The translations under genes were made by a program, and so were the position numbers. Positions 1 through 64,000 of a DNA stretch of 64,000 nucleotides are shown one piece after another. Under the pieces are notes generated by a model that did no database searches, was not told where the DNA came from, and saw nothing but the letters and a program-made list of their open reading frames with translations. Source of the stretch: a virus (Duplodnaviria; Caudoviricetes); the IMG/VR virus record IMGVR_UViG_3300031994_000053, positions 1 through 64,000 of that record; one strand, given 5' to 3'. Each line of letters begins with the position of its first letter. The stretch's first letter is position 1.

Positions 1-214
1 CGGCACCCACGCCGCTGTCCCGCAGGCCCCCGTTCCCGTCAAGCTCCACGAAATTCCCGGCCGGGCCCGGCACCGAAGGGTACGACCCCGTCGGCCCCCG
101 CGGGCCGGTGGGGCCGACGGGGCCGGTGGGGCCGTGGAGCGCGTTGACGAAGACGGGGGCGGCGCCGGGGAAACCGGGGGCCGGGGGGCACGGGGGTCTG
201 GGAAACCGGCTCAT
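1..214 (-). CDS. Collagen-like tail/fibre protein, N-terminal part (truncated by window edge)
   Basis: ATG at 214 overlaps the TGA of the upstream gene; translates MSRFPRPPCPPAPGFPGAAPVFVNALHGPTGPVGPTGPRGPTGSYPSVPGPAGNFVELDGNGGLRDSG; G-X-Y run plus a GNFVELDGNGGLRDSG motif of the kind seen in phage fibre repeats. Confidence 0.7.
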   Translation of the reverse strand, partial: MSRFPRPPCPPAPGFPGAAPVFVNALHGPTGPVGPTGPRGPTGSYPSVPGPAGNFVELDGNGGLRDSGVGA

Positions 215-963
215 TGCGGGTCTCCTTTCGGATCAGCGGAAACCGCGGGGGCGCCCCGGGCCAAAATGACGTTCGTCCGCAACCTGCCGTTCCGCGAGAC
301 GATCACGAAGGCGAAGCCGGCCGCCGTCCCGACGGCGTTCTTCGGCCAGCCGTTGTAGCCGTCCGCGATGTTCTCAAACCCGCGCGTGGTGCGGCTCGTC
401 GAAATCCAGTCGAACTTGCCGCCGCGCCAGGCGCCCTTGGCGTCGCGCACGAACAGGCAGGCAAGGCACGCGGCATCGGAGCGCGACGACGCGCCCAGCA
501 TTTCGCATCCGCCTTTGGCCCATTTGTAGGCCATCCCGGACGCCGAGACCTTGAGCGCGGCGATTTCGCAGCCGTCCACGGGCAGCGCGCCCGCGCCGTT
601 GAAGCCTCCGTAGACCCATTGGAGGGATGCAAAATCCACGGCGCCGGCGGCGGTCGTTTCGCTGGACACGCTGATTTCCGTCATGCAACCCGTCCCCCCG
701 CTTTCCGCGAGCGCTCCCCCAATGGAGGCCCCCGCCCTGTCGCGGCCTGCCGCTGCGGCACCCGCCGCCCCGGCCTGTGCCGGCGCCGTGGAAACAGTGC
801 AAATCTCGTAGACCGGCTGGTCGCCGGAAAGTTCGAACACGCGGGGAAGGGGCGCGCACCCGCCGCAGGACGCGACCATCGCGAAGAGCAGGGCGGCCAG
901 CCCGCCGAACGACACCAGGGCGAGAAGCAGCTCCGCCCAGTCGATTCTGTCCTTCCTAGTCAT
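211..963 (-). CDS. Putative membrane-anchored lipoprotein, hypothetical
   Basis: 250 aa; N-terminal hydrophobic helix ending in VASCGGC (lipobox-like), Ala/Gly linker, Trp/Gly-rich globular C-terminal domain; overlaps both neighbours. Confidence 0.7.
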   Translation of the reverse strand: MTRKDRIDWAELLLALVSFGGLAALLFAMVASCGGCAPLPRVFELSGDQPVYEICTVSTAPAQAGAAGAAAAGRDRAGASIGGALAESGGTGCMTEISVSSETTAAGAVDFASLQWVYGGFNGAGALPVDGCEIAALKVSASGMAYKWAKGGCEMLGASSRSDAACLACLFVRDAKGAWRGGKFDWISTSRTTRGFENIADGYNGWPKNAVGTAAGFAFVIVSRNGRLRTNVILARGAPAVSADPKGDPQ

Positions 964-1516
964 TGGGAACCTCCTTCTTCATTGCGCGGTGGTAGACGCC
1001 GCCGAACAGGCGGCAAAGCGAATGCGCCACGCGGGCTATCACGTTTCCGCCCGCGCGCCATATCGGCGACTTCTGCGCCGCCGCCTCGTCCTCGATGGCG
1101 TTGCCGAGCATATTGTCCGCAAGCCAGCGCACATCGCCCGCGTTCCAGCCCCACGCCCGGGCGATGTCCTCCCAATAGGCGTAGATGGCGTCGTGGCCGA
1201 TGGCGGCGCGGACGAGGGATATTTTGCCGATTCTGTCCGGCGAGAGGCTGGCCCCGTCGCAGAACGGCTCGCGGCCGCCGGTGGCGTAGGCCACCATGAC
1301 GCCGTCGGTTATCTCGAAGTCGGCGCAGCGGTAGTCCGGGACGCCGACGGTTATCATGCCCGAAGGCAACTTTATCGGCCCGTCCGTGAACCACCCGAGT
1401 CGAAAGTCCTTCAGCAGCCGCAGCCGCCTGTTCTGGTCTATCTCAATCCACTTTTTCACTTGTTTGTAGCCTTTCCAGACGATCTTCGCGGCCTTCGCCG
1501 CCATGGCGGGCGTCAT
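956..1516 (-). CDS. DUF1353-like protein
   Basis: 186 aa; FCDGAS...AAIGHDAIY...RWLADNML matches the TDGAS / HD / AD pattern of DUF1353. Confidence 0.6.
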   Translation of the reverse strand: MTPAMAAKAAKIVWKGYKQVKKWIEIDQNRRLRLLKDFRLGWFTDGPIKLPSGMITVGVPDYRCADFEITDGVMVAYATGGREPFCDGASLSPDRIGKISLVRAAIGHDAIYAYWEDIARAWGWNAGDVRWLADNMLGNAIEDEAAAQKSPIWRAGGNVIARVAHSLCRLFGGVYHRAMKKEVPND

Positions 1517-1528
1517 CGCGCCTCGCCC

Positions 1529-1876
1529 CTAGTTGACCAGCGTCGGCGAGACCGACGGCAGCGTCTGGGTGAAAAACCTGTCGAAGTCGGCGCGGGAGAG
1601 CTTGACGCCCGTGTGGCCGAAGACGCCGAAATCAAGCGGCACTTCGATGTTGTCGCCACTGTGGCTCAGGCCCGCCGCGACGATGCCCCTTATGGCGTCG
1701 ACGTCGATCATGCCCTGCCCGTCGGTGTATGGCGCGAGCATCGCGTCCACCTTGCCGCCCGACGCCGCGAGGGCCGCGCCCGCCAGGAACTGCATGAACG
1801 GCGGCTTGACGGCGGAGATGAACTCGGCCTCGAACAGGGCGAGGGCTTTCTTGAAGTCGATGGCTGACACTTTCAT
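1529..1876 (-). CDS. Hypothetical protein
   Basis: 115 aa; AGGAGG SD upstream; high-GC3 codons; operon position. Confidence 0.75.
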   Translation of the reverse strand: MKVSAIDFKKALALFEAEFISAVKPPFMQFLAGAALAASGGKVDAMLAPYTDGQGMIDVDAIRGIVAAGLSHSGDNIEVPLDFGVFGHTGVKLSRADFDRFFTQTLPSVSPTLVN

Positions 1877-1936
1877 GCTGGCTTCCTCCTGGCGCCGTCC
1901 GCCCCGTTGCGCACCGGGGCTTCAGGCGAAGCGCGT

Positions 1937-2443
1937 CTAGCCGTTCGTGGTGGTCGCGGCCGCGGGCTTGGCGGCGAACGGGCCGACCGTGAGAGCGGCC
2001 TCGCTCGCGGCCATCACGGGCTGCTTGATGTAGAGGCCGGTCATGGCGTTCAGCGTGGCGACCTGGTTCTGGAGGAGCCCGATGACGCCGGTCTGCTGCG
2101 CGTTGATGACGGCCTGCGTGGCGTTCGCCGTGTTCATCGCGGCCTCGACCTTCTCGATCTTGTCGGCGAGGCGGCGCTCGGCCGCGAGGACGGCGGCGTC
2201 GGCGTACTTCTCGGCGCGGAGCTGGCCGATTTCCGAGTCCTTCTCCGTCAGCTGGCGCTCGCAGCTGAGACGGGTGTCGAGCTCGCGCTGGGACACGGGA
2301 GGTTCGCGGTTGCCGCCGCCGAGGTTGAGTCCCCCGGGACCGAAGAGGCCAAGCGCGCCCGCCGTGCCAAGCGAGCCGAGGACGGTGTTGAGGTTGCCCT
2401 GGCCGGAGCCGGTGTAGTTCCTGCCATTGTCGGTGGATTCCAT
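1937..2443 (-). CDS. Conserved hypothetical phage protein with Gly-rich hydrophobic N-terminus and coiled coil
   Basis: 168 aa; LGSLGTAGALGL then EKDSEIGQLRAEKYAD resembles a widespread gut-phage hypothetical family; AAAGGA SD. Confidence 0.75.
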   Translation of the reverse strand: MESTDNGRNYTGSGQGNLNTVLGSLGTAGALGLFGPGGLNLGGGNREPPVSQRELDTRLSCERQLTEKDSEIGQLRAEKYADAAVLAAERRLADKIEKVEAAMNTANATQAVINAQQTGVIGLLQNQVATLNAMTGLYIKQPVMAASEAALTVGPFAAKPAAATTTNG

Positions 2444-2503
2444 GTGGATTTCCTTTCTGCTGGTTGTTGTTTGTTCGTCCGCCCCACGCGGGGCGGAAGT
2501 CGG

Positions 2504-2731
2504 TCACTTCGTCGCGGCGGCTTCGTGCGCCACTTTCTCATGGTGGGCCCAGAGCCACCCGGCCTTGGCCGTGTCGAGGCGCTCGGCCTCCTGCCATGTC
2601 GTGCCGGGCTTCTTCTTGTGCCGCGCGATGACTTCCTCTATCTCGCGGATGTCATTCTTGCAGTCACACCCCGTTATCCACTTGATTGTGGCCAGGGACT
2701 CCCGCATCACGTCTTCCCAGTATTTCTCCAT
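2504..2731 (-). CDS. Hypothetical protein
   Basis: 75 aa starting MEKYWEDVMRES; AAAGGA SD upstream of ATG 2731 (track ORF 2504..3019 is over-extended). Confidence 0.65.
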   Translation of the reverse strand: MEKYWEDVMRESLATIKWITGCDCKNDIREIEEVIARHKKKPGTTWQEAERLDTAKAGWLWAHHEKVAHEAAATK

Positions 2732-2760
2732 GTTGCCTTGTCCTTTCGTTGCTGTTGCCC

Positions 2761-3252
2761 TTAGACGGCACACGCCGCCAAAATCTCCGCCATCTCCCCG
2801 TCGGCGAGGCCCATGAGCCTCTGGATTTGGGGAATCGCCGAGGCCATGAACGGGTCGTCGCTCTGGAGCGTCGTCGCGTACTCCCAGTCCTCCCAGACGC
2901 CCTGCACCTCCATCCACGCCTTCACCTGCGGCCAGACGCCGCGCCCCAGGAATACGCGGTAGAGCTTGCGCTTGCTGTAGTCCACGGGCGGTGGCGGCGG
3001 GTCCGCGACGAGCGCCCACGAACGCACGACGCGCGCAGGCGCCCCCGCGTCGTCGCAGGCGTAGCGTGGCTCGTAGTGGCGCCCGTCCGGCGCGTCCTGC
3101 GGCTTCGGCGCGCTCTCGTCAAGCGTGTAGAAGCCGAGCGTCGCAAGGTAGTCGGCGGGTAGGTTGCCCACGACTAGCGCACCGTTGATGGTGGCGCGGC
3201 GCGGCGGGTTTCGGTCGATTGCGGTTGTCGAGATAAGTTTGGCGCATGTCAT
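2761..3252 (-). CDS. Putative tail-fibre assembly/chaperone-like protein
   Basis: 163 aa immediately downstream of the fibre-tip-like gene; GFY...YEPRY...VRSWALV plus helical C-terminal domain. Confidence 0.55.
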   Translation of the reverse strand: MTCAKLISTTAIDRNPPRRATINGALVVGNLPADYLATLGFYTLDESAPKPQDAPDGRHYEPRYACDDAGAPARVVRSWALVADPPPPPVDYSKRKLYRVFLGRGVWPQVKAWMEVQGVWEDWEYATTLQSDDPFMASAIPQIQRLMGLADGEMAEILAACAV

Positions 3253-3263
3253 TGTCGGTTCTC

Positions 3264-3932
3264 CTAGATGTCGTTGCCGTAGAGGAACGCGCCGGTGCCG
3301 CGATTGCGGTAGATGCCGTCGTTCCTCGCGCTGCCGTCGGGGTCCATGCCGCCGACGCCTCGCCGGTCGTAGAGGCAGCCCTCGCTGCCGATGCGGACGG
3401 GGATGAAGTCGCGGACTAGGACGCCGTTTGTGTAGTGTTTAGACGACCATATCCGCATCGCGGCATAGGGAGCAATGCTGCCGGTATCGATCAACTTGCG
3501 GCCAAACAGCGCTAGGCCGCCGTAGGTCGTGGCCGGTAGCACAAACGCAGTCCAATCAATCGCGTAGACAAAAGCGCCGTCAACCTTGAAAACTTTGCCA
3601 GGTGCGTCTACTGTGAAGATGTGGCGGGAGGTATCGCCAGCCACAGACGGACTGGGGTTGTTTGTGTTGCCTATCCCGCAATACCATGTGCCTTTCGCGT
3701 TCAACCCAAACGCGAAACGCGGAGATAACCCGCCAGTATTGAAGGTCTGGCCCAGATATCTATTTACGTTCGACGTTTGGGTTATCGCTGCGTCGCACTC
3801 CCAGCGGAACGTTCCGTCGTGGACTAGTCCCGTATCTATCCACTGCGTCCCGGTGGACTCCAGATACTCCACCTCCGCGTCTGGGAGGCGCTTCCCGCCA
3901 CGCCCGAGCGGCATTAGCCTGGTCGGTATCAT
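3264..3932 (-). CDS. Tail-tip / receptor-binding-type beta-sandwich domain protein
   Basis: 222 aa from ATG 3932; [14 protein letters not shown] ... RDFIPV ... LYD ... NRGTGAF is a recurrent phage tail domain signature; central part has visibly lower GC. Confidence 0.7.
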
Positions 3933-4957
3933 TGCGCCGCCTCCACTCGCCAGACGTTCGCGAGAACCGCGCGCGTCGTGCAGTCCATGCGGCAGGCGAT
4001 GTAGAGCGTCGCGCCCGCGAAGCCGGATGTGGGGAGTTCTCCGCCGTCCAGCCACGTCCAGCCGGCAGGCCCCGCCAGGCTTGTCGCCGCGGCGTCGACG
4101 GCGACTTCCATTTCAAAGCAAAAATAGGCGTTCGCCGTCGGTATCGCCGTATCGTCTGGCGTCGGTATCGTCGCCGCCGTGCCGGAGAGGGCCGCGGAGG
4201 TGCGGTAGACTGCGGTGCCGGGCGAGAGGGTCGTGCCGGTCGCGTAGTCGAGGAGGTTGCCATTCACGCCTGCGGGGCCGGTCGCGCCTGCGGGGCCGGT
4301 CGCGCCTGCGGGGCCGGTCGCGCCTGCGGGGCCGGGCACGGTGCTCTGCGGGCCGGCAGGCCCCGTAGCGCCCTGCGGGCCGGTCGGGCCCGCAAGGCCG
4401 GGGTTTCCCCGGGGGCCGGTCGGGCCCGTGTCGCCCTTGACGCCCTGGGGGCCCTGGCCGCCCGTGTCGCCCCTGGGGCCCTGCTGGCCGCGGGGGCCCG
4501 TGTCGCCCCTGGGGCCTGCGGGGCCCTGCGGCCCGGTGTCCCCGCGGGCGCCCTGGGGGCCCTGCTGGCCGCGGGGGCCCGTGTCGCCCCTGGGGCCTGC
4601 GGGACCCTGGGGACCCTGGGGACCTTGCGGCCCGGAGTTGCCCGTGTCACCCCTGGGGCCCTGGGGACCCGTGTCGCCCCTGGGGCCCTGGGGACCCGTG
4701 TCGCCCCTGGGGCCCTGGGGGCCCTGCCGGCCGCGGGGGCCCGTGTCGCCCCTGGGGCCTGCGGGGCCCCGGGCGCCCCCGGGGCCTATGAGACCCCGGG
4801 GGCCTTGCGGACCTGGGGCGCCTTGGGGGCCGGTCGGGCCCATTGGACCGGTGGGGCCCCGGGGGTTGTCGGGAGGGGGGAACGAGGGGAAGATGGGACG
4901 GGGGGCCGGGCGCGTGCCCGGCAGCATGAATGGACTGGAAATCCCGTCTATTGGCAT
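3929..4957 (-). CDS. Collagen-like (G-X-Y) fibre protein with C-terminal globular domain
   Basis: 342 aa; 57 uninterrupted G-X-Y triplets, an STVP break, then 8 more; AGGAG SD; first gene after the sigma70 promoter. Confidence 0.9.
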
Positions 4958-4992
4958 GTTCGCTCCTCCGTACCCGTTGGATTTTTGATTAT

Positions 4993-5021
4993 ATTATAGC
5001 ACGGAGGCTGCGGGCTGTCAA
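4993..5021 (-). promoter_or_regulatory. Consensus sigma70 promoter driving the leftward structural operon
   Basis: Minus strand TTGACA (5021-5016), 17 bp, TATAAT (4998-4993). Confidence 0.9.
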
Positions 5022-5227
5022 GCGGGGAGAGGAGGGAGGCGGGGCGGGGCCCCGGTCGTGCGTGTATATTACGTAACCCCTACCCCATTGGCAATCGCGA
5101 CGGAAGCGCCATCGTCAGTACATTCCGTTGTCCCGTGCGTGGCGTCGTCCCGCCTCCGCCGGGCAACTCCGTCGCGTGGGTGGCGCTTCTCCGTCGCCTC
5201 CCTCCCCGCCCAGGGGATGCTGTCGCG

Positions 5228-5328
5228 TGGTAGCACCGTGTCGCCGCACAGGCGTGGCTGCCTGCGCGGACACGGGGCAATTGGTAGCACCGTGTCATCG
5301 CACAGGCAAAGCCTGGCGCCACCACGGT
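5228..5328. repeat. Tandem 26-bp direct repeat, each copy opening a hairpin
   Basis: TGGTAGCACCGTGTC(GC/AT)CGCACAGGC at 5228-5253 and 5282-5307, 24/26 identical, 54-bp period. Confidence 0.85.
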
Positions 5329-5399
5329 CGGATGACCAGGTCCCGCATTGGGATCGGTCCGCCCGCAGCGTCAGGCACCTGCACACGGAGGAAACTACA

Positions 5400-5729
5400 A
5401 TGACAACCCGTATCCCAACCACCGTCACGCTCTTCCAGGCGAAGGATGGACACCCCTACATTTCACTAGCAGACGCAACGACCAGCGATGGGCAAACCAT
5501 CAGCCGCGTGCTCGCCATCACAGGCAAGCCGGCGGCGGACAAGGTCGCGGTCGCGGCCAACGGCGCCAAATACGCGGTCCTCGGCCGCGTCGTGCTCGTC
5601 GGGCCGGCGTTCAACACCCGCGTCCGCGACGACGGCACGACCGTCAAGACGCTGATCGGCTGCGAAGGCATCGTGGCCGAGGAGCTGCCCGCTGACGTCG
5701 CAGAAGCGATGGCCGTGTTCGGCGCCTAG
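5400..5729 (+). CDS. First early gene, hypothetical (beta-rich, possibly OB-fold-like)
   Basis: 109 aa from ATG 5400; GGAGG SD; strong codon bias; followed by terminator. Confidence 0.8.
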   Translation: MTTRIPTTVTLFQAKDGHPYISLADATTSDGQTISRVLAITGKPAADKVAVAANGAKYAVLGRVVLVGPAFNTRVRDDGTTVKTLIGCEGIVAEELPADVAEAMAVFGA

Positions 5730-5735
5730 CGCCAG

Positions 5736-5760
5736 CGCCCCCGCGAGGGGGCGTTTCTTC
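5736..5760 (+). terminator. Intrinsic terminator with GCGA tetraloop
   Basis: CGCCCCC-GCGA-GGGGGCG-TTTCTTC. Confidence 0.75.
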
Positions 5761-5926
5761 GTTCCCCCATTCTGTAACGCAGAGGACATCCGCCAAAAGG
5801 CGGACGTAATGCGCCCCGCCGAACCGGCGGGACCGGGTTCCAAGTCCCGGAAGCCCCTTTCCGACGTCCTCGCGTAAGGTCGTTTTGACTCAACGGCAAC
5901 CAAAGTCCAAGGAGGACACCACTACC

Positions 5927-6298
5927 ATGCAACACCCGCTCGTAAAAATCGTAACCCTGTTCCTCAAAGAGGTGCATTTCACCAAGCCGATAGTCCTGTG
6001 CGCAGCCGCGGCCTACCTCGCCAAACGCGAGGCCAGCATCGACGCGACAATCGAGAAACTGGCCCTGTGCATAGCAGGCTGCCGGACCATAGGCCGCGAC
6101 CGCGTGGACTTCGACGACGGCATGGGCTGGAAGGTGTCGCTCTTCCGCGACGTCCCGCTCAAGGCATGGCGCATGGAGACGGACGACGGCGTCATCGGCG
6201 CGGTCGTCCAATGCGACGACTCCGCCGCCAAGGCCACGATAAGCCGGTATCTCGTCAAGGACGAGCTTGCCCTGGACGACCCCTCGGTCGTCCTGTAA
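5927..6298 (+). CDS. Hypothetical early protein
   Basis: 123 aa from ATG 5927; AAGGAGG SD. Confidence 0.8.
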   Translation: MQHPLVKIVTLFLKEVHFTKPIVLCAAAAYLAKREASIDATIEKLALCIAGCRTIGRDRVDFDDGMGWKVSLFRDVPLKAWRMETDDGVIGAVVQCDDSAAKATISRYLVKDELALDDPSVVL

Positions 6299-6305
6299 CG
6301 CCGGG

Positions 6306-6324
6306 GCCCCCGCGAGGGGGTTTT
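6306..6324 (+). terminator. Intrinsic terminator with GCGA tetraloop
   Basis: GCCCCC-GCGA-GGGGGT-TTT, same loop as the 5736 hairpin. Confidence 0.6.
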
Positions 6325-6480
6325 CCCCTGGCCCGGAACCCGTTCCGTATCTAGACGGGGCCTGGCCGGGGCCGGCGCCTCGGCGTTTCGACGGGACACC
6401 GGGGCTTTTTGCCCCGGAGGCTCGCCCGGGAACGGGGGCGGAGGCCTCGGAGACGCGGAGGCGGCCCCGGGCGCCACGCC

Positions 6481-6710
6481 AAAAACGTCGCATAATATAT
6501 AGTTAATGCATATTAATAATTAATGTATATTAACTAAATTGACTTTTTGCTAGACTACGCCAGCTTTAAACCACTAAATACTGGTATTACGAAAACATTT
6601 ATTTGGTTATTTAATAATTTATTATATATTGTGTGCGAGAAAGTAAATATAATATAATAGTAGTATATACGTACATATAGTACGACGAAAAATCATAGAC
6701 AACCATAAAA
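6481..6710. other. AT-rich non-coding island with imperfect palindrome; candidate replication origin or DNA-unwinding element
   Basis: Sharply AT-rich against the GC-rich background; inverted repeat 6500-6536 with 18-bp arms, 15/18 matched. Confidence 0.55.
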
Positions 6711-6947
6711 CGTTCCGTTCGAGCCATCGGCTCCACGAAACCTCTCGTAGTCCAACCGTAGATTCCAAACCGTAACCATCAAGACTACGACACAAACGAA
6801 ACACTAACCCCATGGGCCACAGCGTTCTCGATCGGCCCGTAACAACCCCCTTTTTGCGACAACTCCTTACCGCACAACGATTTGCCGAAATCCGTGTGGA
6901 AACCGGCTAACACAACTGTAACAGTCGCCTTTGTATAGGAGAAACCA

Positions 6948-7376
6948 ATGCTCATAGACTACATTCCGGTTTATTTCCCGGAGACAAACCAGTGGTCGAT
7001 CCCCGGATGCCAGATTGAGAAGTGCCGGGACTACGACCCCGAACCGCAGGACATGCCGCTCCACGGGGGCGCCGTAATCCGCGGAATCCCCCTGTTCCAC
7101 CTTGGGACATGGGGAATCTTCGGTGTCAGCGTCGCCGAGTGCCTCCGCGACCTCGCGGCGGATCCCGACGAAGCCGCGAAGCGGCTGTACAGGTCCGTGA
7201 GGACGGCGGCCAAAGTGTCCGCCTTCTTCAGGAAGCTCGTGGACCGCTATCCGGACATCGCCCAGGCCAGCGCGTTCCCCGGCCACGAAGGACTCCGCGT
7301 CCCGGAATGCTGCATCGTAAAACTTTCACCCAACTGCAATGCAACAGGAGCAACCCATGAAGCACTACGTAATTAG
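6948..7376 (+). CDS. Hypothetical protein
   Basis: 142 aa; TAGGAG SD. Confidence 0.7.
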   Translation: MLIDYIPVYFPETNQWSIPGCQIEKCRDYDPEPQDMPLHGGAVIRGIPLFHLGTWGIFGVSVAECLRDLAADPDEAAKRLYRSVRTAAKVSAFFRKLVDRYPDIAQASAFPGHEGLRVPECCIVKLSPNCNATGATHEALRN

Positions 7377-7539
7377 ATATTATTTCCGCGGCGGTTATGG
7401 CGACCGTGGGACTATGGCTAAAAGCGAAAGGCAGGCCATAAACAACGTCAGGCACCGCCTCGTCCTCGAGGGCCGGTACGTCAAGGCGATGACGTTCGAG
7501 GCCCGCGAAATGGCATACGGGAAGGAGGGGGCGCAATGA
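7357..7539 (+). CDS. Small basic hypothetical protein
   Basis: 60 aa MKHYVIRYY...; CAGGAG SD; overlaps next gene at ATGA. Confidence 0.7.
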   Translation: MKHYVIRYYFRGGYGDRGTMAKSERQAINNVRHRLVLEGRYVKAMTFEAREMAYGKEGAQ

Positions 7540-7754
7540 ACCGGCAGGAGCTGAAAAACTTCTACCGCCTCGCCGCCTTCTGGGCGGCGAGCCTGCTGGC
7601 CAGCGCCACGGTCGTGGCGCTGACCCCGCCGGGGATGAACCCCTACCCGTTCATCGCAGGATACTGGGTCGGTGTGGCCGCGTTCTTTTTCTTCGCGGTC
7701 TACGCGATAGACTGGAACGACTGGGGCGACGGCAAGGAGAGAGACAATGACTAG
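7536..7754 (+). CDS. Small two-TM membrane protein
   Basis: 72 aa with two hydrophobic segments; GGAGG SD. Confidence 0.7.
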   Translation: MNRQELKNFYRLAAFWAASLLASATVVALTPPGMNPYPFIAGYWVGVAAFFFFAVYAIDWNDWGDGKERDND

Positions 7755-8037
7755 TAGCCTCATAATTCATGAATACTCCGAATGGACAAAAGGGGAAAAC
7801 GCAAAGGCCTGGAGACACCTGACCATCGAAGACCTTCGGGTCTACGACGTCCACCCGTGCAGATGCGGGAGGCAGCCACGGGCCCTCGTCCGTCATTCCT
7901 CGGGCGACAACCTGACCTTCGTGGACGTGAAGTGCCCGAAATGCGGGGAGCACACAGAAGCGTGCGCCCCGGACAGCATGCGCGCGGGCGACCTCGTCGC
8001 CCTCGCATTCGACGAATGGAACGAGCAGGAGGCATAA
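7747..8037 (+). CDS. Lar-like (restriction alleviation) zinc-ribbon protein
   Basis: PCRCG...VKCPKCG...EWN matches the Lar-type PCPxCG / CxxC / WN layout. Confidence 0.55.
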   Translation: MTSSLIIHEYSEWTKGENAKAWRHLTIEDLRVYDVHPCRCGRQPRALVRHSSGDNLTFVDVKCPKCGEHTEACAPDSMRAGDLVALAFDEWNEQEA

Positions 8038-8507
8038 TGGCCAATTTAACAGAGTACCTCGCGACCGTTTCGCCTTGCGTTCGCAAGGCGGTCGCGGAAG
8101 TCGCCGCGAAATGCGGCGACTCCTTCCCCAGCTCGACGCTGGGGTCGTGGAACCTCGTGTGGGCCCAGGCCCACCCGGAGTCCCGGGGCCTCGGCGTGAA
8201 GAAGGTGGCGGCCCTCCGCGGCGCCGTCGCCTTCCTCAAAGCCAGGAACGAGGCCGCCGCGGCGGCCAAGGCCGAGAGCGAGGCCGCGTTCGAGGCCAGG
8301 CTCAAGGCCATGGCCGACGAAAAGGCCGCCGCCGAGCGGCGTGCGAAGCTCGCCAGCGACGCCGTGAAGACAGTCTTCACGGCGGGCCAAGTGAAGGCCC
8401 TGGCGACCATAATGGAGCTCTGCGGCCTCGGGACCGTGAACCTCATGGACATAAACGTGTTCTTCCGCGCCTTCGGCGTGGAGGCCGAAAAGGAGACGGC
8501 AAAATGA
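8037..8507 (+). CDS. Hypothetical Ala-rich coiled-coil protein
   Basis: 156 aa from ATG 8037; AGGAGG SD. Confidence 0.75.
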   Translation: MANLTEYLATVSPCVRKAVAEVAAKCGDSFPSSTLGSWNLVWAQAHPESRGLGVKKVAALRGAVAFLKARNEAAAAAKAESEAAFEARLKAMADEKAAAERRAKLASDAVKTVFTAGQVKALATIMELCGLGTVNLMDINVFFRAFGVEAEKETAK

Positions 8508-9850
8508 ACGCAAATGCAAAGGAACTCATGGCCGAACTGATACTGATCTCCCGGGCGAAGGCCGCCCGGGAGGCGCAGTCCCGGAAGGCCCCTCCGCCGG
8601 GGCCCGAGCCGGTACCCGGCAGCCTGTTCGCCATAGGGCAGCGCTCCGGTGACGGGCGCGACATGGCGGGCCGGGCGCTTTTGACCGGCGCGCCGGCCCA
8701 GACGGCATTCCGCCAATCGGCGTTTGCCCGGTTGGCCCCGTGGCCCTGGAGCTTCGTCGGCCAGGACGGCAGCGGCGCGCTCTTCATCGGGGACCACATG
8801 GCCCTGTTTCCGGACGTCCACGGGAACATATGGAAGCCCGACGGCTCCGCCGAACCGATATGCGTCGGCCGCTGGGGGGGCCCCGGCGGCCCGGTTTTCC
8901 CATCGCTGTCCGCGGACCTCGGCGACATACGGGCGTTCGAGCAGCTCCGGCCGCGCCTCGTCAGGCGCACCGACGCGGACGAACTCGACGAGTTCGAGTC
9001 CTCCGACTTCTACCTGTGGAACGACGGAATATACGACACCCAAGATGATTCACGTGGCTACGTCTTCTGCACCGAACATGCGGAAGACGGAAACGAGAAC
9101 GACAGGTGTCTCTATCCAGACAAGGACGGCAACGTCTGGCTCTGGTCCGAAAACGAGGACGCCGACGATCCGTCGGGCGGCCGGATGGAGTGTGTCGGGT
9201 GCTGGAAGAACGAACCGGCGGCGCCCCGGATCGACAGCCGCGTCGGCGTGGGCCTTGAAAGCGCGTACGCCTGCCTTTCGCTCGTCGTCTACGGCTCGTG
9301 CCTCCGCGACCACATAGCCGAGTCCAGGTTCTTCCTCGAGCACGCGGTGCGCACGCCCGCGGGGGGGACGACCTGGCAGTTCGCCGCCGGCCACGCCTTC
9401 TTCCACGTCCGGGACGAGGGGGACGACCTCGTGGCCGTCTTTCCGGACGTCCACGGAAACCTGTGGCGGCGCCCGACGTCGGCCGGACCGATCTACCGGT
9501 GCGTCGGGCACTGGTTGTTTGGGGACGGCGAACGGGAGGCCGGAACCGCGCCCGCCGGGGCCCGGACGTGGCTCGTCCAGCCCGGGCCCGCCGAAATCGG
9601 GACGTGCGTCCGCGAAGACCGCCTCCCCGAACTCGTGAACTTCGGGTCCGCGTACGGCGAACGGGTGAAGGCGTCCCGGTTCTACCGCGAGCGCCGCAGC
9701 CCGGGGGGTTGCCTGCGCCGGGACGGCAGGGGCCGCGCCGTGTTCACGGACGCCCTGACCGGGTTCGTCCTCCATCCGGACGTCCACGGAAACGTGTGGC
9801 GCCAGACGGAGCCCGGGACGTACGTCTGCGAGGGGCGCTGGGACTACTGA
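8504..9850 (+). CDS. Hypothetical protein with four copies of a PD(V/K)(H/D)GN(I/V/L)W...C-x-G-x-W module
   Basis: 448 aa from ATG 8504; FPDVHGNIW, YPDKDGNVW, FPDVHGNLW, HPDVHGNVW, each followed by CVGRW/CVGCW/CVGHW/CEGRW. Confidence 0.75.
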   Translation: MNANAKELMAELILISRAKAAREAQSRKAPPPGPEPVPGSLFAIGQRSGDGRDMAGRALLTGAPAQTAFRQSAFARLAPWPWSFVGQDGSGALFIGDHMALFPDVHGNIWKPDGSAEPICVGRWGGPGGPVFPSLSADLGDIRAFEQLRPRLVRRTDADELDEFESSDFYLWNDGIYDTQDDSRGYVFCTEHAEDGNENDRCLYPDKDGNVWLWSENEDADDPSGGRMECVGCWKNEPAAPRIDSRVGVGLESAYACLSLVVYGSCLRDHIAESRFFLEHAVRTPAGGTTWQFAAGHAFFHVRDEGDDLVAVFPDVHGNLWRRPTSAGPIYRCVGHWLFGDGEREAGTAPAGARTWLVQPGPAEIGTCVREDRLPELVNFGSAYGERVKASRFYRERRSPGGCLRRDGRGRAVFTDALTGFVLHPDVHGNVWRQTEPGTYVCEGRWDY

Positions 9851-9862
9851 CGGGGGTGGCTT

Positions 9863-10255
9863 GTGAAACGGTATGCAATCTCAACGGAAGACGTCGGGGC
9901 GGACGTCCTTCCGCTTGTCGCGGCCGTCAGGGCCGTCGCCCAGGACTTCTTCGCCCTGGCCGACATGGTCGGGGACGACGGCGACCCCCGCGCGGCGCGG
10001 CCGGTGCCGCGGCGCGTGGTCACGCTTCTCGGCGTAGACGTGCGGAAGAACGTCCGCGACGCCGAGGAGCGCGCGGCCGCGTTCGCGAAGCGCTTCGAGC
10101 CCATAAGAAGCAGATCTACGCAAGTTCCCCCCGGGAGGGGCCCCGGGGAGGGCGCCGCCGGTTGCGCGGCGGACGCCTCGGCCAGCCCAAGGGAAGACGG
10201 ACCGGAGAATGACGGTGCGTCCGGACCCCGCCCGGGTCCGGACGCGGTGGAATGA
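9863..10255 (+). CDS. Hypothetical protein
   Basis: 130 aa, GTG start, operon position. Confidence 0.55.
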   Translation: MKRYAISTEDVGADVLPLVAAVRAVAQDFFALADMVGDDGDPRAARPVPRRVVTLLGVDVRKNVRDAEERAAAFAKRFEPIRSRSTQVPPGRGPGEGAAGCAADASASPREDGPENDGASGPRPGPDAVE

Positions 10256-10390
10256 CACGGGCCGGCCGCCGCGGCGGCCGGGGTCGGAAGACTCGAAGCC
10301 GGACAGGCGCCCGTCATGGGGCGCCCGTCCGGCGCCGCGGACTGTCTTTATGGCGGCGTCGCGCCGCCAGGCTAACAAAAAGGAAACCAA

Positions 10391-10858
10391 ATGAACGTCA
10401 TAGACAACGTCTGCCGCGCCCGGAGCGCGGCCCAGGCCATCCGGCGCGCCGGGGCGTGCGTCGCGGCGGCCCACCCCGACCTCGGGTGGAACAACGCCGT
10501 GGCGGTATGCGTCGAGAACCTCGCGCGCGGGGTTCTCGAGAACCTCGGGGAGATCGAGGGGTTCGTCGTCGCAGCCGGCGACGCGCCCCTGAAGCCCGCG
10601 GCCCCCGGGACCGTGCGGGAGCTCCGGCGGGCCCTCGCGGATTTGCCGGGCGACCTGCCCGTCAGTTTCACGGCGCCCGGCACCGGGAGGTTCCGTCTCG
10701 GGCGCGGGCGCCCGGACGGCGGAATCGAGGTGTGTCGGAACCAGGGCGGCGAACCCGAAAGCGCCGAAGTGGTTCTCGAACCGGCCACGCCGTCCGCGGC
10801 GTTTGACGGAACGCCAATATGCGACGGGGCGCCGGCGGTTGCGGACGCCATTGCGTAG
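10391..10858 (+). CDS. Hypothetical protein
   Basis: 155 aa; AAGGA SD. Confidence 0.7.
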   Translation: MNVIDNVCRARSAAQAIRRAGACVAAAHPDLGWNNAVAVCVENLARGVLENLGEIEGFVVAAGDAPLKPAAPGTVRELRRALADLPGDLPVSFTAPGTGRFRLGRGRPDGGIEVCRNQGGEPESAEVVLEPATPSAAFDGTPICDGAPAVADAIA

Positions 10859-10912
10859 GAAAGGCCGTCGTCCAATAGTTTCCCGTCCCCGGGTGGGGAG
10901 CGGGTTCGACCC

Positions 10913-10943
10913 GCGGGGCCTCCGGGTGGGGGCCCCGCTTTTT
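10913..10943 (+). terminator. Intrinsic terminator
   Basis: GCGGGGCC...GGCCCCGC-TTTTT. Confidence 0.7.
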
Positions 10944-10972
10944 GTGCACAAGACAATACAGGAGCATGCAAC

Positions 10973-11542
10973 ATGCCTGAAGCAAACATCAACGCCGCGG
11001 CCGTCTCGGCCGGGGAAATCGCCAGCGCGGCCAGCCGCGAGTCCAGGGGGATACGTGTACGCTACACGGTCAAGCCCAGGTACGAGACCGTCGCCATCCT
11101 TGGCAAGACCGTCGAAAGCGCCGGTTTCGCCGGCACCGCCGACCGCGAGACCATGAAGCGCGTGTACGTCACCGAGGACACCGGTTTCGACGGCTCCCAG
11201 GTAATCGTCGACGGCGTCGACGAGTACGGGATCCGCACGGTCGAGGCCGCCGAGGCCACCGTGTCGATCGCCTTCGTCGGCGACGACAAGGCCCATATCC
11301 CCGCGACCTGGAAGCTCAAGGGCTTCAAGGCCAAGTCCGCCGAAAACGACGGCGTCGACTTCTTCGTCGGCGAGGAGATGGCGGACAAGCTCGCCGCCCT
11401 CCTCCGCACGGCGGACGCCGTCTCCGTCCAGAACCCGCAGTTCGCCGGGCTCTGGAAGGTCGTCGACGTCAACACCGGCGACCGCGTCTTCATCCGCGCG
11501 ATCGCGCCCGTCGAGAAGGACGGGCACGTCTGCCGCCGCTAG
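10973..11542 (+). CDS. Hypothetical protein, probably highly expressed
   Basis: 189 aa; CAGGAG SD; extreme GC3 bias; bounded by terminators. Confidence 0.8.
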   Translation: MPEANINAAAVSAGEIASAASRESRGIRVRYTVKPRYETVAILGKTVESAGFAGTADRETMKRVYVTEDTGFDGSQVIVDGVDEYGIRTVEAAEATVSIAFVGDDKAHIPATWKLKGFKAKSAENDGVDFFVGEEMADKLAALLRTADAVSVQNPQFAGLWKVVDVNTGDRVFIRAIAPVEKDGHVCRR

Positions 11543-11552
11543 CGCGGCGCGC

Positions 11553-11589
11553 CGCCCCCGGCAGTCCCGCCGGGGGCGTTTTCCTTTTT
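11553..11589 (+). terminator. Intrinsic terminator
   Basis: CGCCCCCGGC-AGTCCC-GCCGGGGGCG-TTTTCCTTTTT. Confidence 0.8.
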
Positions 11590-11663
11590 GCCGGCGCCCC
11601 GCAGGGCGGGCGCGCCATGAACCGGGTCCCGCAAGGCGGAACCCTATCGAAAGGAGGTCCGGA

Positions 11664-12716
11664 ATGTCGGACCGCAAGACAAAATTCATCAAAATGGCCA
11701 ACCTGGACGATCTCCGGGAAGGAGACGTCCTCTACGTCAGGGGCGGGACCCGGATCTCCGTCAAGAAGGCCCGGGAATTCGGTGTCTCCATCGGGGAGAC
11801 GAACCGGTCCATGAACGAGGAGAAACTGTTCACCGAAATATTCGGAGGAGGAGACCCCAAGGTCCTTTTCGTCCACGAGGCGAGGAAGCTGACCGACCGC
11901 AAGGCCCCGGAGGCCCTTGGCGGAGGGGGCCTGGACGCCTTCGTCGCGGCCTTCGCGCCGCCCAAGCCCCGGCTCGTCAGCGCCCGGGTGTTCGCGATGG
12001 AGCTCCCGGCCTTTCTGGACGTCCTGTCGGAGGACGTCGGGAGGGTGGACGAGACCGGCCGCCAAAAGTGGAGCTTCTACGGAAACGACGACGCCGGTCT
12101 CCGCGCTCCGGCAAGTTCGCTCGACCATGACATGTTCGCCAGCGCGGGCGCTATCCTTGTCGCGGGCGACCCGCTGTTCAAGCTTAACGAAAACGACGAC
12201 GCCTGGGGCAAGGAAGGCACGACGGGGTGGCTGGCCGGCGACATGCTCGCGGCCCTGGCCGACAACGCGGCGCGCGTTTTCGGCCCCGGCGCCTTCGAGG
12301 GGCTGACGCCCGTCACCGAACGCGGGACGCGGTACTGCCGCAACAGCGGCGCCGCGGCCCGCCTTCTCGGCGTGACCAGGAGCAGGTCAGGCCGCCGCTA
12401 CGGGCTCACGCTGCCCGCGGCGTACCTCAGGTACGCCGTCTCCCGCGGCGTCGTCCCCCTGCGCCCGGCGAACCTCTCGTTCGCCAAGGCCGTCGGCGCC
12501 GCGAGGCTCGCGGCCGTCGCCAGGACGCTCTCCTGGCAATGTACGAAAAAGCGCGAGGAGGACGCCGTCAAGGCGCTCCGTTTCGCGTTCGCCAAAGTCC
12601 GCGAGTCGCAGCGCCTCTGGGACGGCGCGTCCAAAAGGCTGGCGCGGGAGTCCCTGTGGGCCCAGGCGAAGTCCGCGTTCTCCGCGCTCTTCGAAACGAA
12701 GGGGGGCAGGCCGTGA
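11664..12716 (+). CDS. Hypothetical protein
   Basis: 350 aa; AAAGGAGG SD. Confidence 0.8.
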   Translation: MSDRKTKFIKMANLDDLREGDVLYVRGGTRISVKKAREFGVSIGETNRSMNEEKLFTEIFGGGDPKVLFVHEARKLTDRKAPEALGGGGLDAFVAAFAPPKPRLVSARVFAMELPAFLDVLSEDVGRVDETGRQKWSFYGNDDAGLRAPASSLDHDMFASAGAILVAGDPLFKLNENDDAWGKEGTTGWLAGDMLAALADNAARVFGPGAFEGLTPVTERGTRYCRNSGAAARLLGVTRSRSGRRYGLTLPAAYLRYAVSRGVVPLRPANLSFAKAVGAARLAAVARTLSWQCTKKREEDAVKALRFAFAKVRESQRLWDGASKRLARESLWAQAKSAFSALFETKGGRP

Positions 12717-13147
12717 AGTTCACGCTGCTGTTTCCCGACGGAACCGAAAAGTCGGTCGGGGCGTGGAAGCCGTCCGGCAGCGGGATGCACGCGTACGCGG
12801 CCCTCGAGGGCCTCGCGTCCGCGGCCGGCGGCGCGTTCGCGGTTGGCGACAAAACGAGGCCGCCCGTCGTCGCCCCGCCCGGGGACTACCTCATCGACGA
12901 GGACACCGCCGTCGCGGCGCTCACGGCCGTGACGGACATCTTCGCGATGAAAGGCTGCGAAAGGGACCTGCCGTGCTGGTTCCTGTCCGGGGGGAAGCGG
13001 TCCGGAAGGGAGCCGGACTTCCGGCTGCGGCTGGACAGCAGGACCGCGGAGGACGATCCGGCCGTGGCCGCCGGGGACTCGGAGACCGTCTTCGAGCTTC
13101 CGGGGGATTCGTCGTCCGGCGCAGGCAAAATCGCGGAGGAGTATTAG
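12713..13147 (+). CDS. Hypothetical protein
   Basis: 144 aa from GTG 12713 overlapping the upstream stop (MKFTLLFPDG...). Confidence 0.7.
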   Translation: MKFTLLFPDGTEKSVGAWKPSGSGMHAYAALEGLASAAGGAFAVGDKTRPPVVAPPGDYLIDEDTAVAALTAVTDIFAMKGCERDLPCWFLSGGKRSGREPDFRLRLDSRTAEDDPAVAAGDSETVFELPGDSSSGAGKIAEEY

Positions 13148-13148
13148 A

Positions 13149-14279
13149 ATGAAAAACGAATTGTTTCTTTTCGGGCACCCGTGCTTCCTCTCCGGAGGCG
13201 CGAAGGCCGGGACCAGTCGCGTCAGCTACGACCGCGCCACAAGCTACGTCGGGGACTCCGACCGGACGGTCGTGACGCCGGACCTCCGCGCCGGGGAGGC
13301 GATGGCCACGCCGAAACGCCTGTGCGAGGCCGCCGGCCAGACCCTGTTCCACGGGATTGGGTCGTACCATGGCCGCCAGGGATCCGCCAACCGGTTCGCC
13401 GTCGACGACGGCTGGCCGACGATCGGCGCGGAAATAGAGACCGTCGCGAGGGAATGCCCGCGCGACGACATGTACAAGGCCCTCGTCTCGAACTGGTTCT
13501 GGTTCGAGCGCGACGGAAGCCTGCCCGAGGGCACGGGCCACGAGTGCGTGACGGCCCCGCTGAGCCGCCGGCACTGGGGCAGCCCGGAACTCTGGCTCGG
13601 GCTCCAGAACGCCTTGTCGCCCTGGCTGTACAGCTGGGACTGCACCAAGACGGGGCTCCATGTCCACGTCGGCCTCGACCGGTTCGGGAACATCGAACCC
13701 GATCTCCCGGTCCCGCTCGACGGGGAGGACCGGAGGACGCTCGGGGCGCTCGCTTCGGCGTACGTCTACATGAAGGCCCCGCAGGCCCTCGTGAACCGCG
13801 TCTTCCAGCGCCGCCGCGGGGACTACTGCGACGCCAGCGCGCTGAAAGCCTACGGCGGGCCGCTGGCCGCCGTCTTCACGTCCCCGGACACCACGGGCGT
13901 CTGCGCCCGGCTGGTCGAGGCCGCCGCGGCCATGTCCGACTACACGATGCGGAACCTGATGGCGGGTCTTGCCGACACGGGCTTTTCGGACACCGTAAGG
14001 CACTCCAACCTGGGCACGCACGGGTGCGAGATAAACTTCGCGCACCCGTACACCGTCGAGTTCCGGCGGGGCAAGGGGACGCTCAACGGGCTTTCAATCC
14101 ACCGGATGGTCGAGTTCTGCGCGTGCTGCGTGAAGTTCGCGGAGTACATCGTGGCCGACCACTCGTTCCAGCCCACCGTCCCCGGTTTCCTCGAATTCGT
14201 CGAGGGGAACACCAGCAGCGCCGTCCTGGCGGCGGACGCCAGGGAATTTCTCGGAAAGGAGAGCACGGAATGTGCGTAA
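13149..14279 (+). CDS. Putative amidoligase (glutamine-synthetase-like COOH-NH2 ligase, Amidoligase_2 type)
   Basis: 376 aa; IGAEIE, ERDGSL, GHECVTAPL, TGLHVHVG, EINF, TVEFRRGKGTLN. Confidence 0.85.
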   Translation: MKNELFLFGHPCFLSGGAKAGTSRVSYDRATSYVGDSDRTVVTPDLRAGEAMATPKRLCEAAGQTLFHGIGSYHGRQGSANRFAVDDGWPTIGAEIETVARECPRDDMYKALVSNWFWFERDGSLPEGTGHECVTAPLSRRHWGSPELWLGLQNALSPWLYSWDCTKTGLHVHVGLDRFGNIEPDLPVPLDGEDRRTLGALASAYVYMKAPQALVNRVFQRRRGDYCDASALKAYGGPLAAVFTSPDTTGVCARLVEAAAAMSDYTMRNLMAGLADTGFSDTVRHSNLGTHGCEINFAHPYTVEFRRGKGTLNGLSIHRMVEFCACCVKFAEYIVADHSFQPTVPGFLEFVEGNTSSAVLAADAREFLGKESTECA

Positions 14280-15748
14280 TAGCGTACGGGAGGAAATCGG
14301 ACTTCCCGAAAAAGGAATTGCTGCAATGCATGAAGGCGAACCCGAGCGGGTTCTTCCTCGCGGCCATACGGCCCGACGGGGAAGGCCCCGGCGGGAAGAT
14401 CGTCGGCATGGTGCGGACACTTTCCAGGGCGGACGCCGAGGCGGCGTTCGACAAGGCGGAGAACGGCGACATGATACTGCTCCACGCCCGCATCCCGTCC
14501 CGCGGGGACACCACGCTCGAGAACGTCCACGGGTGGCCCGGGGACGGCGGCGAGGTTTTCTTCGCGCACAACGGGACGATGCACTCGCTCCCGAAGGAGG
14601 AGGGGAAGACGGACTCGCAGTCCTTCTTCGAACACATCTTCCTTCCGCTTTGGCGGGGTGCCGGAAAGGAGTTCTCGGCGGACGTCGAGTACGCCATCCG
14701 GGAACGGACGGACGGCTACAACAAATTCGCCTTTTTGTTAAAAACCGGCGAGGTGAAATTGTACGGCGAGTATGTCGAGGACCATGGGATGAAATACTCC
14801 AACAACTCGTACAAGGTCTACGAACCCGCCGCGAAGGACCACGGCTGGTCCCAATGGGACTGCTATTGCGGCTGCTCCGGCCATCCCGCCAGGCGGCCGT
14901 CGGAAGGCGTCGCCGAGACCACGGACGACGCGGCCGGAATTCGCGGGACGCATGCGGCAAAACCGCTTCCGCCGCCGAAGGCCGCCCCGAAATGGGACGC
15001 CATCGACAGGGTGCAGTGGATCCGCGACGTGGCCGTAGCCAGGTACGGCGATGATTTCGGCGACGGTTCCGCATTCGCGGCGGCGACCCTCGGGTTCCGC
15101 CGGCTCGCACGCATGGCGCCGCTGCACCTGGCCGTGCTCCGCACCATGTCGGACACGTCCGCGTTCACCGACCCGGTGACGTGCCAGCCGTACGCGGTGG
15201 CCCGCCGATTCGGCGAAACCCCGATGGGCGCGACCCTCGAGGCCCTCCAGATGAGGCTGTCCGCCACGGGCGACGAGTCCGCCGCGGACCTTTTCGCCGA
15301 GCTGGCCGCCCACATGGAGGATTCGCTGCCCGCGAAGGACTCGGGCCTTGGCGAGGGGTTCGTCGCGATCAGGTTCGCGGAGAAATACGCCGGGTTGCTG
15401 TGGGACCTCGTGTCGGGCGGCGTCGCGGCGGGCGACGACATCGTGACGGCCCTGCTGGCGATGGACTCCGACGTCCGGTCGCTTGGGGCCCTGGCCGGAA
15501 TCACCCGGGTTCCGGACAAAGGGGGCGTCGAGTCCGTCGTCCGGTATCGGACGAAATGGCGCGCGACCAGGCCGCCGGTTCTCGTGCAGTGCCGGCCGGA
15601 CGAGATCTTCGCCCCGGTCGGCTGCAAGCCGGCGGCCCGCAAGTCGTGGATGAAGCTGGCCGGGCGCGTGCTCGGCGCGCTGCACGACTACGCGGAGACG
15701 TTCGACGACGCTGTGGAGTCGCTGCGAAAGGGAGGCATGGAATGGTAA
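14270..15748 (+). CDS. Class-II (Ntn) glutamine amidotransferase with C-terminal extension
   Basis: 492 aa from ATG 14270; Cys2 nucleophile (MCVI), NPSG, HARIPSRG...NVHGW, AHNG, TDS. Confidence 0.85.
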   Translation: MCVIAYGRKSDFPKKELLQCMKANPSGFFLAAIRPDGEGPGGKIVGMVRTLSRADAEAAFDKAENGDMILLHARIPSRGDTTLENVHGWPGDGGEVFFAHNGTMHSLPKEEGKTDSQSFFEHIFLPLWRGAGKEFSADVEYAIRERTDGYNKFAFLLKTGEVKLYGEYVEDHGMKYSNNSYKVYEPAAKDHGWSQWDCYCGCSGHPARRPSEGVAETTDDAAGIRGTHAAKPLPPPKAAPKWDAIDRVQWIRDVAVARYGDDFGDGSAFAAATLGFRRLARMAPLHLAVLRTMSDTSAFTDPVTCQPYAVARRFGETPMGATLEALQMRLSATGDESAADLFAELAAHMEDSLPAKDSGLGEGFVAIRFAEKYAGLLWDLVSGGVAAGDDIVTALLAMDSDVRSLGALAGITRVPDKGGVESVVRYRTKWRATRPPVLVQCRPDEIFAPVGCKPAARKSWMKLAGRVLGALHDYAETFDDAVESLRKGGMEW

Positions 15749-16050
15749 TCGCGCATTTCTTCACGCGAAAGTCCGGCGGGCGGACGCTCCTCATGTGCGA
15801 GACTTCGGTCTCCGGCGACTCGGAGTCCCCCTGGAAGGCGCCGCGTGTGATGTTCGAGGTCGGACAGGCCGAAAGCGTCGCCGCGTGGACGGAGCAGGCC
15901 AAGGTCCTTGTGGCCAGGGCCCACCCCGACCATGAGATCGCCGACATTGCCGTGCCGCCCGGGCGCCGGGCGTTTGACATAACCCTCAAGAAACCGGGGA
16001 AGCCCGGTCCGATTAGGAGATTGATCAATGGAATCAAGGGCAAAGCTTGA
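15742..16050 (+). CDS. Hypothetical protein
   Basis: 102 aa from ATG 15742; GGAGG SD; overlaps both neighbours. Confidence 0.65.
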   Translation: MVIAHFFTRKSGGRTLLMCETSVSGDSESPWKAPRVMFEVGQAESVAAWTEQAKVLVARAHPDHEIADIAVPPGRRAFDITLKKPGKPGPIRRLINGIKGKA

Positions 16051-18526
16051 GGCGGCGCTGGCCGCCATGTCGGAGGCGGACCGCGCGTCCGTCTCCATGT
16101 TCATGTACCGATGGGCCGACGGGCCCTTCAAAACCGCGCGCGGCACCGGGTTCCGGATGTCCGCGCAGGCGGCCGGCGCGCTGCTCGCGGCGTTCGGCCC
16201 GGCGCTCGCCGTCAAGCCAATGGCCGACGCGCGCTTCTCGGAGGTCCGGTGGGACCTGGACTGCGCCGAGGGGAAGGAGGCGTATGCCGCCGTCCTCGCG
16301 ACGCAGGCCGGCCCCTGGCTCGACCCGAGAACGCTGGACGACCTGCTGGCGTCAGTGGCGGAACGCGTTGACAGGACGTGCCCGGCTTCGGCGGTCGCCA
16401 GCCCGGGCTTCCTGTCCGCGTTTGCGGAGGCCGCCAGGCGGTTCCGCGCGGAAAACGCGACTAGGCCGTTTCTGGAGTTCGGACCCGGCGAAGCCGCGTT
16501 TCTCCGCTGGTTCGCCGGGTCGGACGGCGACATGGTCCCGTCTCCCGGAACGATCGAGCTTGCGCTGTCGGCGTCCGGCCGGACCACGCTGTCCGTGTTC
16601 GCGCCGAGCGCGACGCTGGCAATGCTGGCCAGGTACGTCCATGACGGCGAGGACATCCCGGACTTGCCGGAGCTGGCCGGGTGCGCCGTCCCCGAAATGG
16701 TGAAGGCCACCAACGGCCAGAACTATCTGTCCGGGCACATGGGCGAACTGGAGGACGCCAGGACGGCGTACCTGCTTCGGGGAAAGAGGGACGCGGCGGC
16801 CGTGGTTGCCGGGTCCTGCTTCCTGCGGCCCGGGAACCCGACGGCGCTGCGGTTCGCCGCGGCCGCCACGACGTTCTGGGGCTACGTCGAATACCTGTAC
16901 GTCGCGTGGGCCTGCTACGGGCTCGGGATCGACGTCCCGGAGTTCGACGGAAAACCGGACGCGGCGTACGCGGCGGCCGGGGACAGGCTCCCCTGGCGGC
17001 TGCAATGGTCGCCGCGGGGCTGCCGGATCGGCGTGTCGAACGCCATGTCGGACCCGGGGACGTGGATGGCGGACATGTGCAGGGACATGCAGTCCGGCGT
17101 CGTTGGCGACGCCGACACGGAAGCGGCCCATGGCAAGGCAATGGCCGCGGCCGTGCTTGTCTTCGCGCTCGTCCCGCGGTCCGCACTGGCGGATACATGC
17201 GGAAACGTCGCGTCCAATCTCATGGAAAGCACGGAGGCCGGCGCGTTCCCGCTGGAACGGGCCGACCCCCCGGCCTCCGCGCCGACGTCCCTTCCGAGAA
17301 TAGCGACCGACGACCTCGCGTCCGAATGGTTCACGCTCGTCCTGGGCGACTCCGGGGCGAGAGTGACGCTTGACGGTCTGCGAAGCCTGCCGGGGCTCCC
17401 GGCGGACAAGCTGCGAGGCATGATGTACATGGCCAGCGACCGCCACGCCGGGGGGAATCCGCCGCTGGCCCGTCTTCTGGCCCAGGACGTCGTGAAGATC
17501 CTCGGAGCGTCGTACATCAAATTCAATACAATCCCGCAGCGCGTCAATCCGGTAAAAGGCGACCCGCTGGACCGCCATTCCGACACGGAAGTCGTGGCGG
17601 CGATCGTACCCGGCAGGGTGTCGGAACACACCGCCAGCCCCGACGGATACTGGCGTTTCACAGGCATATGTCCTGGAAGTGCGCTTGATGTGTCTGCGAG
17701 TCCGTGTCTGACCGATTGGGAAAAGGCGATGTTCGGGGAGCCAAACCGAGTCCTGGCGCCCCCGCCAGCCGGTTCGCACGCGTCCGACGTCACGTTTCTC
17801 CTGAACCTTGACCCGAGGACCACGACCGCGGACCAGCGGGGGTGGATCATGGAGGAAATCCGCCGGGCCGTGACGTACCGGCTCGTCTACCACGTCAAGA
17901 ACGCGTCCGCCGGCCCGGACCCCGACGGGACGTTCCGCCCGGGAGTCGGCGTGGCTTCGCTGTTGGGGTGTCTGGGAATTCCCGACGGCGAAACGGACGC
18001 CAGGTATCCGGCCGCAAAGGCCGAAGTGCCGTACGTCGAGAAGGTGATCGGCATGACGCGATGGTCGAGCAACATGCCCCAGGCCCTGGACGACATCGCC
18101 GCGTGCATGGCGACCGACCAGTCGCACCGCCTTGTCGTTCGGATCGAAATCCCGGACAGGATAACGCGGCTGGCCCGGGCGATATTCCGGAGAAAGCGGG
18201 CGGACTACCCGCCGGTTTCCGAAGCGCTCGCGGACGCGGTTGGCAAGCTGCTGCCGCAGGAGCCGGCCGTCAGCATGGATCCGAAAACGTATTTCGCCTC
18301 GGCGGACTGCACGCCGCAGCAGGAGGCGGAGGCGATACTCAGGCACCAGCTGTCCTTCTGCAAGGGCTGCCGGGGCCGGGCGTTCGGGTTCACGAAGCTG
18401 TACAAGGACACCGCGGCTGACATGGCCGGCCGCGCGTCGGGGACGTTGGCGGACCTTCGCCTTCCCGTTCTCGGAAAGGTGAAAGTCCTCCCGACCGGCG
18501 TCGCGTTCCCGTCGTCGTGGACTTGA
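16028..18526 (+). CDS. Large hypothetical protein
   Basis: 832 aa, phage-like codon bias; no motif recognised. Confidence 0.8.
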   Translation: MESRAKLEAALAAMSEADRASVSMFMYRWADGPFKTARGTGFRMSAQAAGALLAAFGPALAVKPMADARFSEVRWDLDCAEGKEAYAAVLATQAGPWLDPRTLDDLLASVAERVDRTCPASAVASPGFLSAFAEAARRFRAENATRPFLEFGPGEAAFLRWFAGSDGDMVPSPGTIELALSASGRTTLSVFAPSATLAMLARYVHDGEDIPDLPELAGCAVPEMVKATNGQNYLSGHMGELEDARTAYLLRGKRDAAAVVAGSCFLRPGNPTALRFAAAATTFWGYVEYLYVAWACYGLGIDVPEFDGKPDAAYAAAGDRLPWRLQWSPRGCRIGVSNAMSDPGTWMADMCRDMQSGVVGDADTEAAHGKAMAAAVLVFALVPRSALADTCGNVASNLMESTEAGAFPLERADPPASAPTSLPRIATDDLASEWFTLVLGDSGARVTLDGLRSLPGLPADKLRGMMYMASDRHAGGNPPLARLLAQDVVKILGASYIKFNTIPQRVNPVKGDPLDRHSDTEVVAAIVPGRVSEHTASPDGYWRFTGICPGSALDVSASPCLTDWEKAMFGEPNRVLAPPPAGSHASDVTFLLNLDPRTTTADQRGWIMEEIRRAVTYRLVYHVKNASAGPDPDGTFRPGVGVASLLGCLGIPDGETDARYPAAKAEVPYVEKVIGMTRWSSNMPQALDDIAACMATDQSHRLVVRIEIPDRITRLARAIFRRKRADYPPVSEALADAVGKLLPQEPAVSMDPKTYFASADCTPQQEAEAILRHQLSFCKGCRGRAFGFTKLYKDTAADMAGRASGTLADLRLPVLGKVKVLPTGVAFPSSWT

Positions 18527-18531
18527 CACAT

Positions 18532-18572
18532 GGCCCCCGCCCCTTGACGGGGCGGGGGCCCTTTTGTATAAT
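18532..18572 (+). promoter_or_regulatory. Overlapping intrinsic terminator and sigma70 promoter
   Basis: Perfect 12-bp stem 18532-18543/18549-18560 with loop TTGAC then CTTTTG; TTGACG 18544-18549, 17 bp, TATAAT 18567-18572. Confidence 0.85.
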
Positions 18573-18583
18573 CGGAGGTGGTT

Positions 18584-19903
18584 ATGGAATTGTTCGAATG
18601 GCAACGGCCGCTGGCGGACGCCGCGGTCAGGGCTCTGGGGAGGGACCGCGTGTTCGTCCTCGGCGCCTGCACGGGGTCCGGCAAGACCCCGATAACGTGC
18701 GAGGTGATCAAGAGGCTCGGGTGCCCGGCGCTCGTCGTCGCCCCGAAGGTCTCGCTCACCCAGTGGGAGAAGACCGCCGAGGCGATGGGCGTGACAACCC
18801 TGATCGGGGTTGTCAACCCCGAGAAGATCGCCAAGCCCGGAGGCTGCAACTTCTGCACGCACGACCGGAAGAACGCGCCATGCCAGTGGCACGTGCCGCC
18901 CGGGACGCTCGTCGTCTTCGACGAGATACACCGCGGCGCGAGCGGCGCCGATTCCGTCACGACGTGGGCGGTCGCGTCGCTCAAGGCGTATGAAGGCTCG
19001 ATGCTGCTGGCCCTGTCGGCCACCGTCGCGGACTCGCCAATGAAGCTGCGGGCGCTTGGCTACTGGCTGGGCTTCCACAACTTCAGCAAGCAGGGGTTCC
19101 GCGCCTGGTGCTGCCGGCACGGCTGCTCCACGAGAACGATAGGCTGGGGCCGGAACGCCAAGTCGGTCTTCGCGTTCACCACGAACGCGCAGAGGGCGAA
19201 GGCGGTCATGGCCGCAATCCGGTCCGACATGGGCGACAGGTTCCTGTCCGTGAAGCCCGAGGACATCCCCGGGTTCCCCGACGAGGTCCTCGACGTCATG
19301 CGGCTGGACCTCGCGGCCCGGGACGCGGCCGCGCTCGAGAAGGCGTACGCGGAGATGCCCGACTCCTACCGGAAGGCGTCCGAGGAGGAGATGGTGCAGA
19401 CGCTGCGCCTGCGCGAGCAGGCGGAATGGTGCAAGGCCGAGGCGATCGCCGAGCTGGCCGTCGGGTACGAGTCGGACGGGCTGTCCGTGTTCGTCCTCGT
19501 GAACTTCACGGGGGCGCGGCAGCGCATCGAGGCGTACCTGAAGGACAGGGGCGTGGCCTACGCCAGCATCTACGGCGGGCAGAAGGACAAGGAGCGCCAG
19601 GAGGGCATCGACGCCTTCCAGCGCAACGAGATCCACGTGCTCGTCGCGATGGCCGCGGCCGCGTCGTGCGCCCTATCGGCCCATGACGAACGCCATGAAC
19701 GGCCGCGCGTCAGCCTGATCAGCCCGGGGTACAACGCCTCGGACGTCAAGCAGGGGCTCGGCCGCATACGCCGGGTCAACGGGACCAAGGCCGTCCAGCA
19801 CTTCGTGATGGCGGCGAACAGCGTCGAGGAACGGGTGGCCAGGACGCTCGAGCGGAAGCTCGCCAACATCGACACCCTCAATGACGGGGACTTAATACGA
19901 TAA
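18584..19903 (+). CDS. Superfamily 2 DNA helicase
   Basis: WQ Q-motif, CTGSGKT (I), FDEIHRG (II), SAT (III), QGLGRIRR (VI); start ATG 18584 or GTG 18578. Confidence 0.9.
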   Translation: MELFEWQRPLADAAVRALGRDRVFVLGACTGSGKTPITCEVIKRLGCPALVVAPKVSLTQWEKTAEAMGVTTLIGVVNPEKIAKPGGCNFCTHDRKNAPCQWHVPPGTLVVFDEIHRGASGADSVTTWAVASLKAYEGSMLLALSATVADSPMKLRALGYWLGFHNFSKQGFRAWCCRHGCSTRTIGWGRNAKSVFAFTTNAQRAKAVMAAIRSDMGDRFLSVKPEDIPGFPDEVLDVMRLDLAARDAAALEKAYAEMPDSYRKASEEEMVQTLRLREQAEWCKAEAIAELAVGYESDGLSVFVLVNFTGARQRIEAYLKDRGVAYASIYGGQKDKERQEGIDAFQRNEIHVLVAMAAAASCALSAHDERHERPRVSLISPGYNASDVKQGLGRIRRVNGTKAVQHFVMAANSVEERVARTLERKLANIDTLNDGDLIR

Positions 19904-19911
19904 AATTCAAG

Positions 19912-20151
19912 ATGTATCATCCCGCTTACGTCCAATTAAGTGACGAAGAGGAGAAGAAGTTCCAAGAGTGGCATGACGTCAAGACCATCGACGATTGTCT
20001 TGACATCCTTCGGGTTGGCGGCTATGAAGTAGACCCCCAATCGAATTTTCGCATTGTCCGCGGTTACCTCATGGAGTTTGTTGGACCAGTCAATAATCCT
20101 CGTACGGCTTTTTACGTACGAGGTTTTGTAAATGGAGACCCGATTCGATGA
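19912..20151 (+). CDS. Hypothetical protein (lower GC)
   Basis: 79 aa; overlaps next gene at ATGA. Confidence 0.6.
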   Translation: MYHPAYVQLSDEEEKKFQEWHDVKTIDDCLDILRVGGYEVDPQSNFRIVRGYLMEFVGPVNNPRTAFYVRGFVNGDPIR

Positions 20152-20483
20152 AAAAGGAGCTTCACATGACGGTGAGAGACGTACTGAACCTGATGGGGGA
20201 CGAGGTGTGGGTGCGCGTACGCATCAACGACGGCGGGGAGGTAGACCCGGCCAACGATCTCGTGCTCTGGTCCGCCGACTGGATCGGCGGAGGCGAAGAT
20301 GACCCGGGAATGCCTGACGGGCTGAAAGACGTTCTCAAGTGGGACGCGGACGACATGTCGGTCGAGATGTACGACAACCCGGAGTTGATATACGACGACC
20401 CGGAGATCTGGGGAATCCCTGGTCTGGAAGACCGGGTGCTGGTGCTTGTCGTAAACGCGTACCCGTTTAAGGAAGAGGCGTAA
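20148..20483 (+). CDS. Acidic hypothetical protein
   Basis: 111 aa. Confidence 0.7.
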   Translation: MKKELHMTVRDVLNLMGDEVWVRVRINDGGEVDPANDLVLWSADWIGGGEDDPGMPDGLKDVLKWDADDMSVEMYDNPELIYDDPEIWGIPGLEDRVLVLVVNAYPFKEEA

Positions 20484-20597
20484 ACCGTAGCGGCGCCAAC
20501 AACAGCCACTGGACCTCGAGCGCGGGTGCGACGAGGGGACAGAGACCAAATACAAAGGAGAAGACACGGTTGCACCGGAGTCAAAAGGAGAACAACA

Positions 20598-20981
20598 ATG
20601 GGCAAGCAAATAACATTGGACCTTCCGCAGGACGCGGAGTCCGTAACACTGAACATCCCGGAACGCCGCGCCGGCGCAACGCTGCGCGACGTTCTTCCCA
20701 CGCTGTCGGGAGACGTCATGCTGATCGTCGAAATAATCTCGGGGCCGGCCCTGGAGTCCTGGCGGCTCGGCGGCTCGAGCGGGCGGGCGCTGCTGGAGAC
20801 TTTAGAGAAATCCAGATTCGTCGACGCGAACCGGATCCTGGGGCTCCACCCGCTCGTCAAGCCATTCGCCCCGACGCCGACGCTGACGAACGGCACGATC
20901 GTCCCGGGCAGACCTGAGGCGATTGTCGTCTATGTGTCATTCGATCCGACAAAGGAGGCCGGGGATGCCAGTTCCAAATGA
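20598..20981 (+). CDS. Hypothetical protein
   Basis: 127 aa from ATG 20598; AAAGGAG SD. Confidence 0.7.
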   Translation: MGKQITLDLPQDAESVTLNIPERRAGATLRDVLPTLSGDVMLIVEIISGPALESWRLGGSSGRALLETLEKSRFVDANRILGLHPLVKPFAPTPTLTNGTIVPGRPEAIVVYVSFDPTKEAGDASSK

Positions 20982-21408
20982 CCTGTTCAAGAACGTCGAC
21001 CTGACGTTCCGCGACCTCAGCCTCCGCGACATCTGGTCCCAGTTGGGGAATTGCATCGCCTCCGGAATCGGGATCGATCCCGACAACGCGAAGGTCCGCA
21101 TTCTGCTGTCCGACGGGCGCCGCTGGTGCGTCGGGAAGATTCTCGTGGTTTCCGCCGGTGACGACGAGCCCGTGGTCTTCATGTTCCCGGCCCCCGAGAA
21201 CATCGAGGCCGTGAACAAGGCGACGGAGCTGATGGCCAAGGCGTCCTGCGAAAAGGCCGCCGCGGGCCAGAAGTGCGGAACGTGCCCCGACCTCGCGACC
21301 TGCGGGCCGATGGCCCGCATAACCGAAAAGGCCCAAGAGGAGTTTGGCGGCGGAAAGCCGGCCGACATCCCGGGGCAGCAGAAGTTCCCGTTCGCGGAGG
21401 GGACGTGA
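20965..21408 (+). CDS. Hypothetical protein with CxxCxxxxxC motif
   Basis: 147 aa from ATG 20965; AAGGAGG SD; KCGTCPDLATC. Confidence 0.7.
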   Translation: MPVPNDLFKNVDLTFRDLSLRDIWSQLGNCIASGIGIDPDNAKVRILLSDGRRWCVGKILVVSAGDDEPVVFMFPAPENIEAVNKATELMAKASCEKAAAGQKCGTCPDLATCGPMARITEKAQEEFGGGKPADIPGQQKFPFAEGT

Positions 21409-21409
21409 C

Positions 21410-21736
21410 ATGGGCGTGAGGTTGGGGGTGGCGTCCGCCGGACACGTACAGCCTTGGCTGGCGGACATGCTGGCGACAAACCCGACGGGGGCGGCAAGGT
21501 TTGTCGCCGACTTCGCGGCGAGTGTCGCGAACGACAGGGCCGAATGCCGCGGCGAAGACGAATTCCTTGAACGGGTGGAAATGCTTTGTGCGTTCGCGGA
21601 CGTCGAGTTCGCGAGGGGCGTTGCGCAGTCCGTCTACAAAGGATACGTCTCCCCCGGCGAATACGCCATGGGGCTGAGGAAAACGTGGCAGACACAGGCG
21701 GGGGAGGACGTCCGATGTTCCCGATTCCCGGAATAA
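21410..21736 (+). CDS. Hypothetical protein
   Basis: 108 aa from ATG 21410; GGAGG SD. Confidence 0.65.
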   Translation: MGVRLGVASAGHVQPWLADMLATNPTGAARFVADFAASVANDRAECRGEDEFLERVEMLCAFADVEFARGVAQSVYKGYVSPGEYAMGLRKTWQTQAGEDVRCSRFPE

Positions 21737-22650
21737 GCCTCCAGAAAGTCGACTGGGGCGTGGAGCGCCTCGGGGTCCCCGAGACCTGGAAGACCACGAA
21801 GGGCAGGGGCGTGAAGGTGCTCGTCGTCGACACTGGCGCCCCCGCCCGGAAGGTCTTCGGCCGGGTAAGGCCGCACGCCGACCTGAAGGGCCGCCTGGTC
21901 CTGGCCGAATGCAGGTCCTTCGTCGCGACGGAATGCGATCCGCTGGACCATAACGGGCATTCGACGGCGTGCTGCGGGATCGTGGCCGCGTCGGACAACC
22001 GTTTCGGCTGGGTCGGCTACGCGCCGGAGGCGTCGGTCGTGACCTTCAAGGTCGCCGACAGGTCCGGACGCGTCGACGGCACCGCGCTCCGGCTTGCCCT
22101 CGAGGCGGCCGTGGCGGCGCACCCGGACGTGGTCTCGGTCTCGCTCGGCATGTACGTCGGCGCGTCGAGGCTGCGGAAACCGATCAGGGAGCTGACGGAC
22201 ATGGGGATCCCCGTCGTCTGCGCCGCCGGAAACGGCGGCGGGGACGGGCTCCTCTACCCGGCCCGGTTCCCGGAGACGATCGCCGTGGGGGCGTTCGACT
22301 CGGCCGGCGCCGTTGCGGACTTCTCCGCCCGCGGCGGCGCGCTGGACTTCGCGTTCCCCGGCGTCAACGTCACGACGACCTGGCTGAACGGCGGGTACGC
22401 CACCGTGTCGGGCACGTCGTTCGCGTGCCCGGCGTGCGCCGGCGTCCTCGCCCTGCTCATCGCCAAGCACCGGGAGCAGGAGAAGGCGACCGGGAGGAAC
22501 GACTGCAAGACCGTGGGCCAGATGCGGGAGCATCTGGCGAAGTACGCCGTGAAACCGTCCGACGCGAGCGAGGAAGACTGGGGGCGTGGTATAATAGATG
22601 TCGCCTCCTTGATCGGGGCGGAACGGGGAGAGACCATGAAGAAGGTGTAG
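21715..22650 (+). CDS. S8 subtilisin-like serine protease without signal or pro-peptide
   Basis: 311 aa from ATG 21715; VVDTG (Asp), NGHST (His), AAGN (oxyanion Asn), SGTSFACP (Ser). Confidence 0.9.
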   Translation: MFPIPGISLQKVDWGVERLGVPETWKTTKGRGVKVLVVDTGAPARKVFGRVRPHADLKGRLVLAECRSFVATECDPLDHNGHSTACCGIVAASDNRFGWVGYAPEASVVTFKVADRSGRVDGTALRLALEAAVAAHPDVVSVSLGMYVGASRLRKPIRELTDMGIPVVCAAGNGGGDGLLYPARFPETIAVGAFDSAGAVADFSARGGALDFAFPGVNVTTTWLNGGYATVSGTSFACPACAGVLALLIAKHREQEKATGRNDCKTVGQMREHLAKYAVKPSDASEEDWGRGIIDVASLIGAERGETMKKV

Positions 22651-22654
22651 ACTT

Positions 22655-23053
22655 ATGGGCAGGGGCGACGTAAAGATAGTGATTGGCGCCGCGGCCGGCC
22701 GGGTGGACGGAAAACCGAAGCCCGGCCCGACCGTGGGGTTCGCATGGTCGCCGCAGCTCGAGACGCGGGGCGAAGGGGACGTGAGGGCCTGGAACCTGGC
22801 CCGCGCCCTCCTCGACAAAATCCGCGACAACCGGGACACGCTCGTCGAGGGCTGGCCGGACGAGAAGGGCTACGTGCATCTTTGGCGCGTGACCCTCGAC
22901 GTGTCGGTCTTCGGCGGGCCGCCCCGCATAGCCGTGGACTACGAACGGCTGCCGGACTGCGACGACCAGTCGGCCGACGACATGATGGAACTGTATCTCG
23001 CGGTCAAGAAGGCCGTGGGCCCAAGCGGCGGGGTTCGCCGCGCAAGGAGATAA
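22655..23053 (+). CDS. Hypothetical protein
   Basis: 132 aa; extended -10 TGGTATAAT lies upstream in the 3' end of the protease gene. Confidence 0.65.
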   Translation: MGRGDVKIVIGAAAGRVDGKPKPGPTVGFAWSPQLETRGEGDVRAWNLARALLDKIRDNRDTLVEGWPDEKGYVHLWRVTLDVSVFGGPPRIAVDYERLPDCDDQSADDMMELYLAVKKAVGPSGGVRRARR

Positions 23054-23059
23054 TGTAGA

Positions 23060-24292
23060 ATGGCTTACAAGATGCAAGTCGTCTCGCCGTCCGCGCTGGC
23101 GGCGACCGAGACCTGCCCGAGGTTCCGCCCGGACGGGAAGGAGAACGACGCGGCCCAGGAGGGCACGCTTCTCCACGAGAAGCTGGAGGAGATGGTCGCG
23201 CAGCCCCGCGAGCAGTGGGAGGCGTGGATCCAGCTCCAGGAGCTGAGCGCGGAGCACAAGGGTCTGCTACAGGTCGCGGCGGCCGAGCTCCGGCCGCTGG
23301 TCGACGACGGATTGCAGGCTTTCCCCGACAAGGTCCTCAAGCCGAGGTACCGCCAGGGCAGGCTGCTGAACCAGACCCTGAAGCCGGGCCTCTACCCGGA
23401 GTGCGAAATCGAGACGGCCCCCGGCCGCCACGGCTACATCGACCTGCTGATCATGACGAACGACGGCATCGCCGTCATCGTTGACTACAAGATGGTGCGC
23501 AACGCCAAGGACTACACGCTCCAGCTGGGCGCGTATGCCATGTACCTGCACCGCATCCTGCCGACCATCGGCGGATTCGAGTGCCGGATCATCGCGCCCA
23601 GGCTTTTCGGGGAGCAGGAGGTCCACCGCTGGACGGCGGGCGACCTCGCCGAAATCGAACTGCGCATCGAGAGGATAACGCGCCGGGCCGACGACTCCGC
23701 CAACGACCCGCGCATCCCCGGCAACCCGTGCGATTCGTGCCAGTACTGCCACTGGAACGGCACGTGCCCCTACCAGGCCGAGACGCTGACGGGCGTGGTG
23801 CCCGTCCGGTCGAGCCTGGAGACCAACGCGCTCACGCACCCCGCCACAGTCGGGGACCGCGGTCTCCGCAGGACATACCTCAAGCTCATCGAGGCGTTCG
23901 TGTCGGCGGCCAAGGAGGACGACAAGGCATGGGTCGAGGAGCACGGCGGCCTCCAGATTCCGGCTGACGCGGTCCCCGGCTGGCGCCTCTCCTGGCGCAA
24001 CGGCAGGGCCACGATCGACAAGGACCGCATGACGGAGGTGCGGACCGCGCTGATGGAGAAGCTGTCGTTCGACATGGACGACGTGCTCTCCGTAAGCGAC
24101 GTGTCGCTGACGAAGGTAGTGGAGCGGCTTTCCCTTAAGTTCGGGTATTCCGAGAAAGTCGCCAAGGCGGAAACGCAGAAGGCTTTGGACGAGTTCATGG
24201 GCGCGGGCGGCAAGGTGCTGTACTGGACCCAGGACGCTTCCAATGCGGCGGGGCGCGTCGCCTCGCCGGAAACCAGGGCTCTGACGGACTGA
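23060..24292 (+). CDS. Cas4-like PD-(D/E)XK exonuclease (DUF2800-type)
   Basis: GYIDLL...IVDYK, QLGAYA, N-terminal Cys and C-terminal CDSCQYC...CP cluster; AAGGAG SD. Confidence 0.85.
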   Translation: MAYKMQVVSPSALAATETCPRFRPDGKENDAAQEGTLLHEKLEEMVAQPREQWEAWIQLQELSAEHKGLLQVAAAELRPLVDDGLQAFPDKVLKPRYRQGRLLNQTLKPGLYPECEIETAPGRHGYIDLLIMTNDGIAVIVDYKMVRNAKDYTLQLGAYAMYLHRILPTIGGFECRIIAPRLFGEQEVHRWTAGDLAEIELRIERITRRADDSANDPRIPGNPCDSCQYCHWNGTCPYQAETLTGVVPVRSSLETNALTHPATVGDRGLRRTYLKLIEAFVSAAKEDDKAWVEEHGGLQIPADAVPGWRLSWRNGRATIDKDRMTEVRTALMEKLSFDMDDVLSVSDVSLTKVVERLSLKFGYSEKVAKAETQKALDEFMGAGGKVLYWTQDASNAAGRVASPETRALTD

Positions 24293-24339
24293 CAGGATTG
24301 AAAGGCTGACAGGTCGTTGGAATAAAAAGGAATACCGGA

Positions 24340-25212
24340 ATGAACAAGGCAAAGACGAGTCCGGAAACGGACGACATCGTCGACGCGAAAGAGGCTCGCG
24401 CGACGAACAACGAACTGGCGACGATCGCGGCGCAGGACGCCGCGGTCGCGCCGCCGGCGCCCGCGGGGGCGCTCGGGACGTACGTGGTCGGGGAGGCGAC
24501 GCTGAACTTCGAGTGGGTCCACATGACCTACGCGGTGTCCAAGAACGCCCCCAAGAACGCGCTCCCGGGCGAGTACTACCTGGGCAAGAACTGGGAGGCG
24601 AAGCTTACCGAGAGGGGCGGCGCGTTCGACGCGATCATCCTCAAGGCGGTCGCCGGCTACAAGGACTGGCCGGTCGGGCCGTATGACCCGAGCTTCAAGG
24701 CCCAGTACTACCCGGACAAGGCGGCGGCCGTCAAGGCCGGCCGGCGCGTCGATTGGGCCGACGGCCCGAACGGCACCCGGCTGAAACCGGACGCGGCCCC
24801 CTATCTCCAGCTCTTCATGCTGGTGAAGAAGCCGCTGGTTGTCGAGGATGACTCGATGTTCGTTGTCCCCGTCGACGGGGAGTTCTACGCTCCGGCGACG
24901 ATGATGTTCGAGAAAATGAACTACGCGGACGCCAACACGGTGATAAACCGCGCGCTCCAGGCGGACATGCTCCGGCACATGAAGGAGGAAGGCTACCGCC
25001 CGACCCTCATGGACCGTGTCTTCCGCATCAGCTCGGACGAGCAGACTGCGAAGACGGGGAACAAGTTCACCCGGTTCATAATCAAGAACGCGGTCGACGA
25101 CGGGAAGCCCGTCGTTCTCTCCGACACGGCGAAGGAGGACCTCCGCCGCCTTGTCGAGATGGCCTCGTCCGCCACTGCGGCGGCCGCGGCTCCGGCCGAC
25201 GACGGCGAATAG
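24340..25212 (+). CDS. Putative ssDNA-binding/annealing protein
   Basis: 290 aa between nuclease and PolA, the usual SSB slot; aromatic-rich beta core; acidic tail PADDGE. Confidence 0.55.
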   Translation: MNKAKTSPETDDIVDAKEARATNNELATIAAQDAAVAPPAPAGALGTYVVGEATLNFEWVHMTYAVSKNAPKNALPGEYYLGKNWEAKLTERGGAFDAIILKAVAGYKDWPVGPYDPSFKAQYYPDKAAAVKAGRRVDWADGPNGTRLKPDAAPYLQLFMLVKKPLVVEDDSMFVVPVDGEFYAPATMMFEKMNYADANTVINRALQADMLRHMKEEGYRPTLMDRVFRISSDEQTAKTGNKFTRFIIKNAVDDGKPVVLSDTAKEDLRRLVEMASSATAAAAAPADDGE

Positions 25213-25224
25213 CCGTCTTGCCAA

Positions 25225-25404
25225 CCCCCTCCCCGCGCTGGGCGGGGAGGGGGCCGCGACATTCCGGAACGGTCTCCGCCCTGGGGGACCGGCACACCTA
25301 GCGTGGCGCGAAAGCGCCGACCCCGGAAGACCCGGGGATGTGGCCACCGTGGCCGCGGCCCGGCCCGCCGAGGGGAAACCCCAGCGGGCCGGGGCTTTAT
25401 TTTT
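25225..25404 (+). ncRNA. Candidate structured non-coding element ending in an intrinsic terminator
   Basis: Six consecutive hairpins in 180 nt, including GGCGC-GAAA-GCGCC, ending GCCCGGCCCGC...GCGGGCCGGGGC-TTTATTTTT; no known class recognised. Confidence 0.4.
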
Positions 25405-25418
25405 CCAAGGAGGCCGAC

Positions 25419-25832
25419 ATGGCGAACACACTACTCAGGAAAGTGACCGGCAAGTGGGTCCGGGAGTCCGTTGACTGGCTTGACGCCAAGGGCTGCGGGT
25501 GCTGCTCGATCTGCTATGCGACGACCGCGAAGTACCGCTACTGCGTCTGCATAGGCTGGCATGACTACGGCGACCGGTGGAATATCGCGTGGAAGATTGG
25601 CAGGCAGACGCGCAACAACGCGATGCAATGCGACCTGGACGTCGATTTCGAGATGCCCTGGCCGTGCAACAGGCAGGGCGACGTCTACGACACGCTCCGC
25701 GAGATCCTTGGCCCGGTCGGCCCGCGGCGAATCTTCTGGGACCGCATGGCCGCGGAGATGCGCAAGGACGCGAGGAAGGTCTTCGCGTTCTTCAAGGACA
25801 AGGACGACTGGACCGAGGAGAACTTCAAATGA
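25419..25832 (+). CDS. Hypothetical Cys/Trp-rich protein
   Basis: 137 aa from ATG 25419; AAGGAGG SD. Confidence 0.75.
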   Translation: MANTLLRKVTGKWVRESVDWLDAKGCGCCSICYATTAKYRYCVCIGWHDYGDRWNIAWKIGRQTRNNAMQCDLDVDFEMPWPCNRQGDVYDTLREILGPVGPRRIFWDRMAAEMRKDARKVFAFFKDKDDWTEENFK

Positions 25833-26221
25833 CAATTGGCGGAACTACGGTATCGTACAACTTCGAGTTCATGAAACGGACCCTTGCCGGCCAGGACGCT
25901 AACATCTGGGCCGGCAGGCTCCCCGACACGGTGGGCTACGCCGTCCGCGACGCGCGCGGCGAAGTCCTTTGCGTCGACGACGGCCCGTGCTGGCGCCCCA
26001 TGGGGCATCCGGCGGTCAAGGCCCGCACGATATGGGCGGCCACCGCGAGGGAAGCCGCCCTGGCGGCCGACTATGCGGCGGACAGGATGACGCACAAATT
26101 CTTCCGGCGGGCCAGGTCCGACCTGTCCGTCTGGAGGGTGACGAGGCTCAACAGGAAAGGCGAATGCCACATGGAGCGGATCATCGAACCAGACGACTTG
26201 GAGGTGGTAAATGGCCAGTAG
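25829..26221 (+). CDS. Hypothetical protein
   Basis: 130 aa from ATG 25829 (ATGA overlap). Confidence 0.65.
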   Translation: MTIGGTTVSYNFEFMKRTLAGQDANIWAGRLPDTVGYAVRDARGEVLCVDDGPCWRPMGHPAVKARTIWAATAREAALAADYAADRMTHKFFRRARSDLSVWRVTRLNRKGECHMERIIEPDDLEVVNGQ

Positions 26222-26609
26222 GACGATGCGCCTCCTGCGGGAGGACTCGAAGGACGAATGGGCCTGGCATCCGCGTCCGTACCACATGACGCACCCGCCG
26301 GATTTCTATGTCTCCGGCGAGTGTCTGAAGCGGCCGCTCTATGCGGTCCATGCGCTGTTCAGGACCGCGGAGGGAATCCTCTGGCGGTCCGTGCACGGAC
26401 GTGGAATCCCGCCCGGCGTGGCGGTGCTCGCGGCGAGGTTCTTCGGAACGGCGCAGTCTCTTGTGGACTTCGTGCTCGCCGCGCACCTCTGGACGAAACG
26501 CCCGGAGGAAATGAGGGAGAGGCTGCGGGCCAGGATGGCCCCGGCTCTTGAGGAATTTGGCGAACTGATGCGGGCCTTGCGCCCGAAGGTGAACAGCAAT
26601 GGAAACTGA
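26211..26609 (+). CDS. Hypothetical protein
   Basis: 132 aa; GGAGG SD. Confidence 0.65.
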   Translation: MASRTMRLLREDSKDEWAWHPRPYHMTHPPDFYVSGECLKRPLYAVHALFRTAEGILWRSVHGRGIPPGVAVLAARFFGTAQSLVDFVLAAHLWTKRPEEMRERLRARMAPALEEFGELMRALRPKVNSNGN

Positions 26610-26988
26610 CAGGCAAAACAATGAAAAACTCAAATCGCCCCCGGCCGGGTTTCCCGGGATCACTGCCACGATAACGGGATTCGGGGCTCTGGGCCTGCTG
26701 CTAGGTAGACCGGTCACGGCGAACGACGGGAACCCGAAGGCGATTCTTCTGGAAATGCAGGCGTCCGACGACCCCAACGTTCGCTTGTACGGCTACCGGA
26801 TGGAGATCGCCCTCAACCGGGTCAGGAAGCGGTTCCCGTCATACGCCGACGCGAGGCTCGCCCACATAATAGCGGCAGGGTGCAAAGACTGCGACCACGT
26901 AGACGGAGATGGCAAGTGCGCTGACTGCCTGGGCGAATGGCTGTACAACGAACTGACCAGGGAGGAGCCGGAATGCAGTACGAAGTGA
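26599..26988 (+). CDS. Hypothetical protein with CxxC...CxxC motif
   Basis: 129 aa; CKDC...CADC. Confidence 0.65.
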   Translation: METDRQNNEKLKSPPAGFPGITATITGFGALGLLLGRPVTANDGNPKAILLEMQASDDPNVRLYGYRMEIALNRVRKRFPSYADARLAHIIAAGCKDCDHVDGDGKCADCLGEWLYNELTREEPECSTK

Positions 26989-27218
26989 CGTCCGTATACG
27001 AGTTGACGCCACAGTTCGAACGCCGCAAATCCTTTTACGGAAAAGCGACTGTCCGTCTGGCCGATAACCGGACGAAGACACTGTACTCGTACGGCACGCC
27101 GGTTGTCGAACTCGACCTGAAGCGGCGCGAGCTAAACTACTATCCCGGCGTGCGCATGAGCCAGACCACCCGGAGGCATCTCCGGGAGTTCCTCAGGCAG
27201 GAGGGAGTCGACGAATGA
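26973..27218 (+). CDS. Small conserved phage hypothetical protein
   Basis: 81 aa from ATG 26973; RKSFYGKA...LYSYGTPV...SQTTRRHLREF. Confidence 0.7.
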   Translation: MQYEVTSVYELTPQFERRKSFYGKATVRLADNRTKTLYSYGTPVVELDLKRRELNYYPGVRMSQTTRRHLREFLRQEGVDE

Positions 27219-27628
27219 GAAACTTCCCCGAAGCCGGACTTTTCAGCTTTATGGCGGAAAAGCTCCGGAGAGACGGACTGACAGTGCAGAACGGCCGCAT
27301 CCCCGACGGTGTGGCCGTCTACATTATCCGCGACAGCCTTGGCAACGCGCTGTGCGAGGAGCACGGGCGGCTGTGCTGGAAGCGGTGGGACACCATCGAT
27401 TCCCGCAACCGCGCGGTATGGGCCGGGTCCCCGGCCGAGGCGTTCACCATAGGCTGCTTCCTGGCGCACGAACTCGGCCGCGGGTTCTTCCGCAAGCGCG
27501 CCGGCTCGCTTGGCGTGTGGAAGTTCGGGATGCAGGGCCCGATCTCCATCTGGAGTACGTCGGCCCTGTCCCGGATTCCGCTGCATATTGACGAAGAACT
27601 TGACAAATCGCCGCGTGCGGAAGTATAA
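27215..27628 (+). CDS. Hypothetical protein
   Basis: 137 aa; ATGA overlap. Confidence 0.6.
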   Translation: MRNFPEAGLFSFMAEKLRRDGLTVQNGRIPDGVAVYIIRDSLGNALCEEHGRLCWKRWDTIDSRNRAVWAGSPAEAFTIGCFLAHELGRGFFRKRAGSLGVWKFGMQGPISIWSTSALSRIPLHIDEELDKSPRAEV

Positions 27629-27629
27629 T
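27600..27629 (+). promoter_or_regulatory. Sigma70 promoter for DNA polymerase operon
   Basis: TTGACA 27600-27605, 18 bp, TATAAT 27624-27629. Confidence 0.8.
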
Positions 27630-27663
27630 TGTTCTTCCATTCTTTCAAACGACAGGAGTCAAC

Positions 27664-29802
27664 ATGTTGACAAATCTGAAGGACGACGCCGCCGTCGCCA
27701 TAGACTACGAGACCTTCTACGACAGCAAGGCGGGCTATTCGCTGTCGTGCATGACGCCGCACGCATACGTGCACGATCCAAGATTCGAACCGTACCTCGT
27801 GTCGATCTGCGGTTGGGAGATAATGGACGACGGGCTCTTCCACCCGGAATGGGAAGAAGGCCAGACCGTTACCAAATGGGGCAACGAAGGCGGCTCCATC
27901 GTGCGCAAGCTGCCGGATGGCCGGCAGCTCTACGTGGGCCGCCCGGAGAAGTTCCCCTGCTGGGACAATCTGAATGGTCGAATCCTGCTCGCGCACAACG
28001 CGGGTTTCGACCAGGTTGTCACCGACCGCTGCGTCGAACTCGGGCTCATCCCCGGGCTTAGTGGCTGCCAGTGGCAGGACACGGCCGACCTGACCGCGTA
28101 CCTCATGGTGTCGCGCAGCCTGAAGGACGCGATGAAGTACCTCTTTGGCAAGGAGATTTCGAAGGCCGTCCGCGCCGGCATGGACGGGCGGCACGACTTC
28201 GAGCTCGGCGCGAAGGAGATGCGCGATCTCGTGGAATACGGCGGGGACGACGCCGTCGAGTGCCACGACATCTGGCTGAACTTCGCGGACAGGTGGCCCG
28301 AAATCGAGCGCAAGATCTCGTGCCAGAACCGCGACGCGATCCGCCGTGGCTTCCGCATCGACCGCGCCTACGCCGAGAAGGCGCTGAAGTGCCTGAAATC
28401 CGTCCAGGCCGAGGCGCTCGCCGGAATCCCGTGGGTGACGCAGATCAACCCGAAGACGAAGACGTTCTACGCGGCGGGCTCCCTGCCCGCCCTGCGCCAG
28501 GCCGTCCTCGACCTCGGGATCGAGCCGCCCAAGTCGTTCAAGAAGGACGACCCCGGGTTCCTCGACTGGCTCAAGGACCACGACGACATCGACTTCATCA
28601 AGGCCCGGACGAAATACGCGGGGACGGTGCAGCACGTCGCCCGCATCGAGACGCTTGTGAAGTCCGCCGACGAGAACGACCTGGTGCGCCCGGGCCTGAT
28701 CTACTTCGGCGCGGCGACCGGGCGCTTCGCGGCCGGGCTTTCCGACGACTCGGGCGGCAAGAACGTGAACATGCTCAACCTCCCCCGGAGCGCCCTGTTC
28801 AAGGGTGACCCGAGAATTCTCGACGGCAAGGGCATCGATCTCCGGGGAATGTACATTCCGCGCGAGGGCTACAAATACGTCATCTTCGACTACTCGCAGA
28901 TCGAGGCGCGCTTCGCCCTGTGGCTGGTCGACGACACGCACATGATGGAGGCGCTCGCCCGCGAGGGCAACCTGTACCAGGCGAACGCCGTGGCGATGGG
29001 CTGGTGCAAGTCCGGCGCAAGCCTCAAGCACGACGACCCGGACCTCTACCGTCTGGCGAAGTGCTGCGTGCTCGGCCTTGGCTACGGCATGGGCGCGGCC
29101 AAGTTCGTGGACTCCTGCAAGTCGCAGGGCCTCGACTTCCCGTCGATCCCGAAGGCCGAGTGGCCCGAGCTCGACAGGCGGCTGCTCTTCATCATCCGCA
29201 ACACCGGCAAGGTGCGCGACCCCTTCGACCCGAAGAACGAGCACTATGTCGGGCAGCTTCTCCGCTCGGACCAGATCGTCCGCGACTGGCGCCGCGCCAA
29301 CGCGGCCATAGTCCAGAGGTGGCGCAGCTACGCCGACGCCTTCCAGGCGCGGGCGATGGCAAACGCCAGGACCGTCAGTTTCCGGCTCCCCAGCGGGCGC
29401 GTCAAGACCTACTGGAACCCGGAAATGGTCAAGGAGCTGACGACCGAGATCGGCGAGGACGGCAAGGAGCACCCGTCGTACCGCATAGCCATGCGGGCGA
29501 CCGTCGTGCGCGGCAAGCCGCCGAAGTTCCTCACGGGCGGAAACCTCATGGAGAACATCGTCCAGGCCACGTGCCGGGACATCATGACCTACGGGGCCGT
29601 CGAAATCGAGGAGAGGCACCCGTCGTGGAAGTTCTGCTGGAGCTGCTACGACGAGGTCATCTTCGAGGTCCCGGAGGCCGAGGTCGGGACGGCGCTTGTG
29701 GAGATGCCCCGCATCATGACGGAAGGCGACTACATCAAGGACTGGACGCGGGGCCTTCCGCTCGAAGTGGAGGGCGGCGCGTTCGACAAGTACTGCAAGT
29801 AA
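27664..29802 (+). CDS. polA: Family A DNA polymerase with 3'-5' exonuclease
   Basis: 712 aa; AIDYET (Exo I), AHNAGFD (Exo II), DYSQIEAR (motif A), RLAKCCVLGLGYG (motif B), CYDE (motif C). Confidence 0.95.
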   Translation: MLTNLKDDAAVAIDYETFYDSKAGYSLSCMTPHAYVHDPRFEPYLVSICGWEIMDDGLFHPEWEEGQTVTKWGNEGGSIVRKLPDGRQLYVGRPEKFPCWDNLNGRILLAHNAGFDQVVTDRCVELGLIPGLSGCQWQDTADLTAYLMVSRSLKDAMKYLFGKEISKAVRAGMDGRHDFELGAKEMRDLVEYGGDDAVECHDIWLNFADRWPEIERKISCQNRDAIRRGFRIDRAYAEKALKCLKSVQAEALAGIPWVTQINPKTKTFYAAGSLPALRQAVLDLGIEPPKSFKKDDPGFLDWLKDHDDIDFIKARTKYAGTVQHVARIETLVKSADENDLVRPGLIYFGAATGRFAAGLSDDSGGKNVNMLNLPRSALFKGDPRILDGKGIDLRGMYIPREGYKYVIFDYSQIEARFALWLVDDTHMMEALAREGNLYQANAVAMGWCKSGASLKHDDPDLYRLAKCCVLGLGYGMGAAKFVDSCKSQGLDFPSIPKAEWPELDRRLLFIIRNTGKVRDPFDPKNEHYVGQLLRSDQIVRDWRRANAAIVQRWRSYADAFQARAMANARTVSFRLPSGRVKTYWNPEMVKELTTEIGEDGKEHPSYRIAMRATVVRGKPPKFLTGGNLMENIVQATCRDIMTYGAVEIEERHPSWKFCWSCYDEVIFEVPEAEVGTALVEMPRIMTEGDYIKDWTRGLPLEVEGGAFDKYCK

Positions 29803-29811
29803 GGAGGACTT

Positions 29812-30291
29812 ATGCCCGTTGCTGGAATGAATGTTGATACCGGGCAAAAGACCTGGCTTACACCACCGTTCATCATCGCGGCGCTTGGCGAGTTCGATCT
29901 GGACCCCTGCTGCCCCGACGAAATGCCATGGCGGACGGCCCGGACGATGTACACCAAGAGCGTTGACGGCCTTCGCCAATCCTGGCGGGGGCGAGTTTGG
30001 CTGAACCCCCCGTACGGAAGAGACTCCTACCCGTTTCTCGGGCGAATGGCCGCGCATGGAAACGGAATCGCCCTGCTGTTTGGTCGAACGGATACCGAAG
30101 CCTGGCACCGGTGGGTGTTTCCGTACTGTGATTCGGTCCTGTTCATGAAGGGCCGCGTTCGGTTCTGCCGACCGGACGGGACACAGGCGGACGCCGCGAA
30201 CGCACCGTCATGTCTCGTGTCGTATTCGGGGAACGACACTCTTGCCCTCAGGCGCAGCGGAATCGAGGGATTCCTCATGAGAAAGGTGTGA
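29812..30291 (+). CDS. Phage DNA N6-adenine methyltransferase (Dam-like)
   Basis: WLTP...FDLDPC...VWLNPPYG; lower GC than flanking genes. Confidence 0.85.
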   Translation: MPVAGMNVDTGQKTWLTPPFIIAALGEFDLDPCCPDEMPWRTARTMYTKSVDGLRQSWRGRVWLNPPYGRDSYPFLGRMAAHGNGIALLFGRTDTEAWHRWVFPYCDSVLFMKGRVRFCRPDGTQADAANAPSCLVSYSGNDTLALRRSGIEGFLMRKV

Positions 30292-30295
30292 CACC

Positions 30296-32617
30296 ATGTT
30301 CTTTAGCCAAGCCAACTTGGTCGACGACCATGTCGTCCCCTTGCCCGAGCCCTGGAAGGTCCGCGTCCCGCAGGAGATCCTCGACATCCCGAAGGACGAC
30401 TACAAGGCCCGCTGGCGCAACCCGGCTGTAAAGCACTGGCTGCTCAGCCTGGCCGAGGGCCGCAGCGAGTCCTTCGCCGTGACCAATTCGAACCAGGCGG
30501 CCGCGCTCCACGGTTTCTTCGCGGACTACGACGGCGTCTTCACGCAGGACATGATCGACATCATGGCCCGAAAGAAGACGAAGTACCCGCCGGCGTGGTG
30601 GTGCCTCAGCCAGTCGCGCCAGCTCCACCTCGTGTGGCTGTTCGAGCGCCCCATCGCGGTCACGGGCAACGTGCACGCCTGCGACCTCCTGCACGTCGTG
30701 GCCATGAAGGTCAAGGCCCCGCACTGGGGCGTCGGCTACGACCCCGACTCCGAGAAGGTCACGCAGGTCATGGACATCGGACGCGAGTGGCACCCGTTCA
30801 GGGAGGACGCCCGCATCCCGTCCGCCGATCTCGTGCAGTGGGACGTGGCGCTCTTCGAAAAGGCCGCGAAGCAGTACTCGGACGACGCGATGAAGATACC
30901 CTTCGAGGACATCGTGCCGAAGATCCGGGAGCTCTACCCGGACGCGCCGGCCGATTTCCGCGAGGGGACGAGGTGCCGCCGCTTCTGGGACGCCTCGGCC
31001 GACAATCCGACGGCGTGCCTCGTGCGCCCGGAGGGCATCGTGGTCTTCACCCCGCACGACGGCGGGTTCAAGTCGTGGCCGTCCCTGCTCGGCAGGGACT
31101 TCTGCGAGCACTATTCCGCCGTGTCGATGGCCCCGTTCTACGAAGACACCTACTACGTCGCGGACCGCGACGCCTACGTGCGCTTCATGCGGAACGAGAA
31201 CCCGCAGCGGTTCATCGCCCGGAACGAGAAGGTCCTGCGGAGGGACATCGTGGCCGCGACCGGAATGTCCACGAAACCGCCGAAGGACGGCGGCCTGAGC
31301 AAAATCGACGAGGCGCTCCACGTCATCAACGAGCGCAACGGCGTGGACGGCGCGGTGCCGGTCATCTACCGTCCGGCGGGAAGGCTCGCCCTCCCCAACG
31401 GGACCACGGTGCTGAACACGTCGCTCGTCACGGTGCTGAAGCCGGCGGGGCCCTTCGAGCTGCCGCCCGCGGACGTCGTGTACGGCGCCGACGTACCGAA
31501 CCGGTTCAGGGCGGAACCCGACGCCTGCGAATGGGACAACCCGTTCGTCGTGTCGAAGTTCCCGCACATCCACCAGTTCCTTACGACGCTGTTCCTCCCG
31601 ACGGAGAGCGCCCGCCGCGGCTGGGAGGCCGCGGGGTACCGGCCCTTCGGCCCGGATGCGAAGCTGTCATATGCGGCGGAGACCTACGAGCAGCTCACGA
31701 GGTTCCTCTCGTGGCTCTCGCACTGGTACCGCAACGCGGCCAGGATGTCGCAGACCCCGCACCCGGGGCAGGCCCTGTTCATCGCCGGCGACGCGAGCAT
31801 CGGGAAGTCGTTCCTCGCCCGCGTGCTCGTCTCCGGCCTGATGGGCGGCTGCGCCGAGGCCCCGGACTTCTACATCAACGGGGCGAGGTTCAACAGCGAG
31901 CTGCTCGCGGCCCCGCTGCACATCATCGACGACCGGCTCGGGTCGATAGACTTCCGCCACCGGATGCAGTTCTCGGAATGCGTGAAGATCGTCGTCGCGA
32001 ACGCCGGCCTCCGCTACGAGCGCAAGTTCGGGGACGCGATCGGCTTCGTGCCGTGGGCCGGCCGCCTGATGGTGATGCTGAACCGCGACCCGCAGTCCAT
32101 GAGCGTGCTTCCCGACCTCGAGGTCTCGACGGCGGACAAGTTCATGATGCTGCGGTGCGGGACGGCGAGGTTCCCGTTCGGGCTGCCCGAGCAGAATGCG
32201 GCGTGGGTGCGGGAGGAACTCCCGTTCTTCGCCAGGTTCCTCCTCGGCTACAGCATCCCGGAGGAAATGCGGGACGTCCGGTTCGGCGTCTCCGCGTGGC
32301 AGCATCCCGAGATGCGCCAGGCGTCCACCGAGAACGGCCTCACGATCGAGGTCGTCGAATCCCTCGTCGACTACTTCGCGTTCCTCCGCCAGTCCGGCGA
32401 GAAGAACGAGACGGTTGCGTTCAGGGGGACGGTCGGGCAGCTCTACAGCGCCCTCGCCACGCACAGCGACACGTTCCGCGCGAACGTCAAGAGCTCAAAG
32501 GCCCTGCGCCAGCAGCTCCAGATACTCGTGCGGTCGCCGCTGTACAGCCTCTCCGAGGACGACTCGTTCACGCCTTCGGTGTGGTCCATACCGTACGACT
32601 TCGTCCGCAGGGACTGA
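30296..32617 (+). CDS. Primase-helicase (primase-like N-terminus, SF3/D5-like NTPase C-terminus)
   Basis: 773 aa; HLVW primase-type His motif; Walker A GDASIGKS; Walker B IIDD; follows PolA and methylase. Confidence 0.75.
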   Translation: MFFSQANLVDDHVVPLPEPWKVRVPQEILDIPKDDYKARWRNPAVKHWLLSLAEGRSESFAVTNSNQAAALHGFFADYDGVFTQDMIDIMARKKTKYPPAWWCLSQSRQLHLVWLFERPIAVTGNVHACDLLHVVAMKVKAPHWGVGYDPDSEKVTQVMDIGREWHPFREDARIPSADLVQWDVALFEKAAKQYSDDAMKIPFEDIVPKIRELYPDAPADFREGTRCRRFWDASADNPTACLVRPEGIVVFTPHDGGFKSWPSLLGRDFCEHYSAVSMAPFYEDTYYVADRDAYVRFMRNENPQRFIARNEKVLRRDIVAATGMSTKPPKDGGLSKIDEALHVINERNGVDGAVPVIYRPAGRLALPNGTTVLNTSLVTVLKPAGPFELPPADVVYGADVPNRFRAEPDACEWDNPFVVSKFPHIHQFLTTLFLPTESARRGWEAAGYRPFGPDAKLSYAAETYEQLTRFLSWLSHWYRNAARMSQTPHPGQALFIAGDASIGKSFLARVLVSGLMGGCAEAPDFYINGARFNSELLAAPLHIIDDRLGSIDFRHRMQFSECVKIVVANAGLRYERKFGDAIGFVPWAGRLMVMLNRDPQSMSVLPDLEVSTADKFMMLRCGTARFPFGLPEQNAAWVREELPFFARFLLGYSIPEEMRDVRFGVSAWQHPEMRQASTENGLTIEVVESLVDYFAFLRQSGEKNETVAFRGTVGQLYSALATHSDTFRANVKSSKALRQQLQILVRSPLYSLSEDDSFTPSVWSIPYDFVRRD

Positions 32618-32623
32618 AGCCGG

Positions 32624-32664
32624 AACCCCTCTTCCGCGAAAGCGGGGAGGGGTTTTTATTTTTT
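32624..32664 (+). terminator. Intrinsic terminator with GAAA tetraloop
   Basis: AACCCCTCTTCCGC-GAAA-GCGGGGAGGGGTT-TTTATTTTTT. Confidence 0.85.
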
Positions 32665-32668
32665 CCGC

Positions 32669-32697
32669 TTGACGCCGTGCACGGACAGGTATATAAT
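32669..32697 (+). promoter_or_regulatory. Sigma70 promoter, probably giving a leaderless mRNA
   Basis: TTGACG 32669-32674, 17 bp, TATAAT 32692-32697; ATG begins 7 nt later with no SD. Confidence 0.85.
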
Positions 32698-32703
32698 ATT
32701 TGC

Positions 32704-33366
32704 ATGAATTTTTCGAGGACATTTGAAAGTGCCCCGCTTCCGGGGGTCGACAGGGAGGACGCCCCCCGCGCCGTCGTTGGTTGCGACCCCGGCCCGGAGT
32801 TCTGCGCGTTCGCCCTCGTCCTGCGCGACGGCGCCGCCCTCCGTCTCGCCGAGACCCGTTACGTACCTGTCGGCGACCTGATCGATTCAATGGTCCGCGG
32901 GTCTGTTCGCAACTCCTGGCTTGACGCCCGCCGATCCTTCACGAGCGTCAAAGCCGACGCGCCTTTCGTTTTCGCCTTCGAGAAGATGTCCACGCGCTAC
33001 GGGGCCGTTCCCGGCGCGACCACGTTCGACACGTGCCGCAATTCCGGAATATGCCAGGTCCACGCGACGCTGGCCGGCGCGAAGCGGGTGTACAGCCTGT
33101 CGGCGTCCGACTGGCGCGTCGCGTTCGGCGGCTCGCCGGGCATGAAGGATTCCGAGACGCGGGCCGAGATCATCAGCCTCTTCGGCGAGGACGCGGACAG
33201 GGAAATCCAGCGCGTCTCGAAGGCCGCAAAGACGCGGCACTCGCTCGACAAGCCCGTCTCGGGGCACATGCGCGACGCCGTGGGCGTCGCCGCCGGGGTT
33301 TATTTTTTGCCGCGCCGCGGAGTTTCGATAGACTCGCGGCTGGTGTGGAGGGCCGTCGATGCCTAG
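32704..33366 (+). CDS. RuvC-like Holliday junction resolvase
   Basis: 220 aa from ATG 32704; VVGCDPG, FAFEK, MRDAVGVA acidic triad. Confidence 0.8.
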   Translation: MNFSRTFESAPLPGVDREDAPRAVVGCDPGPEFCAFALVLRDGAALRLAETRYVPVGDLIDSMVRGSVRNSWLDARRSFTSVKADAPFVFAFEKMSTRYGAVPGATTFDTCRNSGICQVHATLAGAKRVYSLSASDWRVAFGGSPGMKDSETRAEIISLFGEDADREIQRVSKAAKTRHSLDKPVSGHMRDAVGVAAGVYFLPRRGVSIDSRLVWRAVDA

Positions 33367-34036
33367 CAACGAAATGCTCACGGACGACGGCTTCCCGATC
33401 GGCGAGATCGTGGTGTCCAGCAAGCCGGTGAAGCGGATCGAGCCCGAGACGGAGGACCGCGAGGCGCTGGTTCGCGAGGAGCTTCTCGAGCTGGCGGCGG
33501 CCAGCGACGCGGACCAGGCGCTCGCCGAGCTGTACGACGGCTACCTCGACCAGCAGAAGCGCAGGAAGGCGCTCCGGCTCTACCTCGTCGAGCGCAAGTC
33601 GTTCGACGAGATCGCCAAGGCCGTGGGCGTCCCGCCCCGCACGGTCTCGATGTGGTCGTACAACGGCAAGTGGGACACCGCCCTGCGGCGTGAAATACGC
33701 GTCGAGCAGGAGCACAGCCTGCTACAGCTGACGAGCATGAGGACGAAGCGCCGCGCCGACGCGGCGAAGGAGCAGCTCGACGCCGCGAAGGAAGTCCGCG
33801 AGACGGCGCTCGGCCAGCTCCGCGAGGGCAACGTGTCCGTCAAGTCCGCGGCCGAGGCGATCAAGTCCGCCGCCGACACGGAGGCCCGCATTCTCGGCAT
33901 TTCCGAATCCGGCGCGTTCGACCGTGGCGAGAAATCCGAGGACGAGAAGGCGAAGGGGGGCGGGAAGACTCCGCTCGTGCAGATTTTCCAAGGCGGGCTT
34001 CCGCCCATCAGGGTCGTGAAGGACGGTGCGCAATGA
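33359..34036 (+). CDS. HTH protein, probable terminase small subunit
   Basis: KSFDEIAKAVGVPPRTVSMW...WD HTH followed by helical coiled region. Confidence 0.55.
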   Translation: MPSNEMLTDDGFPIGEIVVSSKPVKRIEPETEDREALVREELLELAAASDADQALAELYDGYLDQQKRRKALRLYLVERKSFDEIAKAVGVPPRTVSMWSYNGKWDTALRREIRVEQEHSLLQLTSMRTKRRADAAKEQLDAAKEVRETALGQLREGNVSVKSAAEAIKSAADTEARILGISESGAFDRGEKSEDEKAKGGGKTPLVQIFQGGLPPIRVVKDGAQ

Positions 34037-34260
34037 CGGAAGACATGGATGCAGTCGCCAAGGCGAAGGTCAAGTCGTGGCTCGAGTCGTTCAGGCCGGC
34101 GGACGGCTGCGCGGCGTGCGCCGTGCCGGAACCGGCGCCCGCGCCGGCGAGGCCGAAGGTCGACCTCTACGTCGCGGACGGTTCGGGGATGTATGGCGCG
34201 GCGGACCGTCCCGTGCCCGGCATAGACATTCTCGTCGACGAACCGGAGGGGTCGCGATGA
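34033..34260 (+). CDS. Hypothetical protein
   Basis: 75 aa; overlaps both neighbours. Confidence 0.6.
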   Translation: MTEDMDAVAKAKVKSWLESFRPADGCAACAVPEPAPAPARPKVDLYVADGSGMYGAADRPVPGIDILVDEPEGSR

Positions 34261-34499
34261 CCGAGGAGATGGAGGAGATAACCGGCTTGTCCGGCGAGTC
34301 CGAAGATACCGTCCGCAGGGTTTTGCGGGCCATGGCCATGACGGTGTGCGGGCGCGACCGGACGGAGCTTCGCGGGTTCGGCGTCTTCACGTGGCGCCCG
34401 TTCCGGGGGAGGACCCCGGAGGGCAGGAAGTTTTCGGTGATGAGGCTTTGGTTCAGGACCGGCAGCATGAGGAGAGAGGACAATGTACGAAATCCATGA
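34257..34499 (+). CDS. HU/IHF-like DNA-binding protein
   Basis: 80 aa from ATG 34257; two N-terminal helices then ELRGFGVF and RGRTP arm. Confidence 0.7.
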   Translation: MTEEMEEITGLSGESEDTVRRVLRAMAMTVCGRDRTELRGFGVFTWRPFRGRTPEGRKFSVMRLWFRTGSMRREDNVRNP

Positions 34500-35199
34500 C
34501 AGGCTCGACAACCCGTGCCCGCAATGCGCGCTCAAGCACTTGAGCGCCGCGCTCGCGACGCATCTCGAGACCCCGTATGTCCGGCGCGACGATCTCGACG
34601 CCAGGCTTGCGGCGATGTACGCCGGCGTCGCCTATGTGAATTACGTGGAATACCTCGAGGGATACGAAAGCCATGTCCATTTCGCGGTCGGCGCGGTCGT
34701 CCTCGCCGAGGAGCACGCGGCGCGCGCCGGGATCAGCCTGGTGCCATGGCGTGCCGCCCGGCTGTGCATGATGGACCCGAACAGCGACGGCCGGCAGGTG
34801 CTCGCCGCACTGGCCGCGACCGATCCCGATCTCGAGATGGCGCACCTCCACGAGGCGTTCCGCGAGCTCCCGATGCTGGAGGAGGCCGTGGTCGACACCG
34901 CGCTGGCGTTCTGCTGCGAGCCCGCCCCGACGCTCGACGGCATCCTTGACGCGATCCGATGGGTCAACCGCAACTTCTTCGACGATTTGGCCGGTTCGGA
35001 CGGCTCCGCGGGTGCGGTGCCGGAAGACGGCGAGAACCCACCGCCGGGTTCGGCGGAAACCACAGGAGAAAACGAAATGACGAAAGCCACGGTGAAGACG
35101 GCCGCCGCGAAGGCGCCGGCCAAGAAGGTCGAGGCCAAGAAGGCCGCGACCCGCGCCGCCTGCAAGGGCGGATGCGCGAAGAAGTCCTGCAAGAAATAG
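34483..35199 (+). CDS. Hypothetical protein with Lys/Ala-rich histone-H1-like tail
   Basis: 238 aa; CPQC...KH N-terminal motif; tail MTKATVKTAAAKAPAKK...CKK preceded by in-frame AGGAG SD and ATG at 35077. Confidence 0.75.
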   Translation: MYEIHDRLDNPCPQCALKHLSAALATHLETPYVRRDDLDARLAAMYAGVAYVNYVEYLEGYESHVHFAVGAVVLAEEHAARAGISLVPWRAARLCMMDPNSDGRQVLAALAATDPDLEMAHLHEAFRELPMLEEAVVDTALAFCCEPAPTLDGILDAIRWVNRNFFDDLAGSDGSAGAVPEDGENPPPGSAETTGENEMTKATVKTAAAKAPAKKVEAKKAATRAACKGGCAKKSCKK

Positions 35200-35208
35200 G
35201 GGAGCAGG

Positions 35209-35466
35209 ATGTCGTTCCTCAGGCCCATAAAGGGACACGCGATCCTCGTCGACCGGCAGTTCGGGCCGGTCGGCGGGGTCGAGATCCCCGAGACGCTCTG
35301 GCCCGACCGTCTCGACTTCACCGTCGCGGCGGCCGGGCCGGGCGCGGGGTTCGGCGTCGGCGACACGGTCGTGCTCGCCGACCCGAACGCGGGGCGCAAG
35401 GTCAGGATCGACGGCGTTCCGTACCGCATAGTGCGGGAGTCCGACATACAGGGAGTACTTGAATAG
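35209..35466 (+). CDS. groES: GroES/Cpn10-like co-chaperonin
   Basis: LRPIKG..ILV, GGVEIP mobile loop, VAAAGPG, VGDTVV, YRIVRESDIQGVLE. Confidence 0.8.
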   Translation: MSFLRPIKGHAILVDRQFGPVGGVEIPETLWPDRLDFTVAAAGPGAGFGVGDTVVLADPNAGRKVRIDGVPYRIVRESDIQGVLE

Positions 35467-35512
35467 GAGCAACCAATCCCGACAAACCAGTCGTTCCCGT
35501 AAAGGAGATGCC

Positions 35513-35767
35513 ATGATGAAAGAATGTGGATGCTTAGCGCTGATTATCGCTATCGTCTTCTTGTTTGTTGTCATGCTCTTAGAAGCCGAACATGGTTATA
35601 GACAAGATATGTATGAGGATTATATGCATGACAACTGCCCCGAATGCACGTTCTACAGAATGCTTCACAAAGACGACGTGGCGTTCGCCATCCGCGAGAA
35701 GCAGCGTAGCGAGCGGGCCGCGCGACAACTCATTTCTGGCGCGTGCCAGGAAATCCAGGAACCCTAG
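35513..35767 (+). CDS. Small membrane-anchored hypothetical protein (lower GC)
   Basis: 84 aa; N-terminal TM; AAGGAG SD. Confidence 0.6.
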   Translation: MMKECGCLALIIAIVFLFVVMLLEAEHGYRQDMYEDYMHDNCPECTFYRMLHKDDVAFAIREKQRSERAARQLISGACQEIQEP

Positions 35768-35782
35768 CAAGGAGACAAACCA

Positions 35783-36325
35783 ATGAAGAAATACCTACGT
35801 TGCCACTTGGTCGAGGCGCAGCCCATGACCCGTGGCGCATACAACAAGAAACGCGGCTGGACGGTTCCCGCCGACGAGGACCCCAAGGAGAAGGGCTATC
35901 TGGTGAAATATCCGGACGGCTACGTCTCATGGTGCCCGAAGGCACAGTTCGAGAAGCAGGGCTTCCCGCTTGAAGACGGGACGAAGATCACAGGAAAAGA
36001 CCTTCTTGACTTCAAGCTTCTCGGCAATCAGACGGTCAGCACGGAGAAGACCTCCGACGGCAAGCCGTTCACGCTACTCGAGATGGTCTATCCGACCGGC
36101 TTCACAGACTTCGCGACATCGATGTGCGTCGATCCGAAGAACTACTCGGAGGAGATTGGCTGTAGCAACTGCATCGAGCAAACCAACGGCCGTCTCTGGG
36201 CCTACCTCGGCTTCATGCTGGCATGGGCGAAGGACGGGCTTTCCGACAAGGCCCTGGAAATCGCCCGCAAGGAAGACGCCGAAGCCGCCGCGAAGGCTCC
36301 GACAACGAAGAAAGGCGGTAAGTAA
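35783..36325 (+). CDS. Two-domain protein: YxDGYxSWxP module plus N4-gp49/Sf6-gp66-family domain
   Basis: GYLVKYPDGYVSWCPKAQFE; TGFTDFATSMCVDPKNYSEEIG...LWAYLGFML. Confidence 0.75.
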   Translation: MKKYLRCHLVEAQPMTRGAYNKKRGWTVPADEDPKEKGYLVKYPDGYVSWCPKAQFEKQGFPLEDGTKITGKDLLDFKLLGNQTVSTEKTSDGKPFTLLEMVYPTGFTDFATSMCVDPKNYSEEIGCSNCIEQTNGRLWAYLGFMLAWAKDGLSDKALEIARKEDAEAAAKAPTTKKGGK

Positions 36326-36585
36326 TGGGATACATGGACTTCGGCGCGGCAATACGAGCCCTTAAGGAAGGCAAGAAGGTCGCGCGCTTTGGCTGGAACG
36401 GCAAGCGTCAGTATCTTTCGCTTGGCACGGAGTTCACCTATGTGGACTGCAATGGCAAGCAGAATGCCGAACACGTCACCTCTGGCCGCGCGGCAATCGT
36501 CTTCCACGGCACAATCGGCGAACAGGTTGGCTGGCTCGCCTCGCAGGCCGACATGCTTTCCGAAGACTGGGTTATCGTTGAGTAG
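36325..36585 (+). CDS. tad2: DUF2829 / Tad2-family anti-defence sponge
   Basis: MDFGAAIRALKEGKKVARFGWNGK...WLASQADMLSEDW. Confidence 0.85.
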   Translation: MGYMDFGAAIRALKEGKKVARFGWNGKRQYLSLGTEFTYVDCNGKQNAEHVTSGRAAIVFHGTIGEQVGWLASQADMLSEDWVIVE

Positions 36586-36607
36586 GCGTAAACCAAAGGA
36601 AGGACAC

Positions 36608-36799
36608 ATGGCATGGAACAAGAAAATGAACACGCCGGAATCGGCGAAGGGGATGTTCGACGGGAGGACGAAGGCGTCGCTCCGGTCGGAGCAGTCGAGG
36701 CTCCGGTCGAAGGAAACCCGGACGGCGGCGGAACAGAAGCGCCTCCGCCGGGTGAACTTCGCCCTGAGGGCCAAGAACAAGTTCGGCCCGGCGAAGTAG
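36608..36799 (+). CDS. Small basic protein
   Basis: 63 aa MAWNKKMNTP...RRVNFALRAKNKFGPAK; almost all codons end in G/C; AAGGA SD at 7 nt. Confidence 0.65.
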   Translation: MAWNKKMNTPESAKGMFDGRTKASLRSEQSRLRSKETRTAAEQKRLRRVNFALRAKNKFGPAK

Positions 36800-37194
36800 C
36801 GAAACCGCGCCGCCCGGGAATTCGGATCAAGTTCCGGAACCTCCGCGGCGACCCGGCGCTCGAGGCCGAAACCGAGAGGTTCCGCGGGTGGCTCCGCACC
36901 GGCGTCTCCACGGATCTCCTCACCGACGAGCTCGGCGCCCCAGAACCCGGCGAGGACGGCGCGGTGACCTGGACCGTCACGCCCGAGACGCTCGGGGCGT
37001 GGGCGAAGCGGCACGAGGGCGAGACGTTCGACGACCCGCGCCCCCCGCGGAGCCCGCAGCGCGCCCGTCCGGGCGCCCGACCCACGCTCGACGAGTTCCT
37101 CGCGCAGGGGCTTGTCGCGGAGGACTACGCCGCGTACCAGCGCGGATGCAAGCTCGCCGAACTGTACAGGAGTCTGTACGGGGAGGCCCGGTGA
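36613..37194 (+). CDS. Hypothetical protein, start uncertain
   Basis: Frame shows phage codon bias only after about 36800; true start may be GTG 36964. Confidence 0.45.
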   Translation: MEQENEHAGIGEGDVRREDEGVAPVGAVEAPVEGNPDGGGTEAPPPGELRPEGQEQVRPGEVAKPRRPGIRIKFRNLRGDPALEAETERFRGWLRTGVSTDLLTDELGAPEPGEDGAVTWTVTPETLGAWAKRHEGETFDDPRPPRSPQRARPGARPTLDEFLAQGLVAEDYAAYQRGCKLAELYRSLYGEAR

Positions 37195-37403
37195 ACAAGC
37201 ACCGGCACTGGGAGTACATGGTCGTCGCGGTCGGGGAACGCCCGGCCGCGACGCCTGACTCCCCCGTGTTTTTCAGCATGAAGGCCGCGCAGGCCGAGAA
37301 GGACAGGCTCGATACCACGGATTGCATATACGACATCCCGAGCAAAGGCTACCGGATCGTGCGCCGCTGGGTCGAGCACGGAAGATGGGAGAGGGTAAGA
37401 TGA
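37191..37403 (+). CDS. Hypothetical protein
   Basis: 70 aa from GTG 37191; GGAGG SD; overlaps both neighbours. Confidence 0.6.
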   Translation: MNKHRHWEYMVVAVGERPAATPDSPVFFSMKAAQAEKDRLDTTDCIYDIPSKGYRIVRRWVEHGRWERVR

Positions 37404-39364
37404 ACGCGAAGATCGACTGGGGCAGGTATTTCGACCATATCTACTGCCTGTGCTACCTGGGTTCGGAGCACCAGGCCGTGAAGCGCCGGCTTTTGGAGGC
37501 CGAGCTGACAAGGACCGGCATCCTGGGGTCGGGGGTTTTTTCGTGGCAGTACACCACGCCGGACCCGTGGGACGAGGTTATTTCGGGACGGCTCCGCAAG
37601 CGGGTGCTGGGCAGCCCGGCCGCCAACGTCGGATTCATAAACCTGGGGCTCGCGACCGCCCGCATCTTTCGGGAGGCGAAAGCGCTCGGGTACCGCCGCA
37701 TCCTCGTGCTCGAGGACGACGTGGCGTTCCTGAAGGATCTCAGAGAGGTTGAGATAATCCTCGAGAATATCCCCGATCGCAGTCTCGTCATGTTCGACAA
37801 GTTCCTGGACTGGGGCCTGACGTTGGACGAATACATGGGTTTCGTGCGGGAACACACAATCAATCCGTGTTTTTTCGAGGGGCGCGAGCTCCACACCGTA
37901 GGCGGGGTCGCGTTTTCGGTTGACCAGACGGCCATGTCGTTCTACATCCGGCGCTACGAGAATCCGGACGAAGGCCCCCATGCCGCCGATTCCTATTTCG
38001 ATTGCTTCCCCGACCGTGCAGTGGCCATAAAAAGCCTGGCCGTGCAGGTGCAGTACGCTTCCGCGCTGTCTCCATCCTACTGTTTCGGCAAGGGCATCGT
38101 CAACTCGCACACGAACGCCTACCGCCCCTCCGGCACCGACTACAGGGACTACGCCGTGCCGGACGGCTACACGATGGACTCGCCGCCCTTCGACCTCGCC
38201 ACGCTGGAGGACAAGCCGGCCGAAGTCCCGCCGCGGCCCCGCCCCGCCGTCGCCAGGAAGGGCCGCTTCTTCGTTTCCGTCTACGCCATCGCCAAGAACG
38301 AGGAGAAGTTCGTCGACCGCTGGATGGACTCGATGTCCGAAGCCGACGAGATCGTCGTGCTCGACACGGGCTCGTCCGACGGGACCGTCGCGAAGCTGCG
38401 GGGGCGCGGCGCCCGCGTCGAGGTGAAGGAGTTCCACCCCTGGCGGTTCGACGTGGCCCGCAACGCGTCGATGGAGCTTTGCTCCCCCGGGGCCGACATT
38501 CTCGTGTGCACGGACCTCGACGAGGTCCTCAGCAAAGGATGGCGCAAACAGCTCGAGGACGCGTGGGGCAAGGCGGTCGACGCCGGGAAGCGCCCGACGA
38601 CCGGCCAGTACCGGTACATCTGGAATTTCACCGCGGACGGCAGGCCGGACCGCACGTTCACCTACGAGAAGGTCCACGCGCCGGACACCTGCAAGTGGAC
38701 GCATCCCGTCCACGAAATACTTTCCTACCACGTCCCGAGGATCCCGGTCGAGATCCCCGGCATGGTGCTCGAACACCACCCGGACCGGACGAAGTCCCGG
38801 GCGTCGTACCTTCCGCTCCTCGAGATGAGCGTCGAGGAGGACCCGGAGGACGACCGCAACATGCACTACCTGGGGCGCGAGTACATGTTCCGCGGGGAGT
38901 GGCAGAAGGCGATCGACACGCTGCTGCGCCACCTCGCGCTCCCGAGGGCGAAGTGGCGCGCGGAGCGCGCGGCCTCGATGCGCTTCATCGCGAGGTGCTA
39001 CGCGAACCTGGGGAAGGACATGACGGCGGAACTGTGGTTCTACCGGGCGATGGACGAGGCCCCCGACCAGCGGGAGTCGGCGGTCGAGTTCGCCCAGTGG
39101 CTGTACGGGCGCAAGGCGCCATGGAGCCAGATCGCCGCCGCGTGCCGCCGCGCCCACGCGGTCGAGGCCCGCTCGGGGTCGTACCTCACGGAGGCCGAGG
39201 CGTGGGGCGAGAAGCCCTACGACCTGCTGTCGCTGGCGCTCTGGAACCTGGGGGACGCGCCGGAGGCGCTGTGCGCCGCGCAGAAGGCGCTGGAGCTCGC
39301 GCCGGGCGACTCGCGAATCGCGAACAACGTCGCGCTCATGGAAAAGGCGGTGAAAGGTGAGTGA
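37400..39364 (+). CDS. Fused glycosyltransferase: GT25-like + GT2 + TPR
   Basis: 654 aa from ATG 37400; FDHIYCLCY...ILVLEDDVAF (GT25-like); VYAIAKNEEKF...VLDTGSSDGT...FDVARN...TDLDE (GT2, DxD); C-terminal TPR helices. Confidence 0.85.
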   Translation: MNAKIDWGRYFDHIYCLCYLGSEHQAVKRRLLEAELTRTGILGSGVFSWQYTTPDPWDEVISGRLRKRVLGSPAANVGFINLGLATARIFREAKALGYRRILVLEDDVAFLKDLREVEIILENIPDRSLVMFDKFLDWGLTLDEYMGFVREHTINPCFFEGRELHTVGGVAFSVDQTAMSFYIRRYENPDEGPHAADSYFDCFPDRAVAIKSLAVQVQYASALSPSYCFGKGIVNSHTNAYRPSGTDYRDYAVPDGYTMDSPPFDLATLEDKPAEVPPRPRPAVARKGRFFVSVYAIAKNEEKFVDRWMDSMSEADEIVVLDTGSSDGTVAKLRGRGARVEVKEFHPWRFDVARNASMELCSPGADILVCTDLDEVLSKGWRKQLEDAWGKAVDAGKRPTTGQYRYIWNFTADGRPDRTFTYEKVHAPDTCKWTHPVHEILSYHVPRIPVEIPGMVLEHHPDRTKSRASYLPLLEMSVEEDPEDDRNMHYLGREYMFRGEWQKAIDTLLRHLALPRAKWRAERAASMRFIARCYANLGKDMTAELWFYRAMDEAPDQRESAVEFAQWLYGRKAPWSQIAAACRRAHAVEARSGSYLTEAEAWGEKPYDLLSLALWNLGDAPEALCAAQKALELAPGDSRIANNVALMEKAVKGE

Positions 39365-39374
39365 GGTCTGCGCC

Positions 39375-39491
39375 ATGTTCTTCGGCGGCGTGATAGTCGG
39401 GTGTCTGATCGCCGCGTCGTTTCTGGCAGGCCGCCGCTGCGGCTACTGGGAGAGGGTTGAGGAGGAAAGGTTTGCAAGGGGCATACGATGA
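39375..39491 (+). CDS. Small membrane peptide
   Basis: 38 aa MFFGGVIVGCLIAASFLAG...; TGA overlaps next ATG. Confidence 0.45.
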   Translation: MFFGGVIVGCLIAASFLAGRRCGYWERVEEERFARGIR

Positions 39492-40114
39492 GGAACGAAA
39501 AGATACTGGAGATCGTCCGCGGGATGAACAAACGGCTCCCCGAAGAAGCCGACGGGCTTGCCAACGTCGACGTCGGCTGGTGGAGAGACGCCTGCAAGAA
39601 GCTCGAAGCGGCGGCGTCCGACAAGGGCAACTGCGGGCAGATCGACAACACGAGCTACTACAGGCTGCCCGACGGGCGCCAGCTCGAGGACTTCATCTGG
39701 GACCGCGGGCTGTCGTTCGCGGAGGGCTCGGCGGTCAAGTACCTCTACCGCGCCGGGCATAAGGACGGGGAGTCCAGGGAGAAGGACGTCGCGAAGGCGA
39801 GGCACTACGCGAGGTTCGTGGCCGCAAGGGAGCTCGACGCGGAGGACAACGTCTGGGGCCGGATTGTCGGTCTCGTCGAGGCGGCGAGGTCTTTCAGGCA
39901 GGCCGCGGGGCGCCCGCCGTTTTCCAAGGTCCTCGGGAAGTTCCTGTCGAGCGGGCCCATGTGGGCCTGCGTCTCGCTGCTCGTCGCGATAGTCGCATTG
40001 GGCGTCGCCTGCAACTTCCCGTGGTCGGCCGTTCCGGCCGTGGCGGCCTGCCTATTCTGGCTGGGCGCCGAGTGGCGCCTGGCCCGGAGGCGCGCCGCCC
40101 CCGGCCTGCTCTGA
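39488..40114 (+). CDS. DUF3310-domain protein with C-terminal TM helices
   Basis: SYY...LEDFI...FAEGSAVKYLYRAGHKDG...DVAKARHY; two hydrophobic segments at the C-terminus. Confidence 0.75.
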   Translation: MRNEKILEIVRGMNKRLPEEADGLANVDVGWWRDACKKLEAAASDKGNCGQIDNTSYYRLPDGRQLEDFIWDRGLSFAEGSAVKYLYRAGHKDGESREKDVAKARHYARFVAARELDAEDNVWGRIVGLVEAARSFRQAAGRPPFSKVLGKFLSSGPMWACVSLLVAIVALGVACNFPWSAVPAVAACLFWLGAEWRLARRRAAPGLL

Positions 40115-41317
40115 AGAAGGCTCTTTGGCCCCGCCGCCGGGTTCTCCTTGGCTCTTTCCCGGGGCGGGGCCGTTTTTCTTTTCCGGCCTCGGCGACTGCC
40201 GGACCTTCGCGATGATGTCCCGGATGCGCTGGACGTTCGCCTGCTCCTCCCCGGTCTGCGGGGCGCCCATTTCCATCACGGCGTCGAGGAACTCGACGGC
40301 CTCGTCGAGCTGCTCGTCCGTGGGGTCCTCGACGGACGTGTCGAAGGTGCAGATGCGGGCGAGGATCGTCCGGCGCAGCATGAGTTCGTCGCCGGCGTAG
40401 GCGGTGTCGGAGAAGAATTTCCTCTGCTCCCCCGTGGGCTCGGCCTGCGGGTCGAAGCCGTTGACCTCCATGAGAACGCGGAACGCCTCGTTGTACGCCG
40501 TGCAGAGGCCGTCCCGCTTGTCCTTGAAGACCTTCGGGTTGATCACTATGCGCGCGGGGGCCGAGGGCTCGGGGGCGGGCTGGGGGTCGGGCCCGCGTGT
40601 CTTCGAGCCGGAGACGCCGCCGCCTTTGGCGTCCTGCCGGACTTCCGCGTCGGCCTTCACGCGATATAGGTCCCCCGCCCTCAGCGTGGTGTCCGTCAGC
40701 TTGGGGTTGAGTTCCTTCAGCCGCTCCACGGACACCCCGGCGAGCTTCGCGAACTCCCCGATCGACCGGATGTCCTCGCCGACGCGCATGTGCGTCCCCG
40801 CGTCGAGCAGCGCCTTGTATTCCGGATACTCGTAGTCTTCGCCGAAGAAGTTCTTGTGGCCGAGGCGCCGGCGCGTCTCCAAACCCCGCATGATCCGGCC
40901 GCCGGCCTTCCGGTACGACGGGTACTCCGCCTTGACCGCGTCGAGCAGCTCCTGTTCGTTCTTCGCGGCCTTCAGCGCCTCGTGCAGGAGCGGCGACCTC
41001 CGCTCGGTCAGCACGTCGCGGACACCGAACGCGACGTCGATCAGCGCGCGCTTCCCGGCGTCGGGGATCTCGTCGTACCTCGGGATCGTTTTCCCGAGCC
41101 ACGCCTCGCGCTCCTTGATGTCACGCGTCAGCAGCGCGTCGGCGTCCTCCTCCGTGATGACATCGCCTTTCTGGACCTGCCCCCCGTCGGCGCGGAAGTG
41201 GCTCCCGTAGCCATAGTAGTACTTTTCGTCCACGTCCGGCTTATCCGCGGTTCCGGTGAACCCCTCCCGGTCCTTGAGGTGGTCCCGGAGCGTCTTGTCC
41301 TGTGCCAGTGTCGCCAT
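40052..41317 (-). CDS. Virion-associated lysozyme (GH24-like) + LysM + C-terminal domain
   Basis: REGF (catalytic Glu), YGYGSH, ITEEDADALL..DI, GLETRR; LysM SIGEFAKLAGVSVERLKELNP..LRAGD. Confidence 0.8.
   Translation of the reverse strand: MATLAQDKTLRDHLKDREGFTGTADKPDVDEKYYYGYGSHFRADGGQVQKGDVITEEDADALLTRDIKEREAWLGKTIPRYDEIPDAGKRALIDVAFGVRDVLTERRSPLLHEALKAAKNEQELLDAVKAEYPSYRKAGGRIMRGLETRRRLGHKNFFGEDYEYPEYKALLDAGTHMRVGEDIRSIGEFAKLAGVSVERLKELNPKLTDTTLRAGDLYRVKADAEVRQDAKGGGVSGSKTRGPDPQPAPEPSAPARIVINPKVFKDKRDGLCTAYNEAFRVLMEVNGFDPQAEPTGEQRKFFSDTAYAGDELMLRRTILARICTFDTSVEDPTDEQLDEAVEFLDAVMEMGAPQTGEEQANVQRIRDIIAKVRQSPRPEKKNGPAPGKSQGEPGGGAKEPSSEQAGGGAPPGQAPLGAQPE
40127..40182 (+). terminator. Terminator at the convergence of plus- and minus-strand operons
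   Basis: GGCCCCGCCGCCGGG...CCCGGGGCGGGGCC-GTTTTTCTTTT. Confidence 0.7.
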
Positions 41318-44300
41318 TTACCTTCCCTCCCCCTCGAGTTCGTAGAACCCCGCGGCCCGCGGGTGCTCCCTGAAGAATTCGAGATCCGCCTCAGTGTACT
41401 CTTCGGGCGTCTGCACGACTTTGATGCCGAATATGGTATCAGGTATCTTGTCCGTCGCGAGGAAATTGCCGAGGGCGGCGCCGCCGTTCGCGGCCTCGCG
41501 GACCTCCGGCCCGTACTCGATCGCCATGTTCGGGTTGGCATACGCCTGGCCGAGCATCAGGTACATGGCCCGCCCCTCCGCGTCACCGACCCGTGCACCG
41601 GACGACTTCACGCGCGAGCGCATCGACGCGACGGCCCGGTCGAACGCGCCCCCGAGCCGCAGGGCCGCACGGGCCGGGCGGTTCAGCGATGCGCTGTCAA
41701 ACGGCGCCGACGGGTCGTACTTCATCAGCGCGCGGAAGAGCTCGCCGTAGTACTTGGCGAGCAGTTCCTGCGATGTGCTCTTCATGAGCGCGGCCGGGTC
41801 GTAGCCGTTGCGCCGCGCCTCGAGCAGCACGTCGTTGACCTTCGCGTACCGGCCGCGCCCGTCGCCGGTCGCGTAGCCGCGCCGGTCGTTCCGGGCCCAG
41901 AGGTCGAGCTGCTTCGTCAGCTCCTTGCCGAGCGCGGTCTTCGACGCGCCGCGCTGCACCGGCAGCGCCATCGAAACGAAACCGGCGTCCCGGTTCCGGG
42001 TCATCCCGCTGAACGAGAACGGCATCCACGCCTGCATGAGGTTCCAGGTCGCGCCGTCCACGGTGGGTGAGAGCCAGCGCTCGGCCCAGCCCATCTCGCT
42101 CCACGGGAGCGCCTGGGCCATGTAGCCGGGGTTGAACCCGAGAATGCCCTCGGTGACGCGCTGGGCCGGCATCGACAGCTTGGACAGGAATTGTCCGATC
42201 GGATCCTCGAACCAGCGGACCTCCTCCCACCCCTGCTTGCCGGCGTGGACGTAGACCCGGCGGTTGTACGACCCGTTGGCCGGATCGTCACCCATGTACA
42301 GCGGAATGAAGTCCGGCGAGACGCGGCCGGCGGTTGCACCGAGCCCGGCGCCAACCAGCCCGGTGAGCCAGTTCCCGCCTCCGGCGTAACCGGCCACGGC
42401 GCCTGCCGCTGCGCCGGCGACGCCCGCGCCGAAGCGCCCGCCCCGCTTGAACGAGCGGAGCGCGCCCCCGAGCCGCGTGTCGTCGAACCGCGCGATGGCG
42501 CGGAGCAGCGGGGTTATGTCCGCAGACTTCCAGCGGGCGCGGTCCTCGTTCTGCCACGTGAACCAGACGTCGCGGTTGTGCCAGCTGTGGCGGTCGGCAT
42601 AGGCTGCCATCTCGAACCTGTCGCGCCCCCGCCCGTACTTCGCGAGGAATTCGGGCCCGCCCATGCCGGCGGTCGCCCGGGCGAACCGGACCTTCTCCGC
42701 GGCCGTGCGCTCCCTGTGGAACGCGGCGTAGAACTCCTCGTCGGACAGGCGGTCGTCGTCGTCCCCGTCCATGCCGCCCGCGGCGGCGTCGAGCACCTTC
42801 GCGAGCGCGGTGGACAGGATCTGGAGGACCTGCGGGAACCCGAGCATGACAAGCCCGAGCATCCGTGCCCAGCGCCCTATGTAGTGCGCGCGCTCCTGGC
42901 GGCTCGCGGTGTTCGTGCCGAACGCGAGATCCTCGAGGACCTTGCCGCCCCCAGCCTCCCACGCGCCGCGGGTCCACTGCCACGAGAACATCAGCACGTT
43001 CAGGAGCCTGCGGTTCGCCGGATGCGCCCACGAGTACTTCAGCGGGTCGAGCCCGCCGACCTCGGCGTTGATGTAGTCCGCGTACTTCTTCAGGTCGCGG
43101 ATCGGGTCGAACGCCTTGCCCTGGCGTTCGGCCAGGTAGCGGAGCTTGGTCGCGAGCTGCGCGGTCACGGCGAGCTTGGTCGCGTTGAGCGCGTAGTTGA
43201 ACGCCTTGTCCGACTGGCGGAGCGCGACGTCGCGGGCCATGCGCCCGAACTTCGCCGCGATCTCCGCGCCGTAGGTGTCGCGGATTATCCGCTTCAGGTG
43301 GTCGAGATCCCCCTGCGTCATGGCCTGCGCGTCCTCAAGCGGGCTCACGAGACTCGTGGAGGTCCGCACGCCGAGCGCGTTGGCCCAGGCGTACAGCTCC
43401 GCGAGGAACGGGTCGTTCGAGTCCATCATGTCGACGATGTCCGAGAAGCCCAGGAAGTTCTTGGTGATCCAGGCGGGGCCGCCCGGGAGCTTCCGCAGGA
43501 AATCGAACGCTTTCGGGTGCTCGCGCATGTAGTCGGCGATTGGTTTATAGTTCCCGCCGAGCGTGGCGAGCGCGCCGACCGCGGCGGTCGGGGACTCGAA
43601 CCGGGTCGCCAGCGGGAAGAAGAACGAGAAGCTCACGCTCATCGCCTTCGACCAGCCGAGGGCGCGGTGCAGGAGGGAGCGCGCGGCGGGGCCGCCCGTG
43701 CCCATCGCCCGGCTCGCGCCGAGGAACTGCTGGAGGTAGCCGAGCGCCTCGCCCAGGCCGAGCTTGTCTATCGCGAAGTCCGCGATTCTTCCGTGCGGTG
43801 CGGCCTCCTCGGCCTCGCGGACGAGCCACCGCTCCACCGAGGCGATCGAGGCGTTCGCGTCCTTGTGCTCGCGGTAGCGGCAGGCTGTTTCCGGATTTGT
43901 CCCGAGAACACCCTTGTTGGCCGTCATCTTCGCCCGCAGCGCGGCGAACTCCCGCTTGGCGTTCTGGACGCCCGACAGCTTCTCGTCGTAGGCGTCGCCG
44001 TTGTACTCACACCACCAGCGGGCCACGTTCTGCCAGAAGGCGTCTGGCAGGCCGGAGACATCGGCCGCGATGTCGGACGGGTCCGCGTAGTACACGGGCG
44101 CGCCGTCGTACGCGGGCGTCATCAGCATGTTCGCGAGAGTCGCCCGGGACATCATCGCGTTGGCGAGGCCGTCGATGGCCACGTGGACCTTGTGCCCGAT
44201 CTGGTAGTTGGCCGGAAGGGTCCCGGTCCGGCGGAACATGTCGAGGTCGTTCAGGCCGACCGCGCCGCCGAACAGCTCGCCCCTTGTGAGCGCCGCGTCG

Positions 44301-47300
44301 CGGTACGCGTCCACGACGTCCATCGCGGCGCGGTAGTCGATCCCGGCCTCCTCCTTCGTCCCGAACTTCGCGGCCCAGGCGTTCTGGAGGCTCTTCGAGT
44401 AGATGGCTTCCGCCAGGCCGGCGTAGGTCGCGTCCGCGGGGAGCTCGAGCCCGGTGCGCCGTGAGCGCGCGGAGCCCGGCTCGAACCCGCCGGCCGCGAT
44501 GAGGTCGATGAGAGGCTGCCCCGACACGCCGATGCCGTACAGATTGGACAGCATGTCAAGTCCGTTGATGACCTTGTCCGCCTGGAGGTCGCGGACGGGA
44601 ACGTCGGCGAACTCGGAGTCGACGACCGCCTTCATGCGCTCGTAGTCGCGGCTTGCGGCTCCCTGCCGGTCCGCCGCGCGGTCGCGGAGGGCGCGCTGCG
44701 CGTTGTACATGAACACGCCGGAGCCACGCCAGAACGGGAGCGCCGTGCCGAAATTGCTGAAGTACGCGCCGTCGCCGTGGGTGAGCCACGGGTGCGCCTT
44801 CGCAAACCTGACGGCCTTCGAGTAGACGGCCATCATGTCCTTGATTATGGCGTCCCGGTCGAGCATTTCCGGCTTGCGGCCGCCCTTGTCGGACGTGAGC
44901 TTGCGGTACGCCTCGCTTCCGAGGAACGCGTCGTTGATTTCATCGCACGGAATCGTGGCGGCCGCGGACGTGAACCGGGGGAGCCCGTCGACGTCGTAGC
45001 GGTAGTTGTCGCGACACATCCCCTCGACGAGGCCCCTCTCCCGCAACGCGGATATGACGAGCGCGTTGTAGCGAGCGGATGTCGGGCCACTGGCGCGGAC
45101 TAACTTGTCGCCATCGGCCTCGGCCATGGCCGCGATGGCGCTGGCCACGAACCTCCTGCGGTACGGTTCGAGGATTTCCGGGGGTATCTGGTCGTCCATG
45201 CGACGCAGGGCGAACGACAGCGCGTCGAGTTGCTCCGAGTTCGCCAGTCGCCTCGCTATCGCCTCGCGGGAGTAGAACGCGGGGTCACGGTTCATGCCGC
45301 CGTGGAACCGGATGTCGGCCACGCCAGTCACCACGCGGTCCTGGCGGGAGGCCCGGGCCGCGCACATCTTCTTGAAGATGTCGATGATCCGAAGGTCGGA
45401 TTCGGTCAGGACGATGTCGGCCAGCTGCCGGCGATAGTTGTCGAACTTGAGGTATTTCCCGCCGGCTGCCCACACAACCTGGCCGTCTTCGAGTGCGTGC
45501 GTCGCATCGTGCTCCAGCAGCTTCAGGATGCGCCCGCCGGCCTCGACATTGTCGCCGAAGAGGAAGGCGTGGAAGTTCTCGAGCCTCGCGATCTCGCCCT
45601 TGATGGCGTCGTACTCGTGCATCTCGGCCGATAGCATCTCGCCGATGTTGCCCTTTGCGCCGAACGACTTGCGGATGAGCGACCGTGACCACGCGGAGAC
45701 GTTTTCCGCGATGAAGCTGGACTGGTCGGAGTAGTCGACGAGCCCCGCGTCGCCAGCGAGGTTCGAGTCGCCAGCCGCCTGGGCCGCCAGCCACTCGGCC
45801 GCGGTGAGCCCGGCCGGGACGCCATGCCGCTCCCGCGCCGCCTTCTGGAACTCGAGGTCCTCGGGGGTCGCGGGCTCGGTGCCGGTCTCCCGGTAGAACT
45901 TCGCCATCGCGGCGACCTGGTAGGCCGCGGACACGCACGCCTTGAGGCCGCGCTGGAACTCGGGGTCGGAGACGAGGGCCCGGCGCCGGGCTATCACCGG
46001 CGCGTCGTCATCGTCGAGCAGCCGCGCCGTCGACACGTCGCCCCGCTCGTCGACCTCGTTCACCGGCACGAAGTCCGGCATCCGCCCGCGGGCGTCCGGC
46101 TTCCCGGCCCTCACGCCGGTCCACAGGGCGTGCATCACGCGGTCGATGGTCTCCGCCCCGTCCGTCTCGACGTACCGGGCGAGGCTTCCAGGGTCCTTCA
46201 CCATCGCGGCGAGCGCGTCCATCTGCTGCTTCTGGAACAGCAGCTCGGCGGCGAGCTCGCCCCCCGCCCCGTTCTCCATGGCGCGCTTCAGCCGTGTCCC
46301 CGCGGACGCCGCGGCCCGCGCCGCGACCTTCGACGGGGCAACCGGGTCGGAGGACGTTACCCAGGCGGAAACCTGGTACATGCTCGCGTGGCGGGCCTTC
46401 GGGTCGCGGCGGAAGTCACCGGTGATCTTGTCGTGGCGCGAGTTCGCGGGCTTGGCCTCGCCCGTCGCGGCGTCCACGTTGGTCCTCGTTATGAAGCTCG
46501 CCTCGAGCGAGTGGTACATCCGGAGCGCGGCCTGGAAGGCTATGCTGTCCCGGATGTCCTTGTCGTTCAGCTTGCCGAGGGCTTCGGGGTTCACGGTCGC
46601 GAGGGCGCGGCGCAGGCCGTTCATCACGATGACGCGGTCGCGGGCCACCTCGCGCGGGTCGGGCAGCGCGTACTTGCGCGTAACGTATTCGAGCCCGCGG
46701 CTCCAGCTGCCGTCGGTCTTGAGCCCGTGTTCCATTGATTCCCTGATCCACCGCGCCGTCGCGTAGAAGTCGTTGGAGACCGACAGCGGCAGCGTTCCGC
46801 GACGCACGTTCCCCGCCGCCGCGGAGGCATTGGCCGAGGGCGTGCCCGCCGGGTCGGCCGGCGTGGCCTCGAAGAAGTCCTCCGTGTCGGAGACGGGGGC
46901 GGCGTTCCGGTCGTCGGCCACGCTCCGGCGCGTCTCCGCGGACTCCGCGAGAAGGCGGCGGAACTCCGCGTCCGGGACGCGCTCCTCGCCTGTCAGCCTC
47001 CGCATGACGCGGAGGTCCGCGGCGCGCACCTTTTCGGCGGCCTCGGGGTTGGCCAGCGCGAACTTGTGCCAGCGCTTCGACCTGCCGAAGTCCGCTATCG
47101 TGTTGCCGAGGACAGGGGCCTCGACGTTCGCGGCGGCCGCGGCCTCGAGCTCCTCGGGGGTGCGGACAGTTTCCGACACGGCGGGCGCGAAGGCGTTGCT
47201 CAGGACCGACGCGATGGCGGTCTCGTCGCCCTCTTCGAGACGCGCGACGGAGTCGTACATGCCCGCTGCCTCGGCGATCGCGGCCTCGTCGTCCGGGTTC

Positions 47301-50300
47301 TCGCGGGCGCGCGCGGCCGCGGCCTCGGCGGCTTCGGTGCCCGCCGCGACGGCCGATGCGATGGCCTCCTCGTTCCGGGCCCGGCTTGTCTCCGCAATCC
47401 CGTGCACCACCATGTTGAATACGGTGTTGTCGGTGGCGAAGCCCTCGTCCCCGTAGTTGAAGCCATTCTTGAGGGAATCCCAAAAGCCCTTGAGGAAATC
47501 GAGGATGCGTTGGAACACCCCGCGGGTCTCCGCGCCGGCGACTCCGGCATCCCCCTCGACCCACTTGCGGAACGCCTCGGCCGCGGCTTCCTCGTTGAAG
47601 CCGTGGGCGCGGGACGGGTCCGTGCCGAACTGCTTGCGGAGCGCCTCGTAGTCAGCCTCCCCGAACAGCCCGATGGCCTCGAACATACGCATCATCGAGT
47701 GGAAGTACTCGTGGTACAGTTCGGTGCCCTTCGCCCCGGCAGGAAGCTGGATCGCGCCGACGAGCGTCTGCGCGCCCTTGCCGCTGAACGACCACTCGAC
47801 CTTGTGGGACGTGACACCGCCGATCGTCGCCTTGCGGGCGAGTTCCTTGCGGATCTCGAGCGGGAGGCGGGCGAAGTCGTCGGCCGTGAACGGCCGTTCC
47901 TTCGTGCCGAGGTTCACCGCCGCGCAGTACGAGGCCGCGAAGGCCCGCGAGTTTGCGAGGCGCTCCACGTCCTCCTCGGTCTCGGCGCGGAGGCCCTTGC
48001 CCGCGGTCTCGACCACGATGGAGACGCGGCGGCCGAGACCGGCGTTCCCGCGGAGCTTGCCGCGGATCGTGAACGCGGTGCCGCCGAGGTACTCCACGTT
48101 CGCCCAGGACGAGAGCAACCTGCCCATCGCCCTCGCGGCGTTGGCGGCTCGCTCGTCATATGCCCCCTTCGACAGGAGGGTCGGACGCGCCGGGGGTTCC
48201 GGCGCGGCGTTTGGCACATGTCCGACGTTGTACGCGTCGACGGCGTTCACCATGCGCTCGAACCGGTCGCCCGAGAACAGCTCGAGCGAATGGCGGAACG
48301 GGGCCTGGACCCTGCCACGGGGTTTTCCGGCGGGCGTCCGGGCCTCCGGCGCCATGTCGTTCGCGACGAGAATGGCGCGGGACTCCGGGCCCAGCGCGGC
48401 CTCGGACGCCGACAGCATCCGGTAGTACCGGTCCGGCAGGATGCCAAACAGGGACGGGGACGCGCCGGACGGCGTGCCGGTCACGCGGGACGTGACGAGC
48501 GAGTAGAACGGGAGGATCTGGCCGACCAGCATGGCCGGAGTCACCGCGTCTATGCCGTAGTTTTCCTTCAGCGCGCCGAGCGCCGCCTTGGCGTCTTCGG
48601 CCATTGCCTTCAGCTCTGCCGAGGCGTTGCCGGCTTCCTTGACGAGCGCGTCAACGTTATCCGCGGTAAGCGTGTAGCCTTTCGCCCGGGCGTATGACTT
48701 GGTGGTCGCGTTGGCCGCTTCCATGCCGTCGCCCTCGAATCCCACTGATACGCGACGTTCGCCCGCGTACGCCCGCCCCGCTATGACGTCGTCAAACATC
48801 GCGCGGACACGTTCGTTGGCCGCCGTGTCGTTCTCGCGGTACGTGGGGCCGATGCGAAGGAGCCCGTCGCCCATGCGGCCGTACGGGAAGTACTTGTGCG
48901 GCTTGCCGTCGGAGTCCTCGCCAAAGATGTAGTACGTCTGCTCGCCGTAGCCGGTGTCCCGGCGTGCGGAGATGTACGCGAACGCCTTGTTGCCGGCCGC
49001 GGAGTTGAATTCCTCCGAGGTCACGATGGACCGGTACATCATGCCGAACATGGCCTCGACGCCGCGGCGGAACGCCAGCACGGTGGGTGCAGGGGCCACG
49101 TCCTTGGTGGAGATTTTATCCGCGCGCTTTTCATATATGGCCGCCGATTGGAGATAAGCCTGTTTTTCTTCTCCTTGGGCCGATTCTGCGGATACGCGCT
49201 TATTAACCGCGGCCCTGCGGAGTTTCGCGGCTTCATCCGCCGCGACCGCGCGCCGGGAAACCTCGCCAGCCATCTCGCGCATCGCCGCGTACATTTGGCG
49301 ACCGTCCTTGAACACAGAGCCCGCCACGGGAAACGCGGCGAGGCTCGAGAGGAGTCCGTGCACGTACGGGAGCTGCTCCGCGTTGGACTCGATGTGCATC
49401 GCGTCCCAGGACTTGAGCCGGTCGGACTCGGAGACCAGAGGCTCCTTGGGGTCGGTTCCGTCGCGGTACGCGGTCATCGCGCCTGCCATGACGGTCTGGA
49501 GGCCTTCGCCCAGGGAGTATGCCATCCGCGTCGCCGCGTGCATTCTGCTCAAGGTCCCGGCCAGAGGTCCGAGTCCCGGGATTTCAACAGCCTTGGCGAC
49601 GTCAAAGGTCGCCTTACCATCTTCCGACGTAAACGCCTCGCGGACCGAATCGCCAAGCGCCGTGGCGTTGGGCGAGCCCGGGTCGGCCGTCAGGTAGTTG
49701 ATCGCCTGGCCGAACGACCGTGCGTCGTCAAGTTCGCACTTCATGCCGAACCACCGGGCGAACGCGGGGGCGGACGATTCGTGACCCGATGCCAGCCATG
49801 CGACATACCCGAACACGGGGTTGTGCCCGCCATCCTTTGCGAGCTCCGTTATCAGCTTCCGCCGTTCGGCCCGTTTAAGCCCGCTGTTCATGACAGTGCG
49901 GAACCACGCGGGGGTCGCGCTCCCGAGTTGCAAAGACCCCGACTCCCATGTAAGGTCCAGGGCCTTCTCCAGCCAAGCCTTTGTAATGTTGTTCGGATCC
50001 GCAGAGTCGCCGGCCACGGCCTTCGCCATGTCTGCGAATTTCGGTCCATTGGCGGCGCCACGGCGTGTGGCGGCCAACGCCCAGAGGAACCGGCCGCCAT
50101 TCTTGATGTCCTTGATGTACGCGCCGAGCACGTCGGCAAACGCCTGGTCCGTCACGGGCAGCCCGGAGTCCCCGGCCGCCACATAATTGAGGAGGTTCGC
50201 GTAGACACTTTCAAGCATCTCCCGCGTCCAGCCCAGACGGCCGCACAGCTGTTCCTTCACGTCGTCGAACGTCGCATTGGATATGCCGTCGAGATGGTAG

Positions 50301-53300
50301 GCGAACTTCCACCAGTTTTCGGACAGGCCCGCGTTGTTCCGGAACATCCGGGGGAATGCGTCGCTCGCCAGCCAGGCGAGATGGAGGTTACGGGCCAGCG
50401 CCACGGCGATGCCACGCGCGTCGCCGGCGTCCTTTGCGGAAGTCGACACTTCGGCGGCGACCTTCGGGTCCCCGAGGTCCCGTTTATCTTCATTGCTTAG
50501 CGTGGGCGGCAGCATATCGTGGCGCAGTTCCTCCGCGGCCGCTCCACTGACCGGGAACGCCTTGGTCGGTGCCGACACGAGCCCGTCAGGCGCCAGGAAC
50601 GTCTCGCGAGGCACTCCGGAATTTTCGGAACTGAACCGGTCGACCAGCTGGAGCTTGTTCCCCTCCTGGTCCACGGCCGCGTGCACCGGCATGTGGCGCG
50701 CCATCTCGAACAGCGCCTTGACGAACGTATTGGAAACCCGGCGCCTCGCGTCCTCGGAAATTTTGTAATAAACGTCCTCTCCGGCCTCTGTCGCCTCGTC
50801 GACCGGCTTCTCCGTGTCGGACTCGGGGTCGTACCGCCAGGCTTCCAGGAACTTGCGCGTCTTCTTGTCCGCCCGGAACGTCGCGGCTTCTGTCAGAAGC
50901 GCCCGGACGCCGTCGGGGTTGTTTTCAATTTTGTCGGGGTCCCCTTGATACTGCGGTATCTCAGCCTCCGGCAGCTGGCCGGTCCAACTTTGGTAAAGCA
51001 AGTATGCCTTGGTCTTGTCACCGTCGTGGTCGCAGCCGAGAAGCTGGTTGGTGAACGGGTCGGGCTGGACCATCGCGTCGGCGCCGACGCGCCAGCCCAG
51101 GGTCTTCCCCTTCGTGTCCTTCTCCTCAATCTCCGTGGCGGGAAGCCCGGCGCGGACCACCTGGAGCCACATGGACCCGTTGTAGGACGGGGTGCGCGGC
51201 AAGCCGAACATGGTGCCACCGAGCACGATGTGCTTCTGCCCGGTCGCGTCGTTGAAGATCTGGTCCCGCGACTCGCACATGACGGCCGTGAGGTCGAACA
51301 CCTGTGCACCGGTACCCTTCGGGTCGTCACGGAACAGGTCGTCGAAACCGAAGTTGTCCGCCGCGCCCGGTATGTCGGATATGTACCGGCCGTGGTGGTC
51401 CTTGAAGCACTCCGCGATCCGCCGCCGGAGGGCCGACCTTTCACCCCTGTCCTTGGTCCCGCGCAGGTTCTCGAACACCCGGGCGATGCCGAGCGCGACC
51501 AGCTGGCCGGAGGTGAGCACGCCTTCGTGGTCTTTCGTGTAGTCTAGCAACGCACCCGAAATCTCGCTGTCGAAAGCCGTCCTGAACTTACCCTCGTCGA
51601 GGAACCAGGCGTACCGGAAGTTGCGCTGCGAGTAGTTGACGTTGCAGAGCGCGAAGTTGCGGTCCGCGCCGTAGAACCCCCGTTCCGACTTGCTGTACAG
51701 GCAGGAGCCGCGCATCACGTCGCGCTGCATCTGGCTGGCCGACATCGTGAACAGCTTCCCGTTGTCGTCCAGCGCCGCGCCGGACGACACGAGAGCCATG
51801 TCCACGCCGCCGAGCGGGAGGTTGGACGCCTGCCGTATCTCAGCCCACACCTGGCGGGCGAGCTCCTCGCGGGCAAACTGCCCGCCGGCCGACTCGCCAG
51901 CCTCGCGGAGCTCGTTGAAGTGGCGGGCGCGCCGGGTCACGGAGCGCACGTACTCCGGGTTGGAGTAGACCGCGTTGGCGAACACGCCCCAGTCGGCGAT
52001 GAGACCGAGGGCTTTCTGCGCAAGGCCCGGCGCGTTGTCGAGCGCGCCAAAGCGGGCGAGCGCCGTGGCCATCGTGGCCATGTCGACCTCGTAGTTGCGC
52101 GGGGACCGGCCCGGGACGTTCGGAAGCCTGGAGTTGTGGGACACGTTGGCCACGGGATACGCCATCGCGCCGTCCTCGCGGTACGAGAAGTCGAGCGCGG
52201 GGCCGGACAGGCCCGGAAGGTAGCGCAGTTCCGCGCCCGGCAGCAGCTCGGACAGCTTCATCGTCGATTCGCCGCGGACGTCGTCCTTCACGGCGATGTC
52301 GCCGAACATCGCATCCAGCTGGTCGCCGGACACGCCACCCCCGAACGCGGTCCGCAGGGCCTTGTCGAGCTCGTCGAACAGCACCTGCTTCCGCTCCCCG
52401 TCCTTGAGGTCGCCTTTACTGAACTTGCCGTCAACCGCCTTGTCGAACGCGAGGTCGTAGATGACCTTCATTAGGGTCCCGCCGTATTTGCGCTCCTGCC
52501 CGCCGACGATCGCCTTGACAGTGACCGTGATGGACTTGGACGACAGCGGGCCTATCTTGTAGGAATCCCTGTCGGTGAAGACGTCGGTGGACAGGTCGTC
52601 CGCGCCGCGGTACTTCGCGAGGTAGTCGTCGATGGCGCGGTCGGCGGAACCGGGCGCGAACTCGCCCGACCCGGAGGACGTGGCGACGGACAGGGATTTG
52701 CCGAAGAACAGGTCGCGGCCCTGCGTGGAGATGAGGTGGACCTTGAGCAGGGACGAGGATGGGTCCTGCGCGGTCTCCTTCAGGGCGCGCGCCGCATAGC
52801 CGCGCATGAACGTGGAGCCGAGGAGCGCCTCGTTGGGCTTCTTGGCGTAGCCGTTCTCGCCGCCGAAGCTGAAGTCCCCGTCGTAGAACCGGAAATTCTC
52901 GCCGACGTGGATGCGGTTCTCGCCCCATGTGCGGTTGCCATCCTGGCCCACGCGAGTGCCAACCATGCCGACGCCCGTGGCCTCAAGGGATGAGATCGCG
53001 GAGCGCTTGGCGTCCACGCCCATGAGGGCCATGCCGATCGCACGGTAGACGGCCTTTGACGCCTCTTCGTAGGAAGGTACGTGTTTTTTATCAGACGGTT
53101 GAGTCGCCGCCGGCGTTTCCTGGCGTAGCCGCTGGCGTGCCTCAGAAAGCGCTTTTGGGAACTCCGTGGCCCAAATGCCACGATCTTGCGTGTGGGTAAA
53201 TGTCGCAGACCCCGTGTCAAGCAAAGCTCGCTTCGCCTCCGGGTTCTGCCGGAACGACTCGAAAACCAAGTCGCGCATCAACTGCACATTGGTCCTGGTA

Positions 53301-56300
53301 TCTGCCTGTCGGAAGCTGCGAATCTTCTTGCCCGCCGCCCACCTCTGTCGGTAGGTTGTTTCATCGAACGACCCGCTTTTCAGTGTTTGATACGCGTGCT
53401 CGACGGAAACGTAATCATGCCCCTGGAAAGAGAATGGCCGACTCGCCAAATTGCTGAACTCGGCGTTTTCGCCCGTCCCATGCCAAACGTTTATCGGGCC
53501 CTTAGGCTGACTAACAGTTTGGGTCGGTTGCTGCGCAACTTGCTGTAGGGCCTCCACCGTCAAATCAACCTCGCGCGGTATCTGGAGCAGCGTGTTGGAC
53601 GAGTGGTCGCCAGAGAACAGCGGGACATAGTACGTCGTGCGCTTCTGATCACCGGCCATCGCCTCGTAGGAACGGCGGCAAGCCTCATACACTTCGTTCG
53701 GGCTGAAGCTGGCCGACAGGCACTTCGCGCAGATCGGGGTCCGCGCGGCATCCGGCCACGTGGCGTCCTGGCGGCACTCGGCTATGACCTCGTCAGTCAC
53801 GCCGGGGAAGAACCGGCGGCACGTCTCGGCGAACGTCGGGAGCGTGGTCCCGTCCGCGAGCTTCAGCGCGGTGGACTCGTCGGCGTAGAGCCAGCGCGAC
53901 ACGAGGGGCACGAGGTCCCGGGGCGCCACGGCTATCGAGGACGCCTTGGTCCCGCGCCGCTGGTCGATCTCGGCCGCCATGATGGTCGTGGGGAGGCTGT
54001 TCTGGAAAATGTCGAGGACGGAGAACACGGGGCTCTCCATCGCCACGCTGGACGACGCGCCGGCGACGCCCGCGGCCTGCGGGTTGCCGGTCGCGATGGC
54101 GGCCGTCATCACGGCGGATATGTCGGAACGCGACAAGTTCCCGGACATCCGGGACAGCGAGTCGAGCGCATAGGCTATCGTGTCGATGAACTCGACCGTC
54201 TGGGCCTTTGGCTGGTACTTTGTCTTGTCGGGGCGCTCGATTTCCGCCGGCACGGGCATTCCGTCCCGTATGCGCAACGCGGTCACGCCATTTGAATACC
54301 CGTGCGGGCGTAACGTAAGCGCCAAATTCTGCAACACCTCGGTCCGTACGCGGGCAAGCTGTGCGAACGCCATGTCGGAAGACAGCGCCGTGCAGAGCGG
54401 GGACTCGCGCCCGAACGCCTGCCCGATGATGCCGGACAGGACCCGCATGTTCTGCTTCACGGCGGCTATGAGCTGCGCGCGCGTCGCGTTGGCCGGTTGC
54501 TTGGGTGCCCAGCCGGCCGCGTCGTCGGCAGCCTTGAGCAACTGGTCCTTCAGTTCCCTTGCCTTGGCTGCGGGCCGCCCGTCGAGCTCGGCGAAGCTGT
54601 CGGCCACAAGGGACTCGGCGATGCGGCCGCCCCCGCGGGACTGTGCCTCGCGGATCACCATGCCGCCGCCCTCGTTCTCCTTGAGGGCTATCGGGGTCGC
54701 CGCGACGGAGTACGCCATGAGGCGGGCCAGGCGGAAACGCCCGTTCGGGCGCATCGAGGTCAGATAGGAAAGGAGGAACGCGCCCTTGCGGGACACGGGC
54801 CTGCCGTCCGTACCGTTCCCGAGGAGCGACCGGATGTACCCGTTGGCCTCCTCGCCGCCGAGCTTCAGGAGGTCCTCGCGGAGCAGGGCGTCGTGCTGCG
54901 GGAGCGACGCCCCCTCACGGTTGGCCCTCGGGTTGAGGATGCGGTACAGGAACTTCCCGGCGTCGCTGGGCGCCGCGTCGGCGCGCACCGACCCGCGGGC
55001 GAGGCGGACGAACCCTTGGAGGTTCGCGCCGGTTTCCGGGGACGCCTTCGCGGCGAGCGCGAGAAACGTGCGCATGGCGTCGGACGTGTACTCGTCGACC
55101 GCGACACGGTTGTAGTCGTCGGACGAAAGGCTCTCGTCGTCCTTCACGTCCTCGGCGAAGAACCACACGCCGGACGACGCGGCGTCGGACCAGTCCCCCC
55201 GGTTCCTCACGCGGTCGTCGTCCATGCGGGTGTACGCCGCCAGGACCTCGGCGCGGTCCGCGGCGTCCATGCCGGGGAACATCTTTCGGAGGACGCCGGC
55301 CACGCCGGCGCGATTCACGGGTTCGCCGCTCGCCAGAAGGGCGCGGACGGCGACCGCCGCGGCCGTGTCGGCCTCGCGGGGCTCGAGGTGTCGGCCGGCG
55401 GGGCCGACCTCCAGCCCGTGCATCACGGTGAAGCCGTCGAGGTTCGCCGCGTCGGGCGCCATCGCCGGGAGCTCGCGAGTCCCGCCGAACACCACGGTGG
55501 GGTCGTCTTCGAGCACGATGTCGTCGTTCGTCGTGTCGTCGTTCGAGTCGATGGCCGTCACGCTGCGCGGACTCCAGGTGGCTCCGGCGCGGCCGCCGAG
55601 GTCACTTGCGCGGACGACCCGCGCTCCCGTCTCGGCCTGGACCTTATCAAGATTTGTCGCAGCGTCCTTCGCGGCGTCATCGGCTGCCTGGTACTCGGCG
55701 CGTGCCCGGTTCACTTCTGCATTGAGGTCTTCAACAGATGCGCCGGACTCCGCGGCGGCTTCGGCCACGGCCTCCGTCCCCTCGACCCGTGCGGCGGCCG
55801 CGTCAAGTTTGGCCATCGCGTCAATCACATTCCTGCGGGCTTCGTTCCGTCTCTCCTCCGCGTCGACTTTTGCGTTTGCCGCCTCGGCCACGCGTTCCGC
55901 CGGTGTCTGGTCCACATTGTACAGCGCGCGCTTGATCTCGCCGAGCATCCCGCGGGCCGCCGTCTTCTGGGCCTCGGTGACGGTCGGGTCGGTCACCGCG
56001 TCCTCCATCAGCTTGGCCATGACCTTGGTGAACGCGCGCGGGACACTGCCCTCGCGGGTCATTTCGGCAGTCCTCTTGAGCACGCCGACGAGCCTGGACA
56101 TGAAGTTGAGGTGGGCTTCCGCGGCCTCCGCGGCCGTGGCCTTCGGGGTCTCGGCCTCCTTCGCCGCCTCCTTCAGCTCCTCGGTCTCCTTCGGGGACGC
56201 GGCCTCCCGCGACGCACCCTCGGACTTCAGCATCGATGTCATGCCCTGGAGCATCCGGTCGAGGAACTGGGAGTACGTCATCCCGGCGGGGAGCGACGCC

Positions 56301-59300
56301 TCCAGCGACTTCCTCATCGCCTCGGCGTCCCCGTCAGCCCACGCCATCAGGGCCGCGACGCCGCGGGGTTCGGCCGGGGCGGACTTGTCCCGGTTCGCCG
56401 CGCGGACGGCCTCGGAGAGGAACCCGTCGCCGCCAAGCACGAGGTCCGCCGTGTTCATGAAGAACGCGTAGGACGGCAGCCTGCGGGCGCGCTCGGCAAG
56501 GACCGCGGCGGCGCGGAGGAACGGGTTCTCCTTGTACTTCTCGGCGCGATTCAGCACGAACGCCGATACGATGCGCGCGAACCCCTCGCCGGTGAGTCCG
56601 GCTGTGTGGCGGGCCTCGTACCGGCCGTCCTCGGTCTCCACCACGACGTCGGAGCCGCGGAGGTAACTGTCGCGGAAGTTCCTGATCTGTTCGGCCAGCG
56701 GCACGTCCTTCGCCTTGTAGGCGTCCTCGATGGCCTGGTCGGCCACGGCGGAGAGCTGCCGGATGTAGTCCGCCGTGTTCTCGCCTGTCGCGCCGGTGGA
56801 CAGCAAATGCCCGCGGTTGAGGAACGCCCGGAGCATGACACCGTTCAGCACGGCATCCATCATGTCGGCGTTGACCGTCGGGTCAACCTGGATGAAGACA
56901 TCGGACGAGACATTGGCGACGCGGCCCGCGGACATCTTGAACGTGTACCTCGGGTGCGTGTACGCGGCAGCTTCGCCCGTGACGGCGGACGATCCGTCTT
57001 TCTCGACGCCGTGCCGCGTGAGGATGCGCTCGCCGACCGTCATGTAGCCAGTCTCGCCCCAGACGCGCTCCCACGCCTTGCGCTCGTCCGTGCCGGCGTC
57101 CGCGGTCTCCCCGCGCGCCGCCGCGGCGAGCTCCCTCGCCAGGACATCGCGCGCCGCGTCCTCCTCCAGCAACTCGCCCGATTCCTTCTGGCGGAGCATC
57201 GGATGGAGGCTGTCGTTCTGCGCGGAGACGCCGCCGAGCGCCCTGTAGTACTCGCCGGAGTAGCCCAGCTCACGGAGCGCGTGGAACATGTCGCCGAACT
57301 CGATGACCTTCGCCTGGGTGATGACATACCTTCCGCGCTCGCGGGCCCAGCCGTGCTCCACCAGGGACGCGACGGCCTCGTCACGGGTGCCGAAGGTTTC
57401 GGACGCCTGCCCGTCGATGCCGACGACCCACTTGCCGCCAGTCTCGCGGAGACGCGCGCGCTCGGTGCCGTTGGGCGAGAGCCTTGCGGCCATCCCGCGA
57501 AGGTCCTCCACGGGCTTCGAGTAGTATTCGGTGCCGCGGTCCCTGTCGGCCGTCAGCAACTTGGCCATCCTGAAGATCTCGTCATTGCGTGCGGCAAGGC
57601 CCTTTTCGGTGCCGTCGAACCCGCGGCGCATCGACTGCGCGACGGACTCGAACACAATGCCGTCGACATCCGACACGTTCGCCTTGCCCCCGATGTACTC
57701 GATCGCGTCGGCCGTGGCCGTGCTGACCGCACCCCCGCGAAGAATCTCGGCCAGGGGCACGTCGCCCTCGTCGGTGCGTATGCGGTGGAGCAGGCCGTCT
57801 TCGCCGACGATCCTCGCGGCGGCGTCGTACACGGCTATGGCCGCGAGGTCCGACCTCGAGTTCACCGCGTTGTCGACCGCCTGGACGACCTTGCCGTCCA
57901 CGTTGGCGCTATAGCTAAGGCCCCGGACGACAAGGTCCGTAGTCGCCCGCAGAATGTCGCGGTACGCGGCTTCCACCTCGTCCCGGTGCGCTTCCGCGAA
58001 CTCCTCCGCGGGAATGACGCTGGTTTCGTCAACGGCCGTCTTGTCCTCCGTCAGGCGGTAGAGCACGGGCTTGCCGTCGCGTATGGCGGACAGGTACGGG
58101 CGCGGGTCCGCCGGGTCCTCGTGGTGCGCGGCTGCGTACTCAAGGGCCTGGGACCGGAACAGCCCCTGGGAAAACGAGCGGAGCTGGCTGACGGTGGTGT
58201 CCGCGCGCATGATGTCGCGGGCCCTCTGGGCGAACCGGCGCTGTGCCTCGTCCAGGACTTGTGCCTGGGTTGGCTTCCCGCCTTCGGCCTTCACGGCCAT
58301 CTCGCGGCGCGTCCGGAGGTACTCCTCGCGGAACCCGCTCTTGAGCGCCTTGACGGTGTTTTCCTCCAGCCCCATGTCGCGGGCCGTCCACTGGGACGGG
58401 TTGACGGCGGCCATGCCGAAGTCGCCCGTGGCGAGCGCGGCGGCGAACCCGACGATCTTGTGCGCGGCGCGACGGTACCACGCGGGCTCCTCGCCCTCGA
58501 GGTGCATCTCGGACGTATAGAGGTCGCGGGCCAGCTCCGGCGCGTAGTCCGCAAGATTGTCGCGGGCGGAAAGCCCCGCCTCGGCGTCGCGCGCCGAATA
58601 GGTCGGGGTCAGCTTGTTCATGAGGTCGTCCGCCAGGAAGCGGCTCGGGATGAGTGGGACGGCGAGCAGCTCGCCGTTCGCCTTCGCGACTTCATCGACC
58701 GTGGCGGAGAAGCTGTTGTGGCGGGCCTCGCGGCGCTCCACGACCTTTGTCGTCTCGGCGATCTGCTCCTCCAGGTCCTTCGCCTTGGACTCGTCGCCGG
58801 CGGCACGGGCCGCGTCGCGAAGCGTCCCGAGCCGCTCGATCTCGGCGCGGTCCTTCTCCTGTAGCATCTCGTGAACGCCGACATAGTCGCTCCACGTCAT
58901 CTGCGCGGGGTTCGTGACGCGGTTCACCTCGGCAATGGCGTCGAGCCGCGCCCGCATCTTCGTCAGTTTACCCTCGCCGCCTATGGCGGACTGGGCGCGG
59001 AGAGCCAGGGTCCTGGTCACGCCGGGGATCGCGAAGCCAACGGCCTCCGCGACCAGCTGGTCCCAACCGGGAAGCGCGCCGGCCTTCGCGCTGGCCAGGC
59101 CGGCCTTGAGGTTGCGCCAGAACTTCTCCGGCTCGGACCGCCACTTCGGTCCGTCGGGGTTGGCGTCGAGGCCGAGCAGCCCGTTAACCACGTCGGCGTA
59201 GCGCTCCTCGAACATCTCGCCGAGAACGCCGTCGTAGCCGCCGGTCCGCCACAGGTTGAGCACGGATTCGGCGCCAAGGTTGTGGCGCGCCATGAAGTCG

Positions 59301-61165
59301 CCCAGCACGTACCGCATGTACGCGCGGTTCAGCTTGCCCTGGAACTGGCGGTCGTACATCTCGTCCAGGGCCTTGGCCGCGAACTTGCGGAAGTCATTGC
59401 CGATCGCGGCCTTCATCGCGTCGGGAAGCGAGGCGGCCGAGCCGCTCTCCACGGCGTTCCGTATAAGCGCCTTTCCGGCCACGTCCGTGACGCCAAGCTT
59501 CGCCGCGACGGCCTCGGCCTGCCTGCCGGCGGCCGCCCGCATGAACTCCTGGCGCGTGCCACCGGAGGACAGGATCATCTCGCGGAGACGCGCGCCGATG
59601 GCGTAGCCCTTCCCGTCGTCCGCGAGGCCCGCGGCCACGTCGACGAGACGGGACGGGGTGACAAGACCCTTCACGCCGGCGCGCTCGAGACCCAGGCCGG
59701 CCGCGTGGAAAACGGAATTCAGGCCGCGGCCGGTGTTCTCGGAAATGTACTCCATGAGGCCGAGGCCCATCGACATCGATTCGGCGCAGTCCATCAGACC
59801 CCAGTTCCCGGTGCGAAGGGCCGCGGCCTCGAAGGAAAGCCGGTTCTCGGTGACGACCCTGCCGTCCGCGCCCCAGAGCGCGCCGACGGCCGGGCGGGCG
59901 ACGAACTGGTTAGGCGCCCACATCATCGCGCCGCGGACCGGGGCCTCGACGAACCAGGCCCCCGCGGCGTCCGCGAGGGACTTGCCGATGGAATCGCGAG
60001 ACGTGTAGAGAATCGTGCTCTCCTCGGTGCCGTACGTGCCAAAGTCGAGGAGCCCGCGGGAAAGGTTGTGCGTGGCCCACTGCCCGAAGGACTTCAGGCC
60101 GCGGGCGACGGCGCCGCCGGACGTGCGCGACGCATACCGTGCCAACTCGATGCCGGCTCGCTTTTTCGCGAGCTCGCGGATGGCCTCGGAGGACAACCCC
60201 TTGTATGCGGTCTTCTCCATCTGGGCCTTGAGCATGAAGTTCGCGATGTCGTCCGCGACGCCGCTCTCGATGGCGGCCTTCGCGGCGTCGTCCGAAAGGT
60301 TGGCCAGCGTGCGGGCACCGGCTTTCGCCAGGGCCTCGCCAGCGGCCTTCTCCGTGAACTCGCGGGCGAGGATTTTCGTGGCGCGGTTCATCGCGAGGGC
60401 CGTGCTCTCGGGGAGCGCGCGGGACGCGGCGCCGCGGACGGCGCCGCCAATGAAGCTCGTAGCGGCGAACTCGGCCATGAAGCCCGGCGCGTGACGGGCG
60501 ATGTCGCCCACCGTGCCCATGAGCGTCGTGTTGTTGGAACGGTAGTCCTGCTCCGCCATGTAGAGGCGGGCGCGGATCAGCTCCTCGTCGGAGACATCCT
60601 CCTTGTTCCGCAGCTTACGGAATGTGTCGGAGACCATCTGCGCGTCGCGGAAGGAGTTGCGGACGCTGGCGATCATGCCGACGAACGGAAGGTCGGAAAC
60701 GGAGACTTCGGAAAGAGCCGTGAGAAAGCCACGCTTCACGCCGTCACGGGTCTTGCCCGCTATTTCGAGAAGCCTACGACCGTCTTCCGATCTCATCAGT
60801 TTGTCTCGGGAGACCGCACGGCCAAACACGTTGAGCGATACAATATCGTTAGATGTGAGGGGCAGACCGGCACGCTCGCCATAGGCGACGGTTCGGCTTC
60901 CGTCAAAATCCGGGTCAAGCGTATACCAATCGCCAGCCATCCCGTCGAACGGTACCGCATTCGGGTCAGGCGGGTCAGCATAGCTGATGCTCAAAGGAGC
61001 CACACGGGCGGCCTGCTGCGTGGCCAGCGTCTGCTCAAGAAGCGATTCCCGCCGGGCCGAAAGATATTCTGCGAGGGAACCGGGCTCGGCCCCGGAGCCA
61101 AACAACGGCTCGCGGGCCACGGCAAAGTCAGACTGCGATAAATCGGAAAAGGAAAAAAGGGCCAT
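41318..61165 (-). CDS. Giant (6615 aa) polyvalent ejection protein with putative two-barrel RNA polymerase, NADAR and zincin metallopeptidase domains
   Basis: Single uninterrupted ORF with GGAGG SD; RTP (R3324) and GCDHDGD (D3379-D3383); SVEHAYQTLK NADAR (about aa 2555-2680); HEYFH (H4485-H4489) followed by EEAAAEAF. Confidence 0.85.
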   Translation of the reverse strand: MALFSFSDLSQSDFAVAREPLFGSGAEPGSLAEYLSARRESLLEQTLATQQAARVAPLSISYADPPDPNAVPFDGMAGDWYTLDPDFDGSRTVAYGERAGLPLTSNDIVSLNVFGRAVSRDKLMRSEDGRRLLEIAGKTRDGVKRGFLTALSEVSVSDLPFVGMIASVRNSFRDAQMVSDTFRKLRNKEDVSDEELIRARLYMAEQDYRSNNTTLMGTVGDIARHAPGFMAEFAATSFIGGAVRGAASRALPESTALAMNRATKILAREFTEKAAGEALAKAGARTLANLSDDAAKAAIESGVADDIANFMLKAQMEKTAYKGLSSEAIRELAKKRAGIELARYASRTSGGAVARGLKSFGQWATHNLSRGLLDFGTYGTEESTILYTSRDSIGKSLADAAGAWFVEAPVRGAMMWAPNQFVARPAVGALWGADGRVVTENRLSFEAAALRTGNWGLMDCAESMSMGLGLMEYISENTGRGLNSVFHAAGLGLERAGVKGLVTPSRLVDVAAGLADDGKGYAIGARLREMILSSGGTRQEFMRAAAGRQAEAVAAKLGVTDVAGKALIRNAVESGSAASLPDAMKAAIGNDFRKFAAKALDEMYDRQFQGKLNRAYMRYVLGDFMARHNLGAESVLNLWRTGGYDGVLGEMFEERYADVVNGLLGLDANPDGPKWRSEPEKFWRNLKAGLASAKAGALPGWDQLVAEAVGFAIPGVTRTLALRAQSAIGGEGKLTKMRARLDAIAEVNRVTNPAQMTWSDYVGVHEMLQEKDRAEIERLGTLRDAARAAGDESKAKDLEEQIAETTKVVERREARHNSFSATVDEVAKANGELLAVPLIPSRFLADDLMNKLTPTYSARDAEAGLSARDNLADYAPELARDLYTSEMHLEGEEPAWYRRAAHKIVGFAAALATGDFGMAAVNPSQWTARDMGLEENTVKALKSGFREEYLRTRREMAVKAEGGKPTQAQVLDEAQRRFAQRARDIMRADTTVSQLRSFSQGLFRSQALEYAAAHHEDPADPRPYLSAIRDGKPVLYRLTEDKTAVDETSVIPAEEFAEAHRDEVEAAYRDILRATTDLVVRGLSYSANVDGKVVQAVDNAVNSRSDLAAIAVYDAAARIVGEDGLLHRIRTDEGDVPLAEILRGGAVSTATADAIEYIGGKANVSDVDGIVFESVAQSMRRGFDGTEKGLAARNDEIFRMAKLLTADRDRGTEYYSKPVEDLRGMAARLSPNGTERARLRETGGKWVVGIDGQASETFGTRDEAVASLVEHGWARERGRYVITQAKVIEFGDMFHALRELGYSGEYYRALGGVSAQNDSLHPMLRQKESGELLEEDAARDVLARELAAAARGETADAGTDERKAWERVWGETGYMTVGERILTRHGVEKDGSSAVTGEAAAYTHPRYTFKMSAGRVANVSSDVFIQVDPTVNADMMDAVLNGVMLRAFLNRGHLLSTGATGENTADYIRQLSAVADQAIEDAYKAKDVPLAEQIRNFRDSYLRGSDVVVETEDGRYEARHTAGLTGEGFARIVSAFVLNRAEKYKENPFLRAAAVLAERARRLPSYAFFMNTADLVLGGDGFLSEAVRAANRDKSAPAEPRGVAALMAWADGDAEAMRKSLEASLPAGMTYSQFLDRMLQGMTSMLKSEGASREAASPKETEELKEAAKEAETPKATAAEAAEAHLNFMSRLVGVLKRTAEMTREGSVPRAFTKVMAKLMEDAVTDPTVTEAQKTAARGMLGEIKRALYNVDQTPAERVAEAANAKVDAEERRNEARRNVIDAMAKLDAAAARVEGTEAVAEAAAESGASVEDLNAEVNRARAEYQAADDAAKDAATNLDKVQAETGARVVRASDLGGRAGATWSPRSVTAIDSNDDTTNDDIVLEDDPTVVFGGTRELPAMAPDAANLDGFTVMHGLEVGPAGRHLEPREADTAAAVAVRALLASGEPVNRAGVAGVLRKMFPGMDAADRAEVLAAYTRMDDDRVRNRGDWSDAASSGVWFFAEDVKDDESLSSDDYNRVAVDEYTSDAMRTFLALAAKASPETGANLQGFVRLARGSVRADAAPSDAGKFLYRILNPRANREGASLPQHDALLREDLLKLGGEEANGYIRSLLGNGTDGRPVSRKGAFLLSYLTSMRPNGRFRLARLMAYSVAATPIALKENEGGGMVIREAQSRGGGRIAESLVADSFAELDGRPAAKARELKDQLLKAADDAAGWAPKQPANATRAQLIAAVKQNMRVLSGIIGQAFGRESPLCTALSSDMAFAQLARVRTEVLQNLALTLRPHGYSNGVTALRIRDGMPVPAEIERPDKTKYQPKAQTVEFIDTIAYALDSLSRMSGNLSRSDISAVMTAAIATGNPQAAGVAGASSSVAMESPVFSVLDIFQNSLPTTIMAAEIDQRRGTKASSIAVAPRDLVPLVSRWLYADESTALKLADGTTLPTFAETCRRFFPGVTDEVIAECRQDATWPDAARTPICAKCLSASFSPNEVYEACRRSYEAMAGDQKRTTYYVPLFSGDHSSNTLLQIPREVDLTVEALQQVAQQPTQTVSQPKGPINVWHGTGENAEFSNLASRPFSFQGHDYVSVEHAYQTLKSGSFDETTYRQRWAAGKKIRSFRQADTRTNVQLMRDLVFESFRQNPEAKRALLDTGSATFTHTQDRGIWATEFPKALSEARQRLRQETPAATQPSDKKHVPSYEEASKAVYRAIGMALMGVDAKRSAISSLEATGVGMVGTRVGQDGNRTWGENRIHVGENFRFYDGDFSFGGENGYAKKPNEALLGSTFMRGYAARALKETAQDPSSSLLKVHLISTQGRDLFFGKSLSVATSSGSGEFAPGSADRAIDDYLAKYRGADDLSTDVFTDRDSYKIGPLSSKSITVTVKAIVGGQERKYGGTLMKVIYDLAFDKAVDGKFSKGDLKDGERKQVLFDELDKALRTAFGGGVSGDQLDAMFGDIAVKDDVRGESTMKLSELLPGAELRYLPGLSGPALDFSYREDGAMAYPVANVSHNSRLPNVPGRSPRNYEVDMATMATALARFGALDNAPGLAQKALGLIADWGVFANAVYSNPEYVRSVTRRARHFNELREAGESAGGQFAREELARQVWAEIRQASNLPLGGVDMALVSSGAALDDNGKLFTMSASQMQRDVMRGSCLYSKSERGFYGADRNFALCNVNYSQRNFRYAWFLDEGKFRTAFDSEISGALLDYTKDHEGVLTSGQLVALGIARVFENLRGTKDRGERSALRRRIAECFKDHHGRYISDIPGAADNFGFDDLFRDDPKGTGAQVFDLTAVMCESRDQIFNDATGQKHIVLGGTMFGLPRTPSYNGSMWLQVVRAGLPATEIEEKDTKGKTLGWRVGADAMVQPDPFTNQLLGCDHDGDKTKAYLLYQSWTGQLPEAEIPQYQGDPDKIENNPDGVRALLTEAATFRADKKTRKFLEAWRYDPESDTEKPVDEATEAGEDVYYKISEDARRRVSNTFVKALFEMARHMPVHAAVDQEGNKLQLVDRFSSENSGVPRETFLAPDGLVSAPTKAFPVSGAAAEELRHDMLPPTLSNEDKRDLGDPKVAAEVSTSAKDAGDARGIAVALARNLHLAWLASDAFPRMFRNNAGLSENWWKFAYHLDGISNATFDDVKEQLCGRLGWTREMLESVYANLLNYVAAGDSGLPVTDQAFADVLGAYIKDIKNGGRFLWALAATRRGAANGPKFADMAKAVAGDSADPNNITKAWLEKALDLTWESGSLQLGSATPAWFRTVMNSGLKRAERRKLITELAKDGGHNPVFGYVAWLASGHESSAPAFARWFGMKCELDDARSFGQAINYLTADPGSPNATALGDSVREAFTSEDGKATFDVAKAVEIPGLGPLAGTLSRMHAATRMAYSLGEGLQTVMAGAMTAYRDGTDPKEPLVSESDRLKSWDAMHIESNAEQLPYVHGLLSSLAAFPVAGSVFKDGRQMYAAMREMAGEVSRRAVAADEAAKLRRAAVNKRVSAESAQGEEKQAYLQSAAIYEKRADKISTKDVAPAPTVLAFRRGVEAMFGMMYRSIVTSEEFNSAAGNKAFAYISARRDTGYGEQTYYIFGEDSDGKPHKYFPYGRMGDGLLRIGPTYRENDTAANERVRAMFDDVIAGRAYAGERRVSVGFEGDGMEAANATTKSYARAKGYTLTADNVDALVKEAGNASAELKAMAEDAKAALGALKENYGIDAVTPAMLVGQILPFYSLVTSRVTGTPSGASPSLFGILPDRYYRMLSASEAALGPESRAILVANDMAPEARTPAGKPRGRVQAPFRHSLELFSGDRFERMVNAVDAYNVGHVPNAAPEPPARPTLLSKGAYDERAANAARAMGRLLSSWANVEYLGGTAFTIRGKLRGNAGLGRRVSIVVETAGKGLRAETEEDVERLANSRAFAASYCAAVNLGTKERPFTADDFARLPLEIRKELARKATIGGVTSHKVEWSFSGKGAQTLVGAIQLPAGAKGTELYHEYFHSMMRMFEAIGLFGEADYEALRKQFGTDPSRAHGFNEEAAAEAFRKWVEGDAGVAGAETRGVFQRILDFLKGFWDSLKNGFNYGDEGFATDNTVFNMVVHGIAETSRARNEEAIASAVAAGTEAAEAAAARARENPDDEAAIAEAAGMYDSVARLEEGDETAIASVLSNAFAPAVSETVRTPEELEAAAAANVEAPVLGNTIADFGRSKRWHKFALANPEAAEKVRAADLRVMRRLTGEERVPDAEFRRLLAESAETRRSVADDRNAAPVSDTEDFFEATPADPAGTPSANASAAAGNVRRGTLPLSVSNDFYATARWIRESMEHGLKTDGSWSRGLEYVTRKYALPDPREVARDRVIVMNGLRRALATVNPEALGKLNDKDIRDSIAFQAALRMYHSLEASFITRTNVDAATGEAKPANSRHDKITGDFRRDPKARHASMYQVSAWVTSSDPVAPSKVAARAAASAGTRLKRAMENGAGGELAAELLFQKQQMDALAAMVKDPGSLARYVETDGAETIDRVMHALWTGVRAGKPDARGRMPDFVPVNEVDERGDVSTARLLDDDDAPVIARRRALVSDPEFQRGLKACVSAAYQVAAMAKFYRETGTEPATPEDLEFQKAARERHGVPAGLTAAEWLAAQAAGDSNLAGDAGLVDYSDQSSFIAENVSAWSRSLIRKSFGAKGNIGEMLSAEMHEYDAIKGEIARLENFHAFLFGDNVEAGGRILKLLEHDATHALEDGQVVWAAGGKYLKFDNYRRQLADIVLTESDLRIIDIFKKMCAARASRQDRVVTGVADIRFHGGMNRDPAFYSREAIARRLANSEQLDALSFALRRMDDQIPPEILEPYRRRFVASAIAAMAEADGDKLVRASGPTSARYNALVISALRERGLVEGMCRDNYRYDVDGLPRFTSAAATIPCDEINDAFLGSEAYRKLTSDKGGRKPEMLDRDAIIKDMMAVYSKAVRFAKAHPWLTHGDGAYFSNFGTALPFWRGSGVFMYNAQRALRDRAADRQGAASRDYERMKAVVDSEFADVPVRDLQADKVINGLDMLSNLYGIGVSGQPLIDLIAAGGFEPGSARSRRTGLELPADATYAGLAEAIYSKSLQNAWAAKFGTKEEAGIDYRAAMDVVDAYRDAALTRGELFGGAVGLNDLDMFRRTGTLPANYQIGHKVHVAIDGLANAMMSRATLANMLMTPAYDGAPVYYADPSDIAADVSGLPDAFWQNVARWWCEYNGDAYDEKLSGVQNAKREFAALRAKMTANKGVLGTNPETACRYREHKDANASIASVERWLVREAEEAAPHGRIADFAIDKLGLGEALGYLQQFLGASRAMGTGGPAARSLLHRALGWSKAMSVSFSFFFPLATRFESPTAAVGALATLGGNYKPIADYMREHPKAFDFLRKLPGGPAWITKNFLGFSDIVDMMDSNDPFLAELYAWANALGVRTSTSLVSPLEDAQAMTQGDLDHLKRIIRDTYGAEIAAKFGRMARDVALRQSDKAFNYALNATKLAVTAQLATKLRYLAERQGKAFDPIRDLKKYADYINAEVGGLDPLKYSWAHPANRRLLNVLMFSWQWTRGAWEAGGGKVLEDLAFGTNTASRQERAHYIGRWARMLGLVMLGFPQVLQILSTALAKVLDAAAGGMDGDDDDRLSDEEFYAAFHRERTAAEKVRFARATAGMGGPEFLAKYGRGRDRFEMAAYADRHSWHNRDVWFTWQNEDRARWKSADITPLLRAIARFDDTRLGGALRSFKRGGRFGAGVAGAAAGAVAGYAGGGNWLTGLVGAGLGATAGRVSPDFIPLYMGDDPANGSYNRRVYVHAGKQGWEEVRWFEDPIGQFLSKLSMPAQRVTEGILGFNPGYMAQALPWSEMGWAERWLSPTVDGATWNLMQAWMPFSFSGMTRNRDAGFVSMALPVQRGASKTALGKELTKQLDLWARNDRRGYATGDGRGRYAKVNDVLLEARRNGYDPAALMKSTSQELLAKYYGELFRALMKYDPSAPFDSASLNRPARAALRLGGAFDRAVASMRSRVKSSGARVGDAEGRAMYLMLGQAYANPNMAIEYGPEVREAANGGAALGNFLATDKIPDTIFGIKVVQTPEEYTEADLEFFREHPRAAGFYELEGEGR

Positions 61166-61216
61166 CTAGCCAAAGCCTCCATAAGATAGAATACCACACG
61201 GAGGCCCGGTTGTCAA

Positions 61217-63412
61217 CTAGATGCTGTTTTTCTTTTCCGCTTCAGATTGGCGGAGCGCCTCGCTAACCTTTTTGGTCTGCCAGTCCCGACGGGCCCTGTC
61301 TTCGGCTTTGAGCCGTATGCCCAACGCCCTTTGGCTACTCATGTACTGGTCGAGAGACACGCCTTCCGCTTCAGCCTGTTGCGTCCGGTCGCCCCAGCCT
61401 TCTGCAACGAAGTCTTGGGCAATGTTCCCCCCCTTGTCCCGGTACTGATATTCAACGTCGACGGGATTGCCGTTCTCATCGACGTTCTTTTGCAGGTAAA
61501 GGTACCGTCCCTGCGCTAAAACACCCAAAAGCAGGTCTTCAACGTCGTCGCCGGAAAGACGCGCTTTTTCCAGCTCGGCCATCTTTCGAGCAACGTACAT
61601 GGTGGCGGCCGCGTCGTCGTCCGGATATTCCTGCTTGTAGTGCGCCGTCAAAAGCTCGCGCCACCTCTTATGGTCGGAGTCGCGGCCGGTATTCGCGGCA
61701 AGCCACGTACGGAGCTCCTCTTTATCACGGTCGCTTAACCTGGATGACATGCCCGCGTCGTTAAGAACGCCGTTGAAAACGTCCTCCACCACCATCTGCG
61801 TCCCGCCGGATTTTGTCCAGGCCGACCACATGGCGAGGGCCAACGTATTGCGCAGTTCCTTGGAACTAAAGGGGATGGCGTCACCCACTACGTTCGCGAG
61901 CCCACGGAACATCGTGCGTTTTGCGTCATCGTCGCCAACGATGGCCTCCCGGGCCCCGTCTACTGTGGTCGATCCGTCGGACAGTCGCGGGACGAATGCG
62001 CCGGAGACGACCTTATCGAACCCCCAGGCCACGCCGTCGAGCCCCATAAGCTCCGAAGACTGGAGGATCGCTTTTTGGCGGGCCTCCGCGCCAGACCTCA
62101 CGTCAGTGTAATGCGCATCAGGCCGACTTGCCCCGCGGACTCCCGTAGAAAGCGCAGATCGCAAAGACGCTAGCTCGCGAGCGTAGCCGGGGGCATCGTC
62201 GCCAACCATCCCGGCGGCGACCCATCTTCCCATGCTATCGCACCAAGAAGACCCGGCGTCCGCAGCCGCGCCAGCCACATTGACGTCCATCAGTTCCCAC
62301 CAAGCGACTTCGTCGAAAAGCCGGCGCATACCTTTCGCGAGTGCAGGGGACGTGGGGTCGATCGGACGCCCGCTTTCCCTGATGGCGTCGAACGTCTTGC
62401 CCAACGCGGCGTTGAACATGAAAACGGACTGCGGGTCTGGTTTGTTCGGGTCGGTAAGTCCCGCAAGCGCGGCTTGCCGAAGAATACTGTATGTCGACGC
62501 GGTTTTGGCGGCGAGAGATTCTCCCGTGTCGGTATCGTTCCGCAAATTTTCCCCGATCTTCTGGAACAGGCCGAGGGCGCTCGCAAAACCTCCAACACCC
62601 CTATGACGTTCCACCACATCCCGGAGGACAAGACCGGCGCTGCTGCCGAACGTTCCTTCCAACTTGGACAAATTGTCGAAATCGCCGTCATTGTCCGTAT
62701 GCGATATGTAACCAACCAGGTCGCTTAGCTGAACGGAAAACTCTGGCGTCACCTTATTGTTCTTGGCGTCCAGCAAAGGGTTGATCGCCTGCTGCATTAA
62801 GACACGTGCAGTCTCTCCCCTCTCTCCGAAATACATATCGGCCGCTGCATCGGAAAACCCCAGGCTTTGAAGTGACTTCCTTTTATACCCCTGGTATGTC
62901 GCGTTTAGACCGAGCACCTGGCCAATCGTCGTCTCTTCGTCTCCAGCAAGAACCTTCAACTGGTCGAAATCCCCCCGCAGCAAAGCATCAGACCGCTCGG
63001 CAAGCACCCGGCCCAAGCTTCCGGCGCTCCGTACCTTGTCACGGGTGAAGTCAACGAGGTCATTCAGATTGCCCTGGATTATCGAACGAAAATCGTCGTA
63101 CGATTTTTGCGCCCCTGCGAAATCGCCTGCGTTGACCATCGCCTGAAGCTTTTTTCCAAACCCCTCCGAATCCATCACGAAACGGGCGAGCATATCCCCG
63201 CCCTCTTCCTCAGGACGCAAACGGCGTGCCAGGCTCGATTCGACTTCACGCGCCTGCTTCTCCCGCCTGTCGCGAACCCTTTCCTCCGCTTTGGCCCGCT
63301 CCATGACCGGATCCTTCTTTGGGGTCTCACGCCCGATGGTGGCCATATCATTCCACCCGCGCGTAAATTCGGGGCCCGAGTATCTGTCAACGGTGAATTC
63401 AGCCATCATCAT
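61217..63412 (-). CDS. Helical hypothetical protein, probable ejection/internal virion protein
   Basis: 731 aa directly upstream of the giant gene; AGGAG SD (start may be the 2nd or 3rd Met); lower GC. Confidence 0.75.
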   Translation of the reverse strand: MMMAEFTVDRYSGPEFTRGWNDMATIGRETPKKDPVMERAKAEERVRDRREKQAREVESSLARRLRPEEEGGDMLARFVMDSEGFGKKLQAMVNAGDFAGAQKSYDDFRSIIQGNLNDLVDFTRDKVRSAGSLGRVLAERSDALLRGDFDQLKVLAGDEETTIGQVLGLNATYQGYKRKSLQSLGFSDAAADMYFGERGETARVLMQQAINPLLDAKNNKVTPEFSVQLSDLVGYISHTDNDGDFDNLSKLEGTFGSSAGLVLRDVVERHRGVGGFASALGLFQKIGENLRNDTDTGESLAAKTASTYSILRQAALAGLTDPNKPDPQSVFMFNAALGKTFDAIRESGRPIDPTSPALAKGMRRLFDEVAWWELMDVNVAGAAADAGSSWCDSMGRWVAAGMVGDDAPGYARELASLRSALSTGVRGASRPDAHYTDVRSGAEARQKAILQSSELMGLDGVAWGFDKVVSGAFVPRLSDGSTTVDGAREAIVGDDDAKRTMFRGLANVVGDAIPFSSKELRNTLALAMWSAWTKSGGTQMVVEDVFNGVLNDAGMSSRLSDRDKEELRTWLAANTGRDSDHKRWRELLTAHYKQEYPDDDAAATMYVARKMAELEKARLSGDDVEDLLLGVLAQGRYLYLQKNVDENGNPVDVEYQYRDKGGNIAQDFVAEGWGDRTQQAEAEGVSLDQYMSSQRALGIRLKAEDRARRDWQTKKVSEALRQSEAEKKNSI

Positions 63413-63415
63413 CTC

Positions 63416-63859
63416 CTATGCGTACGCTAGGTTTTCTTCGGCTTTCCGAATAAACGACACGTCACCAAGCACCGCGGCCGCGTGCGCTTCGTTCCAATCG
63501 ACACCCATCGCCCGGGCGTACCGCTCCAGAGTTCGTGCTTCCATATCGGCGACATGTGCTTTGGCCGCGTCGACCGCTGCCGCATAGTCAGCTCTTTCGG
63601 ACTCCTCTACGTAACGCCGCATAAAGAACTGGCGCGTCCCCTCCCGGGACAACGTCTGTTTTGACATGTCTACGCCGAAACTGCCGAACGCCGCATACGG
63701 GTTCAACGACGCGGCCGTGGCGAGTTCGGACGCCTCATGGTAGTCCATGTCGGCCAGATTACCCTCGGCCATCGCCATCCGAAGGGAGTCTCCAGCCATG
63801 CGGGCCATCAAGGTCACGGCAACGCCAGTCTCCGCCAACTGTGGCGTGTTCCCATCCAT
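63416..63859 (-). CDS. Hypothetical protein, probable internal virion protein
   Basis: 147 aa from ATG 63859 with GGAGGG SD; overlaps the upstream TAA. Confidence 0.7.
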   Translation of the reverse strand: MDGNTPQLAETGVAVTLMARMAGDSLRMAMAEGNLADMDYHEASELATAASLNPYAAFGSFGVDMSKQTLSREGTRQFFMRRYVEESERADYAAAVDAAKAHVADMEARTLERYARAMGVDWNEAHAAAVLGDVSFIRKAEENLAYA

Positions 63860-64000
63860 TAAGCGCCCTCCCAAGACTGTTCGTATGACATGCCTTTATA
63901 CCTGCCGGTGGCGACCCGTGGTTTCCTCGACTCTTCTGGGTTCACAGGACCGACCCAACGGTTTGAACGATCCCGGTTATCCCGCCAGACCTGTCCGGCT
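63859..64000 (-). CDS. C-terminal fragment of an upstream gene (truncated by window edge)
   Basis: Open frame AGQVWRDNRDRSNRWVGPVNPEESRKPRVATGRYKGMSYEQSWEGA-stop, TAA overlapping the next ATG. Confidence 0.55.
   Translation of the reverse strand, partial: AGQVWRDNRDRSNRWVGPVNPEESRKPRVATGRYKGMSYEQSWEGA

Follow-up and report, generated by a model that had tools for sequence, protein, structure and literature searches.

The window, a 64,000-nucleotide stretch of DNA from an uncultured phage (sheep gut metagenome assembly), contains at 41318..61165 on the minus strand, on which all features located below also lie, a giant gene that probably encodes a modular polyvalent virion protein with a central, single-chain, DNA-dependent two-barrel RNA polymerase (RNAP; aa ~2700-3720). 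The assignment of this central region to the two-barrel RNAPs is strongly supported in silico by its predicted fold and its motifs. Packaging of the protein into the virion and its injection together with the DNA are also probable, judging from the position of the gene in the late block on the TerL strand, before a lysozyme gene.

The open reading frame runs from ATG to TAA without interruption and encodes 6,615 aa with a calculated mass of 718 kDa, which confirms the protein of this length and of roughly 700 kDa that an earlier note on this DNA had placed at 41318-61165. It is among the largest phage proteins on record, and its gene occupies 22% of the ~90-kb genome, with a GC3 of 0.88 that is typical of coding frames in a genome of 66% GC. 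About 80 homologous clusters with lengths of 4,000-7,500 aa are collinear with the giant protein and originate from high-GC contigs of 90-100 kb; the identity of 16 full-length homologues is 27-45%. Searches with an alignment as query retrieved 5 viral and 11 metagenome loci, and searches with the giant protein alone retrieved none. The RNAP region has no match in 50,697 GenBank phages (blastn, tblastn), stand-alone homologues of RNAP size were not found, and the family was not encountered in the literature searched.

The AF2 model of the predicted RNAP core (aa 2700-3720; 50006..53068) has a pLDDT of 76.8 and a pTM of 0.76, and it displays two barrels, a β-like barrel followed by a β′-like barrel, as in single-chain members of the superfamily, in which two double-psi barrels face a common cleft. 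When the whole model was compared by Foldseek with 350,542 PDB chains, the virion RNAP of phage phi14:2 (6vr4_A) was the top match (E 0.028, prob 0.96), while the runner-up reached a probability of only 0.03. The range of gp66 that aligns with the model (residues 871-1698) spans both the bridge helix and the trigger loop of gp66. The best structural neighbours in the PDB, crAss gp66, QDE-1, P74-26 gp62 and RDR2, are all two-barrel RNAPs, and the neighbours in BFVD are crAss-like giant proteins; YonO is not among the structural matches listed. The two-barrel (DPBB) fold, for which the earlier note had proposed to look around aa 2800-3400, is thus predicted there. Searches of PDB sequences with phmmer and with the family profile of the giant protein returned no relevant match, and Pfam and PHROGs searches with the whole protein returned only NADAR and PHROG_1017 and no RNAP family. 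In hhalign, the family profile matched phi14:2 gp66 (871-1700) with a probability of 0.2%, and eight segments of the giant protein stayed at or below 1% against phi14:2 gp077-083 and gp097.

Two-barrel RNAPs are defined by an eight-residue signature, which comprises the DxDxD motif of barrel A (D481/483/485 in Rpb1, D1007/1009/1011 in QDE-1), a preceding Arg-x-Pro (R446/P448 in Rpb1, R962/P964 in QDE-1) at a distance of ~35-55 residues, and one aspartate plus two basic residues in barrel B (D837, K979 and K987 in Rpb2; D709, R738 and K743 in QDE-1) (PMC2919709). The barrel-A half of this signature is present and invariant in the giant-protein family. It is located in the second, β′/Rpb1-like catalytic barrel (aa ~3300-3392; 50990..51268), which was delineated by alignments and the AF2 model and holds the 60-aa block with the highest conservation in the RNAP region. 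The candidate Mg2+-binding loop, D3379-H-D-G-D3383 (51017..51031), lies within GCDHDGD, has the canonical glycine at position 4, and extends from the D3379 codon at 51031-51029 to the D3383 codon at 51019-51017. The R-x-P signature, R3324-T-P3326 (51188..51196), is part of GLPRTP, and R3324 (51196-51194) precedes D3379 by 55 residues. DHDGD is the sole D.DGD in the giant protein; with ~0.18 chance occurrences of such a pentapeptide expected in a protein of the same size and composition, the motif alone is not significant, and its significance comes from conservation. D3379, D3381, G3382, D3383, R3324, T3325 and P3326 are invariant in all 16 full-length homologues. The same residues are invariant in a separate alignment of the region with 15 sequences, where DHDGD is found in each of the 14 sequences that cover the loop. 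A genome-wide scan for D.D[GIV]D motifs revealed no second candidate for a two-barrel RNAP.

The first, β/Rpb2-like barrel (aa ~2784-2900; 52466..52816) contains the motifs LLKVH (K2808), FFGKS (K2823) and DSYKIG (K2870). K2808, H2810, K2823, D2865, D2867 and K2870 are likewise invariant in 16 of 16 homologues and in the separate 15-sequence alignment, and S2876/K2877 are invariant in one homologue alignment. Conserved candidates for the equivalents of β K1065/K1073 and D814 are available, namely K2808/K2823 (the pair named in the earlier note) or K2870/K2877 for the lysines, and the acidic residues D2865 and D2867. All motifs that the earlier note had quoted (GCDHDGD, R-T-P, LKVH, FGKS and DSYKIG) were recovered at the coordinates given for them, and the conservation of DHDGD, on which that note had made its reading depend, extends to the R-x-P motif. 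Downstream of the catalytic loop, a 33-residue helix (aa 3567-3599; 50369..50467) is a candidate bridge helix according to the AF2 model and the spacing in gp66: it begins 188 aa past D3379, compared with 168 aa for the equivalent distance in gp66. A conserved DG.SN.TFDD.KEQ.C.RLG block (aa 3625-3645; 50231..50293) follows at the position where a trigger loop would be expected.

The RNAP core is embedded in further conserved regions. The N-terminal region (aa ~61-720; 59006..60985), defined by alignments, matches no known family and includes an invariant YDG..EMFEERY block (aa 644-656); a protein atlas gave a weak lead to LPD22. The C-terminal domain (aa ~5640-6480; 41726..44248) is the most conserved part of the giant protein and is predicted to be mostly helical with one hydrophobic segment (aa 6103-6121). 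The AF2 model of aa 5600-6540 (pLDDT 53, pTM 0.32) is too poor for use, the leads that the atlas offered, to LPD38 and LPD22, were no more than weak, and a search for shorter stand-alone relatives of this domain yielded only fragments of the same family.

A NADAR-like insert (aa ~2521-2700; 53066..53605) adjoins the RNAP core on its N-terminal side. Its Pfam match to NADAR (PF08719; aa 2566-2671) scores 26.9 bits (E 6.5e-6), below the cut-off of 35.1, and is accompanied by matches to PHROG_1017 (2.9e-9) and to E. coli YbiA (2b3w; E 0.004 over 110 residues). The GC3 of the insert is 0.56-0.76, versus 0.88 for the giant gene. Most homologues are devoid of the insert, and one of them (L012) carries a similar NADAR at another site. 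The presence of several disparate domains in one chain, here the RNAP core and the NADAR insert, is what marks a protein of phages or mobile elements as polyvalent (Iyer et al. 2017). In the HExxH region (aa 4330-4640; 47246..48178), H4485-E-Y-F-H4489 and E4525/E4526..A4529 are invariant, the latter forming an EE..AE motif ~36 residues after HEYFH, and the region is a candidate zincin-like processing peptidase on the basis of this invariance; in the MPTase modules of polyvalent proteins, a Glu-bearing helix comes after the HExxH helix. Searches with its members against Pfam and with its profile against the PDB returned no match. Variable inserts of the relatives, identified in silico, flank the HExxH module on both sides; their cargo is DUF1848, ART-PolyVal, a RecD-like helicase, or RNase_T together with PD-(D/E)XK. 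The counter-defence domains that the earlier note had supposed to be fused to the polymerase are partly borne out: a single NADAR insert has moderate support, while the HExxH region has no backing from Pfam or the PDB.

The giant gene lies on the strand that also carries TerL and a gene for a collagen-like tail fibre, and it is the final large gene ahead of the lysozyme gene, whereas the replication genes (PolA, helicase and a PD-(D/E)XK nuclease) are located on the opposite strand. The ATG of the lysozyme gene (40052..41317) directly follows the TAA of the giant gene, which the earlier note had placed before a lysozyme. Its 421-aa product has a phage lysozyme domain at the N-terminus (Pfam Phage_lysozyme 2.2e-10; PHROG endolysin), and the gene is the only one between the giant gene and the strand switch. 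Translation past the TAA into the lysozyme gene is unsupported as a conserved feature: in four relatives, the conserved C-terminal half of the 421-aa protein is encoded by distinct ORFs that lie 2-3 kb further downstream. Four related genomes of 92-98 kb repeat the succession of TerL, giant gene and conserved downstream ORF. The ORFs upstream of the giant gene, among which the earlier note had supposed helical internal-protein genes, have no Pfam or PHROG matches; since the surrounding structural genes are unrecognisable, the assignment to a late/structural block rests on TerL, the tail-fibre-like gene and the lysozyme. TerL itself found no match by tblastn in the 50,697 GenBank phage records. 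A search of positions 1-40000 for a repeated motif that could be an early promoter gave nothing beyond coding repeats of the collagen-like type and pairs attributable to chance. The public runs listed for the phage include no RNA run.

This context bears on where the enzyme would act. A functional two-barrel RNAP could also be made in the infected cell for the transcription of middle and late genes, as are P23-45 gp64/P74-26 gp62 and the non-virion RNAPs of jumbo phages, with the rest of the protein serving unrelated roles. Such a non-virion enzyme is unlikely here: the gene closes the TerL-strand block beside the lysozyme gene and away from the replication and early genes, the RNAP is fused to ~5,600 more conserved residues and to cargo-type inserts, which is the architecture of an injected polyvalent protein, and the family lacks a detectable RNAP-size version that stands alone. 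Delivery from the tail rather than the capsid, with the RNAP forming part of a tape-measure or tail-lumen protein as in P23-45 gp96, is more improbable still. The RNAP is central and not N-terminal, no part of the protein matches a PHROG tape-measure family, and gp66 and QDE-1 are clearly nearer to the model structurally than gp96. In addition, a gene for a protein of 731 aa takes the upstream place of chaperones, and a lysozyme gene instead of a distal-tail or baseplate gene is found downstream. Least probable is a two-barrel module that is not a transcriptase but a primase-like enzyme, an RNA-dependent polymerase or a catalytically silent scaffold, even though its nearest cellular structural relatives, QDE-1 and RDR2, are RNA-dependent enzymes and DNA-dependent ones are marked by funnel and switch 2 elements (PMC2919709): the invariance of the metal-binding and R-x-P residues at 27-45% identity argues for catalysis, gp66 is equally QDE-1-like although it transcribes early genes in a DNA-dependent manner, and it is not evident why a dsDNA phage that encodes PolA would need an RNA-dependent polymerase.

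For the preferred reading, a virion-packaged transcriptase, a mechanism can be outlined. Three aspartates of the second barrel, D3379, D3381 and D3383, would hold the catalytic Mg2+, and R3324/P3326 together with the conserved lysine and aspartate residues of the first barrel would complete the active site; enzymatic activity is what we infer from these residues. The giant protein would be synthesised late, alongside the structural proteins, and packed into the capsid. It would then enter the host with the DNA and transcribe the first phage genes without the host polymerase, a scheme of early transcription modelled on gp66 of the crAss-like phage phi14:2 and on N4 gp50. The HExxH...E module, which belongs to the conserved backbone together with the α-helical C-terminal domain, may cleave the chain into working pieces. 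Lineage-specific cargo enzymes appear to be inserted at a few slots, and the NADAR that occupies one of them here could strip the ADP-ribose that DarT-type defences add to DNA.

It is conceivable, albeit doubtful at present, that the high-GC phages of 90-100 kb represent a deep lineage in which a crAss-style transcription/cargo block has been fused into an injection carrier of ~700 kDa. If so, the conserved N-terminal and C-terminal helical modules would serve packaging and the crossing of the envelope, the DxDGD polymerase would start transcription and possibly draw the DNA in, and the HExxH protease would free the parts, while NADAR, ART, helicase and nuclease domains would be swapped at defined slots by horizontal transfer.

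To date, delivery of two-barrel RNAPs with the virion is established for crAss-like phages and one Thermus siphovirus. The giant protein probably adds an independent family from high-GC phage contigs, one that is unreachable by sequence search and that retains the cellular DxDGD loop, unlike the DFD[IV]D of crAss-like phages. Its compact predicted catalytic core lends itself to expression and testing, and the protein offers a natural system for studying the packing, ejection and possible self-cleavage of a chain of ~6,600 residues. The map of insertion slots suggests how anti-defence enzymes such as NADAR could be loaded for delivery ahead of gene expression. Much of what appears in the virome as unknown giant proteins may be transcription machinery.

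Among known systems, the eukaryotic RNA-dependent RNAPs QDE-1 and RDR2 and the YonO-like prophage RNAPs show no sequence similarity to the giant protein and differ in their biological roles. In the Thermus phages, P23-45 gp64 and its counterpart P74-26 gp62 are non-virion RNAPs, and P23-45 gp96 is a tape measure of 5,002 aa with an N-terminal polymerase, in contrast to the central RNAP and the context of the giant gene, which is not tape-measure-like. Virion RNAPs of the N4 type are fused to a HExxH peptidase and cargo domains (PMC5512222), and the likeness to N4 gp50 in layout and presumed logic comprises a giant, presumably injected protein, a central RNAP and, as a candidate here, a HExxH peptidase-like module downstream (PMC5512222). 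The optional cargo of the gp50 type includes ART or lysozyme (PMC5512222), and relatives of the giant protein carry ART-PolyVal and other cargo domains. The peptidase module is in the giant protein a motif-based candidate outside Pfam, and the N4 polymerase belongs to the T7-like single-subunit enzymes, with a fold unrelated to the two-barrel enzymes. The closest structural relative, phi14:2 gp66 (PDB 6VR4; GenBank gp077, 2,180 aa), has no detectable sequence similarity to the giant protein, which is three times as long, in line with the earlier note, where it was called much longer than an enzyme of ~2200 aa, and carries the NADAR and HExxH modules in addition. The putative catalytic loop is DHDGD with an invariant glycine, versus DFD[IV]D in gp66 and all crAss-like phages, and the barrels are separated by ~400 residues instead of a connector of ~140 residues. 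At the sensitivity of BLASTP, TerL and the putative portal of this 66% GC genome show no similarity to their phi14:2 counterparts. The transcription/cargo block of phi14:2 is distributed over six genes with a total of ~6,900 aa, while the giant protein presents a single chain.

The largest ORF of the window runs on the minus strand from 61165 to 41318 and encodes a protein of 6,615 residues, with a calculated mass of 718 kDa and a pI of 5.8. The parent IMG/VR record, of which the window forms the first 64 kb, has 89,878 bp and an estimated completeness of 94%; thus, the giant gene occupies 22% of the genome. Its GC3 of 0.88 is similar to that of other genes of the same 66% GC genome. Public runs containing the whole stretch came only from one sheep gut metagenome sample, which is probably the source of the assembly.

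The motifs from which an earlier note had proposed a virion RNA polymerase inside this protein were all recovered in the translated minus-strand ORF: GLPRTP (R3324, 51196-51194), LLGCDHDGDK (D3379 to D3383, 51031-51017), LLKVH (K2808), FFGKS (K2823) and DSYKIG (K2870). As a D.DGD pentapeptide is expected about 0.18 times by chance in such a protein, this motif by itself is no proof. A D-N-D-G-D at 62681-62695, inside a 731-aa protein encoded upstream of the giant gene, probably reflects chance, with no further polymerase sign there. In a full-length alignment of 16 family members, which are 27-45% identical to the query and collinear with it over nearly the entire length, the invariant residues include K2808, H2810, K2823, D2865, D2867 and K2870, the triplet R3324, T3325 and P3326, and D3379, D3381, G3382 and D3383. 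Invariant residues also occur in block 3630-3643, at H4485, E4486, H4489, E4525 and E4526, and at many positions within 5640-6480. The same pattern emerged from a second alignment, which covers residues 2700-3720 in 15 sequences taken from DNA loci. Ruprich-Robert and Thuriaux defined eight residues common to all two-barrel RNA polymerases, namely an Asp and two basic residues in barrel B, and R-x-P and DxDxD in barrel A (PMC2919709). The barrel A set is present and invariant in the giant-protein family, and barrel B offers a surplus of conserved candidates for the Asp/basic set (K2808/K2823, K2870/K2877 and D2865/D2867).

The AlphaFold2 model of residues 2700-3720, derived from this 15-sequence alignment, is usable (mean pLDDT 76.8, pTM 0.76). 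Its top Foldseek match among 350,542 PDB chains is 6vr4_A, the virion RNA polymerase of the crAss-like phage phi14:2 (E 0.028, probability 0.96), aligned over the whole model, while the second match has a probability of only 0.03. In a structure comparison (score; accompanying figure), the phi14:2 enzyme gp66 (6vr4_B; 8.3, rmsd 4.7; 557), with model residues 5-1021 on chain residues 871-1698, was followed by QDE-1 (7y7p_A; 7.4; 394), P74-26 gp62 (8f5m_A; 6.7; 349) and maize RDR2 (7w84_A; 6.3; 372). In BFVD, phi14:2 gp66 itself was among the best matches, together with parts of crAss-like giant proteins and one viral protein (E 9e-5). The model also contains a 33-residue helix (aa 3567-3599), 188 residues after DHDGD, and then a conserved block (aa 3625-3645); the helix may correspond to the bridge helix and the block to the trigger-loop region.

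The protein family is known from metagenomes only. A word-indexed search with residues 2700-3500 retrieved 79 clusters, nearly all of 6,000-7,500 residues, on contigs no longer than 102 kb; all relatives fetched have a GC content of 57-72%. An exhaustive phmmer search with residues 2690-3800 against 1.84 billion cluster representatives returned only 55 proteins; all are members of this family, the shorter ones being fragments. A profile search restricted to proteins of 333-1,981 residues yielded a single fragment, and neither search found a stand-alone polymerase-sized version. Among 50,697 GenBank phage records, the giant gene had no match by DNA or protein search, nor had the TerL of the same genome by tblastn; the family was likewise not found in literature searches. 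A shorter form of 3,380 aa (contig L019, 1120-13143), whose polymerase spans residues 1136-2106, is encoded immediately downstream of a gene for a reverse transcriptase (RVT_1), and the family C-terminal domain had no match in the 16 kb fetched of this contig. Three marine contigs of 35-37 kb and 33% GC (L006, L016 and L017, the last at 1-3225) carry another very long open frame with FFGPRVPAHG ... ILGSDHDGD. The L017-type frame aligned with the giant-family profile over the catalytic barrel only (hhalign probability 72%, E 3.5e-5), and these frames probably represent a separate phage two-barrel RNA polymerase family of low-GC marine viruses.

The polymerase region is preceded by a NADAR-like domain (residues ~2566-2671). 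Its support is moderate: the Pfam match (E 6.5e-6) falls short of the curated threshold, and there are further matches to PHROG_1017 (2.9e-9) and to E. coli YbiA (E 0.004). The segment holding it (aa 2521-2700) is missing from most homologues and has a GC3 of 0.56-0.76, compared to 0.88 for the giant gene. In a homologue on a 29-kb contig (L012, ~1640-2130), a very similar NADAR is placed ~45 residues inside the polymerase region instead of before it, suggesting that the domain changes position within such proteins. The insert looks like mobile cargo, and it may have an anti-DarT role. Elsewhere in the family, the cargo consists of DUF1848, ART-PolyVal, a RecD-like helicase, or RNase_T with PD-(D/E)XK; most of the additional sequence maps to two slots, one near residues 4270-4340 and the other near 4600-4650. 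These slots bracket an invariant HEYFH ... EE..AE motif, a pattern fitting the zincin-like 'MPTase', which in N4-type virion proteins is attached downstream of the polymerase and for which a role as a self-processing protease was proposed (Iyer et al., PMC5512222); Pfam and PDB profile searches gave no support for a peptidase. In a 94-kb relative (L018, 10001-29255), the giant gene is present as two ORFs of 4,347 and 2,052 aa, and the break, which could be natural or an assembly frameshift, immediately precedes this motif. Conservation is highest over the C-terminal ~850 residues, whose model (pLDDT 53) is too poor for interpretation.

Replication-type genes for a family A DNA polymerase, a helicase and a PD-(D/E)XK nuclease lie on the plus strand between ~8 and 39 kb. 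The minus strand encodes, from ~88.7 to 40 kb and in this order, a collagen-like tail fibre, TerL, large genes without recognisable family, the giant gene and a lysozyme. The collagen-like protein at genome 85940-87934 is the second of its kind, the other being a Gly-X-Y protein from a gene of mostly 9-nt-periodic GGN-rich repeats (3929-4957, minus strand). TerL (genome 82961-85918) has 985 aa, compared to open frames of 619-752 aa in four relatives, and PHROG matches to intein-bearing proteins span its residues ~80-470, which fits an intein interrupting the gene. The presumed structural block (genome 63859-82992) comprises about 15 large ORFs of up to 1,218 aa, all without a Pfam or PHROG match. 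The same is true for four minus-strand ORFs of 731, 152, 412 and 496 aa just upstream of the giant gene (from 61217 through the window end to genome 66596). With a GC3 of 0.55-0.70 versus about 0.9 in their neighbours, these ORFs resemble a module acquired recently, perhaps one for host recognition. The lysozyme ATG directly follows the giant-gene stop (40052-41317, minus strand), and only the first ~160 of the 421 residues of the product form the lysozyme domain. In four relatives, the counterpart of the C-terminal half (aa ~250-410) is found, at 54-65% identity, in independent ORFs of 188-402 aa located 2-3 kb downstream of their giant gene. The fusion with lysozyme is thus specific to this genome, as is the TAA junction by which the gene abuts the giant one in frame.

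In four related genomes (92-98 kb; one with terminal repeats), TerL and the giant gene share one strand with a conserved ORF downstream. As in phi14:2, where the gp66 gene closes the structural block and encodes a proteomics-confirmed virion protein, the polymerase gene adjoins presumed structural genes. Its position beside these presumably late genes, in the same orientation, would make most sense for an enzyme packaged for the next infection, and injection into the host may follow. The rival readings considered were a polymerase not carried in the virion, a fusion to a tape measure as in P23-45, and a two-barrel module without transcription activity.

A two-barrel virion polymerase within a giant phage protein is of an already known kind and not categorically new; the finding is nevertheless of solid interest for phage transcription and virome annotation. 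Sequence similarity to gp66 is absent at every level applied, and position 4 of the catalytic loop is the canonical Gly, as in cellular enzymes, whereas Ile or Val takes this place in all crAss-like phages. A stretch of about 400 residues lies between the barrels, in contrast to the ~140-residue connector of gp66, and TerL and the putative portal lack BLAST similarity to their phi14:2 counterparts. Because of these differences, the giant protein is not placed in the crAss family. According to the model, however, this family is its nearest structural relative, and the two enzymes are predicted to work alike.

Follow-up and report, generated by a model that had tools for sequence, protein, structure and literature searches.

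The giant gene and its homologues

The window, a 64,000-nucleotide stretch of viral DNA (IMGVR_UViG_3300031994_000053), carries a giant gene whose product of 6,615 amino acids contains a NADAR-fold domain and, beside it, an RNA-polymerase-like core (Table 1). The only recognised neighbours of this gene are a lysozyme and an exonuclease and, the lysozyme aside, no annotation as a structural module was found among the genes around it. The complete genome of the phage is 89.9 kb long with a GC content of 66%, and its source sample is a sheep-gut metagenome, for which no RNA data set is listed among the sequencing runs.

Metagenomes contain 52 collinear homologues of the giant protein, ranging from 5,290 to 7,508 aa. 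Precomputed annotation assigns ART-PolyVal, helicase, nuclease, and DUF1848 domains to some of them; in the 6,615-aa protein itself, Pfam detects no ART domain. A scan of IMG/VR with the single protein returned no relatives, and an alignment-based scan of the same resource returned four, in which the variable slot described below is always empty or small.

Table 1. Features of the giant gene, with positions counted from the first nucleotide of the window.
Feature	Position	Strand	Residues	Remarks
Giant ORF, cassette scaffold (P0001)	41318..61165	-	6,615 aa	From ORF list and translation
Two-barrel RNA-polymerase-like core	50981..53074	-	2698-3395	Begins 12 residues after the NADAR domain
DHDGD metal-binding motif	51017..51031	-	3379-3383	Invariant in aligned homologues
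Variable cassette slot	53075..53575	-	2531-2697	167 aa; here linker-NADAR-linker
NADAR-fold domain	53108..53509	-	2553-2686	HMM-defined
THTQDRGIW segment	53171..53197	-		Thr2657 at the third-catalytic-acid position, with invariant His2658 and Trp2665; profile alignments to 2b3w and 8bau
EHAYQTLK motif	53378..53401	-	2589-2596	Predicted catalytic Glu2589 and Lys2596
Upstream conserved anchor	53576..54028	-	2380-2530	Aligned to its last residue in 52/52 homologues

A precisely bounded cassette slot

Each of the 52 collinear homologues has both of the anchors that flank the slot, with exact slot edges, and the homologue alignment has not one invariant column between P2530 and Y2699. The slot is empty (7–43 aa) in 35 homologues and holds 78–1,044 aa in the other 17, of which 15 contain combinations of four module types, namely A (the NADAR domain), B, C, and D, and two contain unclassified sequence. 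Slot content differs even between nearly identical backbones: P0004 carries a NADAR followed by B and P0018 carries B twice, at branch lengths of 0.017 and 0.039, and the near-identical P0008 and P0010 also differ in what they hold. The slot is a fast-changing, hypervariable, and precisely bounded cassette site, and pairs of this kind offer a natural system for studying the swapping of counter-defence modules.

Modules A to D recur both in the slot and elsewhere across the homologues; the NADAR, for example, occupies another site, around residues 4744–5436, in three of them (P0032, P0033, and P0035). Module D is SLOG/YpsA-like, with the motif SGAAEGSD...GGTGYA. Module B belongs to no Pfam family and has just four relatives; both B and C are likely counter-defence candidates. 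Around the slot, a search for flanking repeats turned up nothing beyond short matches that look like chance, and neither a target-site duplication nor a sign of recombination was seen.

The earlier note, made from the sequence of the window, had described an excess of A/T-ending codons at the NADAR and had proposed that the module was recently acquired. The excess is genuine and sharp: over residues 2531–2697 GC3 falls to 0.635, compared with 0.907 (the value of the upstream anchor) and 0.908 in the two flanking stretches of 150 codons and with 0.883 over the whole ORF, while GC at the first and second codon positions does not change in the slot. The lowest-GC3 window of 167 codons in the entire ORF starts exactly at residue 2531, and the cassette therefore looks recently acquired and compositionally foreign. 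Other segments that are specific to the 6,615-aa protein have normal GC3 (0.82–0.95), with no trough. Recent acquisition is further supported by comparison with the homologous giant proteins, which reveals an in-frame insertion, the NADAR being missing at this site in 50 of the 52.

A compact NADAR domain with an altered third catalytic position

The peptide from which a NADAR had been recognised lies on the minus strand inside the giant ORF, with its DRGIW end at residue 2665, and the span given for it (53125–53501) falls within the HMM-defined domain. Gln/Pro/Thr-rich linkers bracket the domain on both sides, as had been described (QQVAQQPTQTVSQP upstream and QETPAATQPSD downstream). Its identification as a NADAR is supported by several comparisons. 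The Pfam family PF08719 matches the domain alone with 33.9 bits (E 4.8e-8) and the domain in a 300-aa context with 31.6 bits, both a little under the gathering score of 35.1; phrog_1017 matches at E 9e-11; and a profile of the compact clade to which the domain belongs matches YbiA (2B3W) over its full length at E 1e-8. The AF2 model (pLDDT 93) has the NADAR alpha+beta fold. Because the model matches NADAR structures only, weak matches of the clade profile to T4 RNase H (E 0.004) were judged to be due to chance. A YbiA-type housekeeping role on riboflavin intermediates is rejected as implausible, given that the domain is a cassette carried by a giant phage protein.

At 50% identity the compact clade, whose domain is about 125 aa long, forms 847 clusters, and PF08719 matches 19 of 27 diverse members at E ≤ 0.01. 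Across these 27 members, 18 residues are invariant, including a Glu/Lys pair, and all 18 are present here. The pair corresponds to E2589 and K2596 of EHAYQTLK (E44 and K51 of the clade alignment, A1), which align with the Glu and Lys of YbiA and PnNADAR in profile alignments and are equivalent to E88 and K95 of the E. coli C7 NADAR, both catalytic (PMC11543638). H113 and W120 of the same alignment are also invariant, and T112 is conserved in at least 90%.

Sequence-profile alignments put Thr2657, next to the invariant His2658, where the third catalytic acid would be. The third catalytic residue is E125 in NADARs of the PnNADAR/YbiA type, Asp in those of the BC4488 and DarG1 types, and His in T4-like phage NADARs. 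The acid corresponds to E125 of PnNADAR and to D171 of the E. coli C7 NADAR, whose substitution abolishes efficient guanine de-ADP-ribosylation (PMC11543638). The Gly-rich loop that follows the conserved Trp is deleted. Given a Thr in place of the acid and the loss of this loop, chemistry or specificity may differ from that of canonical NADARs. The compact clade, which does without the canonical third residue, is a good target in the search for new ADP-ribose chemistry.

The adjoining polymerase core and related fusions

In its structural model, the module adjoining the slot is folded like the single-chain two-barrel RNA polymerases. The model contains two double-psi beta-barrels and a metal motif of the DxDGD type, with DHDGD falling in the second barrel (model residues 421–697). 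The likeness to the crAss-phage polymerase gp66 was found solely by an exhaustive structural aligner: Foldseek gave no link, phmmer against the PDB returned nothing, and hhalign against an alignment of DFDID cores gave a probability of 0.2%. The NADAR had been placed next to or inside the polymerase. It lies next to it, directly N-terminal of the core; a position inside is rejected because the cassette precedes the first residue of the modelled core.

The earlier note also suggested that the arrangement would be a new configuration. This was overstated, because two crAss virion RNA polymerases (RNAPs) in GenBank already carry the same NADAR clade. The protein from cr126_1 (QOR59539.1, related to 6VR4 at phmmer E 9e-15) has a NADAR at residues 62–189 (Pfam 51.6 bits) and DFDID at 1509, and is labelled merely as a ‘DUF1768 domain-containing protein’; gp79 of cr130_1 has DFDID at 4229 and a NADAR at 5257–5417. 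DFDID also occurs in five further metagenomic giants that carry the clade, and an N4-type virion RNAP domain is present in 19 of 102 metagenomic clade-bearing proteins longer than 1,000 aa. A literature search found no publication describing the compact clade fused to virion RNAPs. About three quarters of the large clade-bearing proteins have no recognisable RNAP. The clade may be tied to ejected giant proteins of any kind and not specifically to transcription.

Proposed function and alternatives

By analogy with characterised relatives, the domain probably serves as a pre-formed antidote to bacterial defences that rely on ADP-ribose. Non-YbiA NADARs, including the phage proteins AdfN of T4, Bas32, and Bas60, strip ADP-ribose from DNA and defeat DarTG1 (PMC11825919, PMC11543638, PMC11125620). 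DarT enzymes act on single-stranded DNA (PMC11825919), and gp66 transcribes single-stranded or denatured DNA. In the scenario that we propose, a self-contained NADAR cassette with flexible linkers was dropped into the slot immediately N-terminal to the polymerase core. The giant protein would travel inside the virion and enter the cell together with the DNA, like the polymerases of crAss phage (gp66), N4, and P23-45 (gp96), so that the NADAR would already be in place ahead of all phage gene expression. There, Glu2589 and Lys2596 would serve to break the N-glycosidic bond that joins ADP-ribose to a base of the nucleic acid. The likeliest target would be guanine that toxins of the DarT1 type have modified while the phage DNA is transiently single-stranded, and the early template would stay transcribable and replicable. 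The slot itself would act as a socket through which related phages trade small modules for counter-defence or host takeover. Taken as a whole, a recent cassette that is delivered in the virion with the polymerase and de-ADP-ribosylates nucleic acid at entry has, in our estimation, not quite an even chance of being correct.

To our knowledge, the only phage NADARs described are small proteins that are synthesised once infection is under way, of which AdfN is the example. If the proposal is true, a pre-made NADAR carried by the enzyme that meets the incoming genome first would shut the interval in which DarT-type toxins can act, and virion polymerases would double as delivery vehicles for counter-defence enzymes. 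A bolder extension would make the clade a dedicated ‘template-cleaning’ accessory of virion RNAPs. Convergent fusions would have joined it to two unrelated folds, the single-subunit fold of N4-type and the two-barrel fold of crAss-type polymerases, both of which use the transiently single-stranded DNA that is the substrate of DarT-type enzymes once they are ejected, and it would be swapped through the socket within ecological time. On this extension, cassettes of the NADAR, SLOG-like, HExxH-type, and module B kinds would be exchanged between otherwise unrelated polymerase scaffolds. We consider it somewhat unlikely in this full form.

Other roles for the domain would also fit parts of the evidence. 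The NADAR could act not on DNA but on small ADP-ribose-derived molecules, such as the cyclic ADPR isomers of Thoeris-type systems, other ADPr signals, or toxic by-products, and would then quench immune signalling at entry. The pool of slot modules also includes the SLOG/YpsA-like module D, and SLOG domains are predicted sensors or processors of ADPr and nucleotides. The altered third catalytic position and the lost loop could likewise reflect a different substrate. However, every NADAR assayed outside the YbiA group acts on ADP-ribosylated nucleic-acid bases, none is known to degrade cADPR-type signals, and a few virion-delivered copies would seem better suited to a few genome lesions than to a diffusible pool of signal. 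We consider a small-molecule substrate unlikely. The domain might instead shield transcripts or the polymerase itself, removing ADP-ribose from nascent RNA, undoing other base modifications such as ADP-ribosyl-cytidine, or taking the marks of host ARTs off the enzyme. Such a role would explain the tethering to RNAPs of two unrelated folds, with repeated fusion to N4-type and crAss-type virion enzymes; PMC12945103 describes NADARs that reverse cytidine ADP-ribosylation too, and PMC11825919 refers to a defence system that ADP-ribosylates RNA. However, proteins are not known as a substrate of any NADAR, and the majority of clade carriers are without an RNAP. This role is quite improbable in our judgement.

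It is also conceivable that the domain provides self-immunity or regulation as the partner of a phage-encoded ADP-ribosyltransferase, or that it is an inactive structural spacer that fills the slot. Pairings of the former kind exist, since the polyvalent protein P0061 has an ART (ART-PolyVal) at 189–390 and a NADAR of the compact clade at 1472–1621, and P0060 has precomputed PF18760 and PF08719. The missing third acid also speaks for a reading of this sort. The giant protein studied here has no ART domain of its own in Pfam, and the invariance of the 18 residues, Glu and Lys among them, in 27 diverse members of a clade of 847 clusters speaks against a spacer and for an enzymatic function under selection. 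We consider both of these roles very doubtful.

Comparison with known systems

Entry-stage removal of ADP-ribose, the reading preferred here, has its closest functional parallel in AdfN, the anti-DarT factor NADAR (T4 gp30.3, AdfN-Bas32, and AdfN-Bas60; Johannesman et al. 2025, PMC11825919; Cihlova et al. 2024, PMC11125620). Both are phage-encoded NADAR folds without a partner toxin, both have the conserved Glu and Lys, and both presumably remove ADP-ribose from phage DNA to escape defence of the DarTG1 type. However, the AdfN proteins are small, stand-alone, and made after infection, while the domain described here is a cassette within a protein of 6,615 aa, which is probably packaged beforehand. 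In sequence the two are only remotely related (Pfam Phage_30_3 matches the domain at E 0.006 only). At the position of E125, T4-like AdfN shows His, and the compact clade shows Thr with an invariant His directly behind it. The NADARs of the DarG1, DarT1-associated, PnNADAR, and YbiA groups (Schuller et al. 2023, PMC11543638; 8BAT, 8BAU, 2B3W) are 160–220 aa long and have both the third acid and the Gly-rich loop, whereas the domain of about 125 aa has neither. It also lacks the N-terminal extension of DarG1 and has no adjacent DarT. Being internal to the giant ORF, it is neither a stand-alone gene nor part of a DarT operon.

As a polymerase, the nearest counterpart is crAss gp66 of phi14:2 (6VR4), in which a single-chain two-barrel RNAP likewise forms part of a giant protein. 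The motif is DFDID there and DHDGD here, and the two have no detectable sequence similarity. In the orthologues from cr126_1 and cr130_1, the polymerase protein bears a NADAR of the same clade, at positions other than that seen here, and the GC content of these two crAss records is about 29–35%, compared with 66% for the present genome.

At the level of the whole protein, the resemblance is to the polyvalent proteins (Iyer et al. 2017, PMC5512222), known from phages and conjugative elements, which are giant multidomain proteins with variable effectors and predicted delivery alongside the DNA. The family of the 6,615-aa protein also has several unrelated effector domains that are variably present. 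Fusions of ART domains to N4-like RNAPs are described in the same paper, in which NADAR or YbiA does not occur. Compared with the polyvalent proteins described there, the variability of the present family is concentrated in a precisely bounded slot beside a two-barrel RNAP core.

NADAR identity and catalytic residues

The source record, an 89,878-bp virus contig from IMG/VR (completeness estimate 94%, GC 66%), was present in full only in sequencing runs from sheep-gut metagenomes. The peptide in which an earlier note recognised a NADAR domain lies within a giant open reading frame. Searched alone, the domain matches PF08719 (E 4.8e-8, 33.9 bits, slightly under the Pfam gathering score of 35.1). 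It also matches phrog_1017 (E 9e-11) and, in a phmmer search, E. coli YbiA (2B3W; E 0.012). Relatives recovered by an exhaustive HMMER search form 847 clusters at 50% identity; of these, 523 reach E <= 1e-10. Aligned with 26 small stand-alone members of its clade, the domain (145-aa query) shows 18 invariant columns, including E44, K51, H113, and W120 in query numbering, and the resulting profile matches YbiA end to end (E 1e-8). An AlphaFold2 model built from this alignment has a pLDDT of 93 and a pTM of 0.86, and its top three Foldseek matches account for every NADAR structure in the PDB. Together, these matches make the NADAR fold practically certain, as the note had claimed. The nearest cultured-phage NADAR (46% identity) forms the C-terminal portion of a 237-aa Bacillus phage AgentSmith protein annotated 'toprim domain-containing', which tRNA genes adjoin; it could be a tractable assay representative.

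The clade is compact (~125 aa), and a Gly-rich loop past a conserved Trp is deleted. In E. coli C7 NADAR, guanine de-ADP-ribosylation involves E88, K95, and D171 (PMC11543638). Two of these three residues, the Glu and the Lys, are kept here, while Thr2657 aligns with the third position (E125 of PnNADAR) and is followed by an invariant His. Activity is therefore plausible, but specificity may differ. The domain is probably an active hydrolase, and nucleic-acid ADP-ribose can be named only tentatively as its substrate.

Features of the giant protein and of related loci. Residues refer to the 6,615-aa protein and nucleotides to the window unless another locus is named.
Feature	Residues	Nucleotides	Strand	Remarks
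Giant ORF, 6,615 aa		41318-61165	minus	ORF list and translation
Peptide quoted in the earlier note	2567-2665		minus	inside giant ORF
EHAYQTLK motif	2589-2596		minus	inside quoted peptide
Slot (linker-NADAR-linker)	2531-2697	53075-53575
N-terminal low-GC3 segment	1-167	60665-61165
Low-GC3 segment	1751-1850	about 55615-55915
Low-GC3 segment	3701-3800	about 49765-50065
Low-GC3 segment	3951-4050	about 49015-49315
HEYFH (HExxH)	4485-4489	47699-47713		within YHEYFHSMMRMFEA
Module A				NADAR; 62% identical in P0001 and P0004
Module B				~120 aa; FIGFGxGSTGxYA...GVSVNG...AGAxIIAD
Module C				HExxH-like, AHEAAH or YHELAH
Module D				SLOG/YpsA-like, SGAAEGSD...GGTGYA
AgentSmith NADAR protein		5698-6411 of L003
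cr130_1 gp79		6225-23630 of L005 (NC_055901.1)

A slot with exchangeable contents

A word-indexed search with residues 2200-3500 yielded 52 collinear homologues of 5,290-7,508 aa. In almost all, BLAST collinearity is lost at about residue 2530 and regained at about 2698; queried separately, both flanks were found in all 52 and aligned up to the terminal residue at the slot edge. No column between P2530 and Y2699 is invariant in a 10-protein alignment. The feature is real and well bounded.

In 35 homologues the slot comprises 7-43 aa; in the other 17 it spans 78-1,044 aa. Four recurrent module types, single or serial, occur in fifteen of these filled slots, and the slots of P0016 and P0031 hold unclassified sequence. 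NADAR occupies the slot only in the present protein (P0001) and in P0004. Modules B, C, and D, found in homologues P0002-P0020, are candidate counter-defence cassettes. Module B has no Pfam match; one relative sits within an N4-type vRNAP fragment (P0211). Some homologues also carry slot modules elsewhere, such as NADAR at residues ~4744-5436 in P0032, P0033, and P0035.

In a backbone tree computed without the slot, the two NADAR-in-slot proteins fall in separate clades. P0004 (A+B) and P0018 (B+B) have almost identical backbones (branch lengths 0.017 and 0.039), as do P0008 (B) and P0010 (C+C). The contents of the slot are therefore replaced far more rapidly than the scaffold changes.

Composition agrees with the note's view of a recently acquired module with more A/T-ending codons than its flanks. 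Within the slot GC3 falls to 0.635, compared with 0.907 and 0.908 for the 150-codon flanks and 0.883 across the ORF, and the lowest of all 167-codon windows starts exactly at residue 2531, the boundary set independently by the homologues. GC at codon positions 1 and 2 is unchanged, other P0001-specific segments have GC3 of 0.82-0.95, and four IMG/VR relatives have 66-72% GC. No flanking repeats were found at the slot. A trough so bounded marks the cassette as compositionally foreign and not yet ameliorated, and its acquisition was very likely recent.

The N-terminal segment (GC3 0.647) is the only other stretch of the ORF as low; residues 1 to ~58 lie outside the BLAST alignment in most homologues, and the segment may have been exchanged like the cassette or may reflect a translation-initiation effect. 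Three further segments (GC3 0.71-0.77), with 15-20% identity to homologues, may be additional variable sites.

The neighbouring polymerase-like core

The NADAR domain ends 12 residues ahead of a two-barrel RNA-polymerase-like core, so that of the note's 'next to or inside' the polymerase only the former holds. Residues 2698-3480, folded with 11 homologues, gave a model of pLDDT 66.7, good over model residues 30-690. A Foldseek search returned no matches; model residues 421-697 match DPBB domains in the large subunits of cellular RNAPs, with dozens of such hits, and DHDGD (residues 3379-3383) is invariant. No sequence-level link to gp66, the virion RNAP of crAss-like phage phi14:2, was found. 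Further along, the HEYFH motif is invariant in all aligned homologues; it may mark a zincin-type metallopeptidase responsible for processing the giant protein.

The same clade on other giant proteins

Among the best 147 clusters of the clade, 29 are of 250 aa or less and 90 exceed 1,000 aa. An N4-type virion RNAP domain occurs in 19 of 102 large carriers, usually with NADAR 300-500 aa upstream; in P0064 the Pfam vRNAP_dom families confirm this domain. CrAss-type cores occur in seven more: the family HMM identifies them in P0054 and P0062, and a DFDID motif in the other five. The crAss-like cr126_1 (Kolpuevirus hominis) encodes a 2,402-aa protein, annotated in GenBank only as 'DUF1768 domain-containing protein', in which NADAR spans residues 62-189 (51.6 bits) and DFDID lies at 1509; phmmer matches this protein to 6VR4 (E 9e-15). 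In cr130_1 (Suoliviridae), gp79 (5,801 aa) has DFDID at 4229 and NADAR at 5257-5417. The slot NADAR is 61-62% identical to those on N4-type polymerases and 62% to that of P0004, and this equal likeness argues that the cassette moves between unrelated scaffolds.

The cr130_1 gene, which joins a DprA/SLOG-type annotation to its polymerase core and C-terminal NADAR, contains 75 in-frame stops when translated with table 11, so a stop codon is reassigned in that genome. P0054 (7,925 aa) and P0062 (7,428 aa) come from a giant-protein clade that is distantly related (23-37% identity outside NADAR); their NADARs (57-66% identical) lie in a comparable place, ~130-140 aa upstream of the RNAP-like core, which suggests that the socket is old or that NADAR was captured there repeatedly. 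DUF1848 (PF08902) recurs in metagenomic giants (P0061, P0003, P0013, P0049), is precomputed in three members of the homologue family, and may be another cassette type; P0061 combines it with ART-PolyVal and NADAR.

Possible function and relation to known systems

Gp66, N4 vRNAP, and the tape-measure-fused RNAP of P23-45 are carried in the virion and ejected into the host. By analogy, it is fairly likely that the giant protein is delivered too, and its NADAR would enter along with the phage DNA. Stand-alone phage NADARs (AdfN) strip ADP-ribose from DNA and defeat DarTG1, and DarT toxins modify ssDNA, with adducts that stop replication and sometimes transcription (PMC11825919). Since gp66 uses single-stranded or denatured templates, a polymerase-tethered NADAR could erase ADP-ribose exactly where and when such lesions matter.

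The domain might alternatively hydrolyse small ADP-ribose-derived immune signals, act on RNA, cytidine adducts, or the polymerase itself, or serve as partner for a phage ART. It might also be an inert spacer.

For a tethered ADP-ribose eraser, the note had proposed a new configuration. The literature searched contained no description of a NADAR (YbiA, DUF1768) fusion with a crAss or virion RNA polymerase, and NADAR is absent from the text of the polyvalent-protein paper (Iyer et al. 2017, PMC5512222). The arrangement is therefore apparently undescribed in papers, but it is recurrent in databases (cr126_1, cr130_1, and the N4-type carriers). What this locus contributes is an exact slot definition, evidence that a GC-rich non-crAss family exchanges cassettes rapidly, and a link to N4-type polymerases. 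Apart from those in RNA-virus polyproteins, viral NADARs are described as typically stand-alone, some of them probably head-packaged (Iyer et al. 2022, PMC9503650); the slot NADAR is a variation on two known themes, phage NADAR counter-defence and polyvalent ejected proteins.
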